Part shown: one piece after another, positions 1 to 64,000 of the stretch
Numbering within the stretch: position 1 is the first letter of the stretch
Layout of the letters: every line of letters starts with the position of its first letter
From: Alphaproteobacteria bacterium
GTDB lineage: Bacteria > Pseudomonadota > Alphaproteobacteria > MPNO01
NCBI GenBank assembly: GCA_964291675.2
Contig: OZ219866.1
Location: 3,424,001 to 3,488,000 of the forward strand
Reading direction: 5' to 3'
Length of the DNA: 64,000 nucleotides
Notes under the pieces: model-generated
What the model saw: the letters and a program-made list of their open reading frames with translations, nothing else
What the model was told of the DNA's origin: nothing
Database searches by the model: none
Made by a program: the position numbers and the translations under genes

Positions 1-112
1 GCTGACCGCAAACCCGGCGGCCTCCCGCGATGGCTGAGCGGCGGCCCGGCACGAGCTCGGGCCGCCGGGTCCCGGCTCGTTCCGGGGGCGCGATGCGCCG
101 GGCGGTGAGGAG

Positions 113-1210
113 ATGACCGGCGGGGCCGATACGATCGACCTCAGGGTCGAGGGCGTCGAAAAGTCCTTCGGCGCGGTCCGCGCCGTCCGCGACTGCAATC
201 TCACCGTGCGGCGCGGCGAGATGGTCGCCCTGCTCGGGCCGAGCGGGTGCGGCAAGACCACGCTGCTCAACATCATCGCCGGCTTCGAGAGCTGCGACAG
301 CGGCGATCTCCGGCTGCGCGGCGAGTCGCTGCGGGACATCCCGCCGAACCACCGCAATATCGGCATGGTGTTCCAGAACTACGCGCTGTTCCCGCATCTG
401 ACGACCGCCGGCAATATCGGCTACGGGCTGGGCATCCGGCGCATGCCGGCCGGGGAGATCCGGGCGAGGGTCGCGGAGGTCGTCGACCTGCTCAAGCTCA
501 ACGGGCTGGAGGAACGCTACCCGTCCGAGCTGAGCGGCGGCCAGCAGCAGCGCGTCGCCATCGCCCGGGCGCTTGCCGTCAGACCGGTGATGCTGCTGCT
601 GGACGAGGCGCTGAGCGCGCTCGACAAGAATCTGCGGGAACAGATGCAGGTGGAGCTGTCGATCCTGCTGCGTCAGCTCGGCATCACCACCATCATCGTC
701 ACTCACGACCAGCGCGAGGCCTTCACCATCGCCGACCGGATCGCGGTCATGAGCGACGGCGAAATACTCCAGATCGGCCCGCCCGAGGCAATCTATTCCG
801 ACCCCAAATCCTCCTTCGTGCTGGAATTCGTGGGCTCCGCCAACACGTTGAGAGGGGTGACCGCCGCGGCCGGTTCGGGACTCGCGGTCAAGGCGGATTG
901 CGGGCTGACGCTGCCGGTGACGGACGACCGGCTCTTCCAGCGCGGAAGGCGGGTCAACATCTATGTGCGCGCGGAGGATATCGCGCTGTCTTCCGAGCCC
1001 ACGTCGGTGCACAGGGACAATCCCGGGACCGTTTCGCTTGCCCGGTTCATGGGCGCCACCAAACGGCAGGCGATCGATCTGGGCGGCGAGCAGGTGGTGC
1101 TGGACGGCCCGTCCAGCGGGGCGTCCGCGCGGTTCGACGTGGGCGATCGGGTCTATATCGATATCGCGCCCGAGCGCTGCTACGTGCTGCCCGCCGAGCC
1201 GCCCGCCTGA
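113..1210 (+). CDS. ABC transporter ATP-binding protein, PotA/MalK (polyamine/opine/Fe3+) family
   Basis: Walker A GPSGCGKTT, LSGGQQQRVAIARAL, MLLLDE; C-terminal TOBE-like region. Confidence 0.9.
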   Translation: MTGGADTIDLRVEGVEKSFGAVRAVRDCNLTVRRGEMVALLGPSGCGKTTLLNIIAGFESCDSGDLRLRGESLRDIPPNHRNIGMVFQNYALFPHLTTAGNIGYGLGIRRMPAGEIRARVAEVVDLLKLNGLEERYPSELSGGQQQRVAIARALAVRPVMLLLDEALSALDKNLREQMQVELSILLRQLGITTIIVTHDQREAFTIADRIAVMSDGEILQIGPPEAIYSDPKSSFVLEFVGSANTLRGVTAAAGSGLAVKADCGLTLPVTDDRLFQRGRRVNIYVRAEDIALSSEPTSVHRDNPGTVSLARFMGATKRQAIDLGGEQVVLDGPSSGASARFDVGDRVYIDIAPERCYVLPAEPPA

Positions 1211-1212
1211 CC

Positions 1213-2136
1213 GTGGCCGGCGCCGCCGATTCGGCACGAGACCCGTCGAGAGCCGGGGCCCTGAGCCGCTGGCTGTTCCGCCGGCAGCAGCGCTACGCGT
1301 GGCTGCTGCTGGTTCCGGTGCTGACGATCCTGGTTCCGCTGTTCCTGTTTCCGCTCGCGGTCCTGCTGCGCAACAGCCTCAACTGGGACGATCCGAGCGC
1401 GATCATGGTCGCGGATTTCTCGTTCGCAAACTACGCCAGGATCCTGACCGACGGCTACTACGCGAGCCTGTTCGGCAACAGCATGCTGATCGCCGTGGGG
1501 GTGGCCGTCATCACCCTCGTCATCGGCTACCCGTTCGCCTACTACCTGGTCCGCTGGGCCGGGGAGAGGCGCAATCTCCTGCTCTGGATCATCTACACGC
1601 CGCTCCTCGTCAGCGTGATAACCCGGGTCTTCGGCTGGATGATCATCACCGCCGACAGCGGGCTCATCAACACCGTGCTGATCGCCCTCGGCATAACCGA
1701 AGGGCCGGTGCATATCCTGTTCGAGGTCAGCGGCATGGTCATCGGCATGGTCCACCGCTACCTGCCGCTGATGATCCTGCCGCTCGCCAATTCGATCGCC
1801 AAGATCGATGTCAGGATTCTGCTGGCCTCCACCAGCCTGGGCGCGGGCTCGGCGGCGACATTCGCGCGGGTGATCGTGCCGTTGAGCCTTCCGGGCATCT
1901 TCGCCGGGCTGCAGCTCGTGATCGCCGTCGTGTTGAGCGACTTCGTCCTGCCGACGCTGCTCGGCACGACGCGCTTCCGCATGCTGGCGCCGGCGATCTA
2001 CGACGAGGCGATCGCCAATCTACGCTGGGCGAACTCGGCCGCCATGGCCATCCTGATGGTGGCCCTGGTGGTCCTCGTCCTGCTGTCCATGAACCTGGTG
2101 CTGCGCCGCGCGGCGCCGTGGGCCAAGAGCTTCTGA
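1213..2136 (+). CDS. ABC permease, PotB-like
   Basis: GTG at 1213 in frame with ORF 247-2136; hydrophobic; ASTSLGA...TFARVIVPLSLPG EAA-type loop. Confidence 0.85.
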   Translation: MAGAADSARDPSRAGALSRWLFRRQQRYAWLLLVPVLTILVPLFLFPLAVLLRNSLNWDDPSAIMVADFSFANYARILTDGYYASLFGNSMLIAVGVAVITLVIGYPFAYYLVRWAGERRNLLLWIIYTPLLVSVITRVFGWMIITADSGLINTVLIALGITEGPVHILFEVSGMVIGMVHRYLPLMILPLANSIAKIDVRILLASTSLGAGSAATFARVIVPLSLPGIFAGLQLVIAVVLSDFVLPTLLGTTRFRMLAPAIYDEAIANLRWANSAAMAILMVALVVLVLLSMNLVLRRAAPWAKSF

Positions 2137-2161
2137 TGCGGCGGCGGCGGGAGAGGACGGG

Positions 2162-2950
2162 ATGAGCAGGGCGGCGCCCCCCTTGCTGACCGCCTATGTC
2201 GGGTTGGTGACCGTCTTCCTGCTGGGACCCATCGTGGTCGCCATCGTGCTGTCGTTCAGCAATGTCTCGCAGCTGGTGTTTCCGCCGCCCGGCTTCAGCC
2301 TCCAATGGTACGAGGTGGCGTGGGACAATCGCAAATTCGTCGACGGTTTCGTGGTCAGCACGATCATCGCGGCCATCAGCAGCGCGATGGCGGGGGTGGC
2401 GGGAACGCTGGCGGCGATTGCCATCAACAACTACCGCTTCTTCGGGCGCTCGGCGGTTCAGTCCCTGGTGATCATGCCGCTGATCATCCCGGCGGTGGTG
2501 GTCGGGCTCGGGCTGCTGCAAACCCTGTCCTCGGTCGGCATTCGCCCCGGCATCCTTGCCGCGTCGCTCGGGCACAGCATCATCGGGATACCCTATGTCG
2601 TCTATCTGGTCCTTGCCGCCCTGTCCGGATACGACATCCGGCTGGAGCACGCCGCGCAGTCGCTCGGGGCTTCGCGGCTGAGGACCTTCCTCGACATCAC
2701 CTATCCGGCCGTCCGGCCCGGCATGATCGCGGGCGTCGCCTTCGCCTTCCTGATGTCCTTCGACAATGTCGCGATGTCGATCTTCCTCGCGCGCGGGAAC
2801 CCGCTGCCGCTGCGCCTGATGCAGCACATCCAGTACTACGCCGATCCCAGCGTGGCGGCGGTATCGACGGTTCTCGTGGCGATCTCGCTGGTCGGGCTCG
2901 TCCTGTTCGGACGGATGCTGCGCAAGCGGGACATCGGCAATCTCGCCTGA
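2162..2950 (+). CDS. ABC permease, PotC-like
   Basis: FPPPGFSLQWY; EHAAQSLGAS; FLMSFD. Confidence 0.88.
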   Translation: MSRAAPPLLTAYVGLVTVFLLGPIVVAIVLSFSNVSQLVFPPPGFSLQWYEVAWDNRKFVDGFVVSTIIAAISSAMAGVAGTLAAIAINNYRFFGRSAVQSLVIMPLIIPAVVVGLGLLQTLSSVGIRPGILAASLGHSIIGIPYVVYLVLAALSGYDIRLEHAAQSLGASRLRTFLDITYPAVRPGMIAGVAFAFLMSFDNVAMSIFLARGNPLPLRLMQHIQYYADPSVAAVSTVLVAISLVGLVLFGRMLRKRDIGNLA

Positions 2951-3019
2951 ACCCAAGGCGGCTGCGGTCTTCTCCGGCCGTGCAATATGCCTTCGGAACC
3001 CCGCAGTCGGACGTTCCGC

Positions 3020-4255
3020 CTAGCCGGCCGCCAGGGCGGCCATGCGCTGGCGGTCGAGCACGGCCCCGTGGCTCACCACATGGACCGGCGCGCTGTGGTT
3101 GCGCAGCGCCTCGACCGTGTTCGGTTCCCCCAGCACCACCAGATGAGCGGGATTGCCCGGCGCCAGGGCGAAATCCGCGACATTCATCGCGCGCGCGGCA
3201 TCCACCGTCACCAAGTCGTAGAGCCGGTCGATCTCCTCGCGTGCCGTCATCCAGAGAAGGTGCGAGGCGAGGAACGCCACCTCCAGCATGTTGTTGCGGC
3301 CGAACGGGTAGTAGGCGTCCGAGATGTCGTCCTGGCCGAGGCAGACCAGGACGCCGTCTTCGAGGAATTCCTTCACCCGCGCGTGCAGGGGGCCCGTATG
3401 GGGGTCGCTCACCACCGGGACCCGGGCGCGCTTGAGGATCGCCGAGAGGCGCTTGAAATAGGCCTCCGGGTAGAGCGCCATGGCGCGGCAGTGATGCGCC
3501 AGCGCGCGGCCCTCCCAGCCGCGCTCGATCGCCTCGACGGCCATCGTCTCGAGCGTGCGCAGCCCCGGATCGCCGGCGTCGTCGAGCAGCATCGAGACGT
3601 CCTTGTCGAATTCCGCCGCGAGGTCGAAACAGACCCGTATATGCGCGGCGGCGTCGGCCTCGGTGAACTCGATCCAGGGTATCCCTCCCACCACGTCGGC
3701 GCCCATCTCCATCGCCTCGCGCATCAGCGCATCGGCGCCCGGCTCGCGGACGATGCCGTCCTGGGCGAAGGCGACGACCTGGATGTCGACGATGCCGCGG
3801 AACTCGTCCCTGACCGCCAGCAGCCCCTTCACCCCTTCGAGCCGCGCCTTGGTGTCCACGTCGGCGAAGGCGCGGATGTGCAGATTGCCGTGCAGCGCCG
3901 CGAGCGCGGCCGCGCGCCTGGCGTTGTCGGTGATCCAGGACGCGTCGTACTTCTCCTTGACCAGGCTCGCGAGCTCGATGGCGGTCATCGTCTTGCCCAT
4001 CTGGCCCTCGCGATAGGCCTTGAGCGCGTCGTCCTGCATCATCTCCAGCGTCCACACCTTGCACATGTGGAGATGCGGATTGGCGAAGGACTCGGTGACC
4101 AGCCCGCCCGCCGCGTCTATCTCGGTGTCCGCCGCGACGTCGAGCGCGGGAGCGATTTCGGCGATCTTGCCGCCGGCGATGGCGATGTCGCGCAGCCCTT
4201 CCGCCTGCCGGCGAAGACGCGCGTTTCGGATCAGGATGTCGCAGTTTTCAGGCAC
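3020..4255 (-). CDS. Cytosine deaminase (CodA)-like amidohydrolase
   Basis: NPHLHMCK metal motif, QVVAFAQDG, VVGGIP, GQDDISDAYYPFG; GTG start inferred at 4255. Confidence 0.8.
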   Translation of the reverse strand: MPENCDILIRNARLRRQAEGLRDIAIAGGKIAEIAPALDVAADTEIDAAGGLVTESFANPHLHMCKVWTLEMMQDDALKAYREGQMGKTMTAIELASLVKEKYDASWITDNARRAAALAALHGNLHIRAFADVDTKARLEGVKGLLAVRDEFRGIVDIQVVAFAQDGIVREPGADALMREAMEMGADVVGGIPWIEFTEADAAAHIRVCFDLAAEFDKDVSMLLDDAGDPGLRTLETMAVEAIERGWEGRALAHHCRAMALYPEAYFKRLSAILKRARVPVVSDPHTGPLHARVKEFLEDGVLVCLGQDDISDAYYPFGRNNMLEVAFLASHLLWMTAREEIDRLYDLVTVDAARAMNVADFALAPGNPAHLVVLGEPNTVEALRNHSAPVHVVSHGAVLDRQRMAALAAG

Positions 4256-4278
4256 CGTCTCTCTCCGGGGCTGTGTGG

Positions 4279-5103
4279 TCAGGCGAGGCGCGAGGCGTAG
4301 GCGCGCAGGTACTCGTCGCGGCGCGCCTCGACCCGGGTTCGGATCTTGTCCCCCGAGGCGCTCATCTCCGCGAGGTCGGCATTGGACAGCGTCCCGGTCA
4401 GGACCGCCTGGAAGCTCGCCCGCGACTTGATCCGGCCCCACCAGGCCGCGGTCGCCGGACGGCCGGCGGTCCAGACATCGAGCAGACCGAGATACTCGGC
4501 GCGGGCGAAATAGGGCGTCACCGCCGCCTCGGCGAGCGTGTACCGGTCCCCGGCGAGCCAGCTCCCGGTCTTCGCCAGCCGGGCCTCCAGGTCCCGGACC
4601 AGCCTCTCATGGGCGGCGACGGCTCTGAACGCGAAGCGCGAGGCGACGCCGTCCTCCACCGAAGACCGGTAGAAATCCTCGCGGCCCGGGTTGCCGACAT
4701 TGCGAAACCGCTTCTCCCGTTCCGCCTCTTCCATGGCCAGCATGCGGTCGCGGAACATGGCGCAGAAGCTCAGCACCGAGCCGGCTTCGTGGATCTCCTC
4801 GTCGACCAGCTTGGTCCATTGCCGGACTTCAGCGCGCCCGGCCGGATCGCCGGGCATCAGCGGCGGGGCGGGGAAGGTCTCTTCCAGATATTCGCAGATG
4901 ACGGTCGACTCGACGATCGTCGCGCCGTCATGCACCAGGGTCGGCACCACGCCGCGCGGGTTTATGCGGAGATAGTCCGGGTCGTACTGCGCGCTCAGGA
5001 ACAGCGGAACCGTCACGGTCTCGTAGTCGAGACCCTTCTCGGCCAGGACCAGCTCGACCTTGTGGCAACAGACCGCGTTATGGTCGCGGTAGAGTGTCAG
5101 CAT
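4279..5103 (-). CDS. Glutathione S-transferase (LigF/PcpC-like architecture)
   Basis: C-terminal part of ORF 4279-7923: MLTLY..CCHKV, INPRGVVPTL, ESTVICEYL, WLAGDRYTLAE. Confidence 0.88.
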   Translation of the reverse strand: MLTLYRDHNAVCCHKVELVLAEKGLDYETVTVPLFLSAQYDPDYLRINPRGVVPTLVHDGATIVESTVICEYLEETFPAPPLMPGDPAGRAEVRQWTKLVDEEIHEAGSVLSFCAMFRDRMLAMEEAEREKRFRNVGNPGREDFYRSSVEDGVASRFAFRAVAAHERLVRDLEARLAKTGSWLAGDRYTLAEAAVTPYFARAEYLGLLDVWTAGRPATAAWWGRIKSRASFQAVLTGTLSNADLAEMSASGDKIRTRVEARRDEYLRAYASRLA

Positions 5104-5253
5104 GACGGGCGGGCGCTCCTGCGCGGGACGGCGTCGGCGAATTCTGGAAAGGCGAGGTCCGCCCCGCAAGGGGCATCTATTGACGCGGACTCGCCGCGAC
5201 CTACACTTTTGCCGGCCTTGTAGAACGACAACAACCCACCGGAGGAACGGCCA

Positions 5254-6276
5254 ATGCGAGACGAATCCAACCCATTCGGTACGAGGACCCTGCTCGCGGT
5301 TTGCGCCGCCGCCGGTCTTGCCCTGTCGGCAAGCGCGGCCGGCGCGGAGAAGCTCAAGGTGGCGCTGGCGCTGCCCGGCGCCGTCAGCGACAAGGGCTTC
5401 AACGCCAGCGCGCATGCCGGGCTGATGCTGATCGAGAAGACCCTGGGCGACAAGGTCGAGGTGGCGTTCTCGGAGAGCGTCAAGCGGCCCGATTTCGTCG
5501 CCACGCTGCGCGACTACGCCAATCGGGGCTACAACGTGATCTACGCGCACGGCTTCCAGTGGGGCGACGCCATCGCCAAGGTCGCCGCCGAGAACCCCGA
5601 CAAGCACTTCTTCAACACCTACGGCTCGGGCAAGGCCGGGAACCTCGCCAATCTCTACGTCTCGTTCCAGGAGCTGTTCTACGTGACCGGCCAGTTGGCG
5701 GCGAGGCTCAGCAAGGCCGATGTCATCGGCGCGGTCGGCGGCTGGGAGATCCCGCCGATCCGCATCCAGGTCGACGCCTTCCGCCAGGGCGTGCTGGCGG
5801 CCAAGCCCAAGGCGAAGTTCGTCGCGATCTACACCGGCACCTTCTATGACGCCGTCAAGGGCAAGGAGGCGGCGCGCGCGGTGATCTCGCAGGGCGCCGA
5901 TATCGTCGCCCACATGGCGGACGCGACGGGTCTCGGCGTGATCCAGGCGGCGAAGGAGAAGAAGGTGCCGGTGATCGGCTATTTCGCCGACCAGCGGAGC
6001 CTCGCCCCCGATCTCGTCGTCTCCTCGGCGGTGATCAAGGTCGACGACATGCTGCTCAAGTCGATCAAGTCGGTGATCGCCGGCAAGTTCAATCCGGGGC
6101 CCAACCGCTTCGGCCTCGCCTCCGGCGTGCTCGAGGTCGGGCCCTACGGTCCCATGGTTCCGGACAACGTGAAGGCCGAGATCGCCAAGCTGGTCGCCGA
6201 CATCAAGTCGGGCGCGGTCAAGGTCCCCGCGCCCAACGTGCCGGCGCTGATGAAGCAGAAGATCAACAAGATCTAG
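5254..6276 (+). CDS. BMP-family (nucleoside) ABC substrate-binding protein
   Basis: Signal peptide; DKGFNASA; GADIV; TGLGVIQAA. Confidence 0.88.
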   Translation: MRDESNPFGTRTLLAVCAAAGLALSASAAGAEKLKVALALPGAVSDKGFNASAHAGLMLIEKTLGDKVEVAFSESVKRPDFVATLRDYANRGYNVIYAHGFQWGDAIAKVAAENPDKHFFNTYGSGKAGNLANLYVSFQELFYVTGQLAARLSKADVIGAVGGWEIPPIRIQVDAFRQGVLAAKPKAKFVAIYTGTFYDAVKGKEAARAVISQGADIVAHMADATGLGVIQAAKEKKVPVIGYFADQRSLAPDLVVSSAVIKVDDMLLKSIKSVIAGKFNPGPNRFGLASGVLEVGPYGPMVPDNVKAEIAKLVADIKSGAVKVPAPNVPALMKQKINKI

Positions 6277-6296
6277 CCCGGCCGGCAGCGTGACAG

Positions 6297-6322
6297 CGCC
6301 CGCCGCCCCGGGGCGGCGGGCG
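6297..6322 (+). promoter_or_regulatory. GC stem-loop downstream of the binding-protein gene (possible mRNA stabiliser/attenuator)
   Basis: cgcccgccgccc-cg-gggcggcgggcg palindrome, no U tract. Confidence 0.45.
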
Positions 6323-6351
6323 TCTTCGTTGCGTGTCTCGGGAACCTGCCG

Positions 6352-7874
<1,523 letters not shown>

Positions 7875-7878
<4 letters not shown>

Positions 7879-8927
7879 GCCAGGCCGCGGCCGCGCGCAT
7901 CCCCGAGGCGCTGCGCGCGACATCGATTTCGCTCGCCGCGATCGCGCTCGCCCTGGCCGCGAGCGCGGTGCTGATCCTGCTCGCCGGCGCCGACCCTCTC
8001 GCCGCCTATTGGGCGCTGCTGCAAGGCGCCGTCGGAGACGGGTTCGCGCTCGGAAACACGCTCGCGCGCACCACCCCGCTGATCTTCACCGGCCTTGCCG
8101 TGGCCTTCGCCTTCCGCTGCAACCTGCTCAATATCGGCGCCGAGGGGCAGCTCTACGCCGGCGCGCTGGCGAGCGTGGTCATCGGGATCTACCTGACCGG
8201 CCTGCCGGCGGTCCTCCACATCGCGCTCGCCATCGCCGGCGGGTTCCTGGCCGGCGCCGCGTGGGGCGGGATCGCGGGCTATCTGCGGTCCGCGCGCGGC
8301 ATCAACGAGATCATCTCGACGATCATGCTCAACTTCGTCGCGATATTCTTCGTGAGCTACCTGGTCCACGGCCCGCTGGCCGAGCCTCCCGGCTTCTTCC
8401 ACCAGACGGCCATGGTCGCCGAGAGCGCGCGGCTTCCGGTGCTGTACGCCAAGTCGGACCTCTCGATCGCCATCTTCATCGCCGTCGGTTTCGCCCTCGT
8501 CACAGCCTATGTGCTGTGGCGCACGCCGTTCGGGCTGAAGCTGCGCGCGGTCGGCGAATCGACGGGAACCGCGCGCTTCGCCGGGGTGCCGGTCAACCGC
8601 TACGTGTTCGGCGCGATGAGCGTCTCCGGCGGGCTCGCGGGGCTCGCCGGCACCACCGAGATGATCGGCGGCCAGTACCGGCTGCTCGACTTCTTCTCCC
8701 CGGGCTACGGGTTCGATGGAATCGCGGTGGCGTTCCTCGGCCGGTCCGATCCCATCGGCGTGGTGTTTGCGGCCTTCCTGTTCGCCGCCCTCCGGGTCGG
8801 CGCCAACCAGATGCAGAGGACGACCGGGCTGCCGACCTCGCTGATCCTGGTGATCCAGGGCATGGTCATCCTGTTCATCCTCGGCGTCGCGGTGCTCGAA
8901 TGGCACCGCCGGCGCAGGCGCGGTTGA
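7875..8927 (+). CDS. Nucleoside ABC permease 1
   Basis: GTGA overlap; NIGAEGQ, NEIISTIMLN, GYGFDGIAVA. Confidence 0.88.
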
Positions 8928-8936
8928 GGGGCGGCG

Positions 8937-9869
8937 ATGGAGGTGTTGTTCGGCCTGCTCGACCCCGACTACTTCGCCGCCACGATCCGGCTGGCGACGC
9001 CGCTGCTGTTCGCCACGCTCGGCGGCATCCTCAACGAGCGCGCGGGCATCATCAATATCGGCCTCGAAGGCACCATGCTGATGGCCGCGCTTACCGGGGT
9101 GTTCGGCGCCTGGTTCATCGGCTCGCCGTGGCTGGGCTTCGCCTGCGGGGTGGTTGCCGGCGCCCTGATCGCCTGGATTCACGCCTTCGTCTCGATATCC
9201 CTGGGCGCCAACCAGATCGTCTCGGGCACGGCGATAAACCTGCTTGGCCTCGGCCTGTCGAGCTTCCTGATCCGCATCGTCTTCGGGCTCAAGGAACAAC
9301 AGCGGGTGGTGCCCCATTTCGATCCCGTCTCGCTGCCGTTGCTGGCCGACCTTCCCCTCCTCGGACCGGTTCTATTCCACCAGCATGCCTTGGTTTATGT
9401 CGCCTTCCTGCTGGTCCCCGTCCTCTGGGTGATCCTCTACAGGACGCGCTGGGGGCTGATGATCACCGCCACCGGCGAGCACCCGCATGCCGCCTCGTCG
9501 GTCGGCGTCGATCCCCTGCGGGTGCGCTATGCCTGCACGGTGCTGTCCGGCGCGCTGGCCGGCGCCGGCGGGGCGTTCCTCTCGCTCGGACAGCTGCACT
9601 TCTTTCAGGACGAGATGGTCGCCGGGCGCGGCTTCATCGCGCTGGCGGCGCTGATCTTCGGGCGCTGGAACCCGGTTGGCGGCATGATCGCCTGCCTGAT
9701 CTTCGGCGGTGCGGATGCCCTTCAATTCCGCGGACAGGCGGTCGGGCTCGACATCCCGCACCAGTTCATGCTGATGTTTCCTTATGTGCTGACGCTCGCC
9801 ATTCTCATCGTCGTCGGCGGCAAGAGCCAGGGACCCGCCGCGATCGGGATGCCCTATCGCAGGGGCTGA
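8937..9869 (+). CDS. Nucleoside ABC permease 2
   Basis: ERAGIINIGLEG, GRGFIALAALIFGRWNP. Confidence 0.92.
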   Translation: MEVLFGLLDPDYFAATIRLATPLLFATLGGILNERAGIINIGLEGTMLMAALTGVFGAWFIGSPWLGFACGVVAGALIAWIHAFVSISLGANQIVSGTAINLLGLGLSSFLIRIVFGLKEQQRVVPHFDPVSLPLLADLPLLGPVLFHQHALVYVAFLLVPVLWVILYRTRWGLMITATGEHPHAASSVGVDPLRVRYACTVLSGALAGAGGAFLSLGQLHFFQDEMVAGRGFIALAALIFGRWNPVGGMIACLIFGGADALQFRGQAVGLDIPHQFMLMFPYVLTLAILIVVGGKSQGPAAIGMPYRRG

Positions 9870-9891
9870 TCCGGCGTGGGGCGAAAGGTTC

Positions 9892-10083
9892 ATGGTGGCG
9901 GCCGATGCGCTGCCCGAGATCGCGCCGGTGCCGATCTTCTACATCTGGCTCGGCGACGAAGCCTCGATCCATGCCATGGCGGTGGCGATCGCGCTGTTCA
10001 TCGCCATCCTCGCGGCGATCTCGACGGCGATGTACCCGATCGTCCTCTATGTCGAGAACCGGGTGATGCAGCACCGGCAACAG
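9892..10083 (+). pseudogene. Internally deleted NitT/TauT-type ABC permease remnant
   Basis: VAADALPEIAPVPIFYIWLG (mid-permease motif) joined to a C-terminal-like AISTAMYPIVLYVENRVM; reading frame runs on into the tRNA. Confidence 0.5.
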
Positions 10084-10136
10084 CCGGTCCGCCGCGCGCC
10101 CGAGGCCGCGCTTTGCCGTCAGGTCACCGATTTCGC

Positions 10137-10213
10137 TGGTCGGAGTGAGTGGATTCGAACCACCGGCCCCTGCCTCCCGAAGACAGTGCTCTACCAGGCT
10201 GAGCTACACTCCG
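10137..10213 (-). tRNA. tRNA-Pro(CGG)
   Basis: Reverse complement CGGAGTGTAGCTCAGCCTGGTAGAGCACTGTCTTCGGGAGGCAGGGGCCGGTGGTTCGAATCCACTCACTCCGACCA; anticodon CGG; encoded CCA. Confidence 0.97.
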
Positions 10214-10267
10214 AATTCCAGCGGAAGAGGGTTATAGACCCTGCCGATTCGCCCGGCAAGGACCGCT

Positions 10268-11290
10268 TCAATAGGCGCGGTCCACGGCGAACTCGACGCT
10301 TTGCGCGAGCGCGCGCCGGGCCTCGCTTTCCGGGAAGGCGGCGAGCGCCCCGCGCGCCTTGGCGGCGTAGCCGCGCGCGCCCTCCAGCGTCGCGCGCAGC
10401 GCGCCGGTGCGTTCCAGCAGCGCGATGGCCCGCTTGAGGTCGCCCTTCTTCTGCACCTGGTCCTCCAGCGTGCGGCGCCAGAACGCCTTGCCGTCCGCGT
10501 CGGCGTCGCGCACCGCGTAGACGATCGGCAGCGTGACCTTGCCCTCGCGGAAATCGTCGCCCACCGTCTTGCCGAGCGTCGCCTGGCGGGCCGAGTAGTC
10601 GAGCACGTCGTCGACCAGCTGGAAGGCCATGCCGAGATTGTGGCCGAACCGCCGGAGCGCCTCGCGCTCTTCCGCCGGGCGGTCGGCGACGACGGCGCCG
10701 ATCTCCGCCGCGGCGGCGAACAGCTTCGCGGTCTTGGCGCGGACCACCTCGAGATAGTCCTCCTCGCCGGTGTCCACGTCGTTCGCGGTCATCAGCTGAA
10801 GCACCTCGCCCTCGGCGATCACCGAGGAGGCTTCCGACAATATGGCGAGCACGTCCAGCGAGGCGTCGGCGACCATGAGCTCGAAGGAGCGCGAGAACAG
10901 GAAATCGCCGACCAGCACCGAGGCCTGGTTGCCCCAGACCGCGTTGGCCGTCGCCGCGCCGCGGCGCAGATCGCTGGCGTCGACCACGTCGTCATGCAGC
11001 AGCGTCGCGGTGTGGATCAGCTCGACGCAGGCCGCCAGCCCGACATGGCGTTCCCCCGCATAGCCGCACATCCGCGCCGCCGCCAGCGTGATCATCGGGC
11101 GCAGCCGCTTGCCGCCGGCGGCGACGATGTGCCCGGCGAGCTGCGAGACCAGCAGCACCGGGCTCTCCATGCGTTCGACGATGGTGCGGTTGACCGCTTC
11201 CATGTCGGCGGCGGTCAGCGCCGTCAGGGCCTCAAGGTTGGGACGCGCGCGCGCGTCCGATCCGCGCGCCAGCTCTACGACCACGCTCAC
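10268..11290 (-). CDS. ispB: Octa/decaprenyl-diphosphate synthase
   Basis: GGKRLRP, LLHDDVVD..LRRG, FQLVDDVLDY. Confidence 0.93.
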   Translation of the reverse strand: MSVVVELARGSDARARPNLEALTALTAADMEAVNRTIVERMESPVLLVSQLAGHIVAAGGKRLRPMITLAAARMCGYAGERHVGLAACVELIHTATLLHDDVVDASDLRRGAATANAVWGNQASVLVGDFLFSRSFELMVADASLDVLAILSEASSVIAEGEVLQLMTANDVDTGEEDYLEVVRAKTAKLFAAAAEIGAVVADRPAEEREALRRFGHNLGMAFQLVDDVLDYSARQATLGKTVGDDFREGKVTLPIVYAVRDADADGKAFWRRTLEDQVQKKGDLKRAIALLERTGALRATLEGARGYAAKARGALAAFPESEARRALAQSVEFAVDRAY

Positions 11291-11401
11291 CGGCTTTGTC
11301 CGCCCCGTCGATTGGTGTTAGACAGGTTGCCGAACATAGCCGGAGGCCGGTCTGGGTCAAGCCGCCGCTCCGGCGAAGCGAAACGAATCCGGGCGGGGAA
11401 C

Positions 11402-11626
11402 ATGCGGGAGCTGGTGCGGAGCAACGAGCTGGTGTTTCTGTCCTGGCTCGACGCGGCCTTGCGGGCGGAGGGAATCGCCCCGATCCTGCTCGATACCCAT
11501 ACCAGCGTCCTCGAGGGTTCGACCCTGGCGATCCCGCGCCGCGTCATGGTCGAGGACGACGACCTCGCCCGCGCCCGCCGTCTGGTGACCGAGGCGGGGG
11601 AGGGTCACCGCCTGAGCCCGGGCTGA
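11402..11626 (+). CDS. DUF2007-type small protein
   Basis: MRELVRSNELVFLSW...LDTHTSVLEGS..IPRRVMV; usual alphaproteobacterial position between ispB and trmN6. Confidence 0.8.
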   Translation: MRELVRSNELVFLSWLDAALRAEGIAPILLDTHTSVLEGSTLAIPRRVMVEDDDLARARRLVTEAGEGHRLSPG

Positions 11627-11630
11627 ACGG

Positions 11631-12386
11631 GTGAGCGGCGCCAACCGCATCGCACCGCTGACCGAGGACCGGCTGCTCGACGGGCGGCTGGTCATCCGCC
11701 AGCCCAGGCGCGGCTTCCGGGTGGCCATCGACAGCGTCATGCTCGCCGCCGCGGTACCGGCCGCCGAGGGCGAGCGGATACTGGAGCCCGGCGCCGGGAT
11801 CGGCGGTGCGGCGCTGATGCTGGCGGCGCGCGTGCCCGGCTGCCGGGTGGTCGGGTTCGACCCCCAGCACGCGCTGGTGAGCGTCGCCGGCGAGAACATC
11901 CGCCTCAACGACATGAGCGACCGGGTGGAGATCATGGTCGGCGACCTGGCGAGCCCGCCGTCGCGCCTCGCGCTCGGCGCCTTCGACCACGTGATGATGA
12001 ACCCGCCCTTCCACCCGGCCGGGGGCGTTCGCGGCCCGGCCGACGCCAGCCGCGCCGCGTCGCATGTCGAGGGCGAGGCCGGGCTCGCGGACTGGATCGC
12101 CTTCGGGGTCAGCATGCTGCGCGGCATGGGCACGCTGACCCTGGTCCATCGCGCCGACCGGCTGGCCGAGGTGCTGGCGGCGTTCGACGGGCGCGCGGGC
12201 GGCGTCGTGGTCTACCCCCTCTGGCCGCGCGGCGACGGCAGCCCGGCCAAGCGTATCCTGGTGCGCGCCCGGCGCGGCACGGCGGCGCCGCTCCGCCTCG
12301 CCCCGGGGCTGGTGCTGCACCGGGCGGATGGCGGTTTCACGCCGGAGGCCGACCTCGTGCTGCGCGGCGCGGGCCTCGATCCCTGA
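11631..12386 (+). CDS. tRNA1(Val) A37 N6-methyltransferase-like (YfiC/TrmN6)
   Basis: ILEPGAGIG SAM motif, MMNPPF. Confidence 0.85.
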   Translation: MSGANRIAPLTEDRLLDGRLVIRQPRRGFRVAIDSVMLAAAVPAAEGERILEPGAGIGGAALMLAARVPGCRVVGFDPQHALVSVAGENIRLNDMSDRVEIMVGDLASPPSRLALGAFDHVMMNPPFHPAGGVRGPADASRAASHVEGEAGLADWIAFGVSMLRGMGTLTLVHRADRLAEVLAAFDGRAGGVVVYPLWPRGDGSPAKRILVRARRGTAAPLRLAPGLVLHRADGGFTPEADLVLRGAGLDP

Positions 12387-12434
12387 CCCGGCGGCCGCTT
12401 GGCGCGCGCCGGGCGGGCCTCTATCTATAGCCCC

Positions 12435-13334
12435 ATGAACGGCGCGGAACCCGTCCCCAGGCCACCGGAGCCGGCGCGCGGCCGCCGGCGGCGGTCGCTC
12501 GCCTTCTGGCGCCGCGGCCGCGACGCGCCGCTGGTCTCGGTGCTCCGGCTCGCCGGCATCGTCGGACGGGCCGGGGCGCTGCGCGGCGGCAGCGTGACGC
12601 TCGCCAGCATGGAACGGGCGATCGACCGCGCCTTCGCCCCCAGGCGTCTGGCCGCGGTGGCGCTTGCCGTCAACTCGCCCGGCGGCTCGCCGGTGCAGAG
12701 CGCCCTGATCGCGCGGCGGATCCGCGCCCGGGCCGACGAGCGCGGCGTCCCGGTGCTGGCCTTCGCCGAGGACGTCGCGGCGTCGGGCGGCTACTGGCTC
12801 GCCTGCGCCGGGGACGAGATCTACGCCGACGAGAACTCCATCGTCGGCTCGATCGGGGTGATCGCGGCCGGGTTCGGCTTCGTCGAGGCGATCGCCCGCC
12901 ACGGCGTCGAGCGCCGGGTGCACACGGCGGGCGCGCGCAAGGGCATGCTCGACCCGTTCCGGCCCGAGGACCCGGGCGAGGTCGAACGGCTGCTGGCGGT
13001 GCAGCGCGACATGCACCAGAGCTTCATCGCCCATGTCCGCCAGCGCCGCGGCCGCCGCCTCAAGGGCGCGGACGAGGAGCTGTTCTCCGGCGAGTTCTGG
13101 AGCGGTCGCCAGGCGATCGCGCTCGGCCTGGTCGACGGGCTCGGCGATCTGCGCGGGGTGCTGCGCGACCGCTTCGGCGAGCGGGTGCGGATCCGCCCGG
13201 TGGCGATGCGCCGCGGGCTGCGCCGCCGCCTCGGAATCGGGCCGGCCGGCGGCGGGATCGACGCCGGCGCGCTCGGCGCCGAGCTTCTCGCGGCGCTCGA
13301 CGAATGGGCGATGTGGAAGCGCTACGGGCTCTGA
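12435..13334 (+). CDS. S49 family peptidase (SppA/SohB-like)
   Basis: VNSPGGSPVQS, AASGGYWLA, VGSIGV. Confidence 0.92.
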   Translation: MNGAEPVPRPPEPARGRRRRSLAFWRRGRDAPLVSVLRLAGIVGRAGALRGGSVTLASMERAIDRAFAPRRLAAVALAVNSPGGSPVQSALIARRIRARADERGVPVLAFAEDVAASGGYWLACAGDEIYADENSIVGSIGVIAAGFGFVEAIARHGVERRVHTAGARKGMLDPFRPEDPGEVERLLAVQRDMHQSFIAHVRQRRGRRLKGADEELFSGEFWSGRQAIALGLVDGLGDLRGVLRDRFGERVRIRPVAMRRGLRRRLGIGPAGGGIDAGALGAELLAALDEWAMWKRYGL

Positions 13335-13386
13335 TCCGGCAAGGCCGCGGCTTGACTGTCCGCGGCGCCGGGCGCCAAATGGCGCC

Positions 13387-13620
13387 ATGTTCGGGTTCAG
13401 CCTGTCCAAGCTGGTCGTCCTCGCCGCGCTGATCGCCGCCGTGTGGTACGGCCTGCGCTGGGTCCAGCGCCGGCAGCAGATGCAGGGCGGCGCGGAACGC
13501 GACCGGGTCGAGGGCGACCAGGCGCCGTCGTCGCAGGACCTGGTCGCCTGCACCCGGTGCGGCGTGTTCGTCTCGGCCGACGCGAAGCCGTCCTGCGACC
13601 GCGCCGACTGCCCGCTTTGA
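13387..13620 (+). CDS. Small membrane-anchored protein with C-terminal Cys motif (PP0621-like)
   Basis: MFGFSLSKLVVLAALIAAVWYG TM segment; CTRCG...C...CP. Confidence 0.7.
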   Translation: MFGFSLSKLVVLAALIAAVWYGLRWVQRRQQMQGGAERDRVEGDQAPSSQDLVACTRCGVFVSADAKPSCDRADCPL

Positions 13621-13806
13621 ACGCGTGGCAGGCCGGCGATTCCGCCTGTTGTAAATCTGCAACAGTAGCGGAGCATTAGCGCGGCGGATTCGCCGCCCCG
13701 GTTGCGGCGGCGCGGGATTTCCCCTATCAAACAAACGCTCGGGCACCAGCCCGTGTCCGGGCCTTGCCGCGCGGTTGCGGCGAAGCATTAACTCCATGGA
13801 GGGGCT

Positions 13807-14907
13807 ATGAAGAAGCAACTATTGGCCGGTACGGCTATTGTCGCCGCGAGCGTACTCATCGCGGGCGGCACGGTCGCGGCCGACAAGAAGATGATGAAGC
13901 CGTCCATTTCGGTGAACGGCTATTACGAGGGCGTCGTCGGCGGCATTCTCGACGAAGATATGAGCACGGATACGTCTGCGCTCGACACCCGGACCGACGC
14001 GGAGATTCATTTCAACGGCCGCGGCTCGCTCGACAACGGCATGAAGATCCATGCCCGCGTGGAACTCGAAGGCCAGAACAACCACAGCGCTGCCAATGCT
14101 GGCGGCGACCCGATCGACGAGTACTTCGTCAAGGTCTCGGGGTCCTTCGGCAGCATCACGCTCGGCGGCACCGGCGGTGCGCCGGTCAAGATGCTGACCG
14201 GGATAAGCGGTTCCTGGGCGACCGGCGTCGGCGAGAACCTCAGCTTCGACGACGCCTGGGTTCCCAGCGTGCGAGGCGGCGGGGGACATGGCTTCTACAC
14301 CATGAGCCACTCCCGGCTGGACACCGGAGACGCGGAGAAGGTCACGTACATCTCTCCGAAGTTCGGCGGCTTCCAGGTCGGCGTGACGTATTCGCCGAAC
14401 ATGGTGAACAACGACGACAACTCGCGGATCGACACCACCGAGCAGCGCCATGACGGCGTCGAGGGGGCGGTCAGCTACGGTGGCAAGTTCGGCGATGTCG
14501 GCTTCGCCGTCGGCGCCGGCATGACGATGTATCAGGGCGGCACCGAAGGCGGCCCGGACGAATCGAGCGACTGGCTCGTCGCTGCCCGGCTCGATTTCGG
14601 CGGCGGGTTCCGCGTGTCGGCCGCCCACAAGCGGGTGACCAACGACAACGACGCCGAGCAGGGTCAATTGACCGATGTCGGCGTGCGCTACATAGCGGGC
14701 GCGAACAAGTTCAGCCTCACCGGCATGCACGGCGAGATGGACACGGGTAGCGCCAGCCACACGAAGGTCATGGGCAGCTACGCCCGTGCGCTCGGCCCCG
14801 GCACGACGGTTCACGTGAACCTGCTGTGGAACGAGTCCGAGAACGGCGCCGGAGACATGCAGAACAGCGGCCTCGCCGGTATCGTCGGCGTCAAGGTGGG
14901 CTTCTAG
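13807..14907 (+). CDS. Outer-membrane porin (alphaproteobacterial Porin_4 type)
   Basis: Signal peptide, LDNGMKI..RVELEG, KVTYISPKFGGFQVG, terminal Phe. Confidence 0.9.
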   Translation: MKKQLLAGTAIVAASVLIAGGTVAADKKMMKPSISVNGYYEGVVGGILDEDMSTDTSALDTRTDAEIHFNGRGSLDNGMKIHARVELEGQNNHSAANAGGDPIDEYFVKVSGSFGSITLGGTGGAPVKMLTGISGSWATGVGENLSFDDAWVPSVRGGGGHGFYTMSHSRLDTGDAEKVTYISPKFGGFQVGVTYSPNMVNNDDNSRIDTTEQRHDGVEGAVSYGGKFGDVGFAVGAGMTMYQGGTEGGPDESSDWLVAARLDFGGGFRVSAAHKRVTNDNDAEQGQLTDVGVRYIAGANKFSLTGMHGEMDTGSASHTKVMGSYARALGPGTTVHVNLLWNESENGAGDMQNSGLAGIVGVKVGF

Positions 14908-14957
14908 CGTCCGACGGCTTTTCGGGACCGGCCCTGCCGGCCCCGGAGACACTTTTC

Positions 14958-14986
14958 AAGGGCGGCGCGAGCCGCCCTTTTCTTTT
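14958..14986 (+). terminator. Rho-independent terminator
   Basis: aagggcggc-gcga-gccgccctt followed by ttctttt. Confidence 0.85.
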
Positions 14987-14995
14987 GCCCGCCCG

Positions 14996-15439
14996 TCACC
15001 GCGCGCCGGCCACCATCTCCGCCGCGCTCTCTACGATCCGTCTCGTCTCGTGCCACATCGGGATGGCGGCGAGCGCGTCGCGGGCGACCCAGCGGACCGC
15101 CGCCGCGTCGCTCGCCGCGCGGGCCTCGCCGGAGAGCCAGCGGGCGGCGAAGTCGACCAGGGTGTAGTGGTATCGCGCCCGCCCGTCGGCGTCGCGGGTG
15201 ATGCCGTCGACCACGTCGACCAGGCCGACGATCTCGACCGCGAGCCCGGTCTCCTCCGCCACCTCGCGCAGCGCCGCCTCGCGCACCGTCTCGCCGATCT
15301 CCTGCGCGCCGCCCGGGATGCTCCAGCGGTCCGACACCGGCGGCTTGGCGCGCTTGATCAGCAGCACGTCGGTGCCGCGGAAGACCGCCACGCCGACGCC
15401 CACGATCGGCCGGTCGGGGTAGAGCCGGTCGCCGGTCAT
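14996..15439 (-). CDS. NUDIX hydrolase
   Basis: GGAQEIGETVREAALREVAEETGL Nudix box. Confidence 0.92.
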   Translation of the reverse strand: MTGDRLYPDRPIVGVGVAVFRGTDVLLIKRAKPPVSDRWSIPGGAQEIGETVREAALREVAEETGLAVEIVGLVDVVDGITRDADGRARYHYTLVDFAARWLSGEARAASDAAAVRWVARDALAAIPMWHETRRIVESAAEMVAGAR

Positions 15440-15460
15440 CCCGCCGCGCCGCCCCGCATG

Positions 15461-16060
15461 TCAGCCCGCCAGATGCTTGGACGGGTCCCAGCCGCTCGGC
15501 GCGAGGTGCCGCTCGCCGAACGCCACCGGGCGCTCCTCCAGCGGGGTCGCCATGGTGTCGTTCCAGCGGTTGAGCCAGCCGAACAGGCAGACGACGCCGA
15601 CCAGCTCGACGATCTGGTCCTCGTCGAAATGGGCTTTGAGCGCCTCCATGTCCCGGTCGGTGACCGCGTTGGGGACCGCGCCCGCCGACTGCGCCATGCG
15701 CAGCGCCGCGCGCTCGGCCTCGGTGAATAGCGGGCTGGTCTCGTAGTCGAAGATCGCCTCGATCTTCTCCGCCGCCACGCCGTCGACCTCGACCGCGGCG
15801 CTCGCCGTGTGGGCCGAGCAGTACTGGCAGCCGGCCGAGCGGCTCGCCATGTAGGCCAGCATGCGCTTGAGCCCGAGCGGCGCCTTGCCGGGAACGCCGA
15901 TCACCTCGCGCGACAGGCGGGAGAAGGCGCGCAGCATCCCGGGCGCGCGCGCCATGACGAAGAAGCTGTTGGGCACGAAGCCGAGCGCCCGCTCGGCGCG
16001 CTCGAACACGTCCTCGAGCTCGGGCGCGTCGGCGCGCTCGCGCGGCGTGATCCTGGGCAT
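15461..16060 (-). CDS. Carboxymuconolactone decarboxylase/AhpD-like protein
   Basis: GFVPNS, GCQYCSAH, LKAHFDEDQIVEL. Confidence 0.85.
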   Translation of the reverse strand: MPRITPRERADAPELEDVFERAERALGFVPNSFFVMARAPGMLRAFSRLSREVIGVPGKAPLGLKRMLAYMASRSAGCQYCSAHTASAAVEVDGVAAEKIEAIFDYETSPLFTEAERAALRMAQSAGAVPNAVTDRDMEALKAHFDEDQIVELVGVVCLFGWLNRWNDTMATPLEERPVAFGERHLAPSGWDPSKHLAG

Positions 16061-16150
16061 GGCGGCACCTCCCGGTTTCGGCGCGGGAATATAGCCGTCG
16101 CTACGATGGACGGATAGGCTGGGGCGGCTGACGAGAAGGGGAGGGAAGCG

Positions 16151-16522
16151 ATGGTGCGCGCGGAGCTTGTGGGGACCTGGCGGCTCGCCGATTACCGGCT
16201 GACGGCGGCGGACGGGACGGTGTCGCAGCCGTGGAGCGGGGCGAAGGGCTACATCTTCTATGCCGCCGACGGCCACATGTCGTGCTCGGTCGAGCGGCCG
16301 GACGGCGCCGGCGGCGTCGACCATTTGACCTATTGCGGCCGGCTGGAATGCCGCGACGGGGAGAACCTGCACACCATCGAGCTGAGCTCGCGGCCCGATC
16401 TCCGCGGCACGGTGCAGCGCCGCAGGGTCGAGCTCGACGGCGACACCATGACGCTCACCGCCGAGCCCAGCATCGCCTACGGGCCGGGCTCGAAGGCGGA
16501 CATCGTCTGGCAACGGGCGTAG
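16151..16522 (+). CDS. Lipocalin-like domain protein
   Basis: LVGTWRL, GYIFYAADGHMS, GTVQRR. Confidence 0.75.
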   Translation: MVRAELVGTWRLADYRLTAADGTVSQPWSGAKGYIFYAADGHMSCSVERPDGAGGVDHLTYCGRLECRDGENLHTIELSSRPDLRGTVQRRRVELDGDTMTLTAEPSIAYGPGSKADIVWQRA

Positions 16523-16632
16523 GGGCGGACCGGGCCCGACGAATAAGCGCCGCCGGGCGGCTTGCAACGGCATGTCTGTGCTGGCAGTTTACCGCCTCTT
16601 CGGCCATTTCCATGAACATGCGGGAGGATCAC

Positions 16633-17952
16633 ATGAGCCATGGACAGGGGAGAACCGCGGTCTTGCTTGCGACCGTCGCGGGCGCGGCACTGATTGCCGG
16701 CGCGGCGACCGCGCAGACCGTCAAGATGGGGGTCCCGACGTTTCTCACCGGCGCCGGGGCTCCAGCCTTCGGCATCCCGGCGAAGCAGGGCGTCGAGCTG
16801 CTGGTCAATGCGATCAACAACGGCGAGATTCCGGCGCCCTATAACAGCGTCGGCCTGGCCGGGCGCAAGATCGAGGCGCTGATCTACGACGAGGCCGGCG
16901 GCGGCACCAAGCAGGTCACCGAGCTGCGCAACAAGGTGCAGAAGGACGGCGTCGACCTGGTGGTCGGCTACATCTCCTCAGGGACCTGCGCCGCGGTGGC
17001 GCGCGTCGCCGAGGAGGTCAAGGTTCTCACCCTGATGACGGTCTGCGGCACCCCGCGGGTCTTCGAAGAGCTGGTGAAGAAGCCCAAATACCTGTTCCGC
17101 ACGATGAGCCACGGCACCGGCAACAACACGGGCGCGGCGCGCTACATCTCCAGCAAGTATCCGGAGCTGCTCGAGAACGGCTTTATCGGGCTGAACCAGA
17201 ACTACGCCTGGGGGCAGGACTCCTGGCGCGACTTCAGCCTGGCGATGAAGGTCGTGGCGCCCGGCGCCAAGGCCGCCAAGAAGCAGCAATTCCCCAAGCT
17301 GTTCTCCGGCCAGTACGGCTCCGAGATCTCGGCGCTGCTCAGGGCCAAGCAGAAGGTCGTGCATTCGAGCTTCTGGGGCGGCGACCTCGAAGCGTTCATC
17401 GCCCAGGCCAACGCGCGCGGGCTGTTCAAGCGCAAGACCTTCATCCTGACGGTCGGCGAGACCGTCGCCTACCGTTTGGGACGGAAATTCCCGGAAGGCC
17501 AGATCGTCGGCACCCGGGGGCCGTACGGGATGTACGCGGTCAACATCGACACCCCGATCAACAAGTGGTTCCAGAAGAAGTACCGCGAGACCTATGGCGA
17601 GCCGCCGGCGCAGCCGACCTACCAGTACGGGCAGGGGATCCTCGCCGCCAAGTTCGCCTATGACAAGGCGATGAAGGACAATGGCGGCAAGTTCCCGACC
17701 ACCGACCAGGTGATCGCGGCGCTCGAGGGCGCGACCTTCACGTCGCTCGCCGGCACGGTGCAGATGGCGCTCAGCAACGGCCACCAGGCGATCACCGAGG
17801 ACCGCTGGGGCGTCACCGTGTGGGACGAGAAGAAGAACGAGATGGTGGTCAAGGACGTCGTCGTGTTCGAGCCGGAATGCGTCAATCCGCCCGACGGCGT
17901 CGAGTCCGTGCCCTGGCTCGAAGGCGGGATGAAGGGCGCCAAGTGCGGCTGA
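16633..17952 (+). CDS. Liv-type (HAAT) ABC substrate-binding protein 1
   Basis: RBS ggagg, signal peptide, VVGYISSG, NQNYAWGQD, SSFWGGD. Confidence 0.9.
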   Translation: MSHGQGRTAVLLATVAGAALIAGAATAQTVKMGVPTFLTGAGAPAFGIPAKQGVELLVNAINNGEIPAPYNSVGLAGRKIEALIYDEAGGGTKQVTELRNKVQKDGVDLVVGYISSGTCAAVARVAEEVKVLTLMTVCGTPRVFEELVKKPKYLFRTMSHGTGNNTGAARYISSKYPELLENGFIGLNQNYAWGQDSWRDFSLAMKVVAPGAKAAKKQQFPKLFSGQYGSEISALLRAKQKVVHSSFWGGDLEAFIAQANARGLFKRKTFILTVGETVAYRLGRKFPEGQIVGTRGPYGMYAVNIDTPINKWFQKKYRETYGEPPAQPTYQYGQGILAAKFAYDKAMKDNGGKFPTTDQVIAALEGATFTSLAGTVQMALSNGHQAITEDRWGVTVWDEKKNEMVVKDVVVFEPECVNPPDGVESVPWLEGGMKGAKCG

Positions 17953-18074
17953 GCACGCCCTAGCTCCAGAAGGGTTGCGAACGGTCCGGGCGCTGTCGAA
18001 CGGCGCCCGGATCTCCGCTCGCCCGCCCGCAAACGACTCGCCGGAACCGCCTTCCGGCTAACGGGATCGGACCG

Positions 18075-18977
18075 TTGGACACCGAGCTCCTACTCATCAT
18101 CCTGATCGACGGGTTGGTGTACGCCTCCTACCTGTTCATGGTCTCCGTCGGGCTGACGGTGATCTGCGGCGTGCAGAAAATCCTCAACGTCACCCACGGG
18201 TCGCTGTATGCGTTCGGTGCCTATCTGTGCGCCACGATCCTGATCGTCTATGCCGAGACGGGCTGGCCCGGCGCCGGCGCGTTCGTGATCATGGCGCTGA
18301 CCGCGATCTTCCTCGGCATCGTGTTCGGCATCATCATCGAGCGCGGGCTGCTCCAGTTCCTCTACGCCGAGGACGAGCACATCGTCGTGCTCGCCACCTT
18401 CGCCGCGTTCCTGATCCTGGAGGACGTGCTGCTGCTGATCTGGGGCACCAACCCCTATATCGCGGCGGAGCCGCTGGCGCTGCTCGGCCAGACCGACATC
18501 GCGGAGCTGCCCTTCGACAACTACAATCTGTCGATGATCCTGCTCTCCGCGCTGGTCGCGGCGGTGCTGTGGTACGGGCTGAGACGGACCACCTTCGGCA
18601 AGATGCTGCTGGCGGTGATCTACGACCGCGAGCTGTCGCAGTCGATGGGGATCAACGTCACCCGGATCTTCCTGCTGACCTTCATCGTGGGCTCGTTCCT
18701 CGGCGCGCTCGGCGGCGCCTACCAGGCGCCGGCGATCTCGGTGCAGCCGGGAATCGGCGTGGAGGTCATCGTGCTCGCCTTCGCCGTCGTCGTCATCGGC
18801 GGCATGGGGTCGATACCGGGCGCGCTGATCGGCTCGCTGGTGGTCGGCGTCGCCCGCGCCGCGGCGGTGCATCTCGAGCCGGTGCTCGAGCTGTTCGTCA
18901 TCTACATGATCATGGCGATCGTCCTGATCGTCAGGCCCCAGGGTCTGTTCGCCCCCGCCAAGCCGAGGAAGATATGA
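18075..18977 (+). CDS. Liv-type permease (LivH-like)
   Basis: LNVTHGSLY, FAVVVIGGMGS, RPQGLF. Confidence 0.9.
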   Translation: MDTELLLIILIDGLVYASYLFMVSVGLTVICGVQKILNVTHGSLYAFGAYLCATILIVYAETGWPGAGAFVIMALTAIFLGIVFGIIIERGLLQFLYAEDEHIVVLATFAAFLILEDVLLLIWGTNPYIAAEPLALLGQTDIAELPFDNYNLSMILLSALVAAVLWYGLRRTTFGKMLLAVIYDRELSQSMGINVTRIFLLTFIVGSFLGALGGAYQAPAISVQPGIGVEVIVLAFAVVVIGGMGSIPGALIGSLVVGVARAAAVHLEPVLELFVIYMIMAIVLIVRPQGLFAPAKPRKI

Positions 18978-19960
18978 CCAGGTTCATGGATCGGACGGGC
19001 TGGGCGCTGACCATCGGTCTGGTCGTCCTGATCGTCGTCAACTTCTTCATCCCCGAGTGGTTCCGCGCGATCCTGCTGCTCTCGCTGGCGCGCGGCTCGG
19101 TGGCGCTCGGGCTGCTGGTGCTGTGGCGCTGCGGGCTGATCTCCTTCGGCCACGCCCTGTTCTACGGCTTCGGCGCCTATACCGTGGCCCTGATCGTCAA
19201 GTATCTCGGCATCACCGACGCCCTCTTCACGGTTGCCTGCGGCGTCGTCGTCGCCGGCGGGTTCGCCTGGGCCCTCGGCTTCCTGCTGAGGCGCTACCGG
19301 GGCATCTTCTTCGCGCTGCTGAACCTCGCCTTCTCGATGATCCTCTACGGCGTGCTGGCGAAGCTGGAGAGCCTGGGCTCGACCGACGGCATCAGCCTCG
19401 AACGGACGACCTATCTCTGGTACGCGCCGGAGGGTGCGGCGAACAAGTTCACGCTGTTCATCTTCGCCGCCGTGCTGACCTGGGGCGTCGCGATGGCGGT
19501 GCACCACTATTTGCGTTCGACGCTGGGCTACATGACGACGGCGGTGCGCGAGAACGAGATCCGCCTCGAATTCCTCGGCTACTCGGCCGAGCGGGCGATC
19601 CACGTCAAGTACACCATCTCCGGCCTGGTCGGCGGGTTCGGCGGCGCCATCGCCGCCATGACCATCGGCCATGTCGATCCCGACTCGATGACCTACTGGC
19701 CGATCTCCGGCGATTTCGTGTTCATCGCGATCCTGAGCGGCACCGGCAATGTCGGCGCGCCGTTCATCGGCGCGCTGCTCTACGAGCTGATCCGCACCTA
19801 CGCGTTCGAGCAGTTCCCCGGGATCTGGCAGCTCATCATGGGCGGGACGCTGCTGCTGATCATCATGTTCCTGCCCAACGGGCTGTGGTCGCTGGTCGAC
19901 CGCTGGAACAAGCGGCGGGTCGAGCGGGGCCGGCTCGAAGCGGAACGGGAAAAGGCGTAA
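18974..19960 (+). CDS. Liv-type permease (LivM-like)
   Basis: ISFGHALFYG, AVRENE, PNGL. Confidence 0.88.
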   Translation: MTRFMDRTGWALTIGLVVLIVVNFFIPEWFRAILLLSLARGSVALGLLVLWRCGLISFGHALFYGFGAYTVALIVKYLGITDALFTVACGVVVAGGFAWALGFLLRRYRGIFFALLNLAFSMILYGVLAKLESLGSTDGISLERTTYLWYAPEGAANKFTLFIFAAVLTWGVAMAVHHYLRSTLGYMTTAVRENEIRLEFLGYSAERAIHVKYTISGLVGGFGGAIAAMTIGHVDPDSMTYWPISGDFVFIAILSGTGNVGAPFIGALLYELIRTYAFEQFPGIWQLIMGGTLLLIIMFLPNGLWSLVDRWNKRRVERGRLEAEREKA

Positions 19961-19964
19961 GCCG

Positions 19965-20771
19965 ATGTCTGTCGTACTCAACGTCCAGGGGCTGGAGAAG
20001 AGCTTCGGCGCGGTCGTCGCGGCGCACAACATCAACGTCGTCATCGAGCAGGGCGAGACCGTCGGCGTGATCGGCGCCAACGGCGCCGGCAAGACGACCT
20101 TCGTCAACATGGTGACCGGCTATCTGGAGCCGACCGAGGGCAGGATCGAGTTCATGGGCCGCGACATCCGCGGCCGCTCGGTGCGCCAGATCACCCGGCT
20201 CGGGCTGTGCCGCTCGTTCCAGGTGCCGCAGGTGTTCCTGTCGGAGAGCGTGTTCGACAATCTGATGATCTCCTTCGGCATCGCCGAGCGCGACGGGCTC
20301 GGCCTGCTGGGCGCGCTGATGCGGGGCGACCGGGGCGACCGGGTGGACCAGCATCTGGTGCGCTACCAGATCGCCGATTACCGCAATGTCGCGGCCTCGG
20401 CCCTGCCGCAGGGCGTGCGCAAGCTGCTCGACATCGCGATGGCGACGGTGCGCAAGCCCAAGCTGCTGATGCTCGACGAGCCGACCAGCGGGATCAGCGT
20501 CGAGGAGAAGTTCGGCATCATGGACATATTGATGCAGGCGCTGAAGGAGGAGGAGACCACGGTGCTCTTCATCGAGCACGACATGGAGATCGTCGAGCGC
20601 TATGTCTCCCGCGTGCTCGCCTTCTCGCAGGGCGAGATCATCTGCGACGCGCCGACCGAGCAGGCGATGGTCGATCCCCTGGTGCAGGAATTCGTGATCG
20701 GCAAGGAATACCACCGCGCGGGCGCCGGCAACGGCGACGCGGCCGGGGAGGGGGAGGCGGGCCGATGCTGA
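19965..20771 (+). CDS. Liv-type ATPase (LivG-like)
   Basis: GANGAGKTT, RSFQ, LDEPTSG, IEHDM. Confidence 0.9.
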   Translation: MSVVLNVQGLEKSFGAVVAAHNINVVIEQGETVGVIGANGAGKTTFVNMVTGYLEPTEGRIEFMGRDIRGRSVRQITRLGLCRSFQVPQVFLSESVFDNLMISFGIAERDGLGLLGALMRGDRGDRVDQHLVRYQIADYRNVAASALPQGVRKLLDIAMATVRKPKLLMLDEPTSGISVEEKFGIMDILMQALKEEETTVLFIEHDMEIVERYVSRVLAFSQGEIICDAPTEQAMVDPLVQEFVIGKEYHRAGAGNGDAAGEGEAGRC

Positions 20772-21409
20772 CCGTCACCGATATCGATGTCAGCATCGGC
20801 GCCACCGAGATCCTGCGCGGCGTGAGCTTCGAAGTGCCGTCGGGTGCGATGTGCGGGCTGATCGGCCGCAACGGCGCCGGCAAGACGACGGTGATGCGCG
20901 CGATCATGGGCGCGCTCAAGCTGCGGAAGGGGGCGATCCAGTTCGAGCATCTCGATCTCGGCGCCTCGCACGCCCATCGCCGCGCCCATCTCGGGATCGG
21001 CTTCATGCCGGAGGACCGCCGCCTGGTGCCCGAGCTGACGGCGGAAGAGAACATCATGCTGCCGGTGTGGTCGACCCGGTCCGAGGGCGCCGCCGAGCGC
21101 CTGCAATGGATCTACGGGCTGATGCCGGAGGTCGAGGAGTTCCGCAACCGCGGCGCGACGACGCTGTCCGGCGGGCAGCAGAAGTTCGTTGCCTTCGCCC
21201 GCGCCATCATGTGCGGCACCAAGCTGCTGCTGCTCGACGAGCCGAGCGAGGGCATCGCGCCGGTCTTCGCCCAGCGCATGGTCGAGATCCTGGGCAACCT
21301 GAAGGCGGAGGGCGAGTCGGTGCTGGTCGCCGAGTCGAACGACGTCCACATCGCGCCCCTGCTCGACGACATCTACGTCATCGAACGCGGCAGCATCGTG
21401 CCGCACTGA
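20765..21409 (+). CDS. Liv-type ATPase (LivF-like)
   Basis: GRNGAGKTT, PEDRR, LSGGQQK. Confidence 0.9.
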   Translation: MLTVTDIDVSIGATEILRGVSFEVPSGAMCGLIGRNGAGKTTVMRAIMGALKLRKGAIQFEHLDLGASHAHRRAHLGIGFMPEDRRLVPELTAEENIMLPVWSTRSEGAAERLQWIYGLMPEVEEFRNRGATTLSGGQQKFVAFARAIMCGTKLLLLDEPSEGIAPVFAQRMVEILGNLKAEGESVLVAESNDVHIAPLLDDIYVIERGSIVPH

Positions 21410-21561
21410 GCGGCGGCGCCCGGCGGGCGCTTCCTGTCCCGATTCGTTTGTGCTACCGTTCTGCCGGTTTGGGAAGAACCGTCCGCGAGCGGCCGCGAAG
21501 AACGGTAGGCTACGACGGTAAGCGACGGCCTCGCGGAGCCCTACGGAAAGGGAGGCGCGTC

Positions 21562-22833
21562 ATGCGGAAAGTCTCGACATCTGGAATTCTCTCCTTCGCG
21601 CTCGGCGCGCTTGCCGCCGGGGCGATGGCGTTCGGCGCCGCGGCGGCGCCGCCGAAGGGAGCGCCCAAGGCGCTCAAGGTGGCCTTCGTCGACTTCTTCT
21701 CGGGCGGCGCGGCGGTGTTCGGCGTGTCCGGCAAGGGCACGTCCGAGCTGCTGGTCGCCAAGTGGAACAAGGAAGGCGGCATCGCCGGCGTTCCGATCGA
21801 CCTGGTGCTGGTCGACGAGGGCGGCGGGCCGAAGAAGCAGGTCTCCGAGCTGCGCCGCCTGGTGCTCGACGAGAAGGTGGACGCGGTCGTCGGCTACACC
21901 TCCAGCGGCAACTGCCTGGCCATCGCGCCGGTCGCCGAGGAGCTCAAGATCCTGACCGTGGTGCATGTCTGCGGCACCCACCGCCTGACCGAGGACAACA
22001 AGCTCAAATACGTCTTCCGCACGTCGGCCAACCAGGCCGGCGACAGCGTCTCGCTCGCGCGCTACGCGCTCTCGGTCAATCCCGACATCAAGACCATCGC
22101 CGGCGCCAACGAGGACTATGCCTGGGGCCGCGATTCCTGGGAGGCGTTCAAGATCGCGATGCAGCGCCTCAAGCCGGACGTCGAGGTGGTCGCCGAGCTG
22201 TGGACCAAGTTCCAGGCCGGCGAGTACTCGGCCGAGATCTCCCGCCTGCTGGCGGCGCGGCCCGACGCGATCCATTCCAGCTTCTGGGGCGGCGGGCTGA
22301 TCACCTTCATCAAGCAGGCCAGGCCGCGCGGGCTGTTCGAGCAGAGCCTGGTGCTGCTGTCGACCGGCGAGCAGGTGCTGCAGAATGTCGGCAAGTCGAT
22401 GCCCGACGGCGTGGTCGCCGCGCCGCGCGCGACGGCCGGGTTCTTCGCCCTCAAGGGGAGCAAGGAACACCAGGAGTTCGTCGACGCGGTCTACGCGCAC
22501 AACAAGCGCTATCCCGACTACCCCGCCTACCGCACCTACCAGGCGTGGTCGGGGCTGAAGGGCGCCTATGAGAAGGCGATCGAGATGGCCGGCCGCTGGC
22601 CGACCACCGAGGAGGTCATCAAGGCCTTCGAGAACCTGAGCTGGGATACGCCGAGCGGCAGGATCACCATGCGGCCCGACCACCAGGCGGTGCATGGCGG
22701 CCTGGTCGGGGTGACCAAGTTCTCCAAGGAGCACGGCTTCGCGGTGCTGGAGAACATCGTCCACCACAAGGCGGAGGACATCACCCCGCCGCTCGGCACC
22801 AAGACCCTGGACTGGGTGCGGAGCATCAAGTAG
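21562..22833 (+). CDS. Liv-type ABC substrate-binding protein 2
   Basis: RBS ggagg; paralogue of 16633-17952 (VVGYTSSG, DYAWGRD, SSFWGG). Confidence 0.9.
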   Translation: MRKVSTSGILSFALGALAAGAMAFGAAAAPPKGAPKALKVAFVDFFSGGAAVFGVSGKGTSELLVAKWNKEGGIAGVPIDLVLVDEGGGPKKQVSELRRLVLDEKVDAVVGYTSSGNCLAIAPVAEELKILTVVHVCGTHRLTEDNKLKYVFRTSANQAGDSVSLARYALSVNPDIKTIAGANEDYAWGRDSWEAFKIAMQRLKPDVEVVAELWTKFQAGEYSAEISRLLAARPDAIHSSFWGGGLITFIKQARPRGLFEQSLVLLSTGEQVLQNVGKSMPDGVVAAPRATAGFFALKGSKEHQEFVDAVYAHNKRYPDYPAYRTYQAWSGLKGAYEKAIEMAGRWPTTEEVIKAFENLSWDTPSGRITMRPDHQAVHGGLVGVTKFSKEHGFAVLENIVHHKAEDITPPLGTKTLDWVRSIK

Positions 22834-22940
22834 CCGGCCGTTTCGCGGCCTGCCGAGCCGCGGCGCGAGGGGGGACGAGCCCCCCTCGCGGGCCGGCTCG
22901 GACGGCCGTTCCGGGGTAGACAGCAGGGATCCGGCGCGGG

Positions 22941-23837
22941 ATGAACCTTCTCACCATCATCGTCTTCGACGCGATCAACTACGCGGCGACGCTGTTCCTG
23001 CTGTCGGTCGGGTTGACCGTCGTCTTCGGCGTCATGCGCATCCTCAACGTCTCGCATGGCGGCATCTACGCGCTCGGCGCCTATATGGGCACCTGGCTCG
23101 CGCTCTGGGTGCTGGAGGTCGACCTGCCGCCGGTGCTCACCTATCTGATGCTGCTGCTGGGCGCGCTGATCATCGGCTTCCTGCTCGGACCGATCATCGA
23201 GCGCCTGCTGTTGCGCCGCATCTACGGCAGCGACATGCACATCCAGCTGCTGCTCACCTTCTCGATCCTGCTGATCCTCGATGACAGCATGAAGCTGATC
23301 TGGGGGATGGAGCCGCTGTTCATCTCCGAGCCCTACTCGATGCTGGGCCGGTTCAAGGTGGGCGGGATCATCTACCCCTGGTACGACTTCGTGCTGGTGG
23401 GCGTCGCGGTGGTGTTCGGCGCCGCGCTGGTCTGGATGGTGCGGGCCACGCGCTTCGGCAAGCTGGTCATCGCGGTGATCGCCGACCGCGAGGTGAGCCA
23501 GGCCATCGGCATCAACGTCAACCTGATCTTCACCGTCGCCTTCACCGTGGGCGCGCTGGCCGCGGCGCTCGGCGGCGCCTTCGTCGCGCCCAAGATCGCC
23601 GTGGTGCCGCAATTCGCGCTGGAGGTCGTGGTGCTCGCCTTCGCGGTGATCGCCATCGGCGGCATGGGCAGTATCGAGGGCGCGGCGGTCGGCGCCGTCG
23701 TCGTCAGCTTCGCGCGCGCGCTCGCCATCCATCTCGCGCCCGAGGTCGAGCTCATGGCGGTCTACCTGATCATGATCCTGGTGCTGGTGATCCGGCCCCA
23801 GGGGCTCTTCGGCGAAGTGGAGCTCCGACGGATATGA
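22941..23837 (+). CDS. Liv-type permease (LivH-like)
   Basis: LNVSHGG, IGGMGS, RPQGLFG. Confidence 0.9.
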   Translation: MNLLTIIVFDAINYAATLFLLSVGLTVVFGVMRILNVSHGGIYALGAYMGTWLALWVLEVDLPPVLTYLMLLLGALIIGFLLGPIIERLLLRRIYGSDMHIQLLLTFSILLILDDSMKLIWGMEPLFISEPYSMLGRFKVGGIIYPWYDFVLVGVAVVFGAALVWMVRATRFGKLVIAVIADREVSQAIGINVNLIFTVAFTVGALAAALGGAFVAPKIAVVPQFALEVVVLAFAVIAIGGMGSIEGAAVGAVVVSFARALAIHLAPEVELMAVYLIMILVLVIRPQGLFGEVELRRI

Positions 23838-24802
23838 TGAACTGGAGAGCCCTGCCGCGCGCCGGCGTGGCCGCCGCAGCCCTGCTGATCGCGGTGCCGC
23901 CCTTCCTGCCCGGCTGGATCCTGTTCGTGCTCACCAAGGCGATGTTCATGTTCATCGCGGTGATGGGCGTGTCGGTCCTCTTGCGCGGCGGGCTCCTGAC
24001 CTTCGGCCACGCGCTCTACTACGCGACCGGCGCCTATGCGGTCGGGTTCTGCGTCAAGTGGCTGGGCGTCAAGGAGCTGCTCTTCCTGGTTCCGCTCGGC
24101 GCGCTCGCGGGCTTCATCATGGCCGCGCTGGTCGGCATCGTCATGGCGCGCTACCGCGAGGTCTTCTTCGCCATGCTGAACCTCGCCTTCTCGATGATGC
24201 TGTTCGGCGCCCTGCTCAAGCTCTACTGGGTCACCGGCGGCACCGACGGGCTGGCGATCGGCACCGCGACGCTGGCCGGGATCACCCTGCCGGGCGATTC
24301 CTACGGCTACTACTATTTCGCGCTGACCATGGTGGGCGTCGTCACGCTGGTGGTCTATCGCTTCATGGCCTCGCCCGCCGGGTACTTCCTGCGCGCGATG
24401 TACGACAACGAGATCCGCATCGAGTATTCCGGGGTCGCGGTCCGCCAGGTGGTCTACCGGACCTACCTGCTGGCCGGCACGCTGGGCGGGGTGGCGGGGG
24501 TGATGGCGGCCTTCACCATCGGCCATATCGTGCCGGAGGACGCGTTCTGGATCCAGTCGGGCGAGTTCGTCTTCGTCGCCCTGCTGGGCGGGTTCGGCGG
24601 CGTGCCGGGGCCGATGCTGGGCGCGCTGGTCTTCGAGTTCCTGCAGACCTACGCGTCGAAATACTTCCCGCTCGCCTGGCAGATGATGATGGGCATCATC
24701 ATGCTGGTGATCATCCTGTTCCAGCCGGGCGGGCTGTGGGCGATCTACCAGCGCATCGAGGCGCGGATCACCGGCAAGGACAGAGGGGGCGACCATCACT
24801 GA
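23834..24802 (+). CDS. Liv-type permease (LivM-like)
   Basis: TFGHALYY, TGGTDG, PGGL. Confidence 0.88.
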   Translation: MMNWRALPRAGVAAAALLIAVPPFLPGWILFVLTKAMFMFIAVMGVSVLLRGGLLTFGHALYYATGAYAVGFCVKWLGVKELLFLVPLGALAGFIMAALVGIVMARYREVFFAMLNLAFSMMLFGALLKLYWVTGGTDGLAIGTATLAGITLPGDSYGYYYFALTMVGVVTLVVYRFMASPAGYFLRAMYDNEIRIEYSGVAVRQVVYRTYLLAGTLGGVAGVMAAFTIGHIVPEDAFWIQSGEFVFVALLGGFGGVPGPMLGALVFEFLQTYASKYFPLAWQMMMGIIMLVIILFQPGGLWAIYQRIEARITGKDRGGDHH

Positions 24803-25550
24803 CACCACCCCCATCCTCCAGACCGTCGCGATCAACCGCTCCTTCGGCGCGGTGATCGCCGCCGACGACCTCAATATCGAGGTCGGCAATGGCGAGCTGG
24901 TCGGCATCGTCGGCGCCAACGGGTCCGGCAAGACGACCTTCCTCAACCTGATCACCGGCTACCTCAAGCCGGAGAGCGGGCGCATCCTGGTGATGGGCCA
25001 GGACACCACCGACCTGGCGCCGCGCGATCTCGCCAAGCGCGGCGTCGCGCGCTCGTTCCAGATCCCGCAGCTCTACACCAACATGACCGTGCTGGAGGGC
25101 GTGCTGCTGTCGCTCGCCGCCACGTCGGGCGAGTCGAGCAATTTCTGGCGGCCGCTGCACCGCGATCCCTGGGAGCCCGAGGCGTGGGAGATCCTCAACC
25201 GCTTCGGCCTCGAATCCTACGCCAACCGGCCGGTGAGCGAGCTCCCCGAGGGCGGCCGCAAGCTGTTGGACATCGCGCTCTCCTTCGCCCTCAAGCCGAC
25301 GCTCCTGGTGATGGACGAGCCGACCAGCGGGGTCAGCATCGAGGACAAGTTCCAGGTCATGGACACGCTGGTGGGCGTGCTCAGGGAGGGCGACATCACG
25401 ACCATCTTCGTCGAGCACGACATGGACGTCGTCCAGCGCTACGGCAGGCGGGTGCTGGTGTTCGACACCGGAAGGGTGGTCGCCGACGGCGAGCCGGAGA
25501 GCGTGCTGGCCCAGCCCGAGGTCCGGCGCGCCGTTCTGGGGCACGACTGA
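24795..25550 (+). CDS. Liv-type ATPase (LivG-like); start probably ATC at 24795 (first canonical start 24852)
   Basis: GANGSGKTT, DEPTSG, VEHDM; similarity to the paralogue extends upstream of 24852. Confidence 0.85.
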   Translation: MTDTTPILQTVAINRSFGAVIAADDLNIEVGNGELVGIVGANGSGKTTFLNLITGYLKPESGRILVMGQDTTDLAPRDLAKRGVARSFQIPQLYTNMTVLEGVLLSLAATSGESSNFWRPLHRDPWEPEAWEILNRFGLESYANRPVSELPEGGRKLLDIALSFALKPTLLVMDEPTSGVSIEDKFQVMDTLVGVLREGDITTIFVEHDMDVVQRYGRRVLVFDTGRVVADGEPESVLAQPEVRRAVLGHD

Positions 25551-25551
25551 C

Positions 25552-26202
25552 ATGCTGAAGCTCGGCGACATCAGGGTGACCATCAAGACCTTCGTGATCC
25601 TGCGCGGGATCAGCCTCGACATCCCGCAAGGCGAGATGGTCGCGCTGGTGGGCCGCAACGGGGCCGGCAAGACGACGACGCTCAAGAGCGTCATGGGGCT
25701 GGTGCCGGTGGTCGGCGGCGGCATCGAGCTCGACGGCGAGAACCTGCTCGAGGTGCCGGGACACCAGCGCGCCCGGCGCGGCATCGGCTACATGCCCGAG
25801 GACCGCCGGCTGATCGGCTCGCTGACGGTCGAGGACAACATCCTGCTGCCGGCCTGGGCCGCCAAGGCGGAGAACCCCGGGGAGCGGCTGCGCTACATCT
25901 ACGACCGGATGCCCGACCTCGCGCCGCTGGTGAACCGCCGCGCCTCGATGCTGAGCGGCGGGCAGCAGAAGATGGCCGCGCTCGCCCGCTCGCTGATGAG
26001 CGGCACCAAGCTGCTGCTGCTGGACGAGCCGTTCGAGGGGCTGTCGCCCGGCCTCGGCGACAAGCTGGGCGAGACCATCCGCCAGCTCCAGCAGGACGGG
26101 CTCACCGTGCTGATCGCCGAATCCGACGACAAGCGCGTCGAGTTCGTCGAGCAGAGCTACATGATCGAGCGCGGCCAGAACGTCGACCAAGACGAGGGCT
26201 GA
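25552..26202 (+). CDS. Liv-type ATPase (LivF-like)
   Basis: GRNGAGKTT, PEDRR, LSGGQQK. Confidence 0.9.
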   Translation: MLKLGDIRVTIKTFVILRGISLDIPQGEMVALVGRNGAGKTTTLKSVMGLVPVVGGGIELDGENLLEVPGHQRARRGIGYMPEDRRLIGSLTVEDNILLPAWAAKAENPGERLRYIYDRMPDLAPLVNRRASMLSGGQQKMAALARSLMSGTKLLLLDEPFEGLSPGLGDKLGETIRQLQQDGLTVLIAESDDKRVEFVEQSYMIERGQNVDQDEG

Positions 26203-26290
26203 AGCCCCGGCAAGGCGCGCTTCCACGCCCGTCCTTCGATACGGGCTTATGACCATTACTTGACGAGCGGGACGCCGACGACACTTCTTC

Positions 26291-26507
26291 CGTCATGCCC
26301 GGCCCCCGGACTTGATCCGGGAACCGGCCATGACGTGGTTGGGGGAGCGCCAACACCCACACCCACACCCCCTCCCGTCATGCCCGGACTTGATCCGGGC
26401 ACCCACTGGCGCCGCCGGCCCTCCCGACGGGGCGTTTTACCGGTGGCGCCAGTGGTTGCGCGGATCGAGTCCGCGCATGGGTGGCCGGATCAAGTCCGGC
26501 CATGACG
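26291..26507. repeat. Two alphaproteobacterial REP/RPE-like palindromic elements
   Basis: cgtcatgcccgg..acttgatccggg..ccggccatgacg (26291-26335) and cgtcatgcccggacttgatccgggc...ccggatcaagtccggccatgacg (26376-26507). Confidence 0.75.
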
Positions 26508-26664
26508 TTGGGGGGAGGGGAGGGAGGCCGGGGGCGACGGCACAAGACCACGACGCGACGAACGCGCAGCGATCCGCGTCCCGCTCCGCCCCGCCCCGCA
26601 ACCTTGGCGGCCCCGCGAACTCGCCTATAGTAGCGCTCGCATCGCCGGGCCCAGGGGAGGGGAC

Positions 26665-27678
26665 ATGATCATCGATTGCCACGCCCATGTGAGCGCGCCG
26701 GCCGAGCTGTGGGCCTACAAGGCGACGCTGCTGGCGCATCGCGGCTCGCACGGGCGCGGCCGGGTGAGCGTCAGCGACGACGACATCCGCGAGGCGGTCG
26801 AGAAGAAGCACTTCCCGGGCTCCGGCCACAGCCACATGGGCTATATCGATGCGCTCGGCACCGACATGCAGCTTGTCTCGCCGCGCCCCTTCCAGCTCAT
26901 GCATTCCGAGAAGCCGGCCCGCCTCGTGCAGTGGTTCCACGAGGAATGCAACGACATGATCCACCGGGAGACCCAGCTCTACCCCGACCGCTTCGTCGGC
27001 ATCGCCGGGCTTCCCCAGCCCGCCGGCGAGCCGCTCGACATGGCGATCCGGGAGCTGGAGCGCTGCGTGGGCGAGCTCGGCTTCAAGGGCTGCCTGCTGA
27101 ACCCCGACCCCTACGAGAACACCGGAATCCATCCGCCGGCGCTCGGCGACCGCTACTGGTACCCGCTCTACGAGAAGCTCTGCGAGCTCGACGTGCCGGC
27201 GCATATCCACGGCACCGGGTCGCGGTCGGAGCGCGAGCCCTACTCGCTCCGCTTCATCAACGAGGAGACCACCGCGGTCTACGGGCTGGTCAACTCGGCC
27301 GTGCTCGACGACTTTCCCGACCTCAAGATCGTCGTCAGCCATGGCGGCGGCGCGATCCCCTACCAGCTCGGGCGCTTCGAATCGGGGACGCTGCGCCGCC
27401 AGGGGGCGGAGCGGTTCAGCCAACGCATGCGCCGCCTCTACTACGATACCGTGCTCTACACCCCCGAGGCGATCGAGCTGCTGATCCGGGTGGCCGGCGT
27501 CGACCGGTGCCTGTTCGGCGCCGAATGCCCGGGCGTCGGCTCGTCGATCGACCCCGACACGGGACGCCACATGGACGACGTCGCGCACCACATCCAGGGC
27601 TTCGCGTGGCTGTCGGACGCCGACAAGGACAAGATTCTGGCCGGCAACGCGCGCCGCGTCTTCAGGCTGGAGGCGTGA
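26665..27678 (+). CDS. ligY: OH-DDVA meta-cleavage compound hydrolase (amidohydrolase 2)
   Basis: MIIDCHAHVSAPAELWAYKATLLAHRGSHGRG, LLNPDPYEN, GDRYWYPLYEKLCELD and ECPGVGS match Sphingobium SYK-6 LigY as recalled. Confidence 0.85.
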   Translation: MIIDCHAHVSAPAELWAYKATLLAHRGSHGRGRVSVSDDDIREAVEKKHFPGSGHSHMGYIDALGTDMQLVSPRPFQLMHSEKPARLVQWFHEECNDMIHRETQLYPDRFVGIAGLPQPAGEPLDMAIRELERCVGELGFKGCLLNPDPYENTGIHPPALGDRYWYPLYEKLCELDVPAHIHGTGSRSEREPYSLRFINEETTAVYGLVNSAVLDDFPDLKIVVSHGGGAIPYQLGRFESGTLRRQGAERFSQRMRRLYYDTVLYTPEAIELLIRVAGVDRCLFGAECPGVGSSIDPDTGRHMDDVAHHIQGFAWLSDADKDKILAGNARRVFRLEA

Positions 27679-27705
27679 GCCGGGGCGCCGCGCGGGAATC
27701 CCGGG

Positions 27706-28623
27706 GTGGGACGCTTCTTCGCACAAAGGCTGGGCGTGGCGCTGCTCGTCGCGGTGACGGTGTCGATCATCGGCTTCGCGCTGCTGCGGGTCTCCGGCGA
27801 CCTCGCCGCCGACCTCGCCGGCGAGGACGCGACGCCCGCCGAGATCGCCGAGATCGCCGCGCTCTACGGCCTCGACAAGCCGCTGCACGAGCAATACCTG
27901 GACTGGGCGTGGAGCGCGCTCGGCGGCGATCTCGGGCAGTCGCTGTTCACCAACGAGCCGGTGATGGACCTGATCCTCGAACGGGTCGGGGTGACGATCC
28001 TGCTCTCGCTCTATTCCCTCATCCTGGCGCTCGCGATCGCCATCCCGCTCGGCGTGCTGGCGGCGATCAGGGCCAACACGGCGATCGACAGGGCGGCGCT
28101 CGGAATCGCCGTGTTCGGCCAGGCGATCCCCAATTTCTGGTTCGGGCTGATCCTGATCTACCTGTTCGGCGTGGTGCTCAGGTGGCTGCCGATCTCGGGG
28201 TCGGCCAGCTTCGCCCATTTCATTCTGCCGACGCTGGCGCTCGGCACCGCGGTGATGCCGGCCCTGATGCGGCTGACCCGGACCGGCATGCTGGAGGTGC
28301 TGGAAGCCGATTTCGTCAGGACCGCGCGGGCCAAGGGGCTCTCTCCCGGCAGGGTCTTCTTCAAGCACGCGCTCCGCAACGCGATCCTGCCGGTGGTCTC
28401 GCTCGCCGCGGTCTCTCTGGGCTTCCTGCTCGGCGGATCGGTGATCGTCGAGACCGTGTTCGCGCTCAACGGAATCGGGCTGCTGGCCTACGAGTCGATC
28501 CTCAGGAGCGATTTCCCCGTCGTCCAGTCGATCCTGGTCTTCGTGTCGCTCGCCTATATCGTGCTCACGCTGGCGTCCGACCTGATCAACGCCCGCCTCG
28601 ACCCCCGCATCCGCCTCGGCTAG
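27706..28623 (+). CDS. Peptide/nickel ABC permease (DppB-like)
   Basis: GLDKPL..QY, RTARAKGL, HALRNA, LDPRIR. Confidence 0.92.
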   Translation: MGRFFAQRLGVALLVAVTVSIIGFALLRVSGDLAADLAGEDATPAEIAEIAALYGLDKPLHEQYLDWAWSALGGDLGQSLFTNEPVMDLILERVGVTILLSLYSLILALAIAIPLGVLAAIRANTAIDRAALGIAVFGQAIPNFWFGLILIYLFGVVLRWLPISGSASFAHFILPTLALGTAVMPALMRLTRTGMLEVLEADFVRTARAKGLSPGRVFFKHALRNAILPVVSLAAVSLGFLLGGSVIVETVFALNGIGLLAYESILRSDFPVVQSILVFVSLAYIVLTLASDLINARLDPRIRLG

Positions 28624-28626
28624 GTG

Positions 28627-29529
28627 ATGGCGGGCGACATTTTCGCAGACGAGTTCCGGGTCGACGCGCCGACGCCGCGCGAGGTCATGCGCCGCCGGGC
28701 GCGGAGCCATGTCGGCTTCCTGGCCGGCGCCGGGTTCGTGCTCGCCGTGGTTCTGCTGGCGGTCTTCGCGCCCTGGGTCTCGCCGTCGGACCCGTTCACC
28801 CAGGACCTCGATGCCCGGCTGATCGACCCGATCTGGGGCAAGGGCGGGAGCTGGGCGCATCCGCTGGGCACCGATTCGCTCGGCCGGGACTATCTGACGC
28901 GCATCCTGTTCGGCGCGCGCATCTCGCTGCTCATCGGGTTCGGCGCGGCGGTCATCTCCGGCGTCGTGGGGTCGAGCGTCGGCATCGTCGGCGGCTATTT
29001 CGGCGGCCGGGTCGACGCCGTCGTGATGTACCTGATCAACGTGAAGCTGGCGCTGCCCGGCATCCTGATCGCGCTGTCGCTGGTCTCGGTCTTCGGCGGC
29101 TCGCTGATCGCGCTCATCGCCATTCTCGGCTTCCTGTTCTGGGACCGCTTCGCGGTGGTCACGCGGAGCGTCACCCAGCAGATCAGGGGGCAGGAGTTCG
29201 TCGCCGCCGCCGAGGCGGTCGGCGCGTCGCACGCGCGCATCGTCGTCCAGGAGATCCTGCCCAACGTGATGAGCCACATCATCGTCATCGCCAGCCTCGA
29301 AATGGCCATCGCCATACTGGTCGAGGCCGTGCTGTCCTTTCTCGGCCTCGGAATCCAGCCGCCCACCCCGTCCTGGGGGCTGCTGATCTCCGAAGGGCGG
29401 AACTTCATGTTCTTCAAGCCCTGGCTGATCGCGCTGCCCGGGCTGGCGCTGTTCTTCCTGGTGATCGCGATCAACCTGATGGGCGACGGGATCCGCGACA
29501 TCACCGTGCCCGAAGGCCGCGGCCGGTGA
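28627..29529 (+). CDS. Peptide/nickel ABC permease (DppC-like)
   Basis: HPLGTDSLGRD, LSFLGLG..PSWG. Confidence 0.92.
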   Translation: MAGDIFADEFRVDAPTPREVMRRRARSHVGFLAGAGFVLAVVLLAVFAPWVSPSDPFTQDLDARLIDPIWGKGGSWAHPLGTDSLGRDYLTRILFGARISLLIGFGAAVISGVVGSSVGIVGGYFGGRVDAVVMYLINVKLALPGILIALSLVSVFGGSLIALIAILGFLFWDRFAVVTRSVTQQIRGQEFVAAAEAVGASHARIVVQEILPNVMSHIIVIASLEMAIAILVEAVLSFLGLGIQPPTPSWGLLISEGRNFMFFKPWLIALPGLALFFLVIAINLMGDGIRDITVPEGRGR

Positions 29530-30524
29530 CGGGCGATGCCATCCTGCGGGTGCGCGGCCTCTCGGTCGAGATCGCGCTGCCCTCGGGCACGCTGCATGCG
29601 GTCAGCAATGTGGACCTGGAGGCGGCGCGCGGCGAGACGCTGGCGATCGTGGGCGAATCGGGCTGCGGCAAGACGATGACCGCGCTCGCGGTGTTGCGCC
29701 TGCTGCCGCGCCGGGCCCGGCTCGCGGCGCGGCGGATCGAGCTCTTGGGAACCGATCTCCGCGCGCTCTCCGACAGGGCGTTCTCCGACATGCGCGGCAA
29801 CCGGATGAGCATGATCTTCCAGGACCCGATGACCGCGCTCAACCCGGTCTACCCGATCGGCGACCAGCTCGAGGAGATCCACATGCGCCACCGCGGGAGC
29901 GGCCGCCGCGAAGCCCGCGACCGCGCCGAGCACCTGCTCGACCGGGTGGGCATCGTCAATCCGGGCGCGCGGCTCGGCCAGTTCCCGCACCAGCTCTCGG
30001 GCGGGCTCCGGCAGCGCATCGTGATCGCGATGGCGCTGATGTGCGATCCCGACCTGATCGTCGCCGACGAGCCGACCACGGCGCTCGACGTCACCGTGCA
30101 GGCGCAGGTGCTTCGCCTGCTCAAGGACTTGCAGGCCGAGTTCAACATGGCGCTGATCCTGATCTCCCACGATCTCGGCGTCGTCGCGCGGATCGCCGAC
30201 CGGATCGCCGTCATGTATGCCGGGCGCGTGGTCGAGGCCGGGTCGAGCCGGCAGATCTTCGGCGCGCCGACCCACCCCTATACGCGCGGGCTGATCGACT
30301 GCATCCCCTGGCCGGGCAGGACGGAACGGCGGACCCGGCTGGGCTCGATCCCGGGCATCGTGCCCTCGATGATCGGCGAGGACCGCGGATGCGGGTTCCG
30401 CAACCGCTGCGCCTGGGCGGAGGAACGCTGCCGCACGGGCGGCAACGCCGAACGCCGGATCGAGGAGGGCCACAGCTACCGCTGCGTCCATCCCGTCGCG
30501 CATCTGCGCGGCCCGGCGCCGTGA
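29526..30524 (+). CDS. Peptide ABC ATPase (DppD-like)
   Basis: GESGCGKT, IFQDPMTALNP, HPYT, GCGFRNRC. Confidence 0.9.
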   Translation: MTGDAILRVRGLSVEIALPSGTLHAVSNVDLEAARGETLAIVGESGCGKTMTALAVLRLLPRRARLAARRIELLGTDLRALSDRAFSDMRGNRMSMIFQDPMTALNPVYPIGDQLEEIHMRHRGSGRREARDRAEHLLDRVGIVNPGARLGQFPHQLSGGLRQRIVIAMALMCDPDLIVADEPTTALDVTVQAQVLRLLKDLQAEFNMALILISHDLGVVARIADRIAVMYAGRVVEAGSSRQIFGAPTHPYTRGLIDCIPWPGRTERRTRLGSIPGIVPSMIGEDRGCGFRNRCAWAEERCRTGGNAERRIEEGHSYRCVHPVAHLRGPAP

Positions 30525-31492
30525 CCGTCCCGGTGCTCGAATGCGACCGCGTCACCCGGTTGTTCCGGGTCAGGCGGGGGCTGTTCGAGACCCCGGCCAC
30601 GCTGCGCGCGGTGGACGATGTCTCCTTCTCGGTGCGGGAGGGCGAGGTGCTCGCCATCGTCGGCGAATCGGGCTGCGGCAAGACCACGCTCGCGCGCATG
30701 CTGCTCGGGCTTCTCGCGCCGTCCGGCGGGTCGATCCGCTTCGCCGGACGGCCGATGCGGGAAGTCGGCCGCGCGCGGATCGCCGCCCGCGTCCAGCCCG
30801 TCTTCCAGGACCCCTATTCGTCGCTCAACCCGCGCAAGACGCTGGGGCAGATCGTCGGCCTGCCGCTCGCCGTCCACCGCATCGGCAGCGAGCCGGAGCG
30901 CCGGTCGCGGGTCGCCGAGATCATGGAGCTGGTCGGCCTGCCGGCGCATCTGGTGCACGCCTATCCGAACCAGCTCTCCGGCGGCCAGCGCCAGCGCGTC
31001 GCCATCGCCCGCGCGCTGGCGATCCAGCCCGCCATCGTCGTCTTCGACGAGCCCACCTCGGCGCTCGACGTGTCGGTGCAGGCGCAGATCCTGAACCTGC
31101 TGCTGGAGCTCAGGCGGAGCCTCAACCTGACCTACGTGTTCATCAGCCACGACCTCGCCGTGGTCGAGCACATCGCCGACCGGGTGGCGGTGATGTATCT
31201 CGGCCGGCTGGTGGAGCTGGGCGGGACGGCCTCGATCTTCGAGTCCCCCCGCCACCCCTATACCGAGACCCTGCTGCGCTCGATCCTGACGCCCGACCCG
31301 GCGCTCGGCCTGCCGCCCGGGCCGTTCGGCGGAGACTTCCCCGACCCGCTCGACCCGCCGCCCGGCTGCCGCTTCCACCCGCGCTGCCCGAGCGCGATGG
31401 AGACTTGCCGCGCGAAGCCGCCCGCGACGGTGACCGATCCCGCGGGCCGCGTAGAATGCCACCTGTATGACGGTGAGACCCATGACCGATGA
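30521..31492 (+). CDS. Peptide ABC ATPase (DppF-like)
   Basis: GESGCGKTT, FQDPYSSLNPR, PPGCRFHPRC. Confidence 0.9.
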   Translation: MTVPVLECDRVTRLFRVRRGLFETPATLRAVDDVSFSVREGEVLAIVGESGCGKTTLARMLLGLLAPSGGSIRFAGRPMREVGRARIAARVQPVFQDPYSSLNPRKTLGQIVGLPLAVHRIGSEPERRSRVAEIMELVGLPAHLVHAYPNQLSGGQRQRVAIARALAIQPAIVVFDEPTSALDVSVQAQILNLLLELRRSLNLTYVFISHDLAVVEHIADRVAVMYLGRLVELGGTASIFESPRHPYTETLLRSILTPDPALGLPPGPFGGDFPDPLDPPPGCRFHPRCPSAMETCRAKPPATVTDPAGRVECHLYDGETHDR

Positions 31493-32159
31493 CGACCGCC
31501 GCCCGATCGCACGCCTGGCCGCGCTCGATGTCTGCGCGGTGTCCGATGCGCTCGACTCGCTCGGCCTGCCGCCGGCGGTGACCGGGATCGCGGCGCTGAC
31601 CACGACCGGGCGGATCGCCGGCAGGGCGGTCACGGTCAAGCTCACCGACCGCAAGCCGGAGGACGCGCCGCCGCGGCATCTGTGCAGCGGCGCGGTCGAT
31701 TCGGCCGGACCCGGTTGCGTCCTGGTGATCGAGCAGCGCACCGGCATCGACGCCGCGGGCTGGGGCGGCGTGCTGTCCCACGCGGCGCAGCAGGCGGGGA
31801 TCGAGGGGGTGATCGTGGACGGGCCTGCGCGGGACATCGACGAAGCCGCCGGGCTCGGCTTCGCCGTCTACGCCCGTTTCGCGACGGCGCGGACGGCGCG
31901 CGGGCGGATCCACGAAGAGGGTTTCAATATCGACATCGCCGTCGGAGAATTGACCGTGCGCCCGGGCGACCTGGTGATCGCCGACCGCAGCGGGGTCGCC
32001 GCGGTGCCGGCGGCGCGCGCCGGCGAGGTGCTGGCGAAGGCCGAATCGATCGTCGCGCGCGAACGCGCGATGACCGAGGCGGTGCGGCGCGGCGAGCCGG
32101 TCAGCCGGGTCATGGGAGCGTCCTACGAACGCATGCTGCAACAGGGTGGAGACGAGTGA
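31482..32159 (+). CDS. RraA-family protein / HMG-CHA aldolase-like
   Basis: VSDALD, GRAVTV, WGG, VDGPARDIDE, VRPGDLVIAD. Confidence 0.82.
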   Translation: MTDDDRRPIARLAALDVCAVSDALDSLGLPPAVTGIAALTTTGRIAGRAVTVKLTDRKPEDAPPRHLCSGAVDSAGPGCVLVIEQRTGIDAAGWGGVLSHAAQQAGIEGVIVDGPARDIDEAAGLGFAVYARFATARTARGRIHEEGFNIDIAVGELTVRPGDLVIADRSGVAAVPAARAGEVLAKAESIVARERAMTEAVRRGEPVSRVMGASYERMLQQGGDE

Positions 32160-33169
32160 TGGCGGACGTCGTACTCGGCATCTGGACAACCCACGGGCCG
32201 ACCCTGAACACCACGCCCGACCAATGGGGCGAGCGGGTCAAGGCCGATCTGGTGAACGAGCACTGGTTCAAGGGCGAACGCTTCACCTTCGACGAGCTGG
32301 TCGAGCGCCGGGCGGGGGAAGGCATCGCGGCATGGATCGCCGATGACGAACGGCAACAGCGCTACGACGCCTGCCAGGCCGGGATCGCCGCGCTCGCCGA
32401 CAGATGGGAGGAGGTGGCGCCGGATGCCTGCGTCATCCTCGGCAACGACCAGCGCGAGCTGTTCCTCGAAAACATCCAGCCGACCTTCACCGTCTATCGC
32501 GGCGAGACCTTCTACAACCAGCCGACCAGCGAGGCGCAGAAGGCCAGGCTGCCGCCCGGGATCGCGGAGGCCGAATGGGCCTACCGCCCGGACCGCCATA
32601 CCGTCTACCCGGGCCTGCCCGAGCTCGCCGAAATCGTCTTCGCGCGCGCGATGGAGGAAGGCTTCGACCTCGCCGCGTCGAACGACTGGCTGCGCCACGA
32701 GAACCATCGCCATGTCGGCACGCCGCACGCCTTCAGCTTCGTCCTGCGCCGGATCATGCGCGACCGCGCGGTTCCCACCCTGCCGGTGATCGCCAACACC
32801 TTCTACCCGCCCAACCAGCCGACCGCGCGGCGCTGCTTCGACTTCGGCGCGATGCTCGGCCGCGCGATCCGCGACTGGGACTCGCCCGCCCGCGTCGCCG
32901 TCGTCGGGTCCGGCGGGATGTCGCATTTCTGCATCGACGAGGATCTCGACCGACGGTTTCTCGAGGCGTTCTGCGACCGCAACGAGGCGGCGCTCTGCGG
33001 CATCGAGCAGGACTTGCTGCAATCCGGCTCGTCGGAGCTGCGCAACTGGATCGTCGCGGCGGGGGTGCTGTTCGGCACCGGGCTCGGCGGGGACGTGATC
33101 GACTACGTGCCCTGCTACCGCTCGCTGGCGGGGACCGGAACCGCCAACGCCTTCGTCTGCTGGACCTGA
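32159..33169 (+). CDS. ligZ: OH-DDVA extradiol dioxygenase (LigB fold, LigZ-like)
   Basis: VLGIWTTHGP, ILGNDQ, TPHAFSFV.RRIMRD, NTFYPPNQP, SGGMSHF, DYVPCYRS.AGTG. Confidence 0.72.
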   Translation: MADVVLGIWTTHGPTLNTTPDQWGERVKADLVNEHWFKGERFTFDELVERRAGEGIAAWIADDERQQRYDACQAGIAALADRWEEVAPDACVILGNDQRELFLENIQPTFTVYRGETFYNQPTSEAQKARLPPGIAEAEWAYRPDRHTVYPGLPELAEIVFARAMEEGFDLAASNDWLRHENHRHVGTPHAFSFVLRRIMRDRAVPTLPVIANTFYPPNQPTARRCFDFGAMLGRAIRDWDSPARVAVVGSGGMSHFCIDEDLDRRFLEAFCDRNEAALCGIEQDLLQSGSSELRNWIVAAGVLFGTGLGGDVIDYVPCYRSLAGTGTANAFVCWT

Positions 33170-33183
33170 ACGCCGGCCGGGGG

Positions 33184-34800
33184 ATGGCCGATCGTCCGCG
33201 CGTCGTCGTCGTCGGGGGCGGCCCGGTCGGGCTCGCGCTCGCCGTCGATCTGGGCTTGCGCGGCGTCGCCTGCACCCTGGTCGAGCGGCGCACCGAGCCC
33301 CACCGCATCCCCAAGGGCCAGAACCTTACCCAGCGCACGCTCGACCTGTTCTATTCCTGGGGCATCGCCGACGAGCTGCGCTCCCGGCGGGTCATCCGGC
33401 CCGGCTTCCCCGGCAACGCCATCGTCGCCTATGGCGACCTCGCGGGCGCGCACTGGTTTGCCGGCGTCTACCGGACCGCGGTCGACAAGTACTACTTCCA
33501 GCGGAGCGAACGGCTGCCGCAATACCTCACCGAGCAGGTGCTGCGGGACCGCCTCGCCGGGATCCCGGCGGTCGGGGTGAGGGAGGGCTGGTCCGCCGAA
33601 GCGGTGCGGCAGTCGGCGGGCGGCGCCGCCGTCGACATCGCCGAGCAAGGCGGCACCGTGCGCGAAACCGTCGAGGCGGACTATGTCGTCGGCTGCGACG
33701 GCAGCCGGTCCACGGTGCGCGACAGCGCGGGCCTCGCCTCCGGCGGAACCGATTACGAGCAGACCATGGTGCTCGCCGTGTTCCGCTCGCCCGCGCTCGG
33801 CGAGCGGCTGAAGCGCTTTCCGCCGGCCTATATCTACCGGGTGGTGCACCCGGACCTGAACGGCTACTGGCGCTTCTTCGGGCGGATCGACGAGCATGAG
33901 GGCTGGTTCTTCCACGCGCCCGTAGGCTCGGCGGAACGGAGCGAGGCGGGGGTCCGCGCGCTGCTCCGCGAGGCCGCCGGCTTCGAGTTCGACTGCAGCT
34001 TCGAGCATATCGGCTACTGGGATCTGCGCGTCTCGATTGCCGAGGCGTTTCGCGCGGGCCGCGTGTTCATCGCCGGCGACGCGGCGCACAGCCACCCGCC
34101 CTATGGCGGGTACGGTCTCAATACCGGGTTCGAGGACGCGGCCAATCTGGGGTGGAAGCTGGCGGCGGTGCTGCAGGGCTGGGGCGGCGACGCCCTGCTC
34201 GACTCCTATAGCGAGGAGAGGCAGGAGGTGGCCAGGGACACGGCGGCGGAATTCATCGACAGCCGGATCTCCGCCGACCGCGAGCTGTTCGACCGGATCC
34301 ACCCCGAACGCGACGCCGAGGCGTTCGCGCGCGGCTGGGCGGCTTATGCCGAGGCCGGGAACAGGCATTTGAACAGCTACGCGCCCCATTACGAGGGATC
34401 GACCGCGATCGCCGGCCCGCAAGGCGGGGTCACCGGCGCCGCATCGGCGCGCAGCGAGCGGGCGCGGCCGGGCCACTACTTGCCGCCGTGGCGGCTCGCT
34501 TCGGGGCGCAACGTCTTCGAGGAGCTGGGGCGCGGGTTCACCCTGGTCGCGCTCGGCGCCGCCGACGCGAGCATCGCTCGCCTCCAGCGCGCCTGCGCGG
34601 AACGCTCGATCCCGCTCAAAATCGTCCGCGGGCCGGCGCCCGAGAGCCTGGGCGCCGGTCTCGTCCTGGTCCGCCCGGACGGCTACGTCGCCTGGGCTGG
34701 CGACGCCCCCCCGGAAAGCGCGGACGCGCTGATGGCGCGGGTGACGGGTTCGGCTACCCGCCCATCAGGCCCGGCAGGTAGAGCGTCAGCCCCGGGATGA
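33184..34800 (+). CDS. FAD-dependent monooxygenase (PheA/TfdB/MhpA type)
   Basis: VGGGPVG, GCDGSRS, AGDAAHSHPPYGGYGLNTG, LVRPDGYVAW. Confidence 0.88.
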   Translation: MADRPRVVVVGGGPVGLALAVDLGLRGVACTLVERRTEPHRIPKGQNLTQRTLDLFYSWGIADELRSRRVIRPGFPGNAIVAYGDLAGAHWFAGVYRTAVDKYYFQRSERLPQYLTEQVLRDRLAGIPAVGVREGWSAEAVRQSAGGAAVDIAEQGGTVRETVEADYVVGCDGSRSTVRDSAGLASGGTDYEQTMVLAVFRSPALGERLKRFPPAYIYRVVHPDLNGYWRFFGRIDEHEGWFFHAPVGSAERSEAGVRALLREAAGFEFDCSFEHIGYWDLRVSIAEAFRAGRVFIAGDAAHSHPPYGGYGLNTGFEDAANLGWKLAAVLQGWGGDALLDSYSEERQEVARDTAAEFIDSRISADRELFDRIHPERDAEAFARGWAAYAEAGNRHLNSYAPHYEGSTAIAGPQGGVTGAASARSERARPGHYLPPWRLASGRNVFEELGRGFTLVALGAADASIARLQRACAERSIPLKIVRGPAPESLGAGLVLVRPDGYVAWAGDAPPESADALMARVTGSATRPSGPAGRASAPG

Positions 34801-35203
34801 ACACGATCAGCGCCAGGCGGACGATGTCGGCGACGAAGAACGGGCTGATGCCGGCGAAAATGCCCCACAGCGACATCTCCGGCATGATGGTCTTGAGCAC
34901 GAACACGTTCATGCCGATCGGCGGCGTGATCAGGCTGATCTCGGTCACCATGATGACTACGATGCCGAACCAGATCAGGTCGAAGCCGAGGCTCTGGACC
35001 ACGGGGAAGAAGATCGGCACGGTCAGCAGGATCATGCCGATGCCCTCGAACACGCAGCCCAGCGCGATATAGATCAGGCAGATCACCAGCACGACGGTGA
35101 TCGGGGCGATCTCCAGCGAGTTCACCCAGTCGACGATCTGGTTGGGCATACCCGAGATGTTCATGAAGTTGGACAGGATGATCGCGCCGAAGGCGACGCT
35201 GAA
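34754..35203 (-). pseudogene. TRAP large permease DctM, 3' part (interrupted)
   Basis: FDLIWFGI..EISLITPPIGMNVF; reading frame continues at 48780-48920 after removing the insertion. Confidence 0.88.
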
Positions 35204-35374
35204 GTAACCCTCCGGCGTAGGCCGCCTGTTGAGCAGGCGCAGGCTTTCAGCGGGGATTGGGGGCTGATCCGCTTGGATTAATCGAGGTTTTGGGGAAGGT
35301 GCCCCCCGGCGATCTTGCAAGAAGGCCGCCGGAGGGCTTGTCTCGGTGACAGCTACATCAACTGAGACGCCCCA

Positions 35375-35989
35375 ATGTCGCACAAGCTGTTCCGTCACTC
35401 CATCCTCTGCAACGCCCGGGTTTGGGACTTTCTGAAGCAGGTCGACGCAGCCGAGGCGGAGGCCTGCCGTGCGGTGGGCTGTCCTCACTGCGGCGGGACG
35501 CTTCACAGCGCGGCCTACCCTCGCAAGCCGTACGGTCTGGCGGCGGATCTTCGGGACGATGTGCGGCGCTTCAGCCTGTGCTGTTCGGTGTGCAGGCGCC
35601 GGGTGCGTCCTGCCTCGGTGCGTTTCTTCGGTCGGAGGTTCTACGTCGGTGCGCTGTTCCTGCTGGTGAGCGCACTGGCGCTGACCGGCGGGGTGCGGTT
35701 GCAGACGATCGCGCGGCGCTGTGGGGTTCCGGTCTCGACGCTGAAGCGCTGGCGTCGCTGGTGGCTGGACGCCTTCCCGGCGACCCCGGAGTGGGCGGCG
35801 AAGCGGGGCGAGCTGGCGACACCGGCCGGGGAAGCGCCTGTGCGCCGGCTGCTGCGCCTGATGCGGGGCCGGGGCCTGCGGGCGCGGCTGCTGCGGAGCC
35901 TGGTCTGGCTGATGCCGTGGACCGGTTCTTGCGCGCTCGGCGCCGGGCCGGCTTCGCCCGCAGAAAGCGTTTCTGTCATGAACGGATAG
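35375..35989 (+). CDS. Transposon-associated Zn-ribbon + HTH protein (DUF6431-like)
   Basis: CPHCG...CCSVCRRR; IARRCGVPVSTLKRWRRWW. Confidence 0.7.
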   Translation: MSHKLFRHSILCNARVWDFLKQVDAAEAEACRAVGCPHCGGTLHSAAYPRKPYGLAADLRDDVRRFSLCCSVCRRRVRPASVRFFGRRFYVGALFLLVSALALTGGVRLQTIARRCGVPVSTLKRWRRWWLDAFPATPEWAAKRGELATPAGEAPVRRLLRLMRGRGLRARLLRSLVWLMPWTGSCALGAGPASPAESVSVMNG

Positions 35990-36038
35990 GGGCTCTTACA
36001 CCGGCATCTCCCCAACAGGGCGAGGGAGGGATGCCGGG

Positions 36039-37493
36039 ATGGACAGCAACGACGGGAGCGAGCGTCGCGACCGGTGGGCGCGGCTGCGCTTCGCGGTGGT
36101 CGGGCCGCTTCTGGCCTCGCCGCCGCCGAAGGGGAAGCTGCGGGCCGAGCTGGAGCGGCTGGCCGGACGCGAGTGGGAACATCCGTCCGGCAAGGGGCCG
36201 GTGCGCTTCTCGGCCTCCACGATCGAGCGCTGGTACTACCAGGCGCGGGCGCAGGAGCAGGACCCGGTCAAGGCGCTTCGCCGAAAGCCACGGGCCGACA
36301 TCGGCCGCGAACGGGCGATATCGGCGGCACTGATCGAGGTGTTGCGCGATCAGTACCGGGCGCATCCGTCGTGGTCGGCACAGCTGCACCATGAGAACCT
36401 GGCGGCGCTGGTCGCGGCCGATCCGGCGCTCGGCCCGATGCCGTCCTATGCGACGCTCACCCGGGCGATGCGGGCTCGCGGGCTGGTGCGCAAGCGCCGG
36501 CGCAAGTGGCACGAGAGCGAGGCGCGGCCGCCTGTCCAGGCCCGCGAGGTACTGAGCTACGAGGTCACGCGCAGCCACGCCCTGTGGCACAGCGATATGC
36601 ATACCGCCAAGTGTCGTGTGCTGACGGCCTCGGGCGAGTGGAAGACGCCGATCCTTCTGGGCTTTCTCGACGACCACTCCCGGCTCGGCTGCCACCTTCA
36701 GTGGTATCTCGCCGAGACCGCAGAGGTCTTCGTCCATGGGCTGTGCCAGGCGTTGATGAAGCGGGGCCTGCCGCGGTCCCTGCTGACCGACAACGGCTCG
36801 GCGATGACCGCCGGCGAGGTCGAGGAAGGGTTGCTCCGGCTCGGCATCGCGGGGGTCACGACGCTCGCGTACAGCCCGCATCAAAATGGAAAGATCGAGA
36901 CTTTCTGGGGCACGGTCGAATCACGCCTGATGGCCCAGCTCGAAGGCGTCGACGCGCTCACCCTGAAGATGCTCAACGACGCCACCGTCGCCTGGCTGGA
37001 GCAGGACTATCACCGCCGCGAGCACCGCGAACTCGGCATGTCGCCGCATCGGCGCCTCGCCGGGAGCGTCGACGCATCGCGGCCCTGCCCCGGCGCGGCC
37101 GAGCTCAAGGCGGCCTTCCGCATCACGAGGAAGCGCATGCTCCGGCGCTCGGACGGCACCGTCTCGGTCGAGAACATCCGCTACCAGATACCGCCGCCGT
37201 GGCGCCACCTGCGCGAGGCCTGGGTCCGCTATGCGCGCTGGGACCTCAGCAGCGTCGATCTGGTCGACGGCCGGGGCGGCGAACGGCTGTGCACGCTCTA
37301 TCCCCTCGACAAGCGCGGCAACGCCGATGGTGTGCGCCGTCCCATCGGCCCCGGCGACGACGATGGCAAGGGCGGCGAGGGGACAGGCGGACTGCCGCCG
37401 CTGCTCAAGAGCATGCTCGACGCGCAGGCTGCAACCGGCCTGCCGCCGGCATGGCTTGCCTTCGATGACACCCGCGATGATGGAGAACGCTGA
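36039..37493 (+). CDS. DDE transposase/integrase, Mu/TnsB-like
   Basis: N-terminal HTH (STIERW), WHSD, LDDHSR, TDNGS, NGKIETFW; Mu-like C-terminus. Confidence 0.88.
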   Translation: MDSNDGSERRDRWARLRFAVVGPLLASPPPKGKLRAELERLAGREWEHPSGKGPVRFSASTIERWYYQARAQEQDPVKALRRKPRADIGRERAISAALIEVLRDQYRAHPSWSAQLHHENLAALVAADPALGPMPSYATLTRAMRARGLVRKRRRKWHESEARPPVQAREVLSYEVTRSHALWHSDMHTAKCRVLTASGEWKTPILLGFLDDHSRLGCHLQWYLAETAEVFVHGLCQALMKRGLPRSLLTDNGSAMTAGEVEEGLLRLGIAGVTTLAYSPHQNGKIETFWGTVESRLMAQLEGVDALTLKMLNDATVAWLEQDYHRREHRELGMSPHRRLAGSVDASRPCPGAAELKAAFRITRKRMLRRSDGTVSVENIRYQIPPPWRHLREAWVRYARWDLSSVDLVDGRGGERLCTLYPLDKRGNADGVRRPIGPGDDDGKGGEGTGGLPPLLKSMLDAQAATGLPPAWLAFDDTRDDGER

Positions 37494-38326
37494 TGAACCG
37501 CGAACACCTCACCCTGTACGGGCTCAAGTGGAACCCGTTCGCCCCTGACCTCCCGGTCGACAGCCTGATGGCGACTGGCGCCGTCGACAGCTTCTGCCTC
37601 AGGATCGAACGCCATCTCGTGCGCCACGGCGGCTTCGCACTGATCGCCGGAGAGCCCGGAACCGGAAAGAGCGTTGCCCTGCGCCTGCTCGCCCACCGGC
37701 TCGGGCGATGCGACGGGCTCAGGGTCGCCGCCATCACCCACCCGTCCTCGAGACTGTCGGACTTCTACCGCGAGATCGGCGAGCTGTTTGGCGTCGACCT
37801 GCTGTACAACAATCGCTGGGCCAGCTTCAAAAACCTGCGCCAGCGCTGGCTCGCGCATCTCGATGACACCCGCATGCGCCCGGTGTTGCTCATCGACGAG
37901 GCCCAGGAACTGCTGCCCTCGGTGTTCTCCGAGATCCGCCTGCTCGCGTCGACCGACTTCGACTCGCGCGCCATCCTCTCCGTCGTCTTCGCCGGTGACA
38001 ACCGCCTGCTCGACCGGCTCCGCCAGCCCGACCTGCAGCCCATCGCCTCGCGTATCCGACAGCGTCTGCTGATGACCCGGACCGAGGACGCCGACCTGGC
38101 CGGCCTGCTCGACCATCTGCTCGAAGAGGCCGGCAATCCGGCGCTGATGACCGCCGGGCTCAGGGACACCCTCGTCACCCATGCCGCAGGAAACCCCAGG
38201 GCACTCACCGTCATGGCTGATGCCGTGCTCGCAGCCGGTGCCGAGAAGGATCGCGAGGTGCTCGACGAGAAGCTCTTCATCGAGACCCTCGGCGAGGCAC
38301 CGCCAGCCAGGCGGGCCCGGCGATGA
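37493..38326 (+). CDS. ExeA/TniB/MuB-like AAA+ ATPase
   Basis: LKWNPF, GEPGTGKS, LLIDEAQ, GNPRAL. Confidence 0.88.
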   Translation: MNREHLTLYGLKWNPFAPDLPVDSLMATGAVDSFCLRIERHLVRHGGFALIAGEPGTGKSVALRLLAHRLGRCDGLRVAAITHPSSRLSDFYREIGELFGVDLLYNNRWASFKNLRQRWLAHLDDTRMRPVLLIDEAQELLPSVFSEIRLLASTDFDSRAILSVVFAGDNRLLDRLRQPDLQPIASRIRQRLLMTRTEDADLAGLLDHLLEEAGNPALMTAGLRDTLVTHAAGNPRALTVMADAVLAAGAEKDREVLDEKLFIETLGEAPPARRARR

Positions 38327-39312
38327 CCGGCTTCCCGACACGGCCACCGGCCGAACTCGAGGAGCGGCCGCGGGAGCGGCAGTGGCTGGTCGATGCCCTG
38401 TGGAGCGAACAGGGGGTCGGCATCGTCGGCGGCGAGCCCAAGTGCGGCAAGTCCTTCCTCGCGCTGGACCTCGCCGTCGCGGTGGCTGCAGGAGTGCCCT
38501 GCCTGCGCCACTTCCGCCCCGCGGCAAGCGGCACCGTGTTGCTCTTCGCCGCCGAGGACGCCGGTCACATCGTGCGCGACCGCCTCAAGGGCATCGCCCG
38601 GGCCGCCGGCGCCGACTTCGAGGCCCTCGACATCGCCGTCATCGACGTGCCCACGCTCCGCCTCGATCATCGCCTCGACCGGCAGCGGCTGCTGGAGACC
38701 GTCGAACGGATCGGACCGCGCCTCCTCGTCCTCGATCCCCTGGTCCGCCTGCATGGCGTCGACGAGAACGCGGTTGCGGAAGTCGCTCCCATCCTCGGCT
38801 TCCTGCGCGACCTGCAGCGCCGCTTCGGGACCGCTGTGCTGCTCGTCCACCACGCTCGCAAGAGTGGCGCCAGCCGCCCCGGCCAGGCGCTGCGCGGCAG
38901 CAGCGAGCTGCATGCCTGGGGCGACAGCAATCTCTACCTGCGCCGGCGCGACGGGCAGATCGTCATGACCGCCGAGCATCGCGCCGCACCCGGCCTCAAC
39001 AATATCGAGATCGAGCTTGCCGATGACGGCGAAGGACCAGCGCTGCAGCTCCGGCGGACAGGACCTCACCAGGCTCCGCCGCAGCCGGACAGCGCCGAAC
39101 AGCGGATCGCCCAGGTGCTCGCGACAGCCGAATCCCCACTCGTGCAGTCCGAGATCCGAAAACGCGCCGGGGTACGCAACGCGACTGTCTCCGCGGCACT
39201 GCACGGGCTTGTGCGCGAGGGACGGGTCGAGCGCGGGACGGGAGGTCGCTACCGCTTCCTCGGAACCGCGGCGAACCAAGCCGACAACCCGACGGACAGC
39301 CACAACCCGTAG
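38323..39312 (+). CDS. AAA_25 RepA/RecA-fold helicase-like ATPase with C-terminal wHTH
   Basis: WLVDALW, GGEPKCGKS, LLVLDPL, LVHHARK, LRGSS. Confidence 0.85.
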   Translation: MTGFPTRPPAELEERPRERQWLVDALWSEQGVGIVGGEPKCGKSFLALDLAVAVAAGVPCLRHFRPAASGTVLLFAAEDAGHIVRDRLKGIARAAGADFEALDIAVIDVPTLRLDHRLDRQRLLETVERIGPRLLVLDPLVRLHGVDENAVAEVAPILGFLRDLQRRFGTAVLLVHHARKSGASRPGQALRGSSELHAWGDSNLYLRRRDGQIVMTAEHRAAPGLNNIEIELADDGEGPALQLRRTGPHQAPPQPDSAEQRIAQVLATAESPLVQSEIRKRAGVRNATVSAALHGLVREGRVERGTGGRYRFLGTAANQADNPTDSHNP

Positions 39313-39327
39313 GCGAAGCAGCCCCTC

Positions 39328-39381
39328 TTCCCGTTCCCGTTCCGGCGAACCCTTAAGCGTTGCAGGGAACGGGAACGGGAA
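39328..39381. repeat. Perfect 16-bp inverted repeat built from GGGAAC units
   Basis: ttcccgttcccgttcc-22 nt-ggaacgggaacgggaa. Confidence 0.85.
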
Positions 39382-39714
39382 CACCAGCGCACAATGCCCC
39401 ACGAAACTGCCTGAAGCGATCGGCCAATGGCCGAAAGCTCTGCTTACGGCCATGGCAGCCCTCTGGCGCGGGGACGGCGGCGGGTCACCCGAAGGGCCGT
39501 AGCGGAGCGAAGGAGCCGCGAAGCGGCTTGAAGCGCCGACGGCCTCGCGACACTCCCCGCCCGGCCTTCCTGCAAACGGCAGACGATCCCCATCGAATAA
39601 CGCGAAATCCGCACCATCAAACAACGTGCGCGCGCTCACTGTTCCGATGGGGGGCGTTTGGTGGGTCTGAGTGCTTGGGAAGTGGGCCCTTGTTAAGTGT
39701 CCACTTAGCGGCAA

Positions 39715-40146
39715 GTGGACACTTGGCCGATGTCGGTTGCGAGTGAGAAGCCGGGCGCGGGAAGCGGTGAGACGGCCGATCGGCGGCGCCGTCGGTGGAG
39801 CGAGGCTCAGAAGCGCCAGATCGTCGCGGAGAGCCATGAGCCTGGGGTTTCGGTGTCGGTCGTTGCGCGGCGTTACAACGTCAATGCCAACCAGGTCTTC
39901 ACCTGGCGTCGGCGGTTCCGCGAGGCGGCGCGCGACGCCGGGGCTGGCCGGTTGGTGCCGGTGGTGGTCGAAGCGCCTTGCGACGGGGAGGCCGGCGCGT
40001 CGGCGCCGTGCCGGTCGTCCGGGGACGTTGTCGCGGCGGCGGGGCGGATCGAGATTGCGCTGGCGTGCGGCGCGCGTGTGATCGTCGGCCGGGCGGTGGA
40101 CGGTGTGGCTCTGGCCCGGGTTCTTGCGGTTCTGGATCGGCGATGA
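39715..40146 (+). CDS. tnpA: IS66 accessory protein TnpA
   Basis: RRRRWSEAQKRQIVAES..VSVVARRYNVNANQVFTWRR. Confidence 0.9.
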   Translation: MDTWPMSVASEKPGAGSGETADRRRRRWSEAQKRQIVAESHEPGVSVSVVARRYNVNANQVFTWRRRFREAARDAGAGRLVPVVVEAPCDGEAGASAPCRSSGDVVAAAGRIEIALACGARVIVGRAVDGVALARVLAVLDRR

Positions 40147-40490
40147 TCCCGGTTCCGGGTGGTGTGCGGGTGTGGCTGGCGACCGGGGTGACGGACATGC
40201 GTCGCGGCATGAACACGCTGGCGCTGCAGGTCCAGGAGGATCTCGGGCGCGACCCTCACGCGGGCGATCTCTACGTTTTCCGGGGCCGTCGCGGCGACCT
40301 GATCAAGATTCTCTGGCACGACGGGGTTGGGATCTCGCTGTATGCCAAGCGGCTTGAGCGGGGCCGGTTCCAGTGGCCGACCACGTCTGGGGGCGCGGTG
40401 TCGATCGGCGCGGCGCAGCTCGGCTACCTGCTGGAAGGGATCGACTGGCGGAATCCGGTTCGGACCTGGCGGCCGTCGCGGGCGGGCTGA
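40143..40490 (+). CDS. tnpB: IS66 accessory protein TnpB
   Basis: MIPVP..VWLATGVTDMRRG, FRGRRGDLIKILWHDG, KRLERGRF. Confidence 0.95.
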   Translation: MIPVPGGVRVWLATGVTDMRRGMNTLALQVQEDLGRDPHAGDLYVFRGRRGDLIKILWHDGVGISLYAKRLERGRFQWPTTSGGAVSIGAAQLGYLLEGIDWRNPVRTWRPSRAG

Positions 40491-40561
40491 TCGGCGGGGG
40501 AGCCGTGCGGTCGGCGCGATTGTTGTAGCGCCGAATCGGGTGCTGTGATTCGATTCCGCCA

Positions 40562-41943
40562 ATGACCGGCGGATCCAACATTGCATCTCTGAAGGCGGCG
40601 CTTGCGGCGGCCGAGGCGCGGGCCGCGAACGCCGAGGCGAAGGTGTCGGACGCCGAGGCGGAGATCGCTTTCCTCAAGCTGGCGGTCGAGAAGCTCCGGC
40701 GCGAGCTCTACGGGCAGCGCTCGGAGCGCAAGCAGCGGCTTCTCGACCAGCTCGAGCTGCAACTCGACGAGCTTGAGGCGAACGCGACGGAGGACGAGCT
40801 GGCGGCCGAGCAGGCGGCGGCCGGCACGACCGAGGTCAAGGGGTTCACGCGGCGCAAGCCGGCCCGCAAGCCGTTCCCGGCGCATATTCCGCGCGAGCGG
40901 AAAGTGGTTCCGCCGCCGACATTCTGCGCGTGCTGCGGCTCGGAGAAGCTGTCGAAGATCGGCGAGGACGTGACCGAGACGCTGGAGGCGATCCCGCGCC
41001 AGTGGAAGGTGATCCAGACGGTGCGCGAGAAGTTCACCTGCCGGGCTTGCGAGAAGATCGGCCAGCCGCCGGCGCCGTTCCACCCGACGCCGCGGGGCTG
41101 GGCTGGCCCCAACCTGCTGGCGACGATCCTGTTCGAGAAGTACGGGCAGCACCAGCCGTTGAACCGCCAGCGCGACCGCTACGCGAGGGAGGGTATCGAT
41201 CTCAGCCTGTCGACCCTGGCCGACCAGGTGGGCGCGTGCACGGTGGCGCTGAAGCCGCTGCACGATCTGATCGAGGCCCATGTCATGGCGGCGGAACGCC
41301 TGCATGGCGACGACACCCCGGTGCCGGTGCTGGCCAGGGGCAGGTGCGCCACCGGGCGGGCCTGGGTCTATGTGCGCGATGACAGGCCGTTCGGCGGTCC
41401 GGATCCGCCGGCGGCGCTGTTCCGCTACGCGCGGGACCGGTCCGGCGCTCACCCGGTCGCGCATCTGGAGACCTTCGCCGGCATCCTCCAGGCCGACATC
41501 TACGCCGGCTACAACGCCCTCTATGTGGCCGGGAGATTGCCCGGGCCCGTGATCGAGGCTGCGTGTTGGGCGCATTCGCGAAGGAAGTTCTTCGATCTCG
41601 CCGACATCGCGGCCGGGAAGAGGCGCGGCAAGGACCCGCCGCCGGTCTCGCCGCTCGCGCTGGAGGCGGTGAAGCGGATCGACGTGCTGTTCGATATCGA
41701 GCGCGGGATCGTCGGCAAGTCCGCGGAGGAGCGCCTCGCCGTGCGCCGGGAGTTGAGCGCGCCGGTGCTGGCCGAACTCAAGGAGTGGATGCGGGCCGAG
41801 CGCGTGAAGCTGTCGAAACATGCCCCGGTGGCCAAGGCGATGGACTACATGCTCAGGCGCTGGGAGCTGTTCGCCCGCTTCCTCGACGACGGCCGCATCT
41901 GCCTCACCAACAATGCCGCCGAGAGGGCGCTCAGAGGTATTGC
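40562..41943 (+). pseudogene. tnpC: IS66 transposase TnpC, 5' part (interrupted at RGIA|LGR)
   Basis: LYGQRSE, LHGDDTP, CWAHSRRKF, TNNAAERALRGIA. Confidence 0.92.
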
Positions 41944-41971
41944 GACGATGGAGTCATTCTGCACCCCTTCT

Positions 41972-44044
41972 TCAAGTGTCTGAAAACATTGACATCTGAT
42001 CCCGACATGAAGCGCGACGCGGGTCTTTCCGCAGTGCCAGGGCGTTGGCGACCCGCTCGGAATGGAGGTCTTTGGCCCTGATTTGCCAGGGCGCTCCGGG
42101 AACGAGTTGCGTGGCAGGTAGCGTTCCATCCTCGATCAGGCGCCTGAGGGTATGGCTGGTCGTGCCCAACTCTTTCGCCGCCTCGGTCATGGTGCGCCAG
42201 TCGCCCTGCTTGTCCGCTGAGAGGTAGCCGTCGATCCCGTTCACACGCCGGATCGATCCGACCCGGTGAGCGGTCCAACTCTTGTGCTGCCCGGTCCGCA
42301 TACCCATCCGGTTGAGCGACGCGGCGATATGTTCGTCCGACCATCGCCCGGCCATGCTGCGTATCACTGCCAGAGCTTCCTCGGGCGTTCGGCAGCCATG
42401 TTCGCCGCTCTTGGGCTTGCGGACCCTGAGACGGGAATGACGGCCACCCATCCAGTGGATCGTCAGCAGGACGTCACGCGCCTCTTCGTCGACATCGACG
42501 ATTATGCCCATGATCAGGGTGCGCACGAGACGCTGGCGGGCGCGCATGCTCACCCCGGGCGCGTTCCAGGCGGCCTTCAGGTCGTCGGCAAGTCCGGCCA
42601 GGTCGGGGACAGTGGGCCGCGGCGACGGCATCGCGCCCAGCCTTGCTTCGCACGCCTGGACGCGTCGAAGCGCTGCCTCCCAACTCTTCTCCAGCTCGGC
42701 GGCGATCAGCCGGTTGTCCGGATCGCAGGCGGCGTAGCGCCGCTCGGCGAGCGCCGCCTCGTAGCGGGCTTGCTGCAGATCCAGCTCGGCCACCCGTTGC
42801 TGTTCGGAAAGACCCTCCGCGTTCATCCGCTCGGCTTCCAACGAGGCTTCCACCGCCATGGGCTCCACGACGCGGAGGATCTCATCGGCAACGGCCGCAT
42901 CCACACGCGCACCCCCGAACCCCAGACAGGGCTCTAGCTCGAGCTGGAGGTGTCGCCGATTGCAGCGGTAGACAGGATTGCCGGGCGTGCGACCGGAATA
43001 GGCAACGCTCATCGTGCGTCCGCAGCGTGCGCAACTGAGGAGGCCGCCAAGAAGCGCCCGCCCGCCGCGCCCCGACTTCGTGCCCCCCGCCTTGCCGAAG
43101 GCATTGGCGGCGAGCTGCGCCTGGTTGCGCTCGAACTCCGGCCAGTCGATGTAGCCCTCGTGATGGTCCTTCAGCACGACCTCCCATTCCGCCATCGGCT
43201 TGCGGTGTCCATAGCTCTTGCGCACGCGCCCGTCGACGATCTCGGTCCGCCGCTCGCTTTTGCCGTAAGCGTAGACCCCGGCGTAGAAAGGGTTCTTCAA
43301 CACCGAAATTACGTTGCGATAGCGGATCGGCGTCCAGTCGAAGGAGACCATTGTCCTGCCATCCGACGGGCGTGGGAAGCAAAGCTTCTGCCCGCTCAGC
43401 GCCAGCAACACCTGCCGCGCGCTGCCAAGCTCGCGAAACCGGGCGAATACCTGACGGATCGCTTCCTGAACCCGAATGTCGGGGTCCAGCCCCAGCCCGG
43501 CCTCGGGATGCCAGACGTAGCCGATCGGGACGCTGATGCGAAGCTCGCCGCGGGCGGCCTTGGAGCGGGCGGCCTCGAACATCCGAGCGCGCAGAACGCC
43601 GAGTTCGAACTCGCTGATCTGGCCCTTCATGCCGAGCAGCAGACGATCGTTGGGGTGGCGAGGATCGTAGATGCCATCCTGGTCGATGACGCGTGCCTCG
43701 ACGAGACCGCAGAGCTCGAGAAGATGGTGCCAGTCCCGGCCGTTGCGAGAGACCCGCGAAGCCTCGAAACAAAGCACGGCTCCAACGTCCCCGGCGCACA
43801 GCCAGGCGACGAGGCGCTCGAAACCGGGCCGCGCAACGGCACCGTCCGCCGACAGGCCCTGATCGTCGTCGATGACTTCGACCCGGGCAAAGCCGTGCCC
43901 GCGCGCCACATCGACGAGATCGTATTGGCGGCGCTGGCTCTCCAGATTGTTCCGCATCTGCTGGGGCGTGGACTGACGGACATAGACCACGGCCTTGCGC
44001 GTCAACACCGATCGCGGCAACGCTTCAGCGACGCCCATCGTCAT
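41972..44044 (-). CDS. Large serine recombinase (Y4bA/Y4pH-like) with Zn ribbon and C-terminal HTH
   Basis: AVVYVRQST, SRVSRN, LLLGMKGQISE, CARCG..YRC, terminal TEAAKELGTTSHTLRRLI. Confidence 0.93.
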   Translation of the reverse strand: MTMGVAEALPRSVLTRKAVVYVRQSTPQQMRNNLESQRRQYDLVDVARGHGFARVEVIDDDQGLSADGAVARPGFERLVAWLCAGDVGAVLCFEASRVSRNGRDWHHLLELCGLVEARVIDQDGIYDPRHPNDRLLLGMKGQISEFELGVLRARMFEAARSKAARGELRISVPIGYVWHPEAGLGLDPDIRVQEAIRQVFARFRELGSARQVLLALSGQKLCFPRPSDGRTMVSFDWTPIRYRNVISVLKNPFYAGVYAYGKSERRTEIVDGRVRKSYGHRKPMAEWEVVLKDHHEGYIDWPEFERNQAQLAANAFGKAGGTKSGRGGRALLGGLLSCARCGRTMSVAYSGRTPGNPVYRCNRRHLQLELEPCLGFGGARVDAAVADEILRVVEPMAVEASLEAERMNAEGLSEQQRVAELDLQQARYEAALAERRYAACDPDNRLIAAELEKSWEAALRRVQACEARLGAMPSPRPTVPDLAGLADDLKAAWNAPGVSMRARQRLVRTLIMGIIVDVDEEARDVLLTIHWMGGRHSRLRVRKPKSGEHGCRTPEEALAVIRSMAGRWSDEHIAASLNRMGMRTGQHKSWTAHRVGSIRRVNGIDGYLSADKQGDWRTMTEAAKELGTTSHTLRRLIEDGTLPATQLVPGAPWQIRAKDLHSERVANALALRKDPRRASCRDQMSMFSDT

Positions 44045-44524
44045 CCTCCTTCACCGGGGCGGTCGCCGCTTCCAGAAGCAACCCGGCCACTGCGCTCACC
44101 ACCGCGTCTCGTTCCTCCGAGCTCAGACCGCGCAGCGTCGGTGCGTCGAGCGGCATGCCGAGCTGTCGGGGTTCTCTCGGCGGTCGCGCTGTTACAGGCA
44201 AAGACTTCATCGCGCTCCTCTCCGCTAACGGTTCCGTCATCGGGGGAGCTATGTCGAAAACCTGGCCGACGAGAAGCTCGTGAAGTGCGGCGAGGGCGGC
44301 CGGGGAGGCACGCGGCGCGCCGATCTCCATGCCGGCGCATGACGCAGGATCAAGCATCCAGGCGGGTATCTTGATGATCAGCCCCGGCTCTACCTCGACG
44401 GAGGCCATGAGGCCGTCTGCACGCTGTTCGATAACTTCAGGGCGTACTCGCCGACCGAACAGTGCGTGCCAGCGGTAGTGGATGACGCAATCCTGCCCGA
44501 TATGGGCAGAATGAATGCGCGATC
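44025..44524 (-). CDS. Recombinase-associated accessory ORF (Y4bD/DUF5372-like N-part, with an in-frame small ORF starting at 44210)
   Basis: VIHYRWHALFG..IPAWMLD; internal RBS GAGAGGAG before ATG 44210; overlaps the recombinase start; 5' end cut by the att site. Confidence 0.6.
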
Positions 44525-44526
44525 GC

Positions 44527-44746
44527 CCTGGGCCGCAAGTCATGGCTCTTCGCCGGCTCGGACCGCGGCGGCGTACGCGCGGCGGCGATGTACACGCTCA
44601 TCGGCACCGCCAAGCTCAACGATGTCGATCCGCAGGCCTGGCTCGCCGACGTGCTAGACCGAATCGCGGACACGCCGCAGACCAGGCTCGAAGAACTCCT
44701 CCCCTGGAACTGGGTTCGGGAACAGAAGCTCGATCAGGCCGCATAG
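44527..44746 (+). pseudogene. tnpC: IS66 TnpC, 3' part
   Basis: LGRKSWLFAGSDRGG..MYTLIGTAKLNDVDPQAWL..LLPWNW. Confidence 0.92.
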
Positions 44747-44856
44747 AGCCTGCCCCCGCGAAGGCGGGGGCCAGATCGCACGCGGACCGTTTCGCTCCGA
44801 GCCAGCTGCTGCTCAAAATCAGACTGAATACCCCTGCGGTCTTCGGCGGATGCTTA

Positions 44857-46773
44857 GAGTGCCAGGCTAACTGGTGGAAGGGTAGCGGGTGAAAGTCCCG
44901 CGAAACGAAAGGAGTAGCCAACCACGTTTCTCCGCGAGCCGTGCATCGTCGGCCGTGAGGCCGGGGGTGAAGCGTCGGTAGCGGTGCATGCGGGCAGGGA
45001 TATTGAGCGCCGAAAACGAGATGGTCCGAAGTGCCGAGACGTTTAAGCTCGTCGAAGGCAACATCGTCCACACCGCAATATGGCGAGGTGTGGGGGAGCT
45101 TCGCGGCGTCGGGGACCCCATGCACGCATGTAAGCCCACCACCGGGACCTGGGAGGTCTTCACACTGCCCCGATGGTCGTATCGGGGCCGCGAAGGGAAG
45201 GAGGTATCCGAAGCCTGAGATGAACGGAGTGAAGAAGTCGGACGGGGCCATAGTACCGTCGAAGCGGGCGAACAACGGGGCGCGAGCCTCTGCGGAGTCC
45301 GTGGAGGAAAGGGCCTCGACCAAGGGGAATCCGCGAAGCGAAAGCACGCGCCGGACGCAGAGCCGGGAAAGCGTGACCCAGGCCGCCGAGCGGATACGTC
45401 AAGCTGCAACGAGGAAACCGCAGGAGAAACTGACGGCGCTCCTGCATCATGTCACGCCGGACGCGCTGCGCTGGGCCTTCCACGCGCTGAAGCGGGACGC
45501 CGCGGCGGGGGTGGACGGCATGACATGGGCCGAGTACGCGAACGGGCTGGAAGAGCGGCTGCTCGACCTGCACCGGCGCGTACAGTCCGGGGCGTATCGG
45601 GCGCCGCCGGTCCGGCGGGTAGAGATACCCAAGCCGGATGGCGGGACACGACCGCTCGGCGTCGCCGCGCTGGAGGACAAGATCGTCCAGAAGGCGGTGA
45701 CGGAGATCATCCTGACGCCGATCTACGAGCCGGTCTTCCTCGGCTTCAGCTACGGGTTCCGACCGGGGCGCGGGGCGCATGACGCACTCGACGCGCTTGC
45801 TGTCGCCATCAATCGGCGGAAGGTCAACTGGGTGGTCGACTGCGACATCCAAAGGTTTTTCGATTCTGTTTCGCGGGACTGGCTCGTCCGGTTCCTTGAG
45901 CACCGGATCGGGGATCGGCGGGTGATCCGGCTGATCGCCAAGTGGCTGAAAGCCGGCGTCATGGTCGATGGCCGGTGGGAGGACACGCAGCAGGGCACGC
46001 CGCAAGGGGCGATCGTCTCAGCCACGCTGGCGAACGTGTATCTGCACTATGTCCTCGACCTCTGGTTCCATCGCAAGTGGCGGCCCGAAAGGGCAGATGG
46101 CGATGCCATCATCGTACGCTACGCCGATGATGTGGTCGTCGGCTTCCAGCGCAAGAGGGACGCGGAACGCTTCCTGCATGCGCTTGGGGAACGGCTCGGC
46201 CAGTTCGATCTGGCCCTGCATCCGGCCAAGACCCGGCTCATCGAGTTCGGCAGGTTCGCGGAAGTGGACCGCCGGGCACGGGGGCTGGGCCGCCCGGAGA
46301 CGTTCGACTTCCTGGGCTTCACGCACTATTGCAGGACGACCAGGAGCGGGCAGTTCGGGCTCGGACGCAAGCCCGTTGCAAAGCGGATGAGCCGCACCCT
46401 GAAGCGCATCGCGGAGGTTCTGCGGCGGCGCAGGCACCACGACCTCCACGAGGTCGCCCGGTGGCTGGGGCGGGTAGTCAACGGATGGCTGAACTACTAC
46501 GCCGTCCCGACGAGTGCCCGCTTCCTGCGAAGCTTCACCTACATCCTGAAACGGATATGGCTGAAGGCGCTGCGCCGACGGTCGCAACGGGATCGCTTCA
46601 GCTGGCAACGGCTGCAAGCCCTGGTTGACCGATACTGGCCCAAGCCATGGATCCGACACCCGTGGCCGGGGCAGCGGTTCGACGTCAAATACCCGAGGTA
46701 GGAGCCGGATGGCTTAACGGCCACGTCCGGATCTGTGCGGGGGGCGCCGGGAAACCGGCGTCCCTACCGCGAC
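44857..46773 (+). mobile_element. Group II intron 1
   Basis: 5' GAGTG (GUGYG variant); DV gagccggatggcttaacggccacgtccggatc; DVI ending CCCTACCGCGAC; EBS1 loop TAAGC (45044-48) pairs with exon GCTTA. Confidence 0.88.
45220..46701 (+). CDS. ltrA: Group II intron reverse transcriptase/maturase
   Basis: AAAGVDG, IPKPDGGTRPLG, SYGFRPGR, GTPQG, RYADD, FDFLGF, GWLNYY; no HNH domain. Confidence 0.95.
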   Translation: MNGVKKSDGAIVPSKRANNGARASAESVEERASTKGNPRSESTRRTQSRESVTQAAERIRQAATRKPQEKLTALLHHVTPDALRWAFHALKRDAAAGVDGMTWAEYANGLEERLLDLHRRVQSGAYRAPPVRRVEIPKPDGGTRPLGVAALEDKIVQKAVTEIILTPIYEPVFLGFSYGFRPGRGAHDALDALAVAINRRKVNWVVDCDIQRFFDSVSRDWLVRFLEHRIGDRRVIRLIAKWLKAGVMVDGRWEDTQQGTPQGAIVSATLANVYLHYVLDLWFHRKWRPERADGDAIIVRYADDVVVGFQRKRDAERFLHALGERLGQFDLALHPAKTRLIEFGRFAEVDRRARGLGRPETFDFLGFTHYCRTTRSGQFGLGRKPVAKRMSRTLKRIAEVLRRRRHHDLHEVARWLGRVVNGWLNYYAVPTSARFLRSFTYILKRIWLKALRRRSQRDRFSWQRLQALVDRYWPKPWIRHPWPGQRFDVKYPR

Positions 46774-46774
46774 C

Positions 46775-47032
46775 CTTGCGCAGTTCGGATTGCGCGTTGA
46801 AGTAGTCGACGCAACTGCTGACAAAGATATTCGCGCCGGCCCTGGCGGTCGCCTCGATTGCCGATTCGAACATGCGCGGCGCCTTGTTCACGCGCCCGGT
46901 CTCCGACACCTCGGCAAGGATGCCCTGCGGCACGCGATCCAGAGCCCGCATCACCCGGGTTGTGACGTGTGGTAGCCCACCACTCGCCCCTTCGTAAGCG
47001 CGCCACCAGCGCACTTTCCACATAGCCAGCAC
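46775..47032 (-). pseudogene. Possible gene fragment cut by the IS66 right end
   Basis: Open frame running into the IS end; no recognisable motif. Confidence 0.2.
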
Positions 47033-47166
47033 CCCCTCTCGGGGGCCGCGGCTTCGTTCAAACAGGTTCAGCAGGCTCGCTCACGCGAACCTGCTGAGCC
47101 CTAAAGATTTGCGCGGCTCCCCTTCCATGCCCGGTTCCCGGGTCGGGCCCGCGAAATAATCCCGCG

Positions 47167-47181
47167 GGGGGCTCCGCCCCC
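47167..47181 (-). promoter_or_regulatory. GC hairpin 3' of the FGE gene (DGR target-type hairpin)
   Basis: GGGGGC-GGA-GCCCCC about 28 nt after the stop codon. Confidence 0.6.
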
Positions 47182-47208
47182 GGACCCCCGAGGTAAACAA
47201 GTAAGGAC

Positions 47209-48159
47209 TCAAGGCGTAAGCGTCCGGGCAACGCGGAAGCCGAAGGTGACGACCCGATTCCCGACACTGTACCCGAGGCGGATGGCGGAACGGAGGAACC
47301 ACGGTATGTTGCTCCACGAACCGCCGCGCAATATGCGCTCCCCGCAATCACCGCCCGCCACCCAAGCGCTGCCGTCCGACGGTGCGCCCGCATAGTCACT
47401 GTGCCAGCAGTCCTCGACCCATTCCGATACATTGCCCGACATGTCATGCAAGCCGAAACCGTTCGCCGCAAATGAACCAGCCGGAGCCGTTTCACGGCCG
47501 TCCCAGCGGCTGCCGCAGCCGCGGCAGTTCGCCCGGTTCCGGCCCACCGAATCCCCCCAGCTATAGCGCGTCCGCGTCTTCGCGCGCGCCGCATATTCCC
47601 ACTCCGCCTCCGTCAACAGCCGGTACTCCTTCCCCGTCTTCCGCGACAGCCACGCGACATACGACCGCGCTTCGTTCCAGTTCACATGGATGACCGGCCG
47701 ACTTCCACGGCCCCAGCCCTTGTCATCGGGGCGATACCCGTCGCACCCGCCAGCGGATACGCAGGTATCCCATTCCGCAAACGTCACCTCGTGTTTGCCC
47801 ACCGCAAAGGGTTGCGAGATCATCACCTCATGCTGCAGGACTTCATCTCCGTCACGGCCTACTTCCGACCTCGGCGAGCCCATGACGAACGAACCCGCCG
47901 GCACCACCACCATTTCCGGACAGGACGGGCAATCCCGGAATGTTTCCCCCGCCTTCGGCCCCACTTCCGCTTCGGCCAGCAGCGCCGTCGGAACAAACCC
48001 CGCACGCCCGCCTGCCTCGACACGGCCCGCTGCGTCATGCAGCGCAATCTCTTCTGCTGCCTTTACAACATCTTCAACGCTTCCGGCTGTTCCGTGGCTG
48101 GCAAGAAGCGAAGCGGCTACGAAGGCCACGGCGGAGAGGGTACGGGCTATGAGTTTCAT
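47209..48159 (-). CDS. Secreted FGE-sulfatase (SUMF1/CLec-fold) protein, candidate DGR target
   Basis: Signal peptide; FRDCPSCPEMVVVPAGSF, RLLTEAEWEYAARA, NGFGLHDMSGNVSEW, RGGSW..GFRVARTLTP. Confidence 0.9.
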   Translation of the reverse strand: MKLIARTLSAVAFVAASLLASHGTAGSVEDVVKAAEEIALHDAAGRVEAGGRAGFVPTALLAEAEVGPKAGETFRDCPSCPEMVVVPAGSFVMGSPRSEVGRDGDEVLQHEVMISQPFAVGKHEVTFAEWDTCVSAGGCDGYRPDDKGWGRGSRPVIHVNWNEARSYVAWLSRKTGKEYRLLTEAEWEYAARAKTRTRYSWGDSVGRNRANCRGCGSRWDGRETAPAGSFAANGFGLHDMSGNVSEWVEDCWHSDYAGAPSDGSAWVAGGDCGERILRGGSWSNIPWFLRSAIRLGYSVGNRVVTFGFRVARTLTP

Positions 48160-48246
48160 GTTGGCACCATCATCAGATCGTTTGTCGTCGGCGCGATCCG
48201 CTTCAGTATCTCATTGTACTGCTCTTCGTCCTCGTCCCACTCAGGC

Positions 48247-48779
48247 GTAACCCTCCGCTGAGGACCGCCTTTTGTCAATCGGCTTTCAATACTGACCCCC
48301 TATATCGGCGTGCAAAATTAACCCCCTGAGAGGCACGGCGGAGGTTGTCCCGGTAGCCAATAGGGGGGACCCGCGCGGCTTCGTGTAGCGCCTTGCGTTA
48401 CGCGAAGCGAAGCCGCGTGGGGGGTCCCTGTTGGCTACCGGGGTATCGCCCTCGGAAGACGCAGTTGGTTGTTCGCCGGCTCCGACCGCGGCGGCGCCCG
48501 TGCGGCGACGATGTACACGCTCATCGGCACCGCCAAGCTCAACGATGTCGATCCTCAGGCCTGGCTCGCCGATGTGCTCGGCCGCATCGCCGAGACGCCG
48601 CAGAGCCGGCTCGACGAACTCCTCCCCTGGAACTGGGTCCCGGAGCAAAAGCTCGATCGCGCAGCATAGAGCCGGCCCCCGCGAAGGCGGGGCCGGACCC
48701 CGCCCGGCGCTTAATCGCCAGCATCGCCCCGCCGACAAACTCAGCCCGAATTAGCCCGCGGTGTTCGGCGGATGCTTAC
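48247..48779 (+). mobile_element. Internally deleted IS66 (mini-IS66) containing an IS21-type end
   Basis: Left end GTAACCCTCCG, right end CGGATGCTTAC; tnpC 3' fragment GIALGRRSWLF..LLPWNW (48442-48669). Confidence 0.85.
48273..48441. mobile_element. IS21-family terminal fragment
   Basis: TGTCA followed by two tandem ~24-nt repeats atcggctttcaatactgaccccct / atcggcgtgcaaaattaaccccct, then palindrome cccggtagccaa..ttggctaccggg. Confidence 0.72.
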
Positions 48780-49410
48780 ACGCTGAACACCATGGCGGTG
48801 GTCTGGTCGGCCTCGATGAGCGCGCTGCAGAACCCGCGCCAGCCCATCTTCCTGCGCGAGACCGCGAAGGCGACCGCGCCCACCGCGCCGATCCCGCCCG
48901 CCTCGGTGGGGGTGCCCGGCACCTTGGTGAGGTGCTTGACGTAGGGCGTCATCTTGAGCTTCCAGACGTCGCCGATCGGGAAGACCAGCCCGTCGACGAT
49001 CCCCTTGGACACCACGTCGAACGCCTTGACGCCCGGCGTGAGTACGACCGCCGCCCCGTCCGGCCGACCGCCTTGGCGACGTCGCCCGGCGGCGAGCGCA
49101 GCTTCATCCGCTTCATGTCCGCCACCGACAGGATGGGGTCCTTGAGGCTGAACAGCTCCCCGCCGCCATGCATGACGTAGCCGAGGAACTTGACGCCCTT
49201 GTGCTGGTTCTTGGCCTCGAAATACTTCTTGTGGGTGCGCCAGAGCGCGGTCGCGGTCGAGGCCGCGTCGGTGATGCTGAAGGGGAGCGTGCCCACCTGG
49301 TCGAGCGACAGCCGCTTGCGCTCGAAATTGTTGTACATCACCGTCGCATCGGCGATGCCGGAGGTGATCATCTTCCACTGGCGCGGCGCCGGCGCCAGCG
49401 GTTGTCTCAA
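48780..49410 (-). pseudogene. Degraded TRAP operon: frameshifted dctP fragment fused to mid-dctM
   Basis: QWKMITSGIAD..MKLRSP [frameshift] ..SKGIVDG..KVPG joined directly to TPTEAGGIGA. Confidence 0.78.
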
Positions 49411-49444
49411 TCCGCGGACATGCTATCGGCGGGATTCGGGAGGT

Positions 49445-50719
49445 TCAACCGGCGCCGCCGTCCCGGTCGAAGCCCATCGCCTCGACATAGGCGGCCCGCA
49501 CCTCCGCCGGCTGGCCCGCCTGGAAGACGAAGTCGAGCGTGGACCGCGTGCGCACATGCGCCGCATCCGCGAGGGACTCCCGCGTCCACCCGTCGACGAA
49601 GAAGTCGCGGTCGAAGATCGGCAGCGCGATGCAGTCGTTGACCGCCGCGTCGCGGACCACCGCCTTCGGGTCCTCGCCCCGCCCGATGCGCTCGATGTCG
49701 GCGAGGAAGCGCCGGCGCATCATGATGACGCCGCGGTCCGAGCGCCCGAGCCGCTCCTTCGAGCGGTCGGCGAGCGTGCCCTGGCCCACCCAGGCGACGA
49801 AGTCCTGGTTCATCACGTGGCTGGTGATCCAGCGCCCGTCCGCGTCCTTGATCGGGCCGCGCCAGCAGGGGATCTCGTTCTGGGCGTAGGGCCGCCGGTC
49901 CTGCGGCACCGGGTTGAAGAACCAGCCGACGCTCAGCGTGTTGTCGTCGTCGATCGGCACCCGCCACTCGAAATGGTCGCCGGTGAACAGCGCGTTGGGC
50001 CACAGGCAGTTGCGCCCGACCGTCCACAGCGGGTGGTTCTCGTCGGTGTTCTCGCGGATGCGCTTGTAGGTGATGCCGTAATCGAACTCCTCGAAATCGA
50101 TCCTGAGATGCCTGGGCGCGTAGGGTCCGGCGGCGCCGCCCGCGCGCACCCGCCAGTTCTCGTGCTGCCACTCGAAATGGACCGGGTCGATGGAGTTCTC
50201 CTGGCACTGGAACCAGTTGCAGGGGATTTCCGAGATCACCACCTGGCGGAACCCGTTGGCCCAGGTGAAGGGCTCCCAGGTCGGCACCAGCGGGGCCGGC
50301 TCGGGTCCGAGATAGGCCCACAGCATCCCCGCCTTCTCCGCGACGGGGTAGGACTTTATGCGGACCTTGTCCCTGAACCGGGAGTCCGGGTCGGCGATGT
50401 CCTCGAAGGGCTGCTCGATACAGGCGCCGCCGGCGTCGTAGAGCCAGCCGTGGTAGCTGCATCTCAGCCCGTTCGCCTCGACATAGCCGTGCGTCAGGTC
50501 GGCGCGGCGGTGGCAGCAATGCCGGTCCAGGAGGCCGTAACCGCCCGACAGGTCGCGGTAGAGCACCAGGTCCTCGCCCATCAGCCTGACCGGCAGGGTG
50601 GGCCGGCGCTCCAGCTCGGCGGCGCCCGCGACGGGATGCCAGTAGCGGCGCAGCAACGCCCCCATCGGCGTGTCCGCGCCGACTTGCGAGAGCTTGCGGT
50701 TGGTTTCGTGGTCGAGCAT
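49445..50719 (-). CDS. ligXa: Rieske oxygenase, DDVA O-demethylase oxygenase-like
   Basis: TPMGALLRRYWHP, CCHRR..CSYHGW Rieske motif, QENSIDPVHFEW.H, WITSHVMNQDFVAW match SYK-6 LigXa as recalled. Confidence 0.82.
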   Translation of the reverse strand: MLDHETNRKLSQVGADTPMGALLRRYWHPVAGAAELERRPTLPVRLMGEDLVLYRDLSGGYGLLDRHCCHRRADLTHGYVEANGLRCSYHGWLYDAGGACIEQPFEDIADPDSRFRDKVRIKSYPVAEKAGMLWAYLGPEPAPLVPTWEPFTWANGFRQVVISEIPCNWFQCQENSIDPVHFEWQHENWRVRAGGAAGPYAPRHLRIDFEEFDYGITYKRIRENTDENHPLWTVGRNCLWPNALFTGDHFEWRVPIDDDNTLSVGWFFNPVPQDRRPYAQNEIPCWRGPIKDADGRWITSHVMNQDFVAWVGQGTLADRSKERLGRSDRGVIMMRRRFLADIERIGRGEDPKAVVRDAAVNDCIALPIFDRDFFVDGWTRESLADAAHVRTRSTLDFVFQAGQPAEVRAAYVEAMGFDRDGGAG

Positions 50720-50808
50720 GGCTGGACCGCAGTATAGCCGCAATCGGATGGCGGGCCGCTCGGCCGTTCTCCCAACGACTCCGGGCGAAACGACGAGAGG
50801 CGGGGACG

Positions 50809-52338
50809 CTACTTCCAGCGTATCCGGCTCATCTCCGCGCCGAACGGGTTGATGATCCCCTTGTCGATCTCGAGGTCCTTCGCGTGCACGAACACCGAAG
50901 GCAGGCCGGCGATCGGGACGATATAGGCCTGCTCGTTGATCCGGTTGAAGATCTTGCGGTAGAGCGCCTCGCGCGCGGCGATGTCGAACGACGCCCCGGC
51001 CTGCTTCATCCACCCGGCGATCTGCGTGTCGCCGTAATAGTTGCGCGCCTTGCTGCCGAAATAGAAGCTGACCAGGGCATCGGTGTCGGGCACCCCGCCG
51101 GAGCTGAACTGGTGCACCAGGGTCTGGATCTTGCCGGTCCTCTGCAGCTTGCGGTAGGCGCCGAAGGTGACGCTCTTGATCGACGCCTCGACGCCGGCCG
51201 CCCGGAGATAGCCGACCACGGCCTCGGCCACCTTGCGGGCCTCTGGCAGGGTGGTGATCTGCAATTTGAGGTCCGCCTTGCCGGCTTCCGCGAGCAACGC
51301 CCTGGCCTTCTTGGGGTCGTAGGCCGGCGGCTTCACGTCGAACACGCAGCCGATCTGGATCGGCTTGCAGATCGAATCCATCCTCTCCACCGCATCGCCG
51401 CCGGCGAAGATGTTGCGGCGGATCGAGTCCCGGTCGATGGCGTGGATCAGCGCCCGACGGACCCGCGCGTCCTTGAGGTCGTCGCTGCCGGTGCGCCCGA
51501 TCGCATCGAAGGCGATGTAGCGATAGAGGATGCCGTTGCTGACCGTGACCGCGAGCTCGGGGTTCTGCGCCAGATTCTCCGCCTGGTCCTTCGGCACGTT
51601 GTGGATCATGTCGAGCCCGCCGGTGATCAGCTGCGCGACCTGGTTCTGCACGTCGGGGATCGGCAGGATGTGGATATTCTCGATCGTCCCCGCCGGCTTG
51701 GACGGGGAGCCGTGCCGGTAGCCGGGGTTGCGCACCATGCGGACGCCGGTATTGGGGTCGTAGGCGACCACCTTGTAGGGGCCGGTGCCGACCGGCTTCT
51801 TGCCGAACGCGGCCTTGTTCTCGAGCGCCCCGTGCACGTCCGACGGGAAGATCGGGATGCTCACCGCGAAGCGGGCGAGCGCCACCGCGCGCGGCCCCTT
51901 GGTGGTGACCCGGACGGTGTGCGAGCCGGTCTTCTCGGCCTTCCCGATCCACAGGAAGCGCGACTTGATGCGGAACTTGACCTTGGGGTCGGCGAGAAAG
52001 TTGAGCGTGTAGACCACGTCGTCGGCATCGAGCGGCGAGCCGTCATGGAACTTTATGTCGTCGCGCAGCACGAACTCGTAGGTCGTCGGGTCGACCGTCT
52101 TCCACGACTTGGCGAGCAGGGGCTCGAACTTCTTGGTGCGCTCGTCGTAGCCGATCAGCGTGTCGAACACCGCGCGCGCCGTGAAGGCGGTCTCGCCCTT
52201 GGGGTCGTAGACCAAGTCGACGCCCGGGATCGGGTCGTAAAAGCCGACCCGGAGCGTATTCTTGGCCTTCTGGCCCAGCGCCGGCGCGGCGGCGACGAGC
52301 ACGGCTGCGGCGATGGCGATCGCGCGTGACCTCGACAT
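50809..52338 (-). CDS. Family-5 (peptide/nickel) ABC substrate-binding protein
   Basis: Signal peptide, PLLAKSW, FHDGSP..DDVVYT, PVGTGPYK, VRRALIHAIDR. Confidence 0.92.
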   Translation of the reverse strand: MSRSRAIAIAAAVLVAAAPALGQKAKNTLRVGFYDPIPGVDLVYDPKGETAFTARAVFDTLIGYDERTKKFEPLLAKSWKTVDPTTYEFVLRDDIKFHDGSPLDADDVVYTLNFLADPKVKFRIKSRFLWIGKAEKTGSHTVRVTTKGPRAVALARFAVSIPIFPSDVHGALENKAAFGKKPVGTGPYKVVAYDPNTGVRMVRNPGYRHGSPSKPAGTIENIHILPIPDVQNQVAQLITGGLDMIHNVPKDQAENLAQNPELAVTVSNGILYRYIAFDAIGRTGSDDLKDARVRRALIHAIDRDSIRRNIFAGGDAVERMDSICKPIQIGCVFDVKPPAYDPKKARALLAEAGKADLKLQITTLPEARKVAEAVVGYLRAAGVEASIKSVTFGAYRKLQRTGKIQTLVHQFSSGGVPDTDALVSFYFGSKARNYYGDTQIAGWMKQAGASFDIAAREALYRKIFNRINEQAYIVPIAGLPSVFVHAKDLEIDKGIINPFGAEMSRIRWK

Positions 52339-52466
52339 GTCCTCTCCCCTTCGTCTCCGGGAACCTGATCCCGCATTGCCCCCGGAAATATAGGCGCCGC
52401 GCCGGCCGGACCACAACCGGCGCCGCCCGATAGCGGCGCGGTGGCCGCTGCTGCTAATTTCCGCCC

Positions 52467-53384
52467 ATGGCGGACGTGTTCAAGGTCTCGGAGGACGTGC
52501 GGGCCGCGCTCGATGCGGGCCGGCCGGTGGTGGCGCTGGAGACCACCGCCATCGCGCATGGCTTTCCCTATCCGCGATCGCTGGAGGTGGCCGCCGGGCT
52601 CGACCGCGCGGTGCGCGAGGGCGGCGCGCTGCCGGCCTTCATCGGCGTCGTCGCGGGCACGCTGACCGTCGGGCTGGCGCAGGGCGAGGTCGAGCGTCTG
52701 GCATCGCAGCCGGACGCGATGAAGGTGAGCCGGCGCGACCTCGCCTTCGCCGCTGCGACCGGGCGGGACGGGGCGACCACGGTGGCGGCGACGATGATCG
52801 CGGCCGCGCGCGCCGGCATCGCCGTCTTCGCCACCGGCGGCATCGGCGGCGTCCACCGCGGGGTGGAGGAGACGCTCGACGTCTCGGCCGATCTGGAGGA
52901 GCTCGGCCGCACCCCGGTCGCGGTGGTCTGCGCCGGCGCCAAGTCGATCCTGGATCTGCCGCGGACCATGGAATACCTGGAGACCAGGGGCGTGCCGGTC
53001 GTCGGCTACCGCACCGGCGTCCTGCCCGCCTTCTATCTGCGCGAGAGCGGCATCGCGGTGCCCCACAGGGTCGACGACGCGGCGGCGGCGGCGCGTCTCA
53101 TCGCGGCCCAGCGCGCGCTCCGTCTCGGCGCCGGGATCGTGTTCGCCAACCCGCTGCCGGAAGCGGCGGCGCTGGACCCGGAGCGGATCGAGGCGGCGAT
53201 CGCCGATGCGCTCGGCGAGGCCGGCCGCGCCGGCGTCGGCGGCAAGGAGCTCACCCCCTTCCTGCTCGACCGGATCGCCGAGATCACCGGCGGCGAGAGC
53301 CTCGCCGCCAATGCCGCGCTGCTGACCGACAACGCGGCGGTCGCGGCCGCGATCGCGGTGGCGCTGGCCGCCCGCACCGAATAG
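52467..53384 (+). CDS. psuG: Pseudouridine-5'-phosphate glycosidase
   Basis: PVVALETTAIAHG, KVSRRD, FATGGIGGVHRG, GAKSILD, TPFLL. Confidence 0.93.
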   Translation: MADVFKVSEDVRAALDAGRPVVALETTAIAHGFPYPRSLEVAAGLDRAVREGGALPAFIGVVAGTLTVGLAQGEVERLASQPDAMKVSRRDLAFAAATGRDGATTVAATMIAAARAGIAVFATGGIGGVHRGVEETLDVSADLEELGRTPVAVVCAGAKSILDLPRTMEYLETRGVPVVGYRTGVLPAFYLRESGIAVPHRVDDAAAAARLIAAQRALRLGAGIVFANPLPEAAALDPERIEAAIADALGEAGRAGVGGKELTPFLLDRIAEITGGESLAANAALLTDNAAVAAAIAVALAARTE

Positions 53385-53391
53385 GAGAGAG

Positions 53392-54960
53392 ATGACCGTC
53401 ATCGAGCGCGCGACCCGCGAGCACGACCTCGCGCTTCCCATCGAGCCGGTGGCCACGCTGCTCGCGCGCTACCGCGACCGGCATCCCGGCAAGACCGCCA
53501 TCGTCGATCTCGACCGGGACAGCCGGATCGACTTCGCCGGCCTCCACGCGGCGGCCAACCGGGTCGCCAATTTCCTCGCGCGCCGCGGCGTCGGGCACGG
53601 CGACCGGGTGGCGCTGCTCTCGGAAGAGAGCCTGGAGAAGCTGGTCCTCTGGCTCGGGATCTGGCGTCTCGGCGCGGTGGTGTGCCCGCTCAATGTCGAG
53701 ATGAACGCGGCCCATGTCGGCGAGCTCCTCGCCAATATCGAGCCCCGCTTCACCTTCGTGCACCAAGACCTCGACGCGGCGGCGATGGGTGCCGGAGACC
53801 CGGCGGCGCGCGAAATCTTCGGCGACCGGGACGGCGACGGTTTCTTCGCCCGGCTCGGCGACCTGCCGGCGAGCCCCGAAGTGGGAACCTGCAACGGCAT
53901 TGCCGACATCGCCGCGATCTTCTGCACCTCGGGCACCACGTCGAAGCCCAAATGCGTCGTCTTCGACCACACCGCCTATTGGCTGAGCGGGCTCTCGACG
54001 CTGGACATGCTGGGGCTGACGGCGGACGACAGGACGCTCGAATACCGCTCCTTCGGGTGGAACTCGGCGCAGATCCTCAGCCTGATGCCGTTCCTCCAGA
54101 CCGGGCTCACCCTGCATATCGCCCGGCGCTTCTCGCACGGGCGGTTCTTCCACTGGATCCGCGACAACGGCATCACGTTTGCCGCCGGCGTGCCGACGGT
54201 GGTCAACATGCTGCTCAACGAGCCCGCCGGGATCGCCGCCGACGACGTGCCGACGCTGCGCCTGATGACCTGCTCGACGGCGCCGCTCAGCCCCGACCAG
54301 TGGCGCAGCTTCGAGGAGATGTACGGCGTCACCCTGCTCCAGCTCTACGGCATGTCCGAGGCGGGGTGGATCTGCGGCAACCGGCACGACCGGCGGCGCA
54401 TGGGCACCGTCGGCCCGCCGGCGAGGCACCAGGAATTCGTCATCGTCGACGGCGACGGCAAGCCCTGCCCGCCGGGCGTCGAGGGCGAGGTCACGGTCGG
54501 CGGGCCGCAGACCAGCCGCGCCACCATCTCGCCCGACGGGGTGTGGGAGGACCACAGCCTCGCGCGGCTCAGGACCGGCGACCTCGCGACCATGGACGAG
54601 GACGGTTTCGTGCGGGTCACCGGCCGGACCAAGGACTTGATCATCCGGGGCGGGGTCAATATCGCGCCGCTGGAGATCGACCACGTCCTGATGCGCCACG
54701 ACGACATAGCCGAAGCCGCCGCCGTCGGCGTGCCCGACCCGATCTATGGCGAGGAGGTGGTGTGCTACGTGGTGGCGAGACCCGGGCGCGCGCCCGGCGA
54801 GGCCGAGATCGACGCGCATTGCGCGGCGAGCCTGCCCGCGTTCAAGCGTCCCAGGGCGGTGGTGTTCACCGACTCGCTCCCCAAATCCGACCGCGGCAAG
54901 ATCCGGCGCGACGCGCTGCGCGAGATGTGGATCGAGGCCAAAGGCGAGGACGGCGCGTAG
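53392..54960 (+). CDS. Class I adenylate-forming enzyme (acyl/aryl-CoA ligase)
   Basis: TSGTTSKPK, YGMSE, TGD, GRTKDLIIRGG, LPKSDRGK. Confidence 0.9.
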   Translation: MTVIERATREHDLALPIEPVATLLARYRDRHPGKTAIVDLDRDSRIDFAGLHAAANRVANFLARRGVGHGDRVALLSEESLEKLVLWLGIWRLGAVVCPLNVEMNAAHVGELLANIEPRFTFVHQDLDAAAMGAGDPAAREIFGDRDGDGFFARLGDLPASPEVGTCNGIADIAAIFCTSGTTSKPKCVVFDHTAYWLSGLSTLDMLGLTADDRTLEYRSFGWNSAQILSLMPFLQTGLTLHIARRFSHGRFFHWIRDNGITFAAGVPTVVNMLLNEPAGIAADDVPTLRLMTCSTAPLSPDQWRSFEEMYGVTLLQLYGMSEAGWICGNRHDRRRMGTVGPPARHQEFVIVDGDGKPCPPGVEGEVTVGGPQTSRATISPDGVWEDHSLARLRTGDLATMDEDGFVRVTGRTKDLIIRGGVNIAPLEIDHVLMRHDDIAEAAAVGVPDPIYGEEVVCYVVARPGRAPGEAEIDAHCAASLPAFKRPRAVVFTDSLPKSDRGKIRRDALREMWIEAKGEDGA

Positions 54961-55023
54961 GCCGGGGACGCCGCCGGTACCCCTGACGCCCGGAGGGTCG
55001 GTCCGCGCCGGGCTCGCGCCGGC

Positions 55024-55452
55024 TCACTTCGAGCCGGGCGGGCCCTGGAACTCCCAGGTGTGGCCCTGCGGATCGGTGACGAAGAGCTGGGGCTCGCCGA
55101 GCAGGTTCGAGATCTCCTCGAAATGTATGCCGAGCGCGCGCATGCGGCCGCGGAAGGCATCCACGTCGCCGATGCGCCAGGCGGTGTGGCGCCCGGCGGG
55201 CTCGATATTGGCGTCCTCCGCCGGCTTCAGCGCCACGTCGTTGGCGATCAGGTGGAACTGCACGTTGTCGCGATCGTCGCCGAGCCATGCGCCCGGGCCG
55301 AGATCGTCCAGCGCCTTGGGGCGCGGCAGCAGCTTGAGGTCCAGCACCTTGGTGTAGAACTCGATACACGCGTCCAGCTTCTCGGTGGCGATCGGGATGC
55401 CCTCGTGGATCGAGCCCTGCCAGGTCAGGCGCGGGGCGTCGGTTTCGCTCAT
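55024..55452 (-). CDS. VOC/glyoxalase family protein
   Basis: FYTKVLDL, GAWL, RHTAW, QLFVTDPQGHTWEF. Confidence 0.82.
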   Translation of the reverse strand: MSETDAPRLTWQGSIHEGIPIATEKLDACIEFYTKVLDLKLLPRPKALDDLGPGAWLGDDRDNVQFHLIANDVALKPAEDANIEPAGRHTAWRIGDVDAFRGRMRALGIHFEEISNLLGEPQLFVTDPQGHTWEFQGPPGSK

Positions 55453-55482
55453 GGCTTCGCCTCCTTTGTCGGGTTTGCGATG

Positions 55483-56709
55483 CTACACCGCTTTCGCCCG
55501 AAAGCGCGCGGGGTCGACATCGTGCAGCAGGTCGGGCGCGCCGTAGTCCCGGATGATGCGCGCGGGATCGGCGGGCGGCGCGTCGCCGCCATGCTCCAGG
55601 AATGCGCCCAGATAGCGCGAATGCGCCACCAGCCGGCGGCCGAAGTCGAGCTGGGACTCCTCGTACCGGGCGAGAGCCGCGGCGATATCGTCCGATTCCG
55701 CAAGCGACTCCGCGAGGCATTGAGCGTCGAGCGCGGCCTTGGAGACCCCGCCTATCGAATGGGGCCGGGCGACGAAGGCGGCATCGCCCATGACCGCGAC
55801 CCGGCCATGCGTCATGCGCGCGGACTCCATGTCGGTTATCGCCTGTAGCAGCGGCTGCGGCACGCGCTCGACGACCGCGGCCACGGCCGCCGGCAGTCGG
55901 TCACCGGCGTCCGCCTTCATCGCGGCGACCGGGCCGGGCCGGATGAGCGGCGGCGGGATCGAGATTCCGTGGTTCGTGCCGCCCGCGTCGGTGAACAGGT
56001 CGCGGAGCGCGTCGGGCCCGGCCGGGCGGTACCAGATGAAGTAGATGCGCCGGTGGCCGGGGCGCATGTCCTCGCCCGGACCCGGGACGACCATGGTCAG
56101 CAGCAGCTCGCCCGGCGGGAAGCAGAAGACGATCCGCCCGCCGATGGCGTCGCCGGTCTCCCGCGGCACGTCCTGCTCCTCGACGATGCCGCGCCAGGCG
56201 ACGTAGCGGGCATAGCGGGGTTCGGTCTCCGGCATCAGCTGCCGCCGGACGGTGGAGAAGACGCCGTCGGCGGCGACCAGCAGGTCGGCGGCGAGGCGGG
56301 TGCCGTCCTCGAAGACCGCGGTGACCGACCCTGCATCCTGCTCGACGCCGCGCAGCGTCATCCCCTGGCGGTAGATTCCGGGCGGGACGATGTCGCGCAG
56401 CGGCCGGTACACCCGGGCCCAGCTGCTGCCCACCGTCGGGCGGCCGAGCGCGAAGGCGATCGAGCCGTCGCGCTCCATCCACACCTGGCTCAGATGCGCG
56501 ACCCCGGCCGACGGCTCGAAGCGCGCGCCGATGCGGTCCATGATGTCCAGTAGCTGGGCGGAAATCCCGAGACCCGCCCCGCGGCCCGTGAGGTCGCCCA
56601 CGGTGCGTTCGAACACCGTCGCGTCCCAGCCCGCCCGGCGCAGCAGGCTGGCGGCGAGCAGCCCGCCGACCGAGCCGCCGATCACCAGCGCGTGGGGTTT
56701 GTCCGAGAT
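55483..56709 (-). CDS. FAD-dependent monooxygenase, 2,6-dihydroxypyridine 3-hydroxylase-like (start uncertain)
   Basis: VIGGSVGGL, GRGAG, AADG..STVR, YVAWRG, GDAAFVARPH. Confidence 0.82.
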   Translation of the reverse strand: MSDKPHALVIGGSVGGLLAASLLRRAGWDATVFERTVGDLTGRGAGLGISAQLLDIMDRIGARFEPSAGVAHLSQVWMERDGSIAFALGRPTVGSSWARVYRPLRDIVPPGIYRQGMTLRGVEQDAGSVTAVFEDGTRLAADLLVAADGVFSTVRRQLMPETEPRYARYVAWRGIVEEQDVPRETGDAIGGRIVFCFPPGELLLTMVVPGPGEDMRPGHRRIYFIWYRPAGPDALRDLFTDAGGTNHGISIPPPLIRPGPVAAMKADAGDRLPAAVAAVVERVPQPLLQAITDMESARMTHGRVAVMGDAAFVARPHSIGGVSKAALDAQCLAESLAESDDIAAALARYEESQLDFGRRLVAHSRYLGAFLEHGGDAPPADPARIIRDYGAPDLLHDVDPARFRAKAV

Positions 56710-56807
56710 GGCACGCCCGCCTTTCGCATGTCCCGCGCGAGTTAACCACATTAGGCGGCGGCGATGCATGGGCACGCCGAAGCCCGGGTGCCAGCCCGGA
56801 CTTCTCA

Positions 56808-58790
<1,983 letters not shown>

Positions 58791-59091
58791 CCCCTGTCAT
58801 GGCCTGCGCGGCGCTGTCCGGCCGACAGGGCAGGAGAGGCGCGCGGCGCGATGCGGCACATCGGGCAAGCGCCTCGACGCACCCTGTCGGCCGGACAGCG
58901 CCGCCCGAAGGGTCGCGCCCGGGCGCCCGCCCGCGGCGTCGCGGGCCTCGATCGTATTGCCCGATACGCTCTTCGGCCCGCTCCTGGCGGGACGAACGCC
59001 CGGGCGCGACGCAGGCCGTGACAGGGGTGAGAGGTCCGGGCTAGGCTTCGGTTCGGCTGCAAGAACCAAGCCTGCGGATGGGAGGATTGAA

Positions 59092-60168
59092 ATGGTTTCG
59101 ATTCGGCGAGTCTATGCGTGCCTCGTGCTCGGCGCGGCGGCGATCCCGCTGGTCGCCGGCGCGGTTCATGCGAAGACGGTAAAGCTCACCGTGGTCGGCG
59201 CGCCGCCGCCGATCGTCACCCCGGTCCAGGTCACCAAGGAGTATTTCGTCCCCGAGGTCGACAAGCGGATCGCCGCTTCCGGCAAGGATTTCAGGATCGA
59301 GTGGACCCAGGCCTACGCCTTCACGCTCGCGAAGTTTCACGAGGTGCTGGAGGCGGTCGAGGACGGCATCGCCGACGTGGGCGTGCAGATCCACGTCTTC
59401 GAGGAATCCAAGCTGCCGCTTGAGAACGTTTCCACCTACGTCCCGTTCGGCACCGCCGACGTCCATGCCCTGACCCGGATCATGCGCGACGTCCACAAGC
59501 AGGTGCCGGAGATGGGCAAGGTGTGGCACGGCTACAACCAGGTCTATCTCGGCACCGGGGTCAACGACACGATCCACCTGATGACCAAGTATCCGGTCAA
59601 GCGCTACGAGGATTTGAAGGGGCGCAAGCTCGGCGCCAGCGGCACGATGGGGAACTACCTGCTCAATACCGGCGCGGTGGTGGTGAGTTCGAGCATGGCG
59701 CAGGCCTATCTGCACATCAAGAACGGCGTCTATTCCGGCTACCCGGTCTCCTGGGGGCTGGGCTTTCCCTACAAGATCTATCAATCGGCGCCCTACCTCA
59801 CCAAGGTCAATTTCGGCGCGATCGCCGCCACCGGGCTCAGCGTCAACACCGATTCCTGGAAGAAGCTGCCCGGCTGGGTGCAGACGATCTTCCGCGAGGT
59901 GGCGGTGGGCTGGCAGGACCGCCACGCGGCGGTCAGCCTGGGCAAATCGAAGAAATTCGAATCCATCATGGCCAAGGCCGGGGCCAAGATCTCCGACTTC
60001 CCGGCGGCGGAGCGCGAGCGCTGGGCGCGGGCCCTGCCCAATGTCGCCAAGCAGTGGGCGGAGAGGCTGGAGAAGAAGGGCCAGCCGGGGCAGCGCGTGC
60101 TCGCGGCCTATATGCAGGGCCTGCGCGACGCCAAGGCCGAGATCGTCCGCGACTGGGACAGGGAATAG
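59092..60168 (+). CDS. TRAP substrate-binding protein (DctP)
   Basis: RBS ggagg, signal peptide, VEDGIADVG, DLKGRKL, WKKLP. Confidence 0.9.
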   Translation: MVSIRRVYACLVLGAAAIPLVAGAVHAKTVKLTVVGAPPPIVTPVQVTKEYFVPEVDKRIAASGKDFRIEWTQAYAFTLAKFHEVLEAVEDGIADVGVQIHVFEESKLPLENVSTYVPFGTADVHALTRIMRDVHKQVPEMGKVWHGYNQVYLGTGVNDTIHLMTKYPVKRYEDLKGRKLGASGTMGNYLLNTGAVVVSSSMAQAYLHIKNGVYSGYPVSWGLGFPYKIYQSAPYLTKVNFGAIAATGLSVNTDSWKKLPGWVQTIFREVAVGWQDRHAAVSLGKSKKFESIMAKAGAKISDFPAAERERWARALPNVAKQWAERLEKKGQPGQRVLAAYMQGLRDAKAEIVRDWDRE

Positions 60169-60244
60169 CCTCGTCCCGCAGTCCCGCCCCGGGTGTCCGC
60201 GCCGCGCGGCCGCGCCCGGGGCGCCTCCCTTGAGCGCCTAGCCG

Positions 60245-62194
60245 ATGGCCGACAGGTCCGCTCCCGGCGCGGCGCGGCGCCTCGACCCCATGGTCGCGGT
60301 CGATTGGGCGATCTCCGGGCTGAACGCGGTCGGCACGCTCTGGATCTTCGCGATCATGGTGGCGATCAACGCCGACGTGTTCGCGCGGTTCCTGTTCAGC
60401 GCGCCGATCAGCGGCGTGCCGCTGCTGATCGAGCTGTCGATCGTCGCCATCGTCTTCGTCCAGCTCGCCGCCGCGCTCAGAGGCGGGCGGATGACCCGTT
60501 CCGACGTGCTGATCGGCCGTCTGCTCGGTTCCCGGGCGATGCTGGGCCACACCCTGCAGGCGATATACCACCTCGCCGGCGCCGTCCTGATGGCGGGGAT
60601 CGTCCTCTATGTCCTGCCGATCTTCCAGCGCGCGTGGGAGCGCGACACCTATGCCGGGCTGGAGGGCGACGTGACGATCGCGATCTGGCCCTTCAAGCTT
60701 TTCCTTGTCCTCGGCGCGGGGTTCTGCGCGGTCCAGTTCCTGCGCGAGCTATGGGCCGATCTCCGGTTCATCGCGCGCCGGCGGCGGGAGGGCGACCGGG
60801 AGCTGGGCGGTCCGCTCGCGGGCATCGCCGCCGCCATCGCCGTCGCGCTGGTCTTCCTCGCGCTCGGCACCGCGTTCGACTTCACCAGGGCGCAGATCGC
60901 CGTGATCTCGGTGCTCTTCGTCCTGTTCCTGGTCTATGTCGGCGTCCATGTCGGGGTCGCGCTCTCGCTGCTCTCCTTCATCTGCGTCTGGATCATGCGC
61001 GACAACTTCGAGATCGCCGGCAGGCTGATGGGGCTGGCGGCATCCGAAGGCCTGCAGCGCTACGAGTTCGGCGTCATCCCGCTGTTCGTGCTGATGGGGC
61101 TGTTCGTCAGCGTCTCCGACATCGGCAAGGACACCTACGACGTGGCGAACCACCTGTTCCGCCGCTTCAGGGCGGGGTTGGGCTCGGCGACGGTCGGCGC
61201 GAACGCGGTCTTCGCCGCGGTGACCGGGACCTCGATCGCCTCCGCGTCGGTCTTCACCAAGGTCGCGGTGCCGGAGATGCTGCGGCTCGGCTACCGCCCC
61301 CGCTTCGCCGTCGGCGTGGTGGCGGGCTCGTCGGTGCTCGGCATGCTGATCCCGCCGAGCCTGCTGCTGATCCTGTTCGGCATCCTCGCCGAGACCTCGA
61401 TCGGCGATCTGTTCATCGCCGGGATCGTCCCCGGTCTCCTCCTGTCGGCGGCCTATTGCGCGCTGATCTGGATCATGGCGCGCCGCTTTCCCGACCGGGT
61501 CGCCGCGCGCGAGACGCTGGAGCGCGAGACCCGCTCGGAGATGTCCGCTCGCGAGCTCTGGGTCAAGCTCGCCCCCATCGTGCTCTTGATCCTTATCGTG
61601 CTCGGCGGCATCTATGGCGGGGTGTTCACGGCGACCGAGGCGGGCGCGGTCGGCGCGCTGGGCGCCATGATCCTGACGATGCTCAAGCGCAGGCTGACCT
61701 GGAAGACGTTCTGGGAGGCGTTGTCGGAGACCGGGCATGTGACCGCGGCGATCTGCTTCCTGCTGATCGCCGCCCAGCTCTACTCCCGGATGATCGCCTT
61801 GTCCGGCGTCCCCAACCTGATGGAGCAGTACATCCTCGCATCGGGGCTCGGCTATGCCGGCCTGCTCGCGGTCTACATCGTGGTGCTGATCCTCCTCGGG
61901 ACCATCCTGGACGCGGGCTCGATTATGCTGATCACCGTGCCCCTCGCGGTGCCCGCGCTGGCATCGTTCGACATCGACCTCGTCTGGTTCGGGATCGTGA
62001 CCATCATCGCGGTCGAGATCGGGCTGCTGACGCCGCCGCTCGGGCTGGCGTGCTTCGTGATCCACAACAACCTTCAGGACCGCCGCATCAAGGTGGAGGA
62101 CATCTTCTGGGGCGCGGCGCCGTTCGCGCTGACCATGCTGGTGGTCCTGATCCTGGTCACCGTGTTCCCCTGGATCGCGCTCGCGCTCGTATAG
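60245..62194 (+). CDS. Fused TRAP permease DctQ-DctM
   Basis: N-terminal DctQ (DVFARFLF..PISG), then IPLFVLMG, LIPPS, TATEAGA, LTPPLG. Confidence 0.9.
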   Translation: MADRSAPGAARRLDPMVAVDWAISGLNAVGTLWIFAIMVAINADVFARFLFSAPISGVPLLIELSIVAIVFVQLAAALRGGRMTRSDVLIGRLLGSRAMLGHTLQAIYHLAGAVLMAGIVLYVLPIFQRAWERDTYAGLEGDVTIAIWPFKLFLVLGAGFCAVQFLRELWADLRFIARRRREGDRELGGPLAGIAAAIAVALVFLALGTAFDFTRAQIAVISVLFVLFLVYVGVHVGVALSLLSFICVWIMRDNFEIAGRLMGLAASEGLQRYEFGVIPLFVLMGLFVSVSDIGKDTYDVANHLFRRFRAGLGSATVGANAVFAAVTGTSIASASVFTKVAVPEMLRLGYRPRFAVGVVAGSSVLGMLIPPSLLLILFGILAETSIGDLFIAGIVPGLLLSAAYCALIWIMARRFPDRVAARETLERETRSEMSARELWVKLAPIVLLILIVLGGIYGGVFTATEAGAVGALGAMILTMLKRRLTWKTFWEALSETGHVTAAICFLLIAAQLYSRMIALSGVPNLMEQYILASGLGYAGLLAVYIVVLILLGTILDAGSIMLITVPLAVPALASFDIDLVWFGIVTIIAVEIGLLTPPLGLACFVIHNNLQDRRIKVEDIFWGAAPFALTMLVVLILVTVFPWIALALV

Positions 62195-62207
62195 CGGGCA
62201 CGCGGTC

Positions 62208-62969
62208 TCAGGCCATGCCGGAAATCGTGTGCTGCTTCGGCCGGGGCGGGGTCTCCCCGGTGCCGGCGGCGTAGACCCGCCGGACGGCGGGGCGCGCCAT
62301 CAGGCGGTCGTACCAGCCGTTGACGCGGGAAAACCGGTCGCGGTCGAGCATCGCCGGACGCAGCTCGGTCACCCGGTGGACGATGGCGAGCATGCCGATA
62401 TCCGCCAGCGAGTAGGTCTCGCCGGCAAGCCACGGCCCGTCGGCGAGATCTTCCTCCGCCCGCCCGATGACGAAACCGAGGCGGTCGAAGGCATGGTCGA
62501 TCTCGCCCTCGTCGAACCCGCCGCCGACGATCCGGCGCATACGCTCCCGCCTTTCCGGCGCGGGCATGCGGTGGAGCAGGCGCTCGATCTCGGCGGGCTC
62601 AAGATCGGTCATCTTCCGCTTCAGCACCCCGTCATAGGTCGCGTTCTGCAACGCCGGATGGACCATGTCGGCGGCCCAGGTCCAGAGCCGCATGCGGCTC
62701 CGCGCCCCGGGGTCGGACGGGCGCAGCGGCGGGTCGGGAAATGCGTCCTCGAGGTACTCGGCGATCGCCGCCGAGTTGACGATGGGGCGCCCGTCATGCA
62801 CCAGCGTCGGCACCACCCCCCAGGGGTTGAGCTTGAGATAGTCGGCGCTCAGATGCGCATGGTGCTGGAGCTCGATATAGCGGCTGACATAGGGCAGCCC
62901 CTTCTCGACCAGCGCGAGGCGCACCTGTTTGGAGCAGGTCGACAGGCCGGAATGATAGAGCTCGAGCAT
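62208..62969 (-). CDS. Glutathione S-transferase
   Basis: STCSKQVR, LNPWGVVPTL, WLAGETYSLAD. Confidence 0.9.
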   Translation of the reverse strand: MLELYHSGLSTCSKQVRLALVEKGLPYVSRYIELQHHAHLSADYLKLNPWGVVPTLVHDGRPIVNSAAIAEYLEDAFPDPPLRPSDPGARSRMRLWTWAADMVHPALQNATYDGVLKRKMTDLEPAEIERLLHRMPAPERRERMRRIVGGGFDEGEIDHAFDRLGFVIGRAEEDLADGPWLAGETYSLADIGMLAIVHRVTELRPAMLDRDRFSRVNGWYDRLMARPAVRRVYAAGTGETPPRPKQHTISGMA

Positions 62970-62979
62970 CTCTCCCTCC

Positions 62980-63972
62980 TCAGTTGCCGCGTTCGTCCGC
63001 GCCCAGCAGGCTGCGGGGCGGCTCGCCGTCCAGCCAGCGGCGCACGTTGCGCGCGCCGAGCCGCACCGCCTCGACCTGCGCGCCCGCCACGCTGGCCGAG
63101 TTGTGCGGCGCGGCGATCACGTTTGGCAGGTCGAGGAACGGATGGTCGATGCGGAACTCGCCGTGCCGCACCGGCTCGACCCACCACGACTCCAGGCAGG
63201 CGAAGAACCGCCGGTTGGCGACGAGGTGGCGGTAGAGCGTGTCCTGGTCGACGATCTCGCCGCGCGCGACGTTGACCAGGATCGCGTCGTCCTTCATCCA
63301 GCCGAGCTCGCGCGCGCCGATCAGCCCCGCCGTCGCCCTTGTCAGCGACAGCGAGACCAGGACGACATCGGCGGCGCGGAGCACCTCTTCCAGCGCCGCC
63401 AGGGTGCCGATGAACGCCACCGCCTCGGCGGTCTCGCCGCTGCGGTTGATGGCGTGGATCTCCGCACCCAGCGCCCGGAACAGCCCCGCCGCCTGCCGCC
63501 CGACGCCGCCGAAGCCGATTATCGCGCAGACCGCCCCGTCGAGGGTACGGTTGGCGACGAACTGGTTGAACCGCCCCGCGCGCATCTCCCGGTGCTCGAC
63601 CGGCAGGCGCTTGGCGGCGGCCAGCGTCATCGCCAGCGCGAACTCCGCCATCGGGCCGGCGAACGCGCCCGCATTCGAGGCGATCGGCAGGTCGCGCGGG
63701 AACAGATGCAGCGGCACGTGGTCGACCCCCGCGGTCAGGAGCTGGACGAAGCCGAGCGAGGTCATCGCGGCCACGTCGTCCGCCGCGACCTCGATCCGGG
63801 GGTTCTGGGCGATCAGCACGCGCGCCCGCGCCCGCGCGTCCTCCCAGTCTCCCGGCGCGAGATCGGGCCTGTACAGCAGCTCGCAGCGCGCGCCGAGCTC
63901 GTGGCGGTAGACGCTGCGCGCCTCGGCGGCCGGGTCGTGGGCGACAAGGACGCAGGGCGGGGCCGCGGTCAT
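62980..63972 (-). CDS. D-isomer-specific 2-hydroxyacid dehydrogenase
   Basis: AGVDH, GFGGVG, LVNVARG, APHNS. Confidence 0.88.
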   Translation of the reverse strand: MTAAPPCVLVAHDPAAEARSVYRHELGARCELLYRPDLAPGDWEDARARARVLIAQNPRIEVAADDVAAMTSLGFVQLLTAGVDHVPLHLFPRDLPIASNAGAFAGPMAEFALAMTLAAAKRLPVEHREMRAGRFNQFVANRTLDGAVCAIIGFGGVGRQAAGLFRALGAEIHAINRSGETAEAVAFIGTLAALEEVLRAADVVLVSLSLTRATAGLIGARELGWMKDDAILVNVARGEIVDQDTLYRHLVANRRFFACLESWWVEPVRHGEFRIDHPFLDLPNVIAAPHNSASVAGAQVEAVRLGARNVRRWLDGEPPRSLLGADERGN

Positions 63973-64000
63973 CTGGGATACTCCATCTTTGGGCGAGGAC

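Follow-up and report, generated by a model that had tools for sequence, protein, structure and literature searches.

A 13.6-kb stretch of an alphaproteobacterial genome is a pile-up of mobile DNA: an IS66 composite transposon that has been invaded by three further mobile elements. It lies in a window of 64,000 nucleotides (GCA_964291675.2, OZ219866.1:3424001-3488000), and all coordinates below are counted from the first base of that window. The composite consists of an IS66-family element (copy 1), a cargo segment of 1.5 kb, and a 533-bp deletion derivative of IS66 (mini-IS66). All of this moved as one, with the left end supplied by copy 1 and the right end by the mini-IS66, and it left a duplication of 8 bp, as is typical of IS66. 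Copy 1 was afterwards entered by three elements unrelated to one another, each with its own chemistry. The best explanation of the whole, which we consider very probably correct, is a composite with a site-specific recombinase element, a homing intron, and a DDE transposon that is not site-specific as its guests. The recombinase element represents a widespread, apparently undescribed family of 2.6-kb elements that is found almost only inside the IS66 tnpC gene, specialized on a single site in that gene across very diverse IS66.

Structure of the composite transposon

The outer frame is a 13,576-bp unit (positions 35204 to 48779) bracketed by ACGCTGAA (35196 to 35203 and 48780 to 48787) in a minus-strand remnant of dctM. 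This octamer occurs three times in the window, and two of its occurrences abut the outer IS66 ends. Because three matches were also reached in 16 of 100 shuffles, their number is uninformative by itself, and it is the position at both termini that matters. Removal of 35204 to 48787 in silico yields a continuous minus-strand frame for a DctM-like C terminus, and the same empty site is found in Logan contigs of two public sequencing runs, X1 and X19, which join position 35195 to 48780 and skip 13,584 bases (overlap on the shorter side, 135 bases in X1 and 24 in X19). The contigs of public runs contain all four empty sites, with skips of 13,584, 4,413, 2,583, and 1,917 bases for the composite, the transposon, the recombinase element, and the intron, respectively. 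Exact skips of 4,413 and 2,583 bases are each present in X18 and X19, with both transposon joints (25 and 22 bases) and one of those of the recombinase element (27 bases) falling below the 30 bases advised for the tool, and the 1,917-base skip is present in four of four runs. X18 and X19 possibly derive from the source sample, and the 1,917-base skip in these two may represent spliced RNA; X1 and X2 are presumed to be DNA. The arrangement is that of a composite, with two IS-derived ends around cargo and a single target duplication outside the whole, and the sequences that border the two IS66 parts on their inner sides show no relationship to each other.

IS66 copy 1 (35204 to 46774, plus strand) extends over 11,571 bp with its guests. 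Elements of this family are defined by GTAAGC-like terminal inverted repeats and an 8-bp target duplication. The ends of copy 1, GTAACCCTCC.. and GTAAGCATCC.., have 18 of 30 terminal bases in common, and perfect 8-bp duplications also flank two further IS66 copies of this genome. The outer 26 bp of the left inverted repeat (GTAACCCTCCGGCGTAGGCCGCC.., 35204 to 35229) are followed, beyond the first guest, by tnpA (HTH_Tnp_1; 39715 to 40146), tnpB (TnpB_IS66, 115 amino acids; 40143 to 40490), whose ATG overlaps the tnpA stop, and the N-terminal 460 codons of the DDE transposase gene tnpC (40562 to 41943), ending in NNAAERALRGI(A). All three genes score above the Pfam cut-offs, tnpC with DDE_Tnp_IS66, zf-IS66, and LZ_Tnp_IS66 as well as with the NCBIfam model transpos_IS66 (393.9 bits; cut-off, 180). 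Past the second guest come the C-terminal 73 codons of tnpC, (A)LGRKSWLFAGS..., with the stop (44527 to 44747), and the right end (44748 to 44856), which runs to ..CGGCGGATGCTTA and doubles as the 5' exon and intron-binding sequence (IBS) of the intron; the terminal C of the right inverted repeat, split off by the intron, is at 46774. Subtraction of the guests (11,571 - 4,413 - 2,583 - 1,917) leaves a 2,658-bp IS66 in which tnpA, the 115-codon tnpB, and a tnpC for 533 amino acids are all open. No intact tnpC of this type was found in the genome. Jointly, the guests would knock out both IS66 ends and the transposase.

The cargo (46775 to 48246; 1,472 bp) holds a complete FGE-sulfatase/PvdO-like gene on the minus strand (47209 to 48159), and no further copy of the cargo was found in the genome. 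The mini-IS66 (48247 to 48779, plus strand) is made up of a 28-bp left repeat, a palindrome with 42-bp arms (48349 to 48442), a tail of tnpC starting at ..GIALGRRSWLF, and a right end, and its identity with the copy 1 right end is 82 to 89%. A first-pass annotation had described this frame, and its 8-bp duplication around 13,576 bp is exact to the base; its division into copy 1, 1.5-kb cargo, and 533-bp mini-IS66 was confirmed, and our reconstruction returned the 2,658-bp length of its restorable IS66. The three inserts that it placed in copy 1 are indeed discrete and are skipped exactly. The one point of difference is the duplication around the DDE transposon, which is 4 bp long or a 5-bp one short of a T.

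The serine recombinase element and its target

The element in tnpC (41944 to 44526, minus strand; 2,583 bp) lies antisense to its host gene, and contigs skip exactly its length, with 2 bases ambiguous. The same crossover dinucleotide, GC, is present at both junctions (41942 to 41943 in attL and 44525 to 44526 in attR), and the 11-bp inverted motifs TCATTCTGCAC (41954 to 41964) and GGGCAGAATGA (44504 to 44514) each lie 10 bp from the core. This att architecture, in which a 2-bp core is surrounded by dyad-symmetric motifs and the target is not duplicated, is that expected of conservative recombination. The encoded large serine recombinase (41972 to 44044, minus strand; 690 amino acids) contains the Resolvase, Recombinase, and Zn ribbon domains (PF00239, PF07508, and PF13408), all above cut-off, and an excisionase-type HTH_17 domain at residues 618 to 661. 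Y21, R23, Q24, and S25 are invariant among 17 homologues, with S25 as the predicted catalytic serine.

The insertion codon follows the conserved tnpC motif NNxAERxxRxI, with the GC dinucleotide at the junction (NNxAERxxRxIA/LGRK), and the element is always antisense. All three copies in the genome, which encode 100% identical recombinases, occupy that codon. The junction codon is the same in two IS66 types whose TnpC proteins are only 42% identical to each other, and since both types contain the identical recombinase, the element moves independently of its host IS. In a survey of the best 80 of 351 recombinase relatives (80 loci from 70 assemblies), the canonical tnpC position was occupied in 61 of the 71 assessable loci: tnpC was recognized on both sides in 40 loci, 19 had it on one side and ran off the contig on the other, and 2 were mixed. 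Host TnpC proteins among these best 80 relatives were 28 to 92% identical to the three queries. The remaining loci comprise 9 that could not be assessed and 10 negatives, namely, L013 and L038, which lie in other DNA; L016, L017, L034, L042, and L089, which have rearranged pieces of tnpC close by; and L051, L060, and L070, near which no tnpC was found. Serine integrases should not fix the orientation of insertion when the core equals its own reverse complement. The commonest core here, GC, is its own reverse complement, yet orientation is constant in all 61 positive loci. The family is multicopy and spread over classes of bacteria; plasmid records with homologues number 264, and in 134 of these the identity is 60 to 80%.

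For 62 elements, both ends could be located, and the length was mostly 2,584 to 2,596 bp. GC is present at both junctions in 41; at attR alone, the core reads GC in 48 and AC in 5, with seven other readings in the rest. Besides the recombinase, the element encodes two small proteins on the minus strand, both judged to be coding from third-codon-position variation. orf2 (44028 to 44210) specifies about 60 amino acids (MK.LP..PRQL.M.LD..LRGL..ER...LA.LLLEAA..DDD) and overlaps the recombinase ATG with its 3' end. orf1 (44241 to 44525) specifies about 100 residues of a DUF5372-like protein (..HSAHIGQ..YRWH..GRRV..AWMLDP..C..), with codon periodicity and 46 distinct homologues; in the window, a 1-nt deletion at 44262/3 frameshifts its 3' end. 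On Sinorhizobium meliloti plasmid pSmeAK21a, PGAP annotates orf2 as a 60-amino-acid hypothetical protein and leaves orf1 unannotated. Matches to Pfam DUF5372 (PF17342) come from only 3 of 36 members of the orf1 family (best E value, 0.012) and fall below the 25-bit cut-off, and the fold search gave no significant match to orf1 (best E value, 0.19); in the ESM Atlas, all 30 matches are DUF5372 clusters (score, 0.93). Of 8 loci with true DUF5372 genes, 7 have the gene about 1 kb upstream of a serine recombinase; an association with such recombinases is common to these genes and orf1.

Inside the integrated element, orf1 lacks a start codon. A conserved Shine-Dalgarno sequence (GAAGGGG) and ATG (41957 to 41955) are located at the opposite end, directly past the recombinase stop (41955 to 41971, minus strand), where the integrated form offers nothing downstream to translate, and they are joined in frame with orf1 only in an excised circle. 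The far-end ATG is present, and the frame is open across the circle junction, in 61 of 62 elements; a purine-rich Shine-Dalgarno-like motif, defined by a permissive pattern, precedes this start in 45 of 45 distinct ends. The element would arrive by conservative site-specific recombination and move as an excised circle, whose junction (attP) would bring the Shine-Dalgarno sequence and ATG into frame with orf1. Because that start is in frame only across attP, orf1 should be produced from the excised form only, and it would thus assist recombination as an accessory whose presence depends on the state of the element. An intact tnpC would be regained on precise excision. Neither the circular form nor its attP junction was seen directly, and the 2,583-base skip may reflect IS66 copies that were never occupied rather than excision.

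The group II intron

The second site-specific guest is a 1,917-nt group II intron (44857 to 46773, plus strand; GAGUGCC...CCGCGAC), identified by Rfam model RF02005 (170.3 bits; cut-off, 49), with D1-D4 at 44892 to 45118, and by NCBIfam group_II_RT_mat (TIGR04416; 369 bits; cut-off, 300), which matches the RT/maturase open reading frame (45031 to 46701). Domains V and VI (about 46702 to 46773) were identified by eye, with a bulged A at 46766, 7 nt before the 3' end; Rfam did not detect domain V (RF00029) at E values up to 0.1, and no endonuclease domain is recognizable in the intron protein.

The intron sits between the last A and the C of the IS66 right terminus. All three of its copies in the genome occupy an IS66-type right terminus, ..GGAKGCTTA/C, after GGCTTA or TGCTTA. 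A candidate EBS1, UAAGCC at intron nt 275, pairs with GGCUUA; no EBS2 was found in the intron. Arrival would have been by retrohoming. Relatives in five other genomes, at 57 to 72% RT identity, home to other sites.

The DDE transposon

The remaining guest (35230 to 39638, plus strand; 4,409 bp) has the ends TGAGCAGGCGC...GCGCGCTCA and was characterized with Pfam, NCBIfam, and PHROGs. It encodes a Zn-finger/HTH protein (35375 to 35989), an rve transposase (36039 to 37493), a MuB/TnsC-like AAA_22 ATPase (37493 to 38326), and a RepA/DnaB-like AAA_25 ATPase with a winged helix (38323 to 39312). Separate rve and AAA+ ATPase genes, TG..CA ends (TGAGC..GCTCA), and 5-bp duplications in three of four copies identify it as a Tn6049 relative, and the ATPase matches the PHROG "DNA transposition protein." Scores for rve and HTH_32 lie under the Pfam gathering cut-offs, and that for NCBIfam IS481 is 114 bits against 224, so the transposon is classed as a relative and not as an IS481 member.

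The genome contains four copies, 99.9 to 100% identical. The window copy is flanked by CTGT (35226 to 35229 and 39639 to 39642), which is either a 4-bp duplication or a 5-bp one minus one T; the other three have perfect 5-bp duplications. The duplicated bases differ: CTGT, CCGGT, CCGGA, and ACCCG. Three copies reside in three separate IS66 elements, 26 bp inside the left end (the window copy), in tnpB codons 3 to 4, and in mid-tnpC; the fourth interrupts an IS4-family transposase gene. A twin IS66 provides an exact empty site. All four copies lie in IS DNA, compared with 5.2% of the genome in repeats of at least 400 bp. Among metagenome relatives, IS66 tnpC is found in the flank of 1 of 80, and IS21, IS91, IS4, or IS630 genes flank 4 of 17 scanned loci. 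The DDE transposon is not site-specific, and the IS66 left end is not its target; with four events in one genome, it looks as if mobile DNA in general attracts this transposon or lets it persist. It would prefer, or survive best in, other mobile elements, with no fixed site in IS66.

Alternative interpretations

The first-pass annotation went further and had all the guests targeting IS66. This holds for the recombinase element (three of three copies in the genome, and 61 of 71 assessable loci among the best 80 of 351 relatives) and for this intron (three of three), and fails for the DDE transposon, whose four copies lie at four different positions, one of them in an IS4-family gene. A reading in which each of the three guests recognizes a conserved feature of IS66 (the left end, the tnpC motif, or the right terminus) could draw on the three transposon copies in IS66-family elements and on L113, at 84% identity the nearest of the metagenome relatives, which has an IS66 tnpC 1.7 kb off; given three different insertion places within IS66, differing pentamers, the copy in IS4, and the single IS66 flank among 80 relatives, we regard it as quite improbable, and Tn6049 itself is reported, in the available passages of PMC2864759, from the metal-resistance gene pbrU and from genomic islands. 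The opposite proposal, that IS66 is merely neutral ground where insertions accumulate passively while those elsewhere are purged, would suit a dead IS as a harmless site, a transposon without a fixed site, and a host locus that was already a gene remnant. It fails to explain one codon in 61 loci with IS66 28 to 92% alike (best 80 of 351) and one phosphodiester in three of three intron copies, and it has very little probability in our estimate; four of four transposon copies in IS DNA are unlikely by chance, though purging could contribute there.

Somewhat less implausible, but still unlikely, is that the recombinase element acts as a switch of IS66, comparable to skin or fdxN, with the transposase switched on by controlled excision of the element. 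Restoration of tnpC by precise excision would fit, XisF is the NCBIfam model that the recombinase matches best, though under threshold (74.8 bits versus 375), and two IS66 copies with perfect but differing 8-bp duplications both hold a 100% identical element, as expected for transposition after transient excision. Against a switch stand the identical recombinase in two divergent IS66 types, the many-copy nature of the element, at whose ends contigs stop, the unoccupied target sites in the same genome, and the element's own expression signals for the circular form. Finally, the nesting could be a chimera of repeats that lie apart. Each guest has three or four near-identical copies, the genome (two contigs) is 93.7% complete with 6.7% contamination, none of the listed contigs spans the entire stretch, and two single-base differences (the 4-bp duplication and 44262/3) are possible homopolymer errors. 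Such an artefact is nevertheless extremely improbable: the linking IS66 segments 39643 to 41943 and 44527 to 44856 are single-copy, with the next best match 82% identical, the ends of all insertions are exact and the frames are open once these are removed, and independent runs show exact complementary empty sites.

Comparison with known systems

The composite with its three guests resembles ordinary IS66 elements and composite transposons in its tnpA-tnpB-tnpC order, GTAAGC-type repeats, 8-bp duplication, and mobilization of intervening DNA by IS-derived ends. It differs from them in that one arm is a 533-bp nonautonomous derivative of a different IS66 lineage (82 to 89% identity) and in that three later insertions have each disabled the autonomous arm.

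Like the clostridial elements Tn4451/Tn4453 (TnpX) and Tn5397 (TndX), for which a large serine recombinase carries out excision and insertion via a circular intermediate, the element in tnpC would be a mobile element moved by such a recombinase. Those transposons carry resistance or conjugation genes and have looser targets, whereas this one is minimal (orf1, orf2, and recombinase in 2.58 kb), it targets a single codon within a transposase gene, and its junction completes the start codon and ribosome site of a DUF5372-like gene rather than a recombinase promoter. The skin (SpoIVCA) and fdxN (XisF) elements are likewise large serine recombinase elements within a gene that precise excision restores. 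They are single-copy, domesticated by the host, and developmentally timed, whereas the present element is multicopy, occurs across bacterial classes, and interrupts a gene of another mobile element.

Homing of an intron to the IS66 right terminus is known in kind. In the available passages on Sinorhizobium introns (PMC4615759 and PMC5894124), RmInt2 is located in the ISRm17 inverted repeats, Sr.md.I1 interrupts the open reading frame of an IS66 transposase, and intron insertion is said to block IS spread. The likeness is that part of an insertion sequence, including terminal inverted repeats, serves as the homing site. The intron in the window is a different one (Rfam D1-D4-6 type) and lies one base from an IS66-type right tip, and only right ends are occupied (three of three), compared with the inverted repeats of ISRm17 for RmInt2. 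Tn6049 of Cupriavidus metallidurans CH34, described in the available passages of PMC2864759 as a 3.5-kb element in 12 copies that is "often associated with genomic islands," has the same order of a small open reading frame, an IS481-type rve transposase, and a "GspA-like" AAA ATPase, and the C. metallidurans Tn6049-type transposase is 52% identical to ours. Unlike Tn6049, the window element is 4.4 kb long, has a fourth gene, for the RepA/DnaB-like AAA_25 ATPase with a winged helix, which follows the transposition module in 35 of 80 metagenome loci, and is found with all four of its copies inside IS elements.

Composite transposon and its target locus

The window corresponds to C2:3424001-3488000 of the source genome (two contigs, C1 and C2; 4.8 Mb; high G+C). 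Between 35196 and 48787, it carries an IS66 element with tnpA, tnpB, and tnpC up to codon 460, a short IS66 derivative, the gene of a 690-aa large serine recombinase in the opposite direction, a group II intron with a reverse transcriptase (RT)/maturase, a four-gene DDE transposon, and an FGE-sulfatase/PvdO-like gene. IS66-type termini are found at 35204 (GTAACCCTCC...) and 48779 (...GGATGCTTAC), and ACGCTGAA adjoins both. The target gene is a remnant of a DctM-type permease on the minus strand, and in silico deletion of 35204-48787 leaves a single open frame through the permease tail. In a 306-nt Logan contig from the public run X1, positions 35061-35195 are joined to 48780-48914, which represents the empty site; the same joint is present in run X19, and related populations therefore carry the unoccupied site of the composite transposon. 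At 48788-49440, also on the minus strand, a DctP-like fragment (..KGIVDGLVFPIGDVWKLKMTPYVKHLT..; read by eye) lies upstream of the DctM tail and is fused to only ~190 DctM residues. Deletion had apparently reduced the target locus to a remnant by the time the transposon inserted.

The inner flanks of the two IS66 copies, CTTGCGCA 3' of copy 1 (35204-46774) and ACTCAGGC 5' of the mini-IS66 (48247-48779), are unrelated, as expected if two IS-derived ends had mobilized the intervening DNA. The 533-bp mini-IS66 comes from another IS66 lineage, since it is merely 82 to 89% identical to copy 1. In the region 48349-48445, its tnpC-derived part starts with ..GIALGRRSWLF, ~8 nt or less from the recombinase crossover site, and is adjoined by a palindrome with 42-bp arms that recurs at C2:2437-2554 and C2:9674-9844 (91% identity). 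The att site may have been involved in the deletion that generated the mini-IS66.

For each of the three guests in copy 1, the boundaries were fixed by alignment to its further copies in the source genome. The arithmetic of the first-pass annotation proved to be exact: subtraction of the guests leaves 2,658 bp with open frames for tnpA, tnpB (115 aa), and TnpC (533 aa). Logan contigs of public runs skip exactly 4,413 bases at the DDE transposon (X18 and X19), 2,583 bases at the recombinase element (X18 and X19), and 1,917 bases at the intron (X18, X19, X1, and X2); at three of these joints, the shorter side is under 30 bases long. Of these runs, X18 and X19 are possibly the source sample, sequenced either as DNA or as RNA, and X1 and X2 are DNA by guess only. 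With all four empty sites represented in public runs, natural populations appear to still hold every intermediate. A further joint in X19, 41933 to 48440, was rejected as a deletion at this locus, as it reflects a related intact tnpC that cross-aligns to the tnpC tail of the mini-IS66.

In its present state, copy 1 has a left repeat split 26 bp from the tip, a transposase that lacks its last 73 residues, and a right tip 1.9 kb away from its repeat. No intact tnpC of the copy-1 type remains in the source genome, and the composite must have moved either before the breakage of tnpC or with help in trans. At least one guest is found in 5 of the 6 loci of this genome that retain a substantial tnpC, and two unoccupied target sites of the recombinase element are left, one with the core GC and one with the core AA.

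Serine-recombinase element in tnpC

The recombinase element (41944-44526) is present in three copies in the source genome. Their recombinases are identical and the copies occupy the same codon in two types of IS66, whose TnpC proteins share 42% identity; the two IS66 copies of type 2 do not differ at any of 5,040 bp, yet each has its own perfect 8-bp duplication. Scanning one genome per species gave 351 relatives, of which the best 80 (64 to 89% identity, from 70 assemblies) were scored on each side for a tnpC with the canonical spacing and orientation. In this set of 80, tnpC was found on both sides at 40 loci and on one side, with the other lying beyond the contig, at 19; 2 loci had one positive and one negative side, 9 were not assessable, and 10 were negative on every assessable side. 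Five of these ten (loci L016, L017, L034, L042, and L089) have rearranged pieces of tnpC nearby, two (L013 and L038) are in other DNA, and three show no tnpC. The host TnpC proteins of the best 80 relatives are 28 to 92% identical to the three query proteins. The proposal of the first-pass annotation that this guest targets a conserved tnpC motif is thus upheld by the shared codon in 3/3 copies of the source genome and by 61 positive versus 10 negative loci among the best 80. In every positive locus (61/61), the recombinase is antisense to tnpC. At L026, L034, and L089, the element is flanked by two C-halves or two N-halves of tnpC in inverted order, as expected from an inversion between two oppositely oriented copies.

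Read in the orientation of tnpC, the left junction has the layout ..R-x-I / GC / N10 / TCATTSTGCAC and the right one GGGCAGAATGA / N10 / GC / N-CTS-GGN-CGN-AAR, so that the joined ends would be symmetric, with GC at the center, a 10-bp spacer on either side, and an 11-bp inverted motif beyond each spacer. Different targets go with different cores: both junctions of L023 read AA, and its IS66 encodes I-K in place of I-A. AC, AG, or CA is seen in other elements; in L028, L038, L041, and L069, the tnpC-proximal junction (attL) has AC and the other (attR) has GC, which fits integration into a core with a one-base mismatch. The usual core, GC, is palindromic, yet the orientation relative to tnpC is constant across the positive loci. 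A search for the circular form among short ~2.6-kb contigs found no prefix-suffix overlap, these being repeat contigs that terminate at the element ends.

Homologues of the element are found in 264 plasmid records, many of them rhizobial, and the 70 assemblies with its relatives come from several proteobacterial classes, along with some metagenome bins labeled as other phyla. Named examples include pMspAR07c of Mesorhizobium sp. AR07, where tnpA and tnpB are annotated next to a “recombinase family protein” and a “transposase domain-containing protein,” and pSmeAK21a of Sinorhizobium (S. meliloti) AK21. PGAP labels the element a “recombinase family protein” beside IS66 fragments; the analysis exposes a common element concealed by present annotation.

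Proposed split start of orf1

Upstream of the recombinase gene are two frames, orf1 and orf2, both under protein-level constraint. Over orf1, variability at third positions is ~0.53, compared with 0.75 to 0.9 at the other positions, and the pattern is phase-shifted over orf2; 46 distinct orf1 sequences were collected. On the S. meliloti plasmid, PGAP annotated orf2 and missed orf1. The latter starts at the extreme border of the element, where it lacks a start codon. At the opposite end, 14 to 16 nt past the recombinase stop codon, there is a purine-rich ribosome-binding motif, mostly GGAGG, in 45/45 distinct ends, which is accompanied by an ATG in 44 of the 45. When the ends are joined in silico, this ATG falls in frame, 27 nt upstream of the conserved orf1 motif HSAH(I/V)GQ; counted by elements, the ATG is present in 61/62 and the joined frame is open in 61/62. 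On the simplest reading, orf1 would be translated from the excised circle only. Excision, the circle, and the roles of orf1 and orf2 are all inferred.

The AlphaFold model of the orf1 product (pLDDT 78.7) is a small β-barrel with helices. Foldseek gave no significant structural match (best E value of 0.19, to Tudor/SH3-like barrels), a profile search against PDB sequences returned nothing (best E value of 0.48, to ribosomal protein S17), and neither orf1 nor orf2 matched PHROGs. Protein-language features group orf1 with DUF5372. At 7 of 8 loci, a true DUF5372 gene stands first in an operon that includes a serine recombinase. Two loci are in the source genome, where the operon encodes, after DUF5372, an HTH protein and a recombinase of 718 aa that ends in a MerR-type helix. 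This operon is duplicated (C1:1134601-1137780 and C2:3649530-3652714), close to the ends of both contigs, and its recombinase is 37% identical to that in the window. The word DUF5372 was in no paper found in the open-access literature and bioRxiv, and the recombinase element would provide a first functional context for this domain.

At 44262-44263, the window copy reads CCTGG instead of the CCTTGG seen in the other two copies of this genome, and contigs of 4/4 runs add the T. Its absence frameshifts the end of orf1 into orf2 and may reflect either a genuine lesion or an assembly error in a homopolymer.

With slightly more doubt than conviction, we propose that these elements form an undescribed family of obligate IS66 parasites, characterized by homing through serine recombination, circle-only expression of orf1, direction control by orf1 together with orf2, and gating of tnpC. 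The recombinase would insert the element where the codons of the IS66 transposase are most conserved, a target that the host IS would be hard put to mutate away. With the ribosome-binding site and ATG at one end and the orf1 coding body at the other, the split gene would report the physical state of the element, its product being made only after excision. Together with the recombinase-coupled orf2, orf1 could then set the choice between excision and integration, with no need for a directionality factor of the classical kind under its own regulation. Since tnpC is restored upon excision, the parasite would control whether its host IS66 can move as well. If so, the start codon split across attP is a putative excision-sensing device that bears on how serine recombinases lacking phage-style directionality factors choose their direction. 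The element itself is a small serine-recombinase system that is complete in itself; its natural site of ~46 bp is defined, and the core dinucleotide occurs in natural variants.

Group II introns

The intron at 44857-46773 is one of three copies in the source genome that are 99.7 to 100% identical. In 3/3 copies, it is preceded by ..GCCGGAGGCTTA or ..GGCGGATGCTTA and followed by C. This places it within a right terminus of the IS66 type, the feature named in the first-pass annotation, and a single base short of the tip. An alternative 3' end, ..CCCTAC (46768), was rejected in favor of 46773 on the basis of domain VI pairing, the CGCGAC common to the copies, and the 1,917-base skip. A hexamer that could pair with GGCUUA, UAAGCC, is located at intron nt 275; a simple complement search of the intron found no EBS2, and Rfam reported no domain V/VI for it. 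Relatives with 57 to 72% RT identity in five other genomes have sites that differ from the IS66 terminus, so that homing to this terminus is a recent retargeting.

The copy at C2:1578242 (region C2:1576400-1578242; L001:2400-4242) sits in a solitary IS66-type right terminus, which adjoins a stretch that looks lower in G+C and has small membrane-like ORFs; it is flanked by transposase genes assigned by eye to the IS110 and IS1595 types, and no partner left end was found there. Among the relatives in genomes G006 and G275, the sequence upstream of the introns in L099, L102, L107, L110, and L112 resembles, by eye, domain V of another group II intron (..GAACCGGATGCC..GGCACGTCCGGATCTG|GTGTGCC), which would give introns nested in introns; the site in L105 differs. 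Another group II intron, unrelated to the first, is located at 56834-58790 (Rfam D1-D4-4 and domain V; RT ~30% identical to that of the first) and has four copies in the genome. It is followed by a ~255-bp repeat (~58791-59045) with some 17 further genome copies, and this intron, too, appears to be associated with a repeated element.

DDE transposon

For the DDE transposon (35230-39638), the suggested preference for the IS66 left end was not borne out: the four copies in the source genome lie at unrelated positions, namely, the IS66 left end, the start of tnpB, the middle of tnpC, and an IS4-family gene. The empty site is seen exactly in an identical IS66 that lacks the transposon, in agreement with a duplication of 5 bp. 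In the window, the duplication at 35226-35230 and 39639-39643 is CTGT (4 bp), versus a perfect 5 bp at the other three copies; a T lost from a T-run, in reality or in assembly, would explain the difference.

All four copies interrupt IS elements. With 5.2% of the genome accounted for by repeats of 400 bp or more, four of four insertions in IS elements are unlikely by chance, for a sample of four events in one genome; purging of harmful insertions elsewhere could contribute to the same pattern. Relatives at E values of <1e-60 were detected in 3 of 400 sampled other genomes of the class (G089, G138, and G240, the last flagged as unpublished). An automatic search for ends and 5-bp duplications in 80 metagenome relatives gave only chance-level pairs, and L115 and L117, with ends located by similarity, showed no duplication; for the wider family, target preference was accordingly judged from flanks scanned with Pfam at 17 metagenome loci only. 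There, an IS21, IS91, IS4, or IS630 gene adjoins the transposon in four, a recombinase or integrase gene in two, and ordinary genes in the rest. In one relative (L114:3202-6273, 77% identity), the AAA_25 gene ends at residue 199 and is followed on the other strand by an 818-aa open frame with serine-recombinase domains, which may be another mobile element cutting into a mobile element.

Comparison with known systems

The window documents, base by base, mobile elements that parasitize a mobile element, and for IS66 biology it points to a new brake, with three independent routes by which an IS would be silenced by its own parasites. Homing of an intron to IS termini has precedents: according to PMC4615759 and PMC5894124, RmInt2 uses both inverted repeats of ISRm17, Sr.md.I1 is located in an IS66 transposase ORF, and intron insertion is said to block the spread of the IS. 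The DDE transposon shares gene order and 52% transposase identity with Tn6049 of Cupriavidus (C. metallidurans), an element described in PMC2864759, and differs from it in its fourth gene, which encodes a RepA/DnaB-like ATPase. Such an ATPase gene follows the transposon module in 35 of the 80 metagenome loci. IS66 elements, composite transposons, IS-homing introns, and Tn6049-like transposons are all of known kinds. For a serine-recombinase element specialized on IS66 tnpC, or for the split orf1, no prior description was found in main texts of the open-access literature and bioRxiv, ISfinder and TnCentral being outside the scope of the search. An analogy is offered by Tn4451, in which the circle reportedly forms a promoter for TnpX, whereas in the element described here the circle junction would complete the start of orf1.

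Follow-up and report, generated by a model that had tools for sequence, protein, structure and literature searches.

Mu-style replicative transposition by DDE enzymes is handed over to the host, whose factors build a replication fork from the strand-transfer complex, and Mu depends on the host restart primosome. The pair of proteins that brings Mu to this point, a DDE transposase and an AAA+ 'DNA transposition protein' (PHROG 310 and 296), is found across Mu-like transposable phages, and a heteromeric DDE and AAA+ core also underlies Tn5053/Tn402, which have TniQ and TniR, and Tn7, which has TnsA. A further such element, Tn6049 of Cupriavidus metallidurans CH34, occurs also on pHS87a of Pseudomonas aeruginosa; in the consulted parts of the respective reports it is present in 12 copies in strain CH34 (PMC2864759), has inverted repeats that are short and imperfect, together with a 4-bp repeat (PMC4739549), and carries a transposition module that 'could not be categorized' (PMC6210171). 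The family around it is abundant, with 23 copies in one genome assembly and at least 318 and at least 552 confirmed matching stretches in two collection scans, and it therefore shapes many genomes; yet Tn6049, its only named member, has a registry number but no mechanistic description.

Here we analyse a member of this family in a stretch of 64,000 nucleotides (the window) from the genome of an alphaproteobacterium, using positions counted from its first letter. We show that 35230-39638 is a recently active transposon of the Tn6049 family with a Mu-type core. Its first three genes have homologues in Tn6049; what sets it apart from Tn6049 is a fourth gene of the AAA_25 family that resembles RepA of RSF1010. 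Behind it lies a structured element, a new covarying motif that links transposons with conjugative-element loci.

Limits, ends and target duplication

The genome of the window holds four copies of the transposon that are 100% identical (search with window 35130-39740). The stretch common to all of them corresponds to query 101-4509, that is, window 35230-39638, and flank extraction returned 4,409 bp for each copy, so that the limits of the element are the identity limits of its four genomic copies. Between them lie four intact, co-oriented open reading frames, all on the + strand (35375-35989, 36039-37493, 37493-38326 and 38323-39312), of which the first two are 49 nt apart, the second and third overlap by 1 nt (TGATG) and the third and fourth by 4 nt (ATGA); six alternative long open reading frames within the unit have no match in Pfam. 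An earlier note, drawn up from the letters of the DNA, had described a compact four-gene transposon with TG..CA imperfect terminal repeats, whose last three genes overlap at their stop and start codons, and the copies bear it out on each of these points.

The left terminus reads TGAGC... and the right one ...GCTCA, an imperfect inverted repeat of 11 of the first 14 bases when counted by eye. The left end (35230-35374, + strand) combines the terminal repeat with two subterminal 12-mers resembling those of the right end and with a conserved region upstream of ORF1; a simple scan found no sigma-70 consensus promoter in it. The right end (39590-39638, - strand) carries the terminal repeat and, as read on that strand, two direct 12-mers at 39614-39625 and 39590-39601, which, from their sequence and the comparison of ends across six element groups, are probably binding sites of the transposase. 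When only the starts of the ends are set side by side, Tn6049 begins with TGTGC (in the part of PMC4739549 consulted) and the element here with TGAGC.

The copy in the window is flanked by CTGT on both sides (35226-35229 and 39639-39642, no strand assigned), and contigs of two public sequencing runs support this as a target duplication, as they join 35225 to 39639, skip 4,413 bases and leave an empty site with a single CTGT, with joined sides of 22-25 letters against a caution line of 30 letters. Among RNA runs, none contained the stretch. The other three copies have 5-bp duplications. Across 57 copies from the six element groups, duplications of 5 bp (28 copies) and 4 bp (17) prevail over those of 6 bp (2), with none in 10; the 47 copies with 4-6 bp compare with matches of at least 4 bp in 1.6% of the pairs of mismatched left and right flanks that served as a control. 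Because of these counts, we regard the 4-bp duplication of the window copy, as the earlier note had given it, as real, but 5 bp as the usual length in the family.

A Mu-type core in common with Tn6049

The earlier note had left the element without a defined relative, which no longer stands: in Tn6049, homologues of ORF1, the DDE transposase and the AAA_22 ATPase (there called 'GspA') follow in the same order with 41, 50 and 51% identity, the latter two over the full length of transposase and ATPase. Tn6049 is likewise compact, multi-copy and devoid of a resolvase, but measures 3.5 kb compared to the 4,409 bp here, and its fourth gene encodes a hypothetical protein of 71-90 residues with no similarity to the 329-residue AAA_25 protein described below.

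The transposase (36039-37493, + strand, 484 residues) has a putative DDE triad in the motifs WHSDMH (from residue 183), LTDNGS (249) and NGKIETF (283). It scores 28 bits against the Pfam rve model, under the cut-off of 32.6, matches IS481 in NCBIfam (E 9e-33) and PHROG 310 'transposase' (E 2e-38), and is 25% identical to TniA of Tn402 over 207 residues that extend past the catalytic core. The ATPase (37493-38326, + strand, 277 residues) has a Walker A motif GEPGTGKS (from residue 53) and a Walker B motif LLIDEAQ (132), and matches Pfam AAA_22 (76.8 bits) and PHROG 296 'DNA transposition protein' (E 3e-20); its matches in the PDB, to Cdc6 and ShTnsC, are weak, and the Pfam TniB model gives 16.5 bits, below the cut-off. 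The core is thus a Mu-type pair of an rve/DDE transposase and an AAA_22 ATPase of the MuB/TniB/TnsC kind.

ORF1 (35375-35989, + strand, 204 residues) is an accessory protein specific to the family, with a zinc ribbon of the invariant pattern CxxC...CCxxC and a helix-turn-helix that matches Pfam HTH_23, and its family comprises 1,567 proteins at E ≤ 1e-3 in a search of 50%-identity representatives. The proposal that it acts as a target selector finds no support, as the confident AF2 model (pLDDT 84.1) contains a zinc ribbon and a helix-turn-helix, nothing further, and no solved structural relative was found for it.

The RepA-like gene is a conserved part of the element

The fourth gene (38323-39312, + strand), which starts within the ATGA overlap with the AAA_22 stop codon, encodes a RepA-like NTPase of the RecA fold (Pfam AAA_25, 130 bits) with weak C-terminal winged-helix matches at residues 257-312. 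It matches RSF1010 RepA (1g8y) with an E value of 3e-11, the Walker A, AED, VLD, HHA-K and RGSS motifs all aligning; these NTPase motifs are invariant in 46 relatives, and the PHROG matches of the protein cover the helicase part of primase-helicases. It has the fold family and NTPase motifs in common with RSF1010 RepA but differs from it in its C-terminal winged helix and in being carried by a transposon, and the element has no RepC-type initiator.

Conservation of this gene inside the element limits, which the earlier note had set as a test, was found in two deep clades. AAA_22 lies directly upstream on the same strand in 80 of the 80 marine loci that were fetched with AAA_25, and in a soil clade, roughly 50% diverged, AAA_25 occupies the same position in 77 of 80 loci, the other three being cut by contig ends. 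All four genes occur in order in 49 of these soil loci, while the remaining 31 are contig-cut subsets with no intervening gene. The ATGA overlap is kept in 32 of the 60 AAA_22/AAA_25 junctions in which the genes are in separate frames. Judged by dN/dS, AAA_25 is under purifying selection (0.23-0.33) like the transposase (0.24-0.36), and the two have diverged to a similar extent in the soil clade (53-58% and 50-54%), as expected for co-inheritance. We found no relatives of AAA_25 in 72,556 plasmids at E ≤ 1e-10 and none in a scan of a viral-contig collection, so that it is not a common free-standing module. AAA_25 is thus a conserved and selected part of the element.

Fused AAA_22-AAA_25 proteins are present in the protein collection. 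At the DNA level, however, the two genes share a frame at only 4 of 64 junctions, three of which contain a stop, so that fusion is sporadic and counts as weak evidence.

A covarying structured element follows the RepA-like gene

Directly 3' of the AAA_25 stop codon lies a hairpin with arms of 27 and 27 nt (39328-39381, + strand), which relatives keep through paired changes (TTCCCG/CGGGAA compared to TTACCG/CGGTAA) and at which a scan found no T-tract terminator. It is followed by a 168-nt structured element (39406-39573, + strand), composed of a long hairpin and a multi-branch junction closed by a long stem. In a structure-blind MAFFT alignment, 97.1% of the cells pair and 12 of the 48 pairs show a compensatory change, which none of 500 shuffles matched; in a model-fitted alignment that includes distant copies, the compensatory changes extend to 26 of the 48 pairs, and the G-U pairs favour the + strand. 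Rfam has no family for this element, its only match being a chance one to a miRNA (E 0.79) elsewhere in the unit, and the element itself has no match in the Tn6049 loci L013 and L014 and is absent from all 80 soil-clade loci.

In some relatives, a different occupant takes this place. A primase-like gene with DUF3991 and Toprim_2 domains occurs in 19 of the 80 marine loci and in none of the 80 soil-clade loci; it lies downstream of AAA_25 where the sequence was read (L055 and L050) and within the limits common to seven copies of a 5,185-bp variant. In the two Toprim loci of the alignment (L047 and L050), its coding sequence begins at the place that the structured element occupies in the other rows. 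Two alternatives thus follow AAA_25: the 168-nt element and, in part of the relatives, a Toprim/DUF3991 gene.

The core of the structured element is also found outside these transposons. Two other genomes have it between DUF7146+Toprim and YAcAr/SLOG genes, which are on the opposite strand, and in the genome of the window it likewise occurs just upstream of a YAcAr/SLOG gene on the opposite strand. By analogy, this position has the geometry of the single-strand promoters and priming sites of conjugative leading regions (Frpo/ssi), which, in the consulted part of PMC11541004, fold in single-stranded DNA and yield primer RNA. The likeness is one of structure and position alone: both are structured and lie on the opposite strand ahead of leading-region-type genes (Toprim, YAcAr/SLOG), but no -35/-10 pair was seen in the stem on reading it, and in the transposon the element is on the coding strand and sits at a gene's 3' end.

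A possible replication-start module

The reading that best fits these observations, to which we give roughly even odds, is that of a Mu-type transposon with a replication-start module of its own. That the helicase serves replicative transposition is suggested by circumstantial evidence from sequence, namely the Toprim gene in part of the marine loci, the common ATGA overlap and purifying selection. In such a cycle, ORF1 would bind DNA, at the ends or at an operator, and aid assembly or regulation, while the ATPase would capture a target to which the transposase, having nicked the 3' ends, joins them. The product would be a Mu-like branched strand-transfer intermediate, which we infer because there is neither a TnsA-like second nuclease nor a resolvase. 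The element's helicase could be loaded there through its winged helix, perhaps at the adjacent hairpin or structured element, with priming by the element's primase where present or by the host at the structured, ssi-like site. The element would thus be copied without dependence on the host restart primosome, and host recombination would resolve the cointegrates.

A fuller form of this proposal, which we put forward tentatively, is a widespread bacterial family of self-priming replicative DDE transposons, in which the RepA-like helicase and either the Toprim primase or the structured priming signal start replication at the Mu-type intermediate independently of host restart, and in which the 168-nt element represents a new kind of site for priming or loading that conjugative elements also have. 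If true, a helicase of its own, joined in some copies by a primase, would be an alternative solution to the host-factor dependence of Mu, and the element would let the passage from transposase to replisome be studied in a small, tractable system.

It is also conceivable, although we doubt it, that AAA_25, hairpin and structured element form a self-contained passenger or regulatory module while a Tn6049-type core does all the moving; the module might be a winged-helix repressor, a partition-like NTPase, an exclusion or immunity factor, or something useful to the host or for persistence. Tn6049, from which the AAA_25 gene is absent, multiplies without it, as the CH34 copy number given in the consulted part of PMC2864759 indicates, so that not every member requires the helicase. 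The module also travels: a further transposon (L048 type) has AAA_25 and the 168-nt element in a Mu-type core whose transposase and ATPase share only about 27% identity with the present pair, and its AAA_25 nests within the marine clade (support 0.955) while its transposase is a far outgroup. Gene and covarying element were thus transferred into a distant Mu-type transposon, which makes tight protein-protein coupling to the core less likely, and identities are mosaic gene by gene, as in L045 (AAA_22 96%, transposase 72-76%, AAA_25 77%). Against a passenger stand the fixed position of AAA_25 and its common overlap with the ATPase gene, its divergence in step with the transposase in the soil clade, the lack of plasmid or viral-contig relatives in the searches above and of any match to a PADLOC defence family, and the primase-like nature of the alternative occupant at the same place.

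We consider it unlikely that the unit is a small replicon, with the helicase, the structured element as origin or priming site and sometimes a primase, that passes through an excised circle or single-stranded phase and is integrated by the DDE enzyme. The RepA-like helicase and primase-like gene do resemble the replication set of RSF1010-type plasmids, and in another genome the structured element is found alone, as a 290-bp copy between inverted repeats of about 40 nt. However, that copy is single in its genome, the structured element is missing from the soil clade, and neither an initiator (Rep) protein nor iterons were seen. Among the joints of read contigs there was no circle junction; one weak back-joint, from 39565 to 35204, has a depth of 2.9 and 21 extra letters between its sides and is off the ends. 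To our knowledge, Mu-type enzymes do not use circles.

Relation to other DDE transposons

That the element is an IS481-family insertion sequence with passenger genes is very improbable: IS481 is the best named model for the transposase and the Tn6049 homologue bears the RefSeq name 'IS481 family transposase', but the score is 114 bits compared to a cut-off of 224, ATPase and ORF1 constantly accompany the transposase, its best phage-family match is PHROG 310, which is paired with PHROG 296, and the similarity to TniA runs past the catalytic core.

Two exclusions made in the earlier note hold. IS21 was rejected, with no IstB family among the 15 Pfam matches of the ATPase and 40 bits for the NCBIfam IS21 model compared to a cut-off of 160. 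Tn5053/Tn402 and Tn7 have the heteromeric core and a 5-bp duplication in common with the element, but Pfam finds no TnsA, TniQ or resolvase on its four genes or the six alternative reading frames. By sequence, ORF1 is a protein different from TniQ: none of 115 members of its family matches Pfam TniQ, and its profile aligns with Tn402 TniQ at an hhalign probability of 0.3%.

With Mu, the element has in common TG...CA ends with subterminal repeats, a modal duplication of 5 bp and the lack of a second-strand nuclease. It differs from Mu in having no phage genes, in its size of 4.4 kb, and in its additional zinc-ribbon/helix-turn-helix protein and element-encoded helicase.

Flanks are swapped between copies of the element, a pattern that fits replicative transposition and, equally, plain homologous recombination.

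Boundaries and mobility

A search of the element's own genome with window 35130-39740 returned four copies that are 100% identical and share the stretch at window 35230-39638. Extraction of the flanks gave a unit length of 4,409 bp in all four, starting with TGAGC... on the left and finishing with ...GCTCA on the right. CTGT stands on either side of the window copy, which bears out the 4,409-bp unit with TG..CA ends and a 4-bp duplication described in the earlier note, and the remaining three copies have 5-bp duplications. The corresponding empty site, with a single CTGT, is found in contigs of two public runs that join position 35225 to 39639 and skip 4,413 bases, the joined sides being short (22-25 letters). 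The element has therefore been mobile recently, and near-identical copies also occur within other single genomes (for example, 23 of 4,384 bp, 12 of 4,425 bp and 7 of a 5,185-bp variant).

We surveyed target duplications in 57 copies from six groups, namely the own genome and, in other assemblies, five multi-copy groups. Duplications are 5 bp long in 28 copies, 4 bp in 17 and 6 bp in 2, and 10 copies have none; when left flanks were compared with the right flanks of other copies as a control, a match of at least 4 bp appeared in only 1.6%. Among the ten copies that have no duplication, two pairs (L019/L020 and L054/L056) carry reciprocally swapped flanks, which points to inversion or exchange between copies of one genome. 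Two remnants are present in the own genome as well: a partial copy, 77% identical and of a second subfamily, which is cut by the contig start and has its transposase in two frames (L005, C1:13-2898), and a lone 150-bp left-end fragment with 73% identity (L006, C2:3241689-3241842).

Gene content

The unit carries four intact genes on the + strand, with a gap of 49 nt between ORF1 and ORF2 and with the last three overlapping as had been claimed, ORF2 and ORF3 by 1 nt and ORF3 and ORF4 by 4 nt (ATGA). Six further long ORFs inside the unit match no Pfam family.

ORF1 (204 aa, +) has an HTH_23 match and belongs to a family with 1,567 representatives of 50%-identity clusters (E <= 1e-3). Over 115 relatives, a CxxC...CCxxC pattern is invariant, and an RFFGRR-type stretch and tryptophans are conserved. 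Its confident AlphaFold model (pLDDT 84.1, pTM 0.79) combines a small beta ribbon with a helical helix-turn-helix domain after it, and no convincing solved relative of the model was found by Foldseek against the PDB (best E 0.45, to zinc ribbons of NudC, TFIIS and Trm112, with no TniQ or TnsD among the matches listed) or by VIA-align (best Z 4.3, to a TrpR-like helix-turn-helix, the NudC ribbon and the ISCth4 transposase N-terminus). At the profile level, AlpA alone was matched among PDB sequences (E 0.013). In one genome (G554), an ORF1 homologue of 38% identity stands without a transposase (L118:599-1246) and is followed by an 888-aa protein without a Pfam family.

ORF2 (484 aa, +) is an rve/DDE transposase and retains the D, D and E motif contexts; its rve score is under the Pfam cut-off, and it matches PHROG 310 'transposase' (E 2e-38). 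Membership of IS481 was rejected, as the NCBIfam model gives 114 bits (E 9e-33) against a cut-off of 224 bits. ORF3 (277 aa, +) is an AAA_22 ATPase (76.8 bits) that matches PHROG 296 'DNA transposition protein' (E 3e-20) and, weakly, Cdc6 and ShTnsC. ORF4 (329 aa, +) matches AAA_25 (130 bits) and, at residues 257-312, weakly matches winged-helix families. Among solved structures, it is significantly related (E <= 0.001) to the RSF1010 RepA helicase alone (1g8y, E 3e-11), with which it aligns over Walker A, AED, VLD, HHA-K and RGSS motifs that are invariant in 46 relatives. For an 83%-identical homologue of this protein, the Atlas gives AAA_25 clusters only, some of them phage-labelled.

The core of the element resembles phage Mu A/B, and it probably works as a Mu-type A/B system. 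At the sequence level, it lacks the features that were tested for membership of IS21, Tn7 and Tn5053, so that the exclusion of these three families in the earlier note stands.

Relationship to Tn6049

In a plasmid collection, the unit matches 23 records, with a DNA identity of 64.7-69.8% and no more than 37% of its length covered; the hosts are Cupriavidus (20), Paraburkholderia (2) and Pseudomonas (1). On pMOL30, the matching unit has genes for a 'transposase' of 181 aa, an 'IS481 family transposase' of 479 aa, an 'AAA family ATPase' of 277 aa and a hypothetical protein of 71 aa. ORF1-3 share 41%, 50% and 51% identity with the first three of these, whereas the fourth is unrelated to the AAA_25 protein found here. 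Tn6049 was reportedly first described in 2009. By the published descriptions, it is a 3.5-kb transposon with 12 copies in strain CH34 and a 'gspA' ATPase gene (PMC2864759), with imperfect 12-bp repeats and a direct repeat of 4 bp (PMC4739549), and with a transposition module that 'could not be categorized' (PMC6210171); going by these, the pMOL30 unit is Tn6049. Its three core genes place the element in the Tn6049 family. The view of it as part of a poorly characterised family thus holds for the mechanism, which is undescribed, but not for the family itself, which already has a name.

A quick transposase tree of 40 hand-picked rows (11 marine, 20 soil, 6 Tn6049-like and 3 L048-type, with L098 omitted) resolves marine, soil and Tn6049 clades as a polytomy, with the L048 type, a distant Mu-type transposon that also carries AAA_25, as a distant outgroup. 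It places two truncated loci labelled Tn6049-like beforehand (L097 and L120) in the soil clade.

Conservation of the helicase gene

Species-representative genomes were scanned with the AAA_25 protein; from at least 318 confirmed stretches that matched it, 80 loci were retained as the marine set. Most are from 'MAG: Alphaproteobacteria' assemblies, and some are on short contigs that binning assigned to other phyla. Near-identical elements are present on 2.5-6.3-kb contigs binned as Gemmatimonadota, Chloroflexota and Acidimicrobiales (L015, L016, L043, L046, L047 and L052), which could be due to mis-binning of a repeat or to transfer across phyla. Sponge and coral-reef metagenome runs contain small parts of the unit, a lead only; no RNA run was listed for it, and a set of raw reads gave no match to it.

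We found an AAA_22 homologue upstream on the same strand in all 80 marine loci kept of the at least 318 stretches, with the order ORF1-transposase-AAA_22-AAA_25 wherever the contig extends that far; three loci (L045, L064 and L089) contain an insertion of about 2-3.4 kb. A second set was collected from metagenome contigs, scanned after longer proteins surfaced (at least 552 confirmed matching stretches, 80 loci kept). In this soil clade, all four genes are present in order in 49 of 80 loci and the other 31 are contig-cut subsets with no other gene in between. The helicase gene is conserved inside the element, so that the refuting condition named for it in the earlier note does not apply. The soil transposase is about 50-54% identical to that of the window, and the soil AAA_25 about 53-58%, a similar divergence that is expected under co-inheritance. 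A naive inverted-repeat search for the ends of soil-clade units gave chance GC-rich matches only. Selection acts on the helicase gene as on its neighbours, with dN/dS against five marine relatives of 0.23-0.32 for AAA_25, 0.24-0.36 for the transposase, 0.15-0.35 for the ATPase and 0.28-0.40 for ORF1.

At the soil AAA_22/AAA_25 junctions, the two genes are in different frames in 60 of 64 cases, and 32 of those 60 keep the ATGA overlap. Single AAA_22-AAA_25 polypeptides of 587-763 aa are present in the protein collection (P0395-P0401 and P0392; also at locus L125), where seven fused-protein clusters share 63-88% mutual identity and GEPKCCKS replaces GEPKCGKS in the second P-loop in all cases. 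The fusion ('Rosetta stone') argument was downgraded because one frame is seen in 4 of 64 DNA junctions, with a stop in 3 of these.

No AAA_25 relatives were found in a scan of viral contigs or, by tblastn at E <= 1e-10, on plasmids, and PADLOC gave no real match. In a thin sampling of representative genomes, 3 of 400 others from the class had the transposase (one of them G240, unpublished), and 3 of 400 from the phylum matched the ORF1 profile.

Transfer of the module between transposons

Five marine loci (L048, L049, L051, L062 and L092) have an AAA_25 protein 71-73% identical to the window's, together with a transposase and an ATPase at 26-28%. This L048-type transposase combines HTH_32 and rve domains with a Mu-transposase C-terminal domain and has an AAA_22 ATPase as partner. 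The unit (L048:2967-7360; also in L049) is 4,394 bp long with TGT...ACA ends, and 5-bp duplications flank both of the copies that were examined. In an AAA_25 tree (FastTree, 32 rows), the L048-type genes fall inside the marine clade with a support of 0.955. As they nest there while their core is distant, the helicase gene and its downstream region have moved between two distant Mu-type transposons, the L048-type unit being the one that acquired AAA_25 and a structured element from the marine clade. Such a transfer shows that transposons of this kind keep the module repeatedly and that the module does not require a closely matched core. The ORF upstream of the L048-type transposase was rejected as an ORF1 homologue (hhalign probability 0.3% against the ORF1 profile), a motif-level likeness noted by eye being given no weight.

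A structured element and a primase-like gene

Right after the AAA_25 stop lies a hairpin of 27+27 nt (39328-39381), preserved by paired changes in relatives, and 3' of it a structured element of 168 nt (39406-39573, +), also found at L048:7103-7270, L106:1501-1664 and L107:1501-1665. RNAalifold folds the latter into a long hairpin and a multi-branch junction with a long closing stem. When 14 sequences were aligned without regard to structure, 97.1% of cells pair, with compensatory change in 12 of the 48 pairs; none of 500 shuffles reaches this, and slid controls pair at 27-44%. In a model-fitted alignment that includes distant copies, compensatory change rises to 26 of 48 pairs. G-U pairs favour the + strand, and Rfam holds no match. 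The element goes with AAA_25 into L048-type units, and was not found in Tn6049 loci or in any of the 80 soil-clade loci.

A primase-like gene with a DUF3991+Toprim_2 match is present in 19 of 80 marine loci (L047, L050, L052, L054-L061, L063, L064, L074 and L086-L090), and lies 3' of AAA_25 in those that were read (L055 and L050). It defines a five-gene variant of 5,185 bp, with seven copies in one assembly, in which a 289-aa primase-like gene follows AAA_25 (L055:7103-7972). In L047 and L050, its coding sequence starts where the other aligned rows carry the 168-nt element.

The junction core of this element also occurs away from these transposons. In the own genome, it lies just upstream of a YAcAr/SLOG gene (L105, C2:78706-78768, -), and three of 150 further genomes of the class have it as well. 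In two loci (L107:1501-1665 and L109:1501-1574), it sits between a DUF7146+Toprim_3 gene and a YAcAr/SLOG gene, and its strand is opposite to that of the flanking genes in all three loci scanned (L105, L107 and L109). A fourth match is L108. Conjugative leading regions have single-strand promoters and priming signals (PMC11541004); the geometry of the core recalls these, with no match to them.

A full-length copy in another genome (L106:1431-1722, G006) is placed between inverted repeats of about 40 nt that start with TGT, is without any of the four genes, adjoins an IS256-like fragment and is single-copy in that genome. It is MITE-like, and its mobility is putative.

A possible role in replication

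While the anatomy of the element, its recent movement, its family and the conserved, selected state of the helicase gene are shown by the data above, its mode of action is inferred. A Mu A/B-like core without a second-strand nuclease or resolvase is expected to leave a branched strand-transfer intermediate, which would have to be replicated or repaired. The element may start its own replication at the intermediate, a tentative proposal to which we give slightly less than even weight. Three features fit self-started replication, namely a RepA-like helicase with a DNA-binding tail, a helicase gene that is probably linked translationally to the gene of the target-capture ATPase, and either a primase-like gene or a structured, possibly single-strand-active element alongside the helicase gene. 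For the composite of family membership, Mu-type core and replication module, we see the chances as evenly balanced. The main rival reading is that the AAA_25 module is an autonomous passenger or regulator, and two observations speak for it: Tn6049 succeeds without the module, and the module was transferred between transposon cores.

In the literature searched, mostly outside subscription journals, we found no earlier account of an AAA_25 helicase carried by a DDE/AAA+ transposon. What is new is the helicase module, conserved and accompanied by a structured element or primase; the core family is already known as Tn6049.

Genomic surroundings

On the left, the element is flanked by a TRAP DctM permease gene reduced to its C-terminal third (34754-35229, -; positions 278-413 of the 413 in Pfam), and its N-terminal part is not across the element on the right side. 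The region to the right is a pile-up of mobile DNA: an IS66 unit (39715-41983, +) with TnpA, TnpB and TnpC, the TnpC frame of which falls short of the full Pfam IS66 transposase model; a large serine recombinase of 690 aa (41972-44044, -); and a reverse transcriptase (45031-46701, +) with an RVT_1 match, group II intron-type by our reading. One of the other own-genome copies (L003, C2:3252890-3257299) is inside an IS66 tnpC, where the flanks, read by eye, continue the TnpC sequence across the 5-bp duplication.

Follow-up and report, generated by a model that had tools for sequence, protein, structure and literature searches.

A 64,000-nucleotide stretch of an alphaproteobacterial genome (hereafter, the window) contains a small mobile element in which one gene, ORF-A, is divided between the two ends of the element. 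The Shine-Dalgarno (SD) sequence, start codon, and first five codons of ORF-A lie at the end distal to the recombinase gene (the D end), and the rest lies at the opposite, ORF-A-proximal end (the P end). Read from its sequence, ORF-A is therefore a split gene that would be whole only at attP, that is, in an excised circle or a head-to-tail tandem. Such a gene could tell the element which state, inserted or free, it is in. The element is 2,583 bp long (window positions 41944-44526, with a GC duplicated at its borders), interrupts the tnpC gene of an IS66 element in frame, and has three minus-strand genes, ORF-A, ORF-B, and a large serine recombinase (LSR) gene (Table 1).

Table 1. Features of the element and of the interrupted tnpC gene, in window positions.
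Feature	Position	Strand	Basis
IS66 tnpC, 5' part including the GC core	40562..41943	+	Pfam DDE_Tnp_IS66 3.9e-82, zf-IS66, LZ_Tnp_IS66; NCBIfam transpos_IS66 7.1e-119
GC core, left copy	41942..41943	.	identity start of two independent insertions; empty-site joint
LSR-distal (D) end: 10-nt spacer and 9-nt arm (GCAGAATGA, minus strand), holding the ORF-A ATG (41957-41955)	41944..41962	-	
SD-like AGAAGGGG, 6 nt before the ORF-A ATG, directly past the LSR stop	41964..41971	-	letters; family-wide purine tract
LSR (690 aa; excisionase-type HTH at the C-terminus, residues 618-661)	41972..44044	-	Pfam, NCBIfam
ORF-B, 61 aa (MKSLPV...DDDGRR), with own SD (GGAGAGGAG) and ATG; overlaps LSR start by 20 nt	44025..44210	-	
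ORF-A body: folded N-terminal domain of ~90 aa from the element edge, disordered tail; TGA overlaps LSR ATG (ATGA)	44041..44524	-	
1-nt deletion found only in the window copy	44262	.	extra base in sister copies, remnant, run contigs
ORF-A-proximal (P) end: 9-nt arm (TCATTCTGC, minus strand; His-Ser-Ala of HSAHIGQ) and 10-nt spacer	44506..44524	-	
GC core, right copy	44525..44526	.	second-copy comparison; empty-site joint
IS66 tnpC, 3' part (LGRKSWLFAGS... to stop)	44527..44746	+	Pfam DDE_Tnp_IS66_C 9e-20; flank peptide A/LGRKSWLFAGSDRGG
Flank ATG, antisense of tnpC Ser-Trp codons, used by ORF callers as integrated-state start	44541..44543	-	

A second copy of the element is located in a different IS66 tnpC of the same genome, and the stretch that it shares with the window copy runs precisely between 41942 and 44527. 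In contigs of two sequencing runs the site is empty, 41941 being joined to 44525 (2583 letters skipped, with 2 letters that fit either side). The GC dinucleotide at both junctions and the exactly two shared letters at the empty joint are the pattern of an insertion with a 2-bp crossover. Among the related elements, the core was the same at both ends in 37/49 (GC, AC, GT, or TT) and unlike in 12/49. The two pieces of the interrupted gene were identified as tnpC by their matches to PF03050 (3.9e-82), PF13005, PF13007, and PF13817, and upstream of them are genes matching PF01527 (tnpA-like) and PF05717 (TnpB_IS66). The last residues that the 5' piece encodes in the sense direction before reaching the core are ...NNAAERALRGI, and the two flanks abut in frame at a conserved ...RGIA/LGRK... 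motif (the slash marks the insertion point), in agreement with an earlier note on this DNA which had held that excision repairs tnpC. Similar flanks surround the related elements: ~49 of 65 P-end flanks were read by eye as antisense A/[LIV]xR[KRSN]..[LF]F (a regular expression flagged 41/65), and ...ERxxRPI was flagged by regular expression in 31 of 42 D-end flanks. These data indicate that the element is a site-specific, mobile, LSR-driven element inserted at a 2-bp GC in the conserved ...IA/LGRK... codons of IS66 tnpC. Toggling of the IS66 transposase on and off would be no more than an implication of precise excision.

The recombinase has resolvase (PF00239, 2e-20, residues 18-167), recombinase (PF07508, 1e-17, residues 193-313), and zinc-ribbon (PF13408, Zn_ribbon_recom, 2.5e-07, residues 331-388) domains, all above cut-off, and it is classed as an LSR based on the presence of these three domains in one protein of >400 aa. 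The protein has a conserved ...VYVRQS... motif close to its N-terminus and also matched HTH_17 (5.5e-06) and TIGR01764 excise (30.1 bits, cut-off 28.8). Every match to the NCBIfam XisF and CcrA/B/C models was below cut-off, and the nearest solved relative was the SPbeta integrase (1.7e-07). The signs that the LSR would catalyze attP x attB and, given a directionality factor, attL x attR recombination are indirect, namely multiple insertions, empty sites, and the three assembled junctions described below.

On the plus strand, TCATTCTGC occupies 41954-41962 and GCAGAATGA occupies 44506-44514. A spacer of 10 nt separates the first from the GC at 41942-43 and the second from the GC at 44525-26, so that the joined ends would read GCAGAATGA-N10-GC-N10-TCATTCTGC. 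The two arms form an inverted repeat with 9/9 matches (script score 9), and the symmetric attP that had been predicted is thus present in the sequence. On the minus strand, the LSR stop TGA (41974-41972) is followed by AGAAGGGG (41971-41964) and then by an ATG (41957-41955). Across the joined ends this ATG translates MTPSSRSRIHSAHIGQDCVIHY..., in frame with the upstream ORF; when integrated it gives only MTPSSQYL and a stop. The RBS-like tract with its in-frame ATG and the short integrated product had both been described in the earlier note, and both were found. At the level of sequence, then, the start signal depends on the junction, as the SD and ATG are at the end opposite to the ORF body.

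The earlier note had also proposed examining whether these signals and the frame are kept across attP in homologues, and this was the case in all 50 that have both ends. The D-end ATG is invariant, 14 nt from the crossover core, in 50/50 related elements, and the junction ORF is open in 50/50 (with the P-side core used). Across the family, 94% of the letters at positions -15 to -7 from the D-end ATG are purines. An SD match of at least 6 nt precedes 21/44 distinct D-end ATGs versus 78 of the 1,837 ATG triplets found elsewhere in these elements, and a match of at least 4 nt precedes 40/44 versus 615/1,837. For 14 P ends, the downstream sequence was long enough but contained no recognizable D end; these are uninformative, not supportive, because the LSR is broken in all 14.

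The body of ORF-A is, judging by its codons, translated sequence: entropy by codon position in codons 10-45 was 0.72/0.64/1.49, a third-position wobble that is expected of coding DNA. Most copies have no evident place to start within the element. A canonical start (ATG, GTG, or TTG) before the invariant YRWH motif is absent in 37/48 distinct ORF-A copies, and the position of the first start inside the element varies between codons 0 and 51. In the window copy, an ORF caller can start the integrated body only at the flank ATG (44543), as had been noted earlier. In-frame flank starts of this kind were present in 38/65 integrated copies, the window copy among them (ATG in 23), so some ORF-A could be made while the element is integrated. 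No flank start precedes a stop in the other 27/65, which include the second copy in this genome.

Could the purine tract and ATG be parts of the recombinase site instead of translation signals, with ORF-A made from flank or non-canonical starts and its frame a by-product of site geometry? The ATGA at the D end is the mirror of TCAT in the other arm, at equal distance from the core; since the ATG mirrors a His codon of a palindromic site and the fixed N10-core-N10 sets the frame, neither ATG nor frame is independent of DNA-level constraints. Likewise, the HSAHIGQ codons have almost zero wobble (entropy 0.20/0.04/0.18), constrained at all three positions, which points to a DNA-level constraint on top of coding. 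The 38 flanks with an in-frame ATG, GTG, or TTG also fit this explanation, particularly as 14/65 (counted by eye) share an ATG at "codon -10" that derives from conserved tnpC Ser/Ala-Trp codons. Against it, the purine tract is unmirrored in the other arm (CCATATCGGG) and persists whether it is non-coding (37/50) or falls inside the LSR ORF (13/50). Next to the ATG, the arm is variable (GCAGA, GCACA, GCACT, GTATA) while ATGA is constant, and in 13/50 the LSR stop overlaps the start as ATGA. Finally, 27/65 flanks are startless, and the flank starts that exist are at scattered distances. We consider this explanation unlikely.

Joined ends with the predicted geometry were found in three public contigs of homologues (L106, L112, and L115). 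Each has the order LSR 3' end, SD, ATG, 11 nt, core, 10 nt, arm, and ORF-A, and the tnpC flank is absent. Of the two products of excision that the earlier note proposed to look for, the empty site was found in contigs of two runs and attP junctions in the three homologue contigs. For this genome no attP junction was seen, as the contigs of three runs contain the empty site and integrated form only. The junction contexts differ: L106 is located where a 60-kb contig begins, the upstream LSR copy of L112 contains an IS1182-like transposase, and L115 is truncated downstream. None of the three is a closed circle (no terminal overlap). All three contexts are larger than or unlike a simple 2.6-kb circle, and these observations would suit a scheme in which ORF-A is completed mainly in chromosomal head-to-tail tandems and serves multimer resolution or copy-number control, not integration of a circle. 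Tandems, however, most simply arise from circles themselves, and the missing circles say little because short-lived circles are rarely assembled. We regard this scheme as quite unlikely; in any case, a circle and a tandem have identical junction sequences, so the split-gene logic is unchanged.

The joined form has a second property. The ORF-A stop overlaps the LSR start as ATGA in 36/50 elements and as GTGA in 6/50, and the LSR stop is located 14 nt before the ORF-A ATG in 37/50 or overlaps it as ATGA in 13/50, the latter being, as sequence, the typical arrangement for coupling. With the ORF-A stop on the LSR start and the LSR stop abutting the ORF-A start, the joined form would close into a loop of translationally coupled genes. 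Coupling would not be strictly needed, as an SD of its own precedes the LSR.

What might ORF-A do? In its structure model, residues 4-90 have a pLDDT of ~90 and the tail ~30-40, and the folded domain of ~90 aa is predicted to be SH3-like. A modelled complex of the LSR with this domain scored 0.72 (runs 0.72, 0.74, and 0.69) versus 0.00 for the best of three controls; the score is a model confidence and not a measurement. The score mark is reached by 58/80 solved complexes and 2/110 mismatched pairs, counts which are only roughly valid here as our own alignments were used for the complex. The runs agree in at least 82% of contacts, with a partner pLDDT of at least 75. In the model, LSR residues 337-344, 388-405, 478-510, and 528-538 contact ORF-A residues 64-84, so that ORF-A sits at the coiled-coil base, on the zinc-ribbon domain. 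This region of LSRs is where known directionality factors act, and the model supports binding of the ORF-A product there.

ORF-A can be compared with DUF5372 (PF17342), which is likewise a small protein directly upstream of an LSR, and a motif is common to both (HYRWHPLYGR in ORF-A, THPFHPLHGR in DUF5372). The nearest protein-atlas clusters of ORF-A were DUF5372 (0.92; 218/256 features), and a comparison of ORF-A (A3) with a 30-sequence DUF5372 alignment by hhalign gave a weak match (E 0.0023, probability 12.5%, 48 columns). ORF-A does not belong to the family by Pfam, with no match for the window ORF and 0/46 ORF-A sequences matching at E up to 5. Elsewhere in this genome there is a true DUF5372, HTH, and LSR module, in which the DUF5372 gene has its own ATG. 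DUF5372 is without described function, and a full-text search gave no paper naming it.

The position of ORF-A in the model would also be compatible with a classical excision directionality factor that is made at low level via read-in transcription and flank starts, with the distal ATG adding expression after excision; the in-frame flank ATG of the window copy would permit this. Excision would then be impossible in the 27/65 integrated copies that lack a flank start, including the second copy in this genome, and the conserved start is located where the integrated state cannot use it. In addition, ORF-B, with its own start, is available as an integrated-state factor. This role for ORF-A is very unlikely in our view.

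ORF-B lies within the ORF-A tail, in the +1 frame. Its start is preceded by an SD in 47/47 elements in which the frame could be followed, its frame carries third-position wobble, and its structure model is a single long helix. A motif regular expression caught the +1 two-frame arrangement in 33/49 other elements and found no ORF-B in the other 16. The 172-aa accessory ORF of the window, one gene in the earlier note, proved to be ORF-A plus the nested ORF-B, as a 1-nt deletion near 44262 fuses the ORF-A N-domain to ORF-B in the window copy. The deletion is absent from two sister copies and from an 84% identical remnant, which has the two-frame form, and an extra T is present at full depth in all contigs covering 44262 from the three runs (X1, X2, and X3). 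The fused frame is open in the assembly, and in three database proteins (P0007, P0009, and P0013) an N-domain like that of ORF-A is followed by a C-terminus like that of ORF-B, but given the sister copies, remnant, and contigs without the deletion, and the two-frame form and SD-preceded ORF-B start of the other elements, it is extremely unlikely that the fusion is a real functional variant.

Several known systems share features with this element. Tn4451/Tn4453 of Clostridium are moved by an LSR (TnpX) as excised circles, and joining of their ends builds a promoter for the recombinase gene that is absent when they are integrated. The element in the window is also small and LSR-moved and also gains an expression signal by end-joining that its integrated form is without; it differs in that an RBS and ATG are joined to a separate accessory ORF body. 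Tn4451 is larger, bears cargo, and is not known to target IS66. Junction promoters are formed by IS911, IS30, IS21, and IS110. State-dependent promoters of integrative elements include Pcirc of ICEclc and P3'end of ICEKp1, as discussed in one paper (PMC13023037). As in those cases, expression in our element would depend on joined ends and supply recombination proteins to the free element, but state-dependent promoters are transcriptional and mostly serve the recombinase gene, whereas here a coding sequence is split, the product would be a cofactor, and the gene loop is closed and coupled.

Gene-intervening elements are a further parallel. The skin element (SpoIVCA), SPbeta (SprA-SprB), and the fdxN element (XisF) are excised by LSRs. 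The gin element in gerE is likewise excised by an LSR (PMC5595907). All have, like our element, a precise in-frame gene interruption that excision would restore, and an LSR with a small accessory factor. They interrupt a developmental host gene, whereas the element in the window, at only 2.6 kb unlike them, interrupts a transposase gene that belongs to a second mobile element and occurs in numerous copies across many taxa. A split accessory gene is not described for them in those portions of the literature examined.

Overall, the recombination-state switch of the earlier note stands in its architecture, with a split gene in 50/50 elements and joined ends in three contigs, while the directionality or targeting role is one that we infer. 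We think it fairly probable that the following explanation holds as a whole. ORF-A protein would be made only in the joined state and would bind the LSR at the base of its coiled coil, and binding there would bias the reaction that is open to the joined state, either toward integration into a new IS66 copy or by a block on re-excision. Ribosome traffic through ORF-A would boost LSR translation, and excision would restore the IS66 transposase frame.

A bolder proposal, which we put forward tentatively and consider rather doubtful, is that gene topology records the recombination state of the element and translation reads this state out, with ORF-B as excision factor and ORF-A licensing integration. 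In the integrated state, ORF-A would be startless and ribosomes would initiate only at ORF-B and the LSR, making the element excision-competent. In the joined state, the distal SD and ATG would send ribosomes through ORF-A, whose unconserved but always-open tail would cross and occlude the ORF-B start and hand the ribosomes to the LSR start. Docked at the coiled-coil base, the ORF-A domain would then be a directionality factor of reverse logic that licenses integration. If this is true, it would be a directionality switch that has no regulator, as the DNA join alone would suffice.

The 2,583-bp element lies inside the tnpC gene of an IS66 unit and carries a large serine recombinase (LSR) preceded by an accessory region (see table). 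The earlier note proposed that an accessory gene of this element is completed when the element ends are joined, and the sequence details on which it relied are all present: two 9-nt arms, each 10 nt from the GC core, and the LSR stop TGA followed by AGAAGGGG and an ATG at 41957. Read in the integrated state, that ATG gives MTPSSQYL*, and read across the joined ends it gives MTPSSRSRIHSAHIG... The C-terminal HTH of the LSR was conserved across 31 homologues, and the closest solved relative of the LSR is the SPbeta integrase (E 1.7e-07). A scan of 41800-44700 for promoters and terminators returned 0 sites of either kind and is uninformative for this high-GC genome. A group II intron is located directly downstream of the IS66 unit.

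Features of the element and its surroundings (window positions)
Feature	Position	Strand	Basis
IS66 unit	from ~39715	+	tnpA-like HTH ORF, TnpB_IS66 ORF, tnpC (Pfam, NCBIfam)
IS66 tnpC	from 40562, breaks off at 41943, resumes 44527	+	DDE_Tnp_IS66_C on 3' piece
Element	41944-44526		2,583 bp, GC core at both ends
LSR, 690 aa	44044-41972	-	Resolvase, Recombinase, Zn_ribbon_recom domains
C-terminal excisionase/MerR-type HTH of LSR, residues 618-661	41972-42190	-	HTH_17 5.5e-06; TIGR01764 above cut-off
ORF upstream of LSR	flank ATG 44543, the sole start available to the ORF lister	-	ORF listing
Group II intron	44892-46701	+	
Group-II-D1D4-6 of intron	44892-45118	+	Rfam, 170 bits
Reverse transcriptase/maturase ORF	45031-46701	+	RVT_1, GIIM

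Two further full copies of the element in the same genome, on its contigs C1 (902539-905313) and C2 (1235494-1238268), occupy the same insertion codon in another IS66 tnpC, which differs from that of the window by many substitutions in its flanks. Identity between the window and these sister copies extends from 41942 to 44527 with one internal difference, and in contigs from two sequencing runs 41941 is followed immediately by 44525, two letters being assignable to either flank. As the empty-site joint shares two letters and the limits of identity are exact, the element is inserted conservatively at a GC dinucleotide, as expected of a serine recombinase, and the tnpC flanks abut as ...ERALRGIA and LGRKSWLFAGS... 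The sister copies do not differ from one another over a span of at least 4.5 kb with flanks, including at least 1.7 kb of left flank, and so may reflect a recent duplication or a double assembly of a single locus. A contamination of 6.67% is reported for this genome, and a DUF5372 recombinase module likewise occurs on both C1 and C2; C1 and C2 may in part be duplicate assemblies of one DNA. At the beginning of C2 (2698-3370), a remnant with 84% identity retains only the accessory region and tnpC flank, and runs into sequence resembling the C-terminus of an IS21 IstB protein.

The sole internal difference from the sister copies is one base near 44262 that is missing from the window copy. This base is present in the sister copies, in the remnant and, at full depth, in all contigs that cross the site in three runs. 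With the base restored, the accessory region consists of two genes: ORF-A, whose body begins at the end next to it (the P end), and ORF-B, a small gene nested in the ORF-A tail. The single accessory ORF of the earlier note was not borne out, since this 172-aa ORF of the window copy is the N-domain of ORF-A fused to ORF-B by the 1-nt loss; the fusion probably reflects a rare variant or an error of assembly. ORF-A is about 160-173 codons in length and its TGA overlaps the LSR start (as ATGA in 36 and GTGA in 6 of 50 elements). ORF-B lies in the +1 frame and has its own SD-preceded ATG or GTG in 47/47 elements, these being the members of the 50 in which the frame could be followed. Its product was 55-98 aa as picked by our script, mostly 58-72 aa (the longest, 98 aa in L036, reflects the script's choice of an upstream GTG), and is modeled as a single helix. 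Third-position wobble within the overlap falls in the ORF-B frame, and the ORF-A tail is therefore open but unconserved; it is predicted to be disordered (pLDDT 30-40).

To examine the split start in homologues, we used an alignment-based scan of one genome per species, which gave 252 loci encoding relatives. The ends were analyzed at 80 of these, from Alpha-, Beta- and Gammaproteobacteria and a few other phyla, together with the two sister copies. Among 75 P-end motifs, 50 had a recognizable distal end, 11 had too little contig and 14 had no distal end within at least 3.4 kb downstream; the LSR was truncated or interrupted in all 14, which were excluded from the 50. Every one of the 50 distal ends had the order LSR C-terminus, stop, purine-rich tract, 6-7 nt, ATG, 11 nt and core, and every P end had core, 10 nt and CAT TCT GCC CAT (His-Ser-Ala-His). 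This fixed geometry places the distal ATG in frame with the ORF-A body, and the junction ORF was open in 50/50 elements when the P-side core was used. The ATG and frame are thus conserved across attP, the joined ends, in all 50 elements with both ends, as the earlier note anticipated. Neither counts as independent evidence, because the geometry is fixed, with the ATG forming the mirror of the His codon in the other arm. Evidence that is independent of this geometry comes from the purine tract, the arm bases, the LSR stop, the codon wobble of ORF-A and the scarcity of other starts for it. The purine tract (94% purine) has no mirror in the opposite arm, and SD-core matches of at least 6 nt were found at 21/44 distinct distal ends vs. 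78/1,837 of the remaining ATGs in these elements. Next to the distal ATG the arm bases vary and ATGA is constant; its TGA serves as the LSR stop in 13/50 elements, and in 37/50 the LSR stop is 14 nt upstream.

Codons 10-45 of ORF-A show clear wobble (entropy 0.72/0.64/1.49 by codon position). For residues such as Y, R, W, H and G, the first two codon positions do not vary and the third varies freely; this comparative pattern indicates that the ORF-A body is coding and is therefore translated. The HSAHIGQ codons have no wobble (0.20/0.04/0.18), and thus the 5' end of ORF-A doubles as a recombinase site. No ATG, GTG or TTG occurs within the element before the codon 10-45 stretch in 37/48 distinct copies, and the first in-element start falls anywhere in codons 0-51. 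Among the 65 integrated copies that have at least 90 nt of flank, 27, including the second copy in this genome, had no start before a stop. A flank ATG was present in 23, and in 14 of these, by eye, it was the same one, derived from tnpC Ser/Ala-Trp codons (the window's copy is among them); copies of this kind may have leaky expression of ORF-A in the integrated state. That so many copies have no flank start, and that the conserved ORF-A start cannot work where excision happens, makes it unlikely that ORF-A is a classical excision factor. Gene callers assign ORF-A arbitrary N-termini, often at antisense tnpC codons, and among the matches listed for its relatives the called N-termini were highly variable, with many at profile positions 12-14.

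The cores at the two ends differ in 12/49 elements. Intact elements whose cores match are present in cultured carriers, among them Jannaschia formosa 12N15 (L030) and Aromatoleum anaerobium LuFRes1 (L080). Three copies in one MAG (L033, L035 and L037) have cores GC/GC, AC/GC and GC/AC, and the mismatched pair looks like the outcome of a reciprocal homologous exchange between copies residing in distinct IS66 variants. At three other loci (L055, L064 and L084) the ORF-A end adjoins the sense ...ENxIRPIA part of tnpC, and these elements are therefore inserted the other way round. In L055 and L084 such an insertion would be permitted by a palindromic GC core; in L064 the core at the ORF-A end is GT, which is not palindromic.

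The earlier note proposed a search for the attP junction and the empty attB site. The contigs of three runs (X1-X3) contain the integrated form and the empty site, and a search of them for the attP joint of this genome's element found none. The empty-site joint was rejected as a sign of excision, as the IS66 flanks were several-fold deeper than the element in X2, and the joint may derive from a different strain or IS66 copy; no uninterrupted copy of the window's IS66 was found in the genome assembly. We also searched for junctions in homologues with a pattern built from the two arm motifs. This gave 16 matches in two collections, of which 13 were chance matches inside unrelated genes and three were genuine junctions (L106, L112 and L115), and 0 matches in viral contigs. 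The three junctions have no tnpC flank and have exactly the predicted geometry: LSR 3' end, SD, ATG, 11 nt, core, 10 nt, arm and then ORF-A, which is fully open in L112, frameshifted in L106 and cut off after the N-domain in L115. Joined ends therefore occur, in homologues. L112 and L115 were rejected as free circles (neither has a terminal overlap, L112 has an IS inside it and L115 is truncated), and the three junctions fit tandem and circular forms alike, none being a clean circle. Five short-read MAG contigs (L093, at 2,583 nt, L092, L041, L029 and L096) are exactly one element long and core-ended. These were also rejected as circles, because both of their ends fall at the core and no junction is present, as in repeat unitigs; they show assembler collapse of the repeat, which explains the frequent loss of insertion sites.

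Searches of Pfam and NCBIfam placed ORF-A in no family, and a Raffinose_syn match in 25/46 members was below cut-off and spurious. A profile of its N-domain matched 2,034 cluster representatives at E <= 0.001. The ORF-A model has a confident 90-aa domain of strands and a helix (pLDDT about 90), for which Foldseek found no PDB match at E <= 0.001. The best VIA-align wide score (Z 6.8, to KOW, Tudor and NusG-CTD SH3-like barrels) was within the background of the tool, and we therefore retain for the predicted domain only the description of a small SH3-like barrel, nothing finer. In a protein-language atlas ORF-A adjoins DUF5372 (0.92); the hhalign profile-profile match was weak (E 0.0023, probability 12.5%), and so ORF-A is called DUF5372-like on its sequence, not a member. 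A true DUF5372 module is present in this genome (C2:3649410-3652735, minus strand, with a twin on C1 near 1137550), and encodes a 108-aa DUF5372 protein with its own ATG, a 152-aa HTH-like protein and a 718-aa LSR that is distantly related to that of the element.

Complex prediction for the LSR and the ORF-A domain gave a score of 0.72 (runs 0.72, 0.74 and 0.69), and the best of three controls gave 0.00. Scores at this mark were reached by 58/80 solved complexes and 2/110 mismatched pairs, counts that are only rough here because we used our own alignments. The runs agreed in at least 82% of contacts, with a partner pLDDT of at least 75. In the predicted interface, the C-terminal helix region of ORF-A (64-84) meets LSR residues 337-344, 388-405, 478-510 and 528-538, in the zinc-ribbon domain, at the exit and re-entry points of the coiled coil, a place at which directionality factors are known to act. 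Overall, the modeling supports binding of the LSR by ORF-A.

We hypothesize that in the integrated element ORF-A would have no start, and expression of ORF-B and of the LSR could proceed from their respective SDs. Joining of the ends would supply the distal SD and ATG that complete ORF-A, and ribosomes ending ORF-A would land on the LSR start. The ORF-A product would bind the LSR and bias the reaction open to the joined state, as integration into another IS66 copy or as a block on re-excision. Precise excision would restore tnpC. In a bolder version of this hypothesis, translation of ORF-A would occlude ORF-B and create a translational direction toggle.

Circle-specific expression via joined ends is known at the promoter level in Tn4451, and several IS families do the same with junction promoters. 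LSR-excised gene-intervening elements besides gin are also known. The gin element itself is described as a gene-intervening element excised by an LSR in PMC5595907, and circle-specific expression at the promoter level is described for ICEclc and ICEKp1 in PMC13023037. In Tn4451, these ICEs and the IS families the joined ends act on promoters, whereas in the element a coding sequence is split across attP. What would be new is this split, in a gene whose product is a predicted recombinase-binding cofactor, along with what appear to be a closed, coupled gene loop and a target, IS66 tnpC, to which a widespread 2.6-kb family is dedicated. A full-text search of the main texts of openly accessible papers found no description of the element family, and 167 plasmid records, mostly from Rhizobium and Sinorhizobium, carry it. 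The family is apparently large and undescribed.

Serine integrases are major genome-engineering tools, and control of their direction is a key practical and mechanistic question. If the hypothesis is true, a recombinase-binding cofactor whose synthesis must await joining of the ends would couple direction to state in a new and directly testable manner, in a compact natural system that packs one recombinase and two small proteins into 2.6 kb. The elements are also parasites of a parasite that specifically break IS66 transposase genes, which is relevant to how active IS66 is in symbionts and on plasmids.
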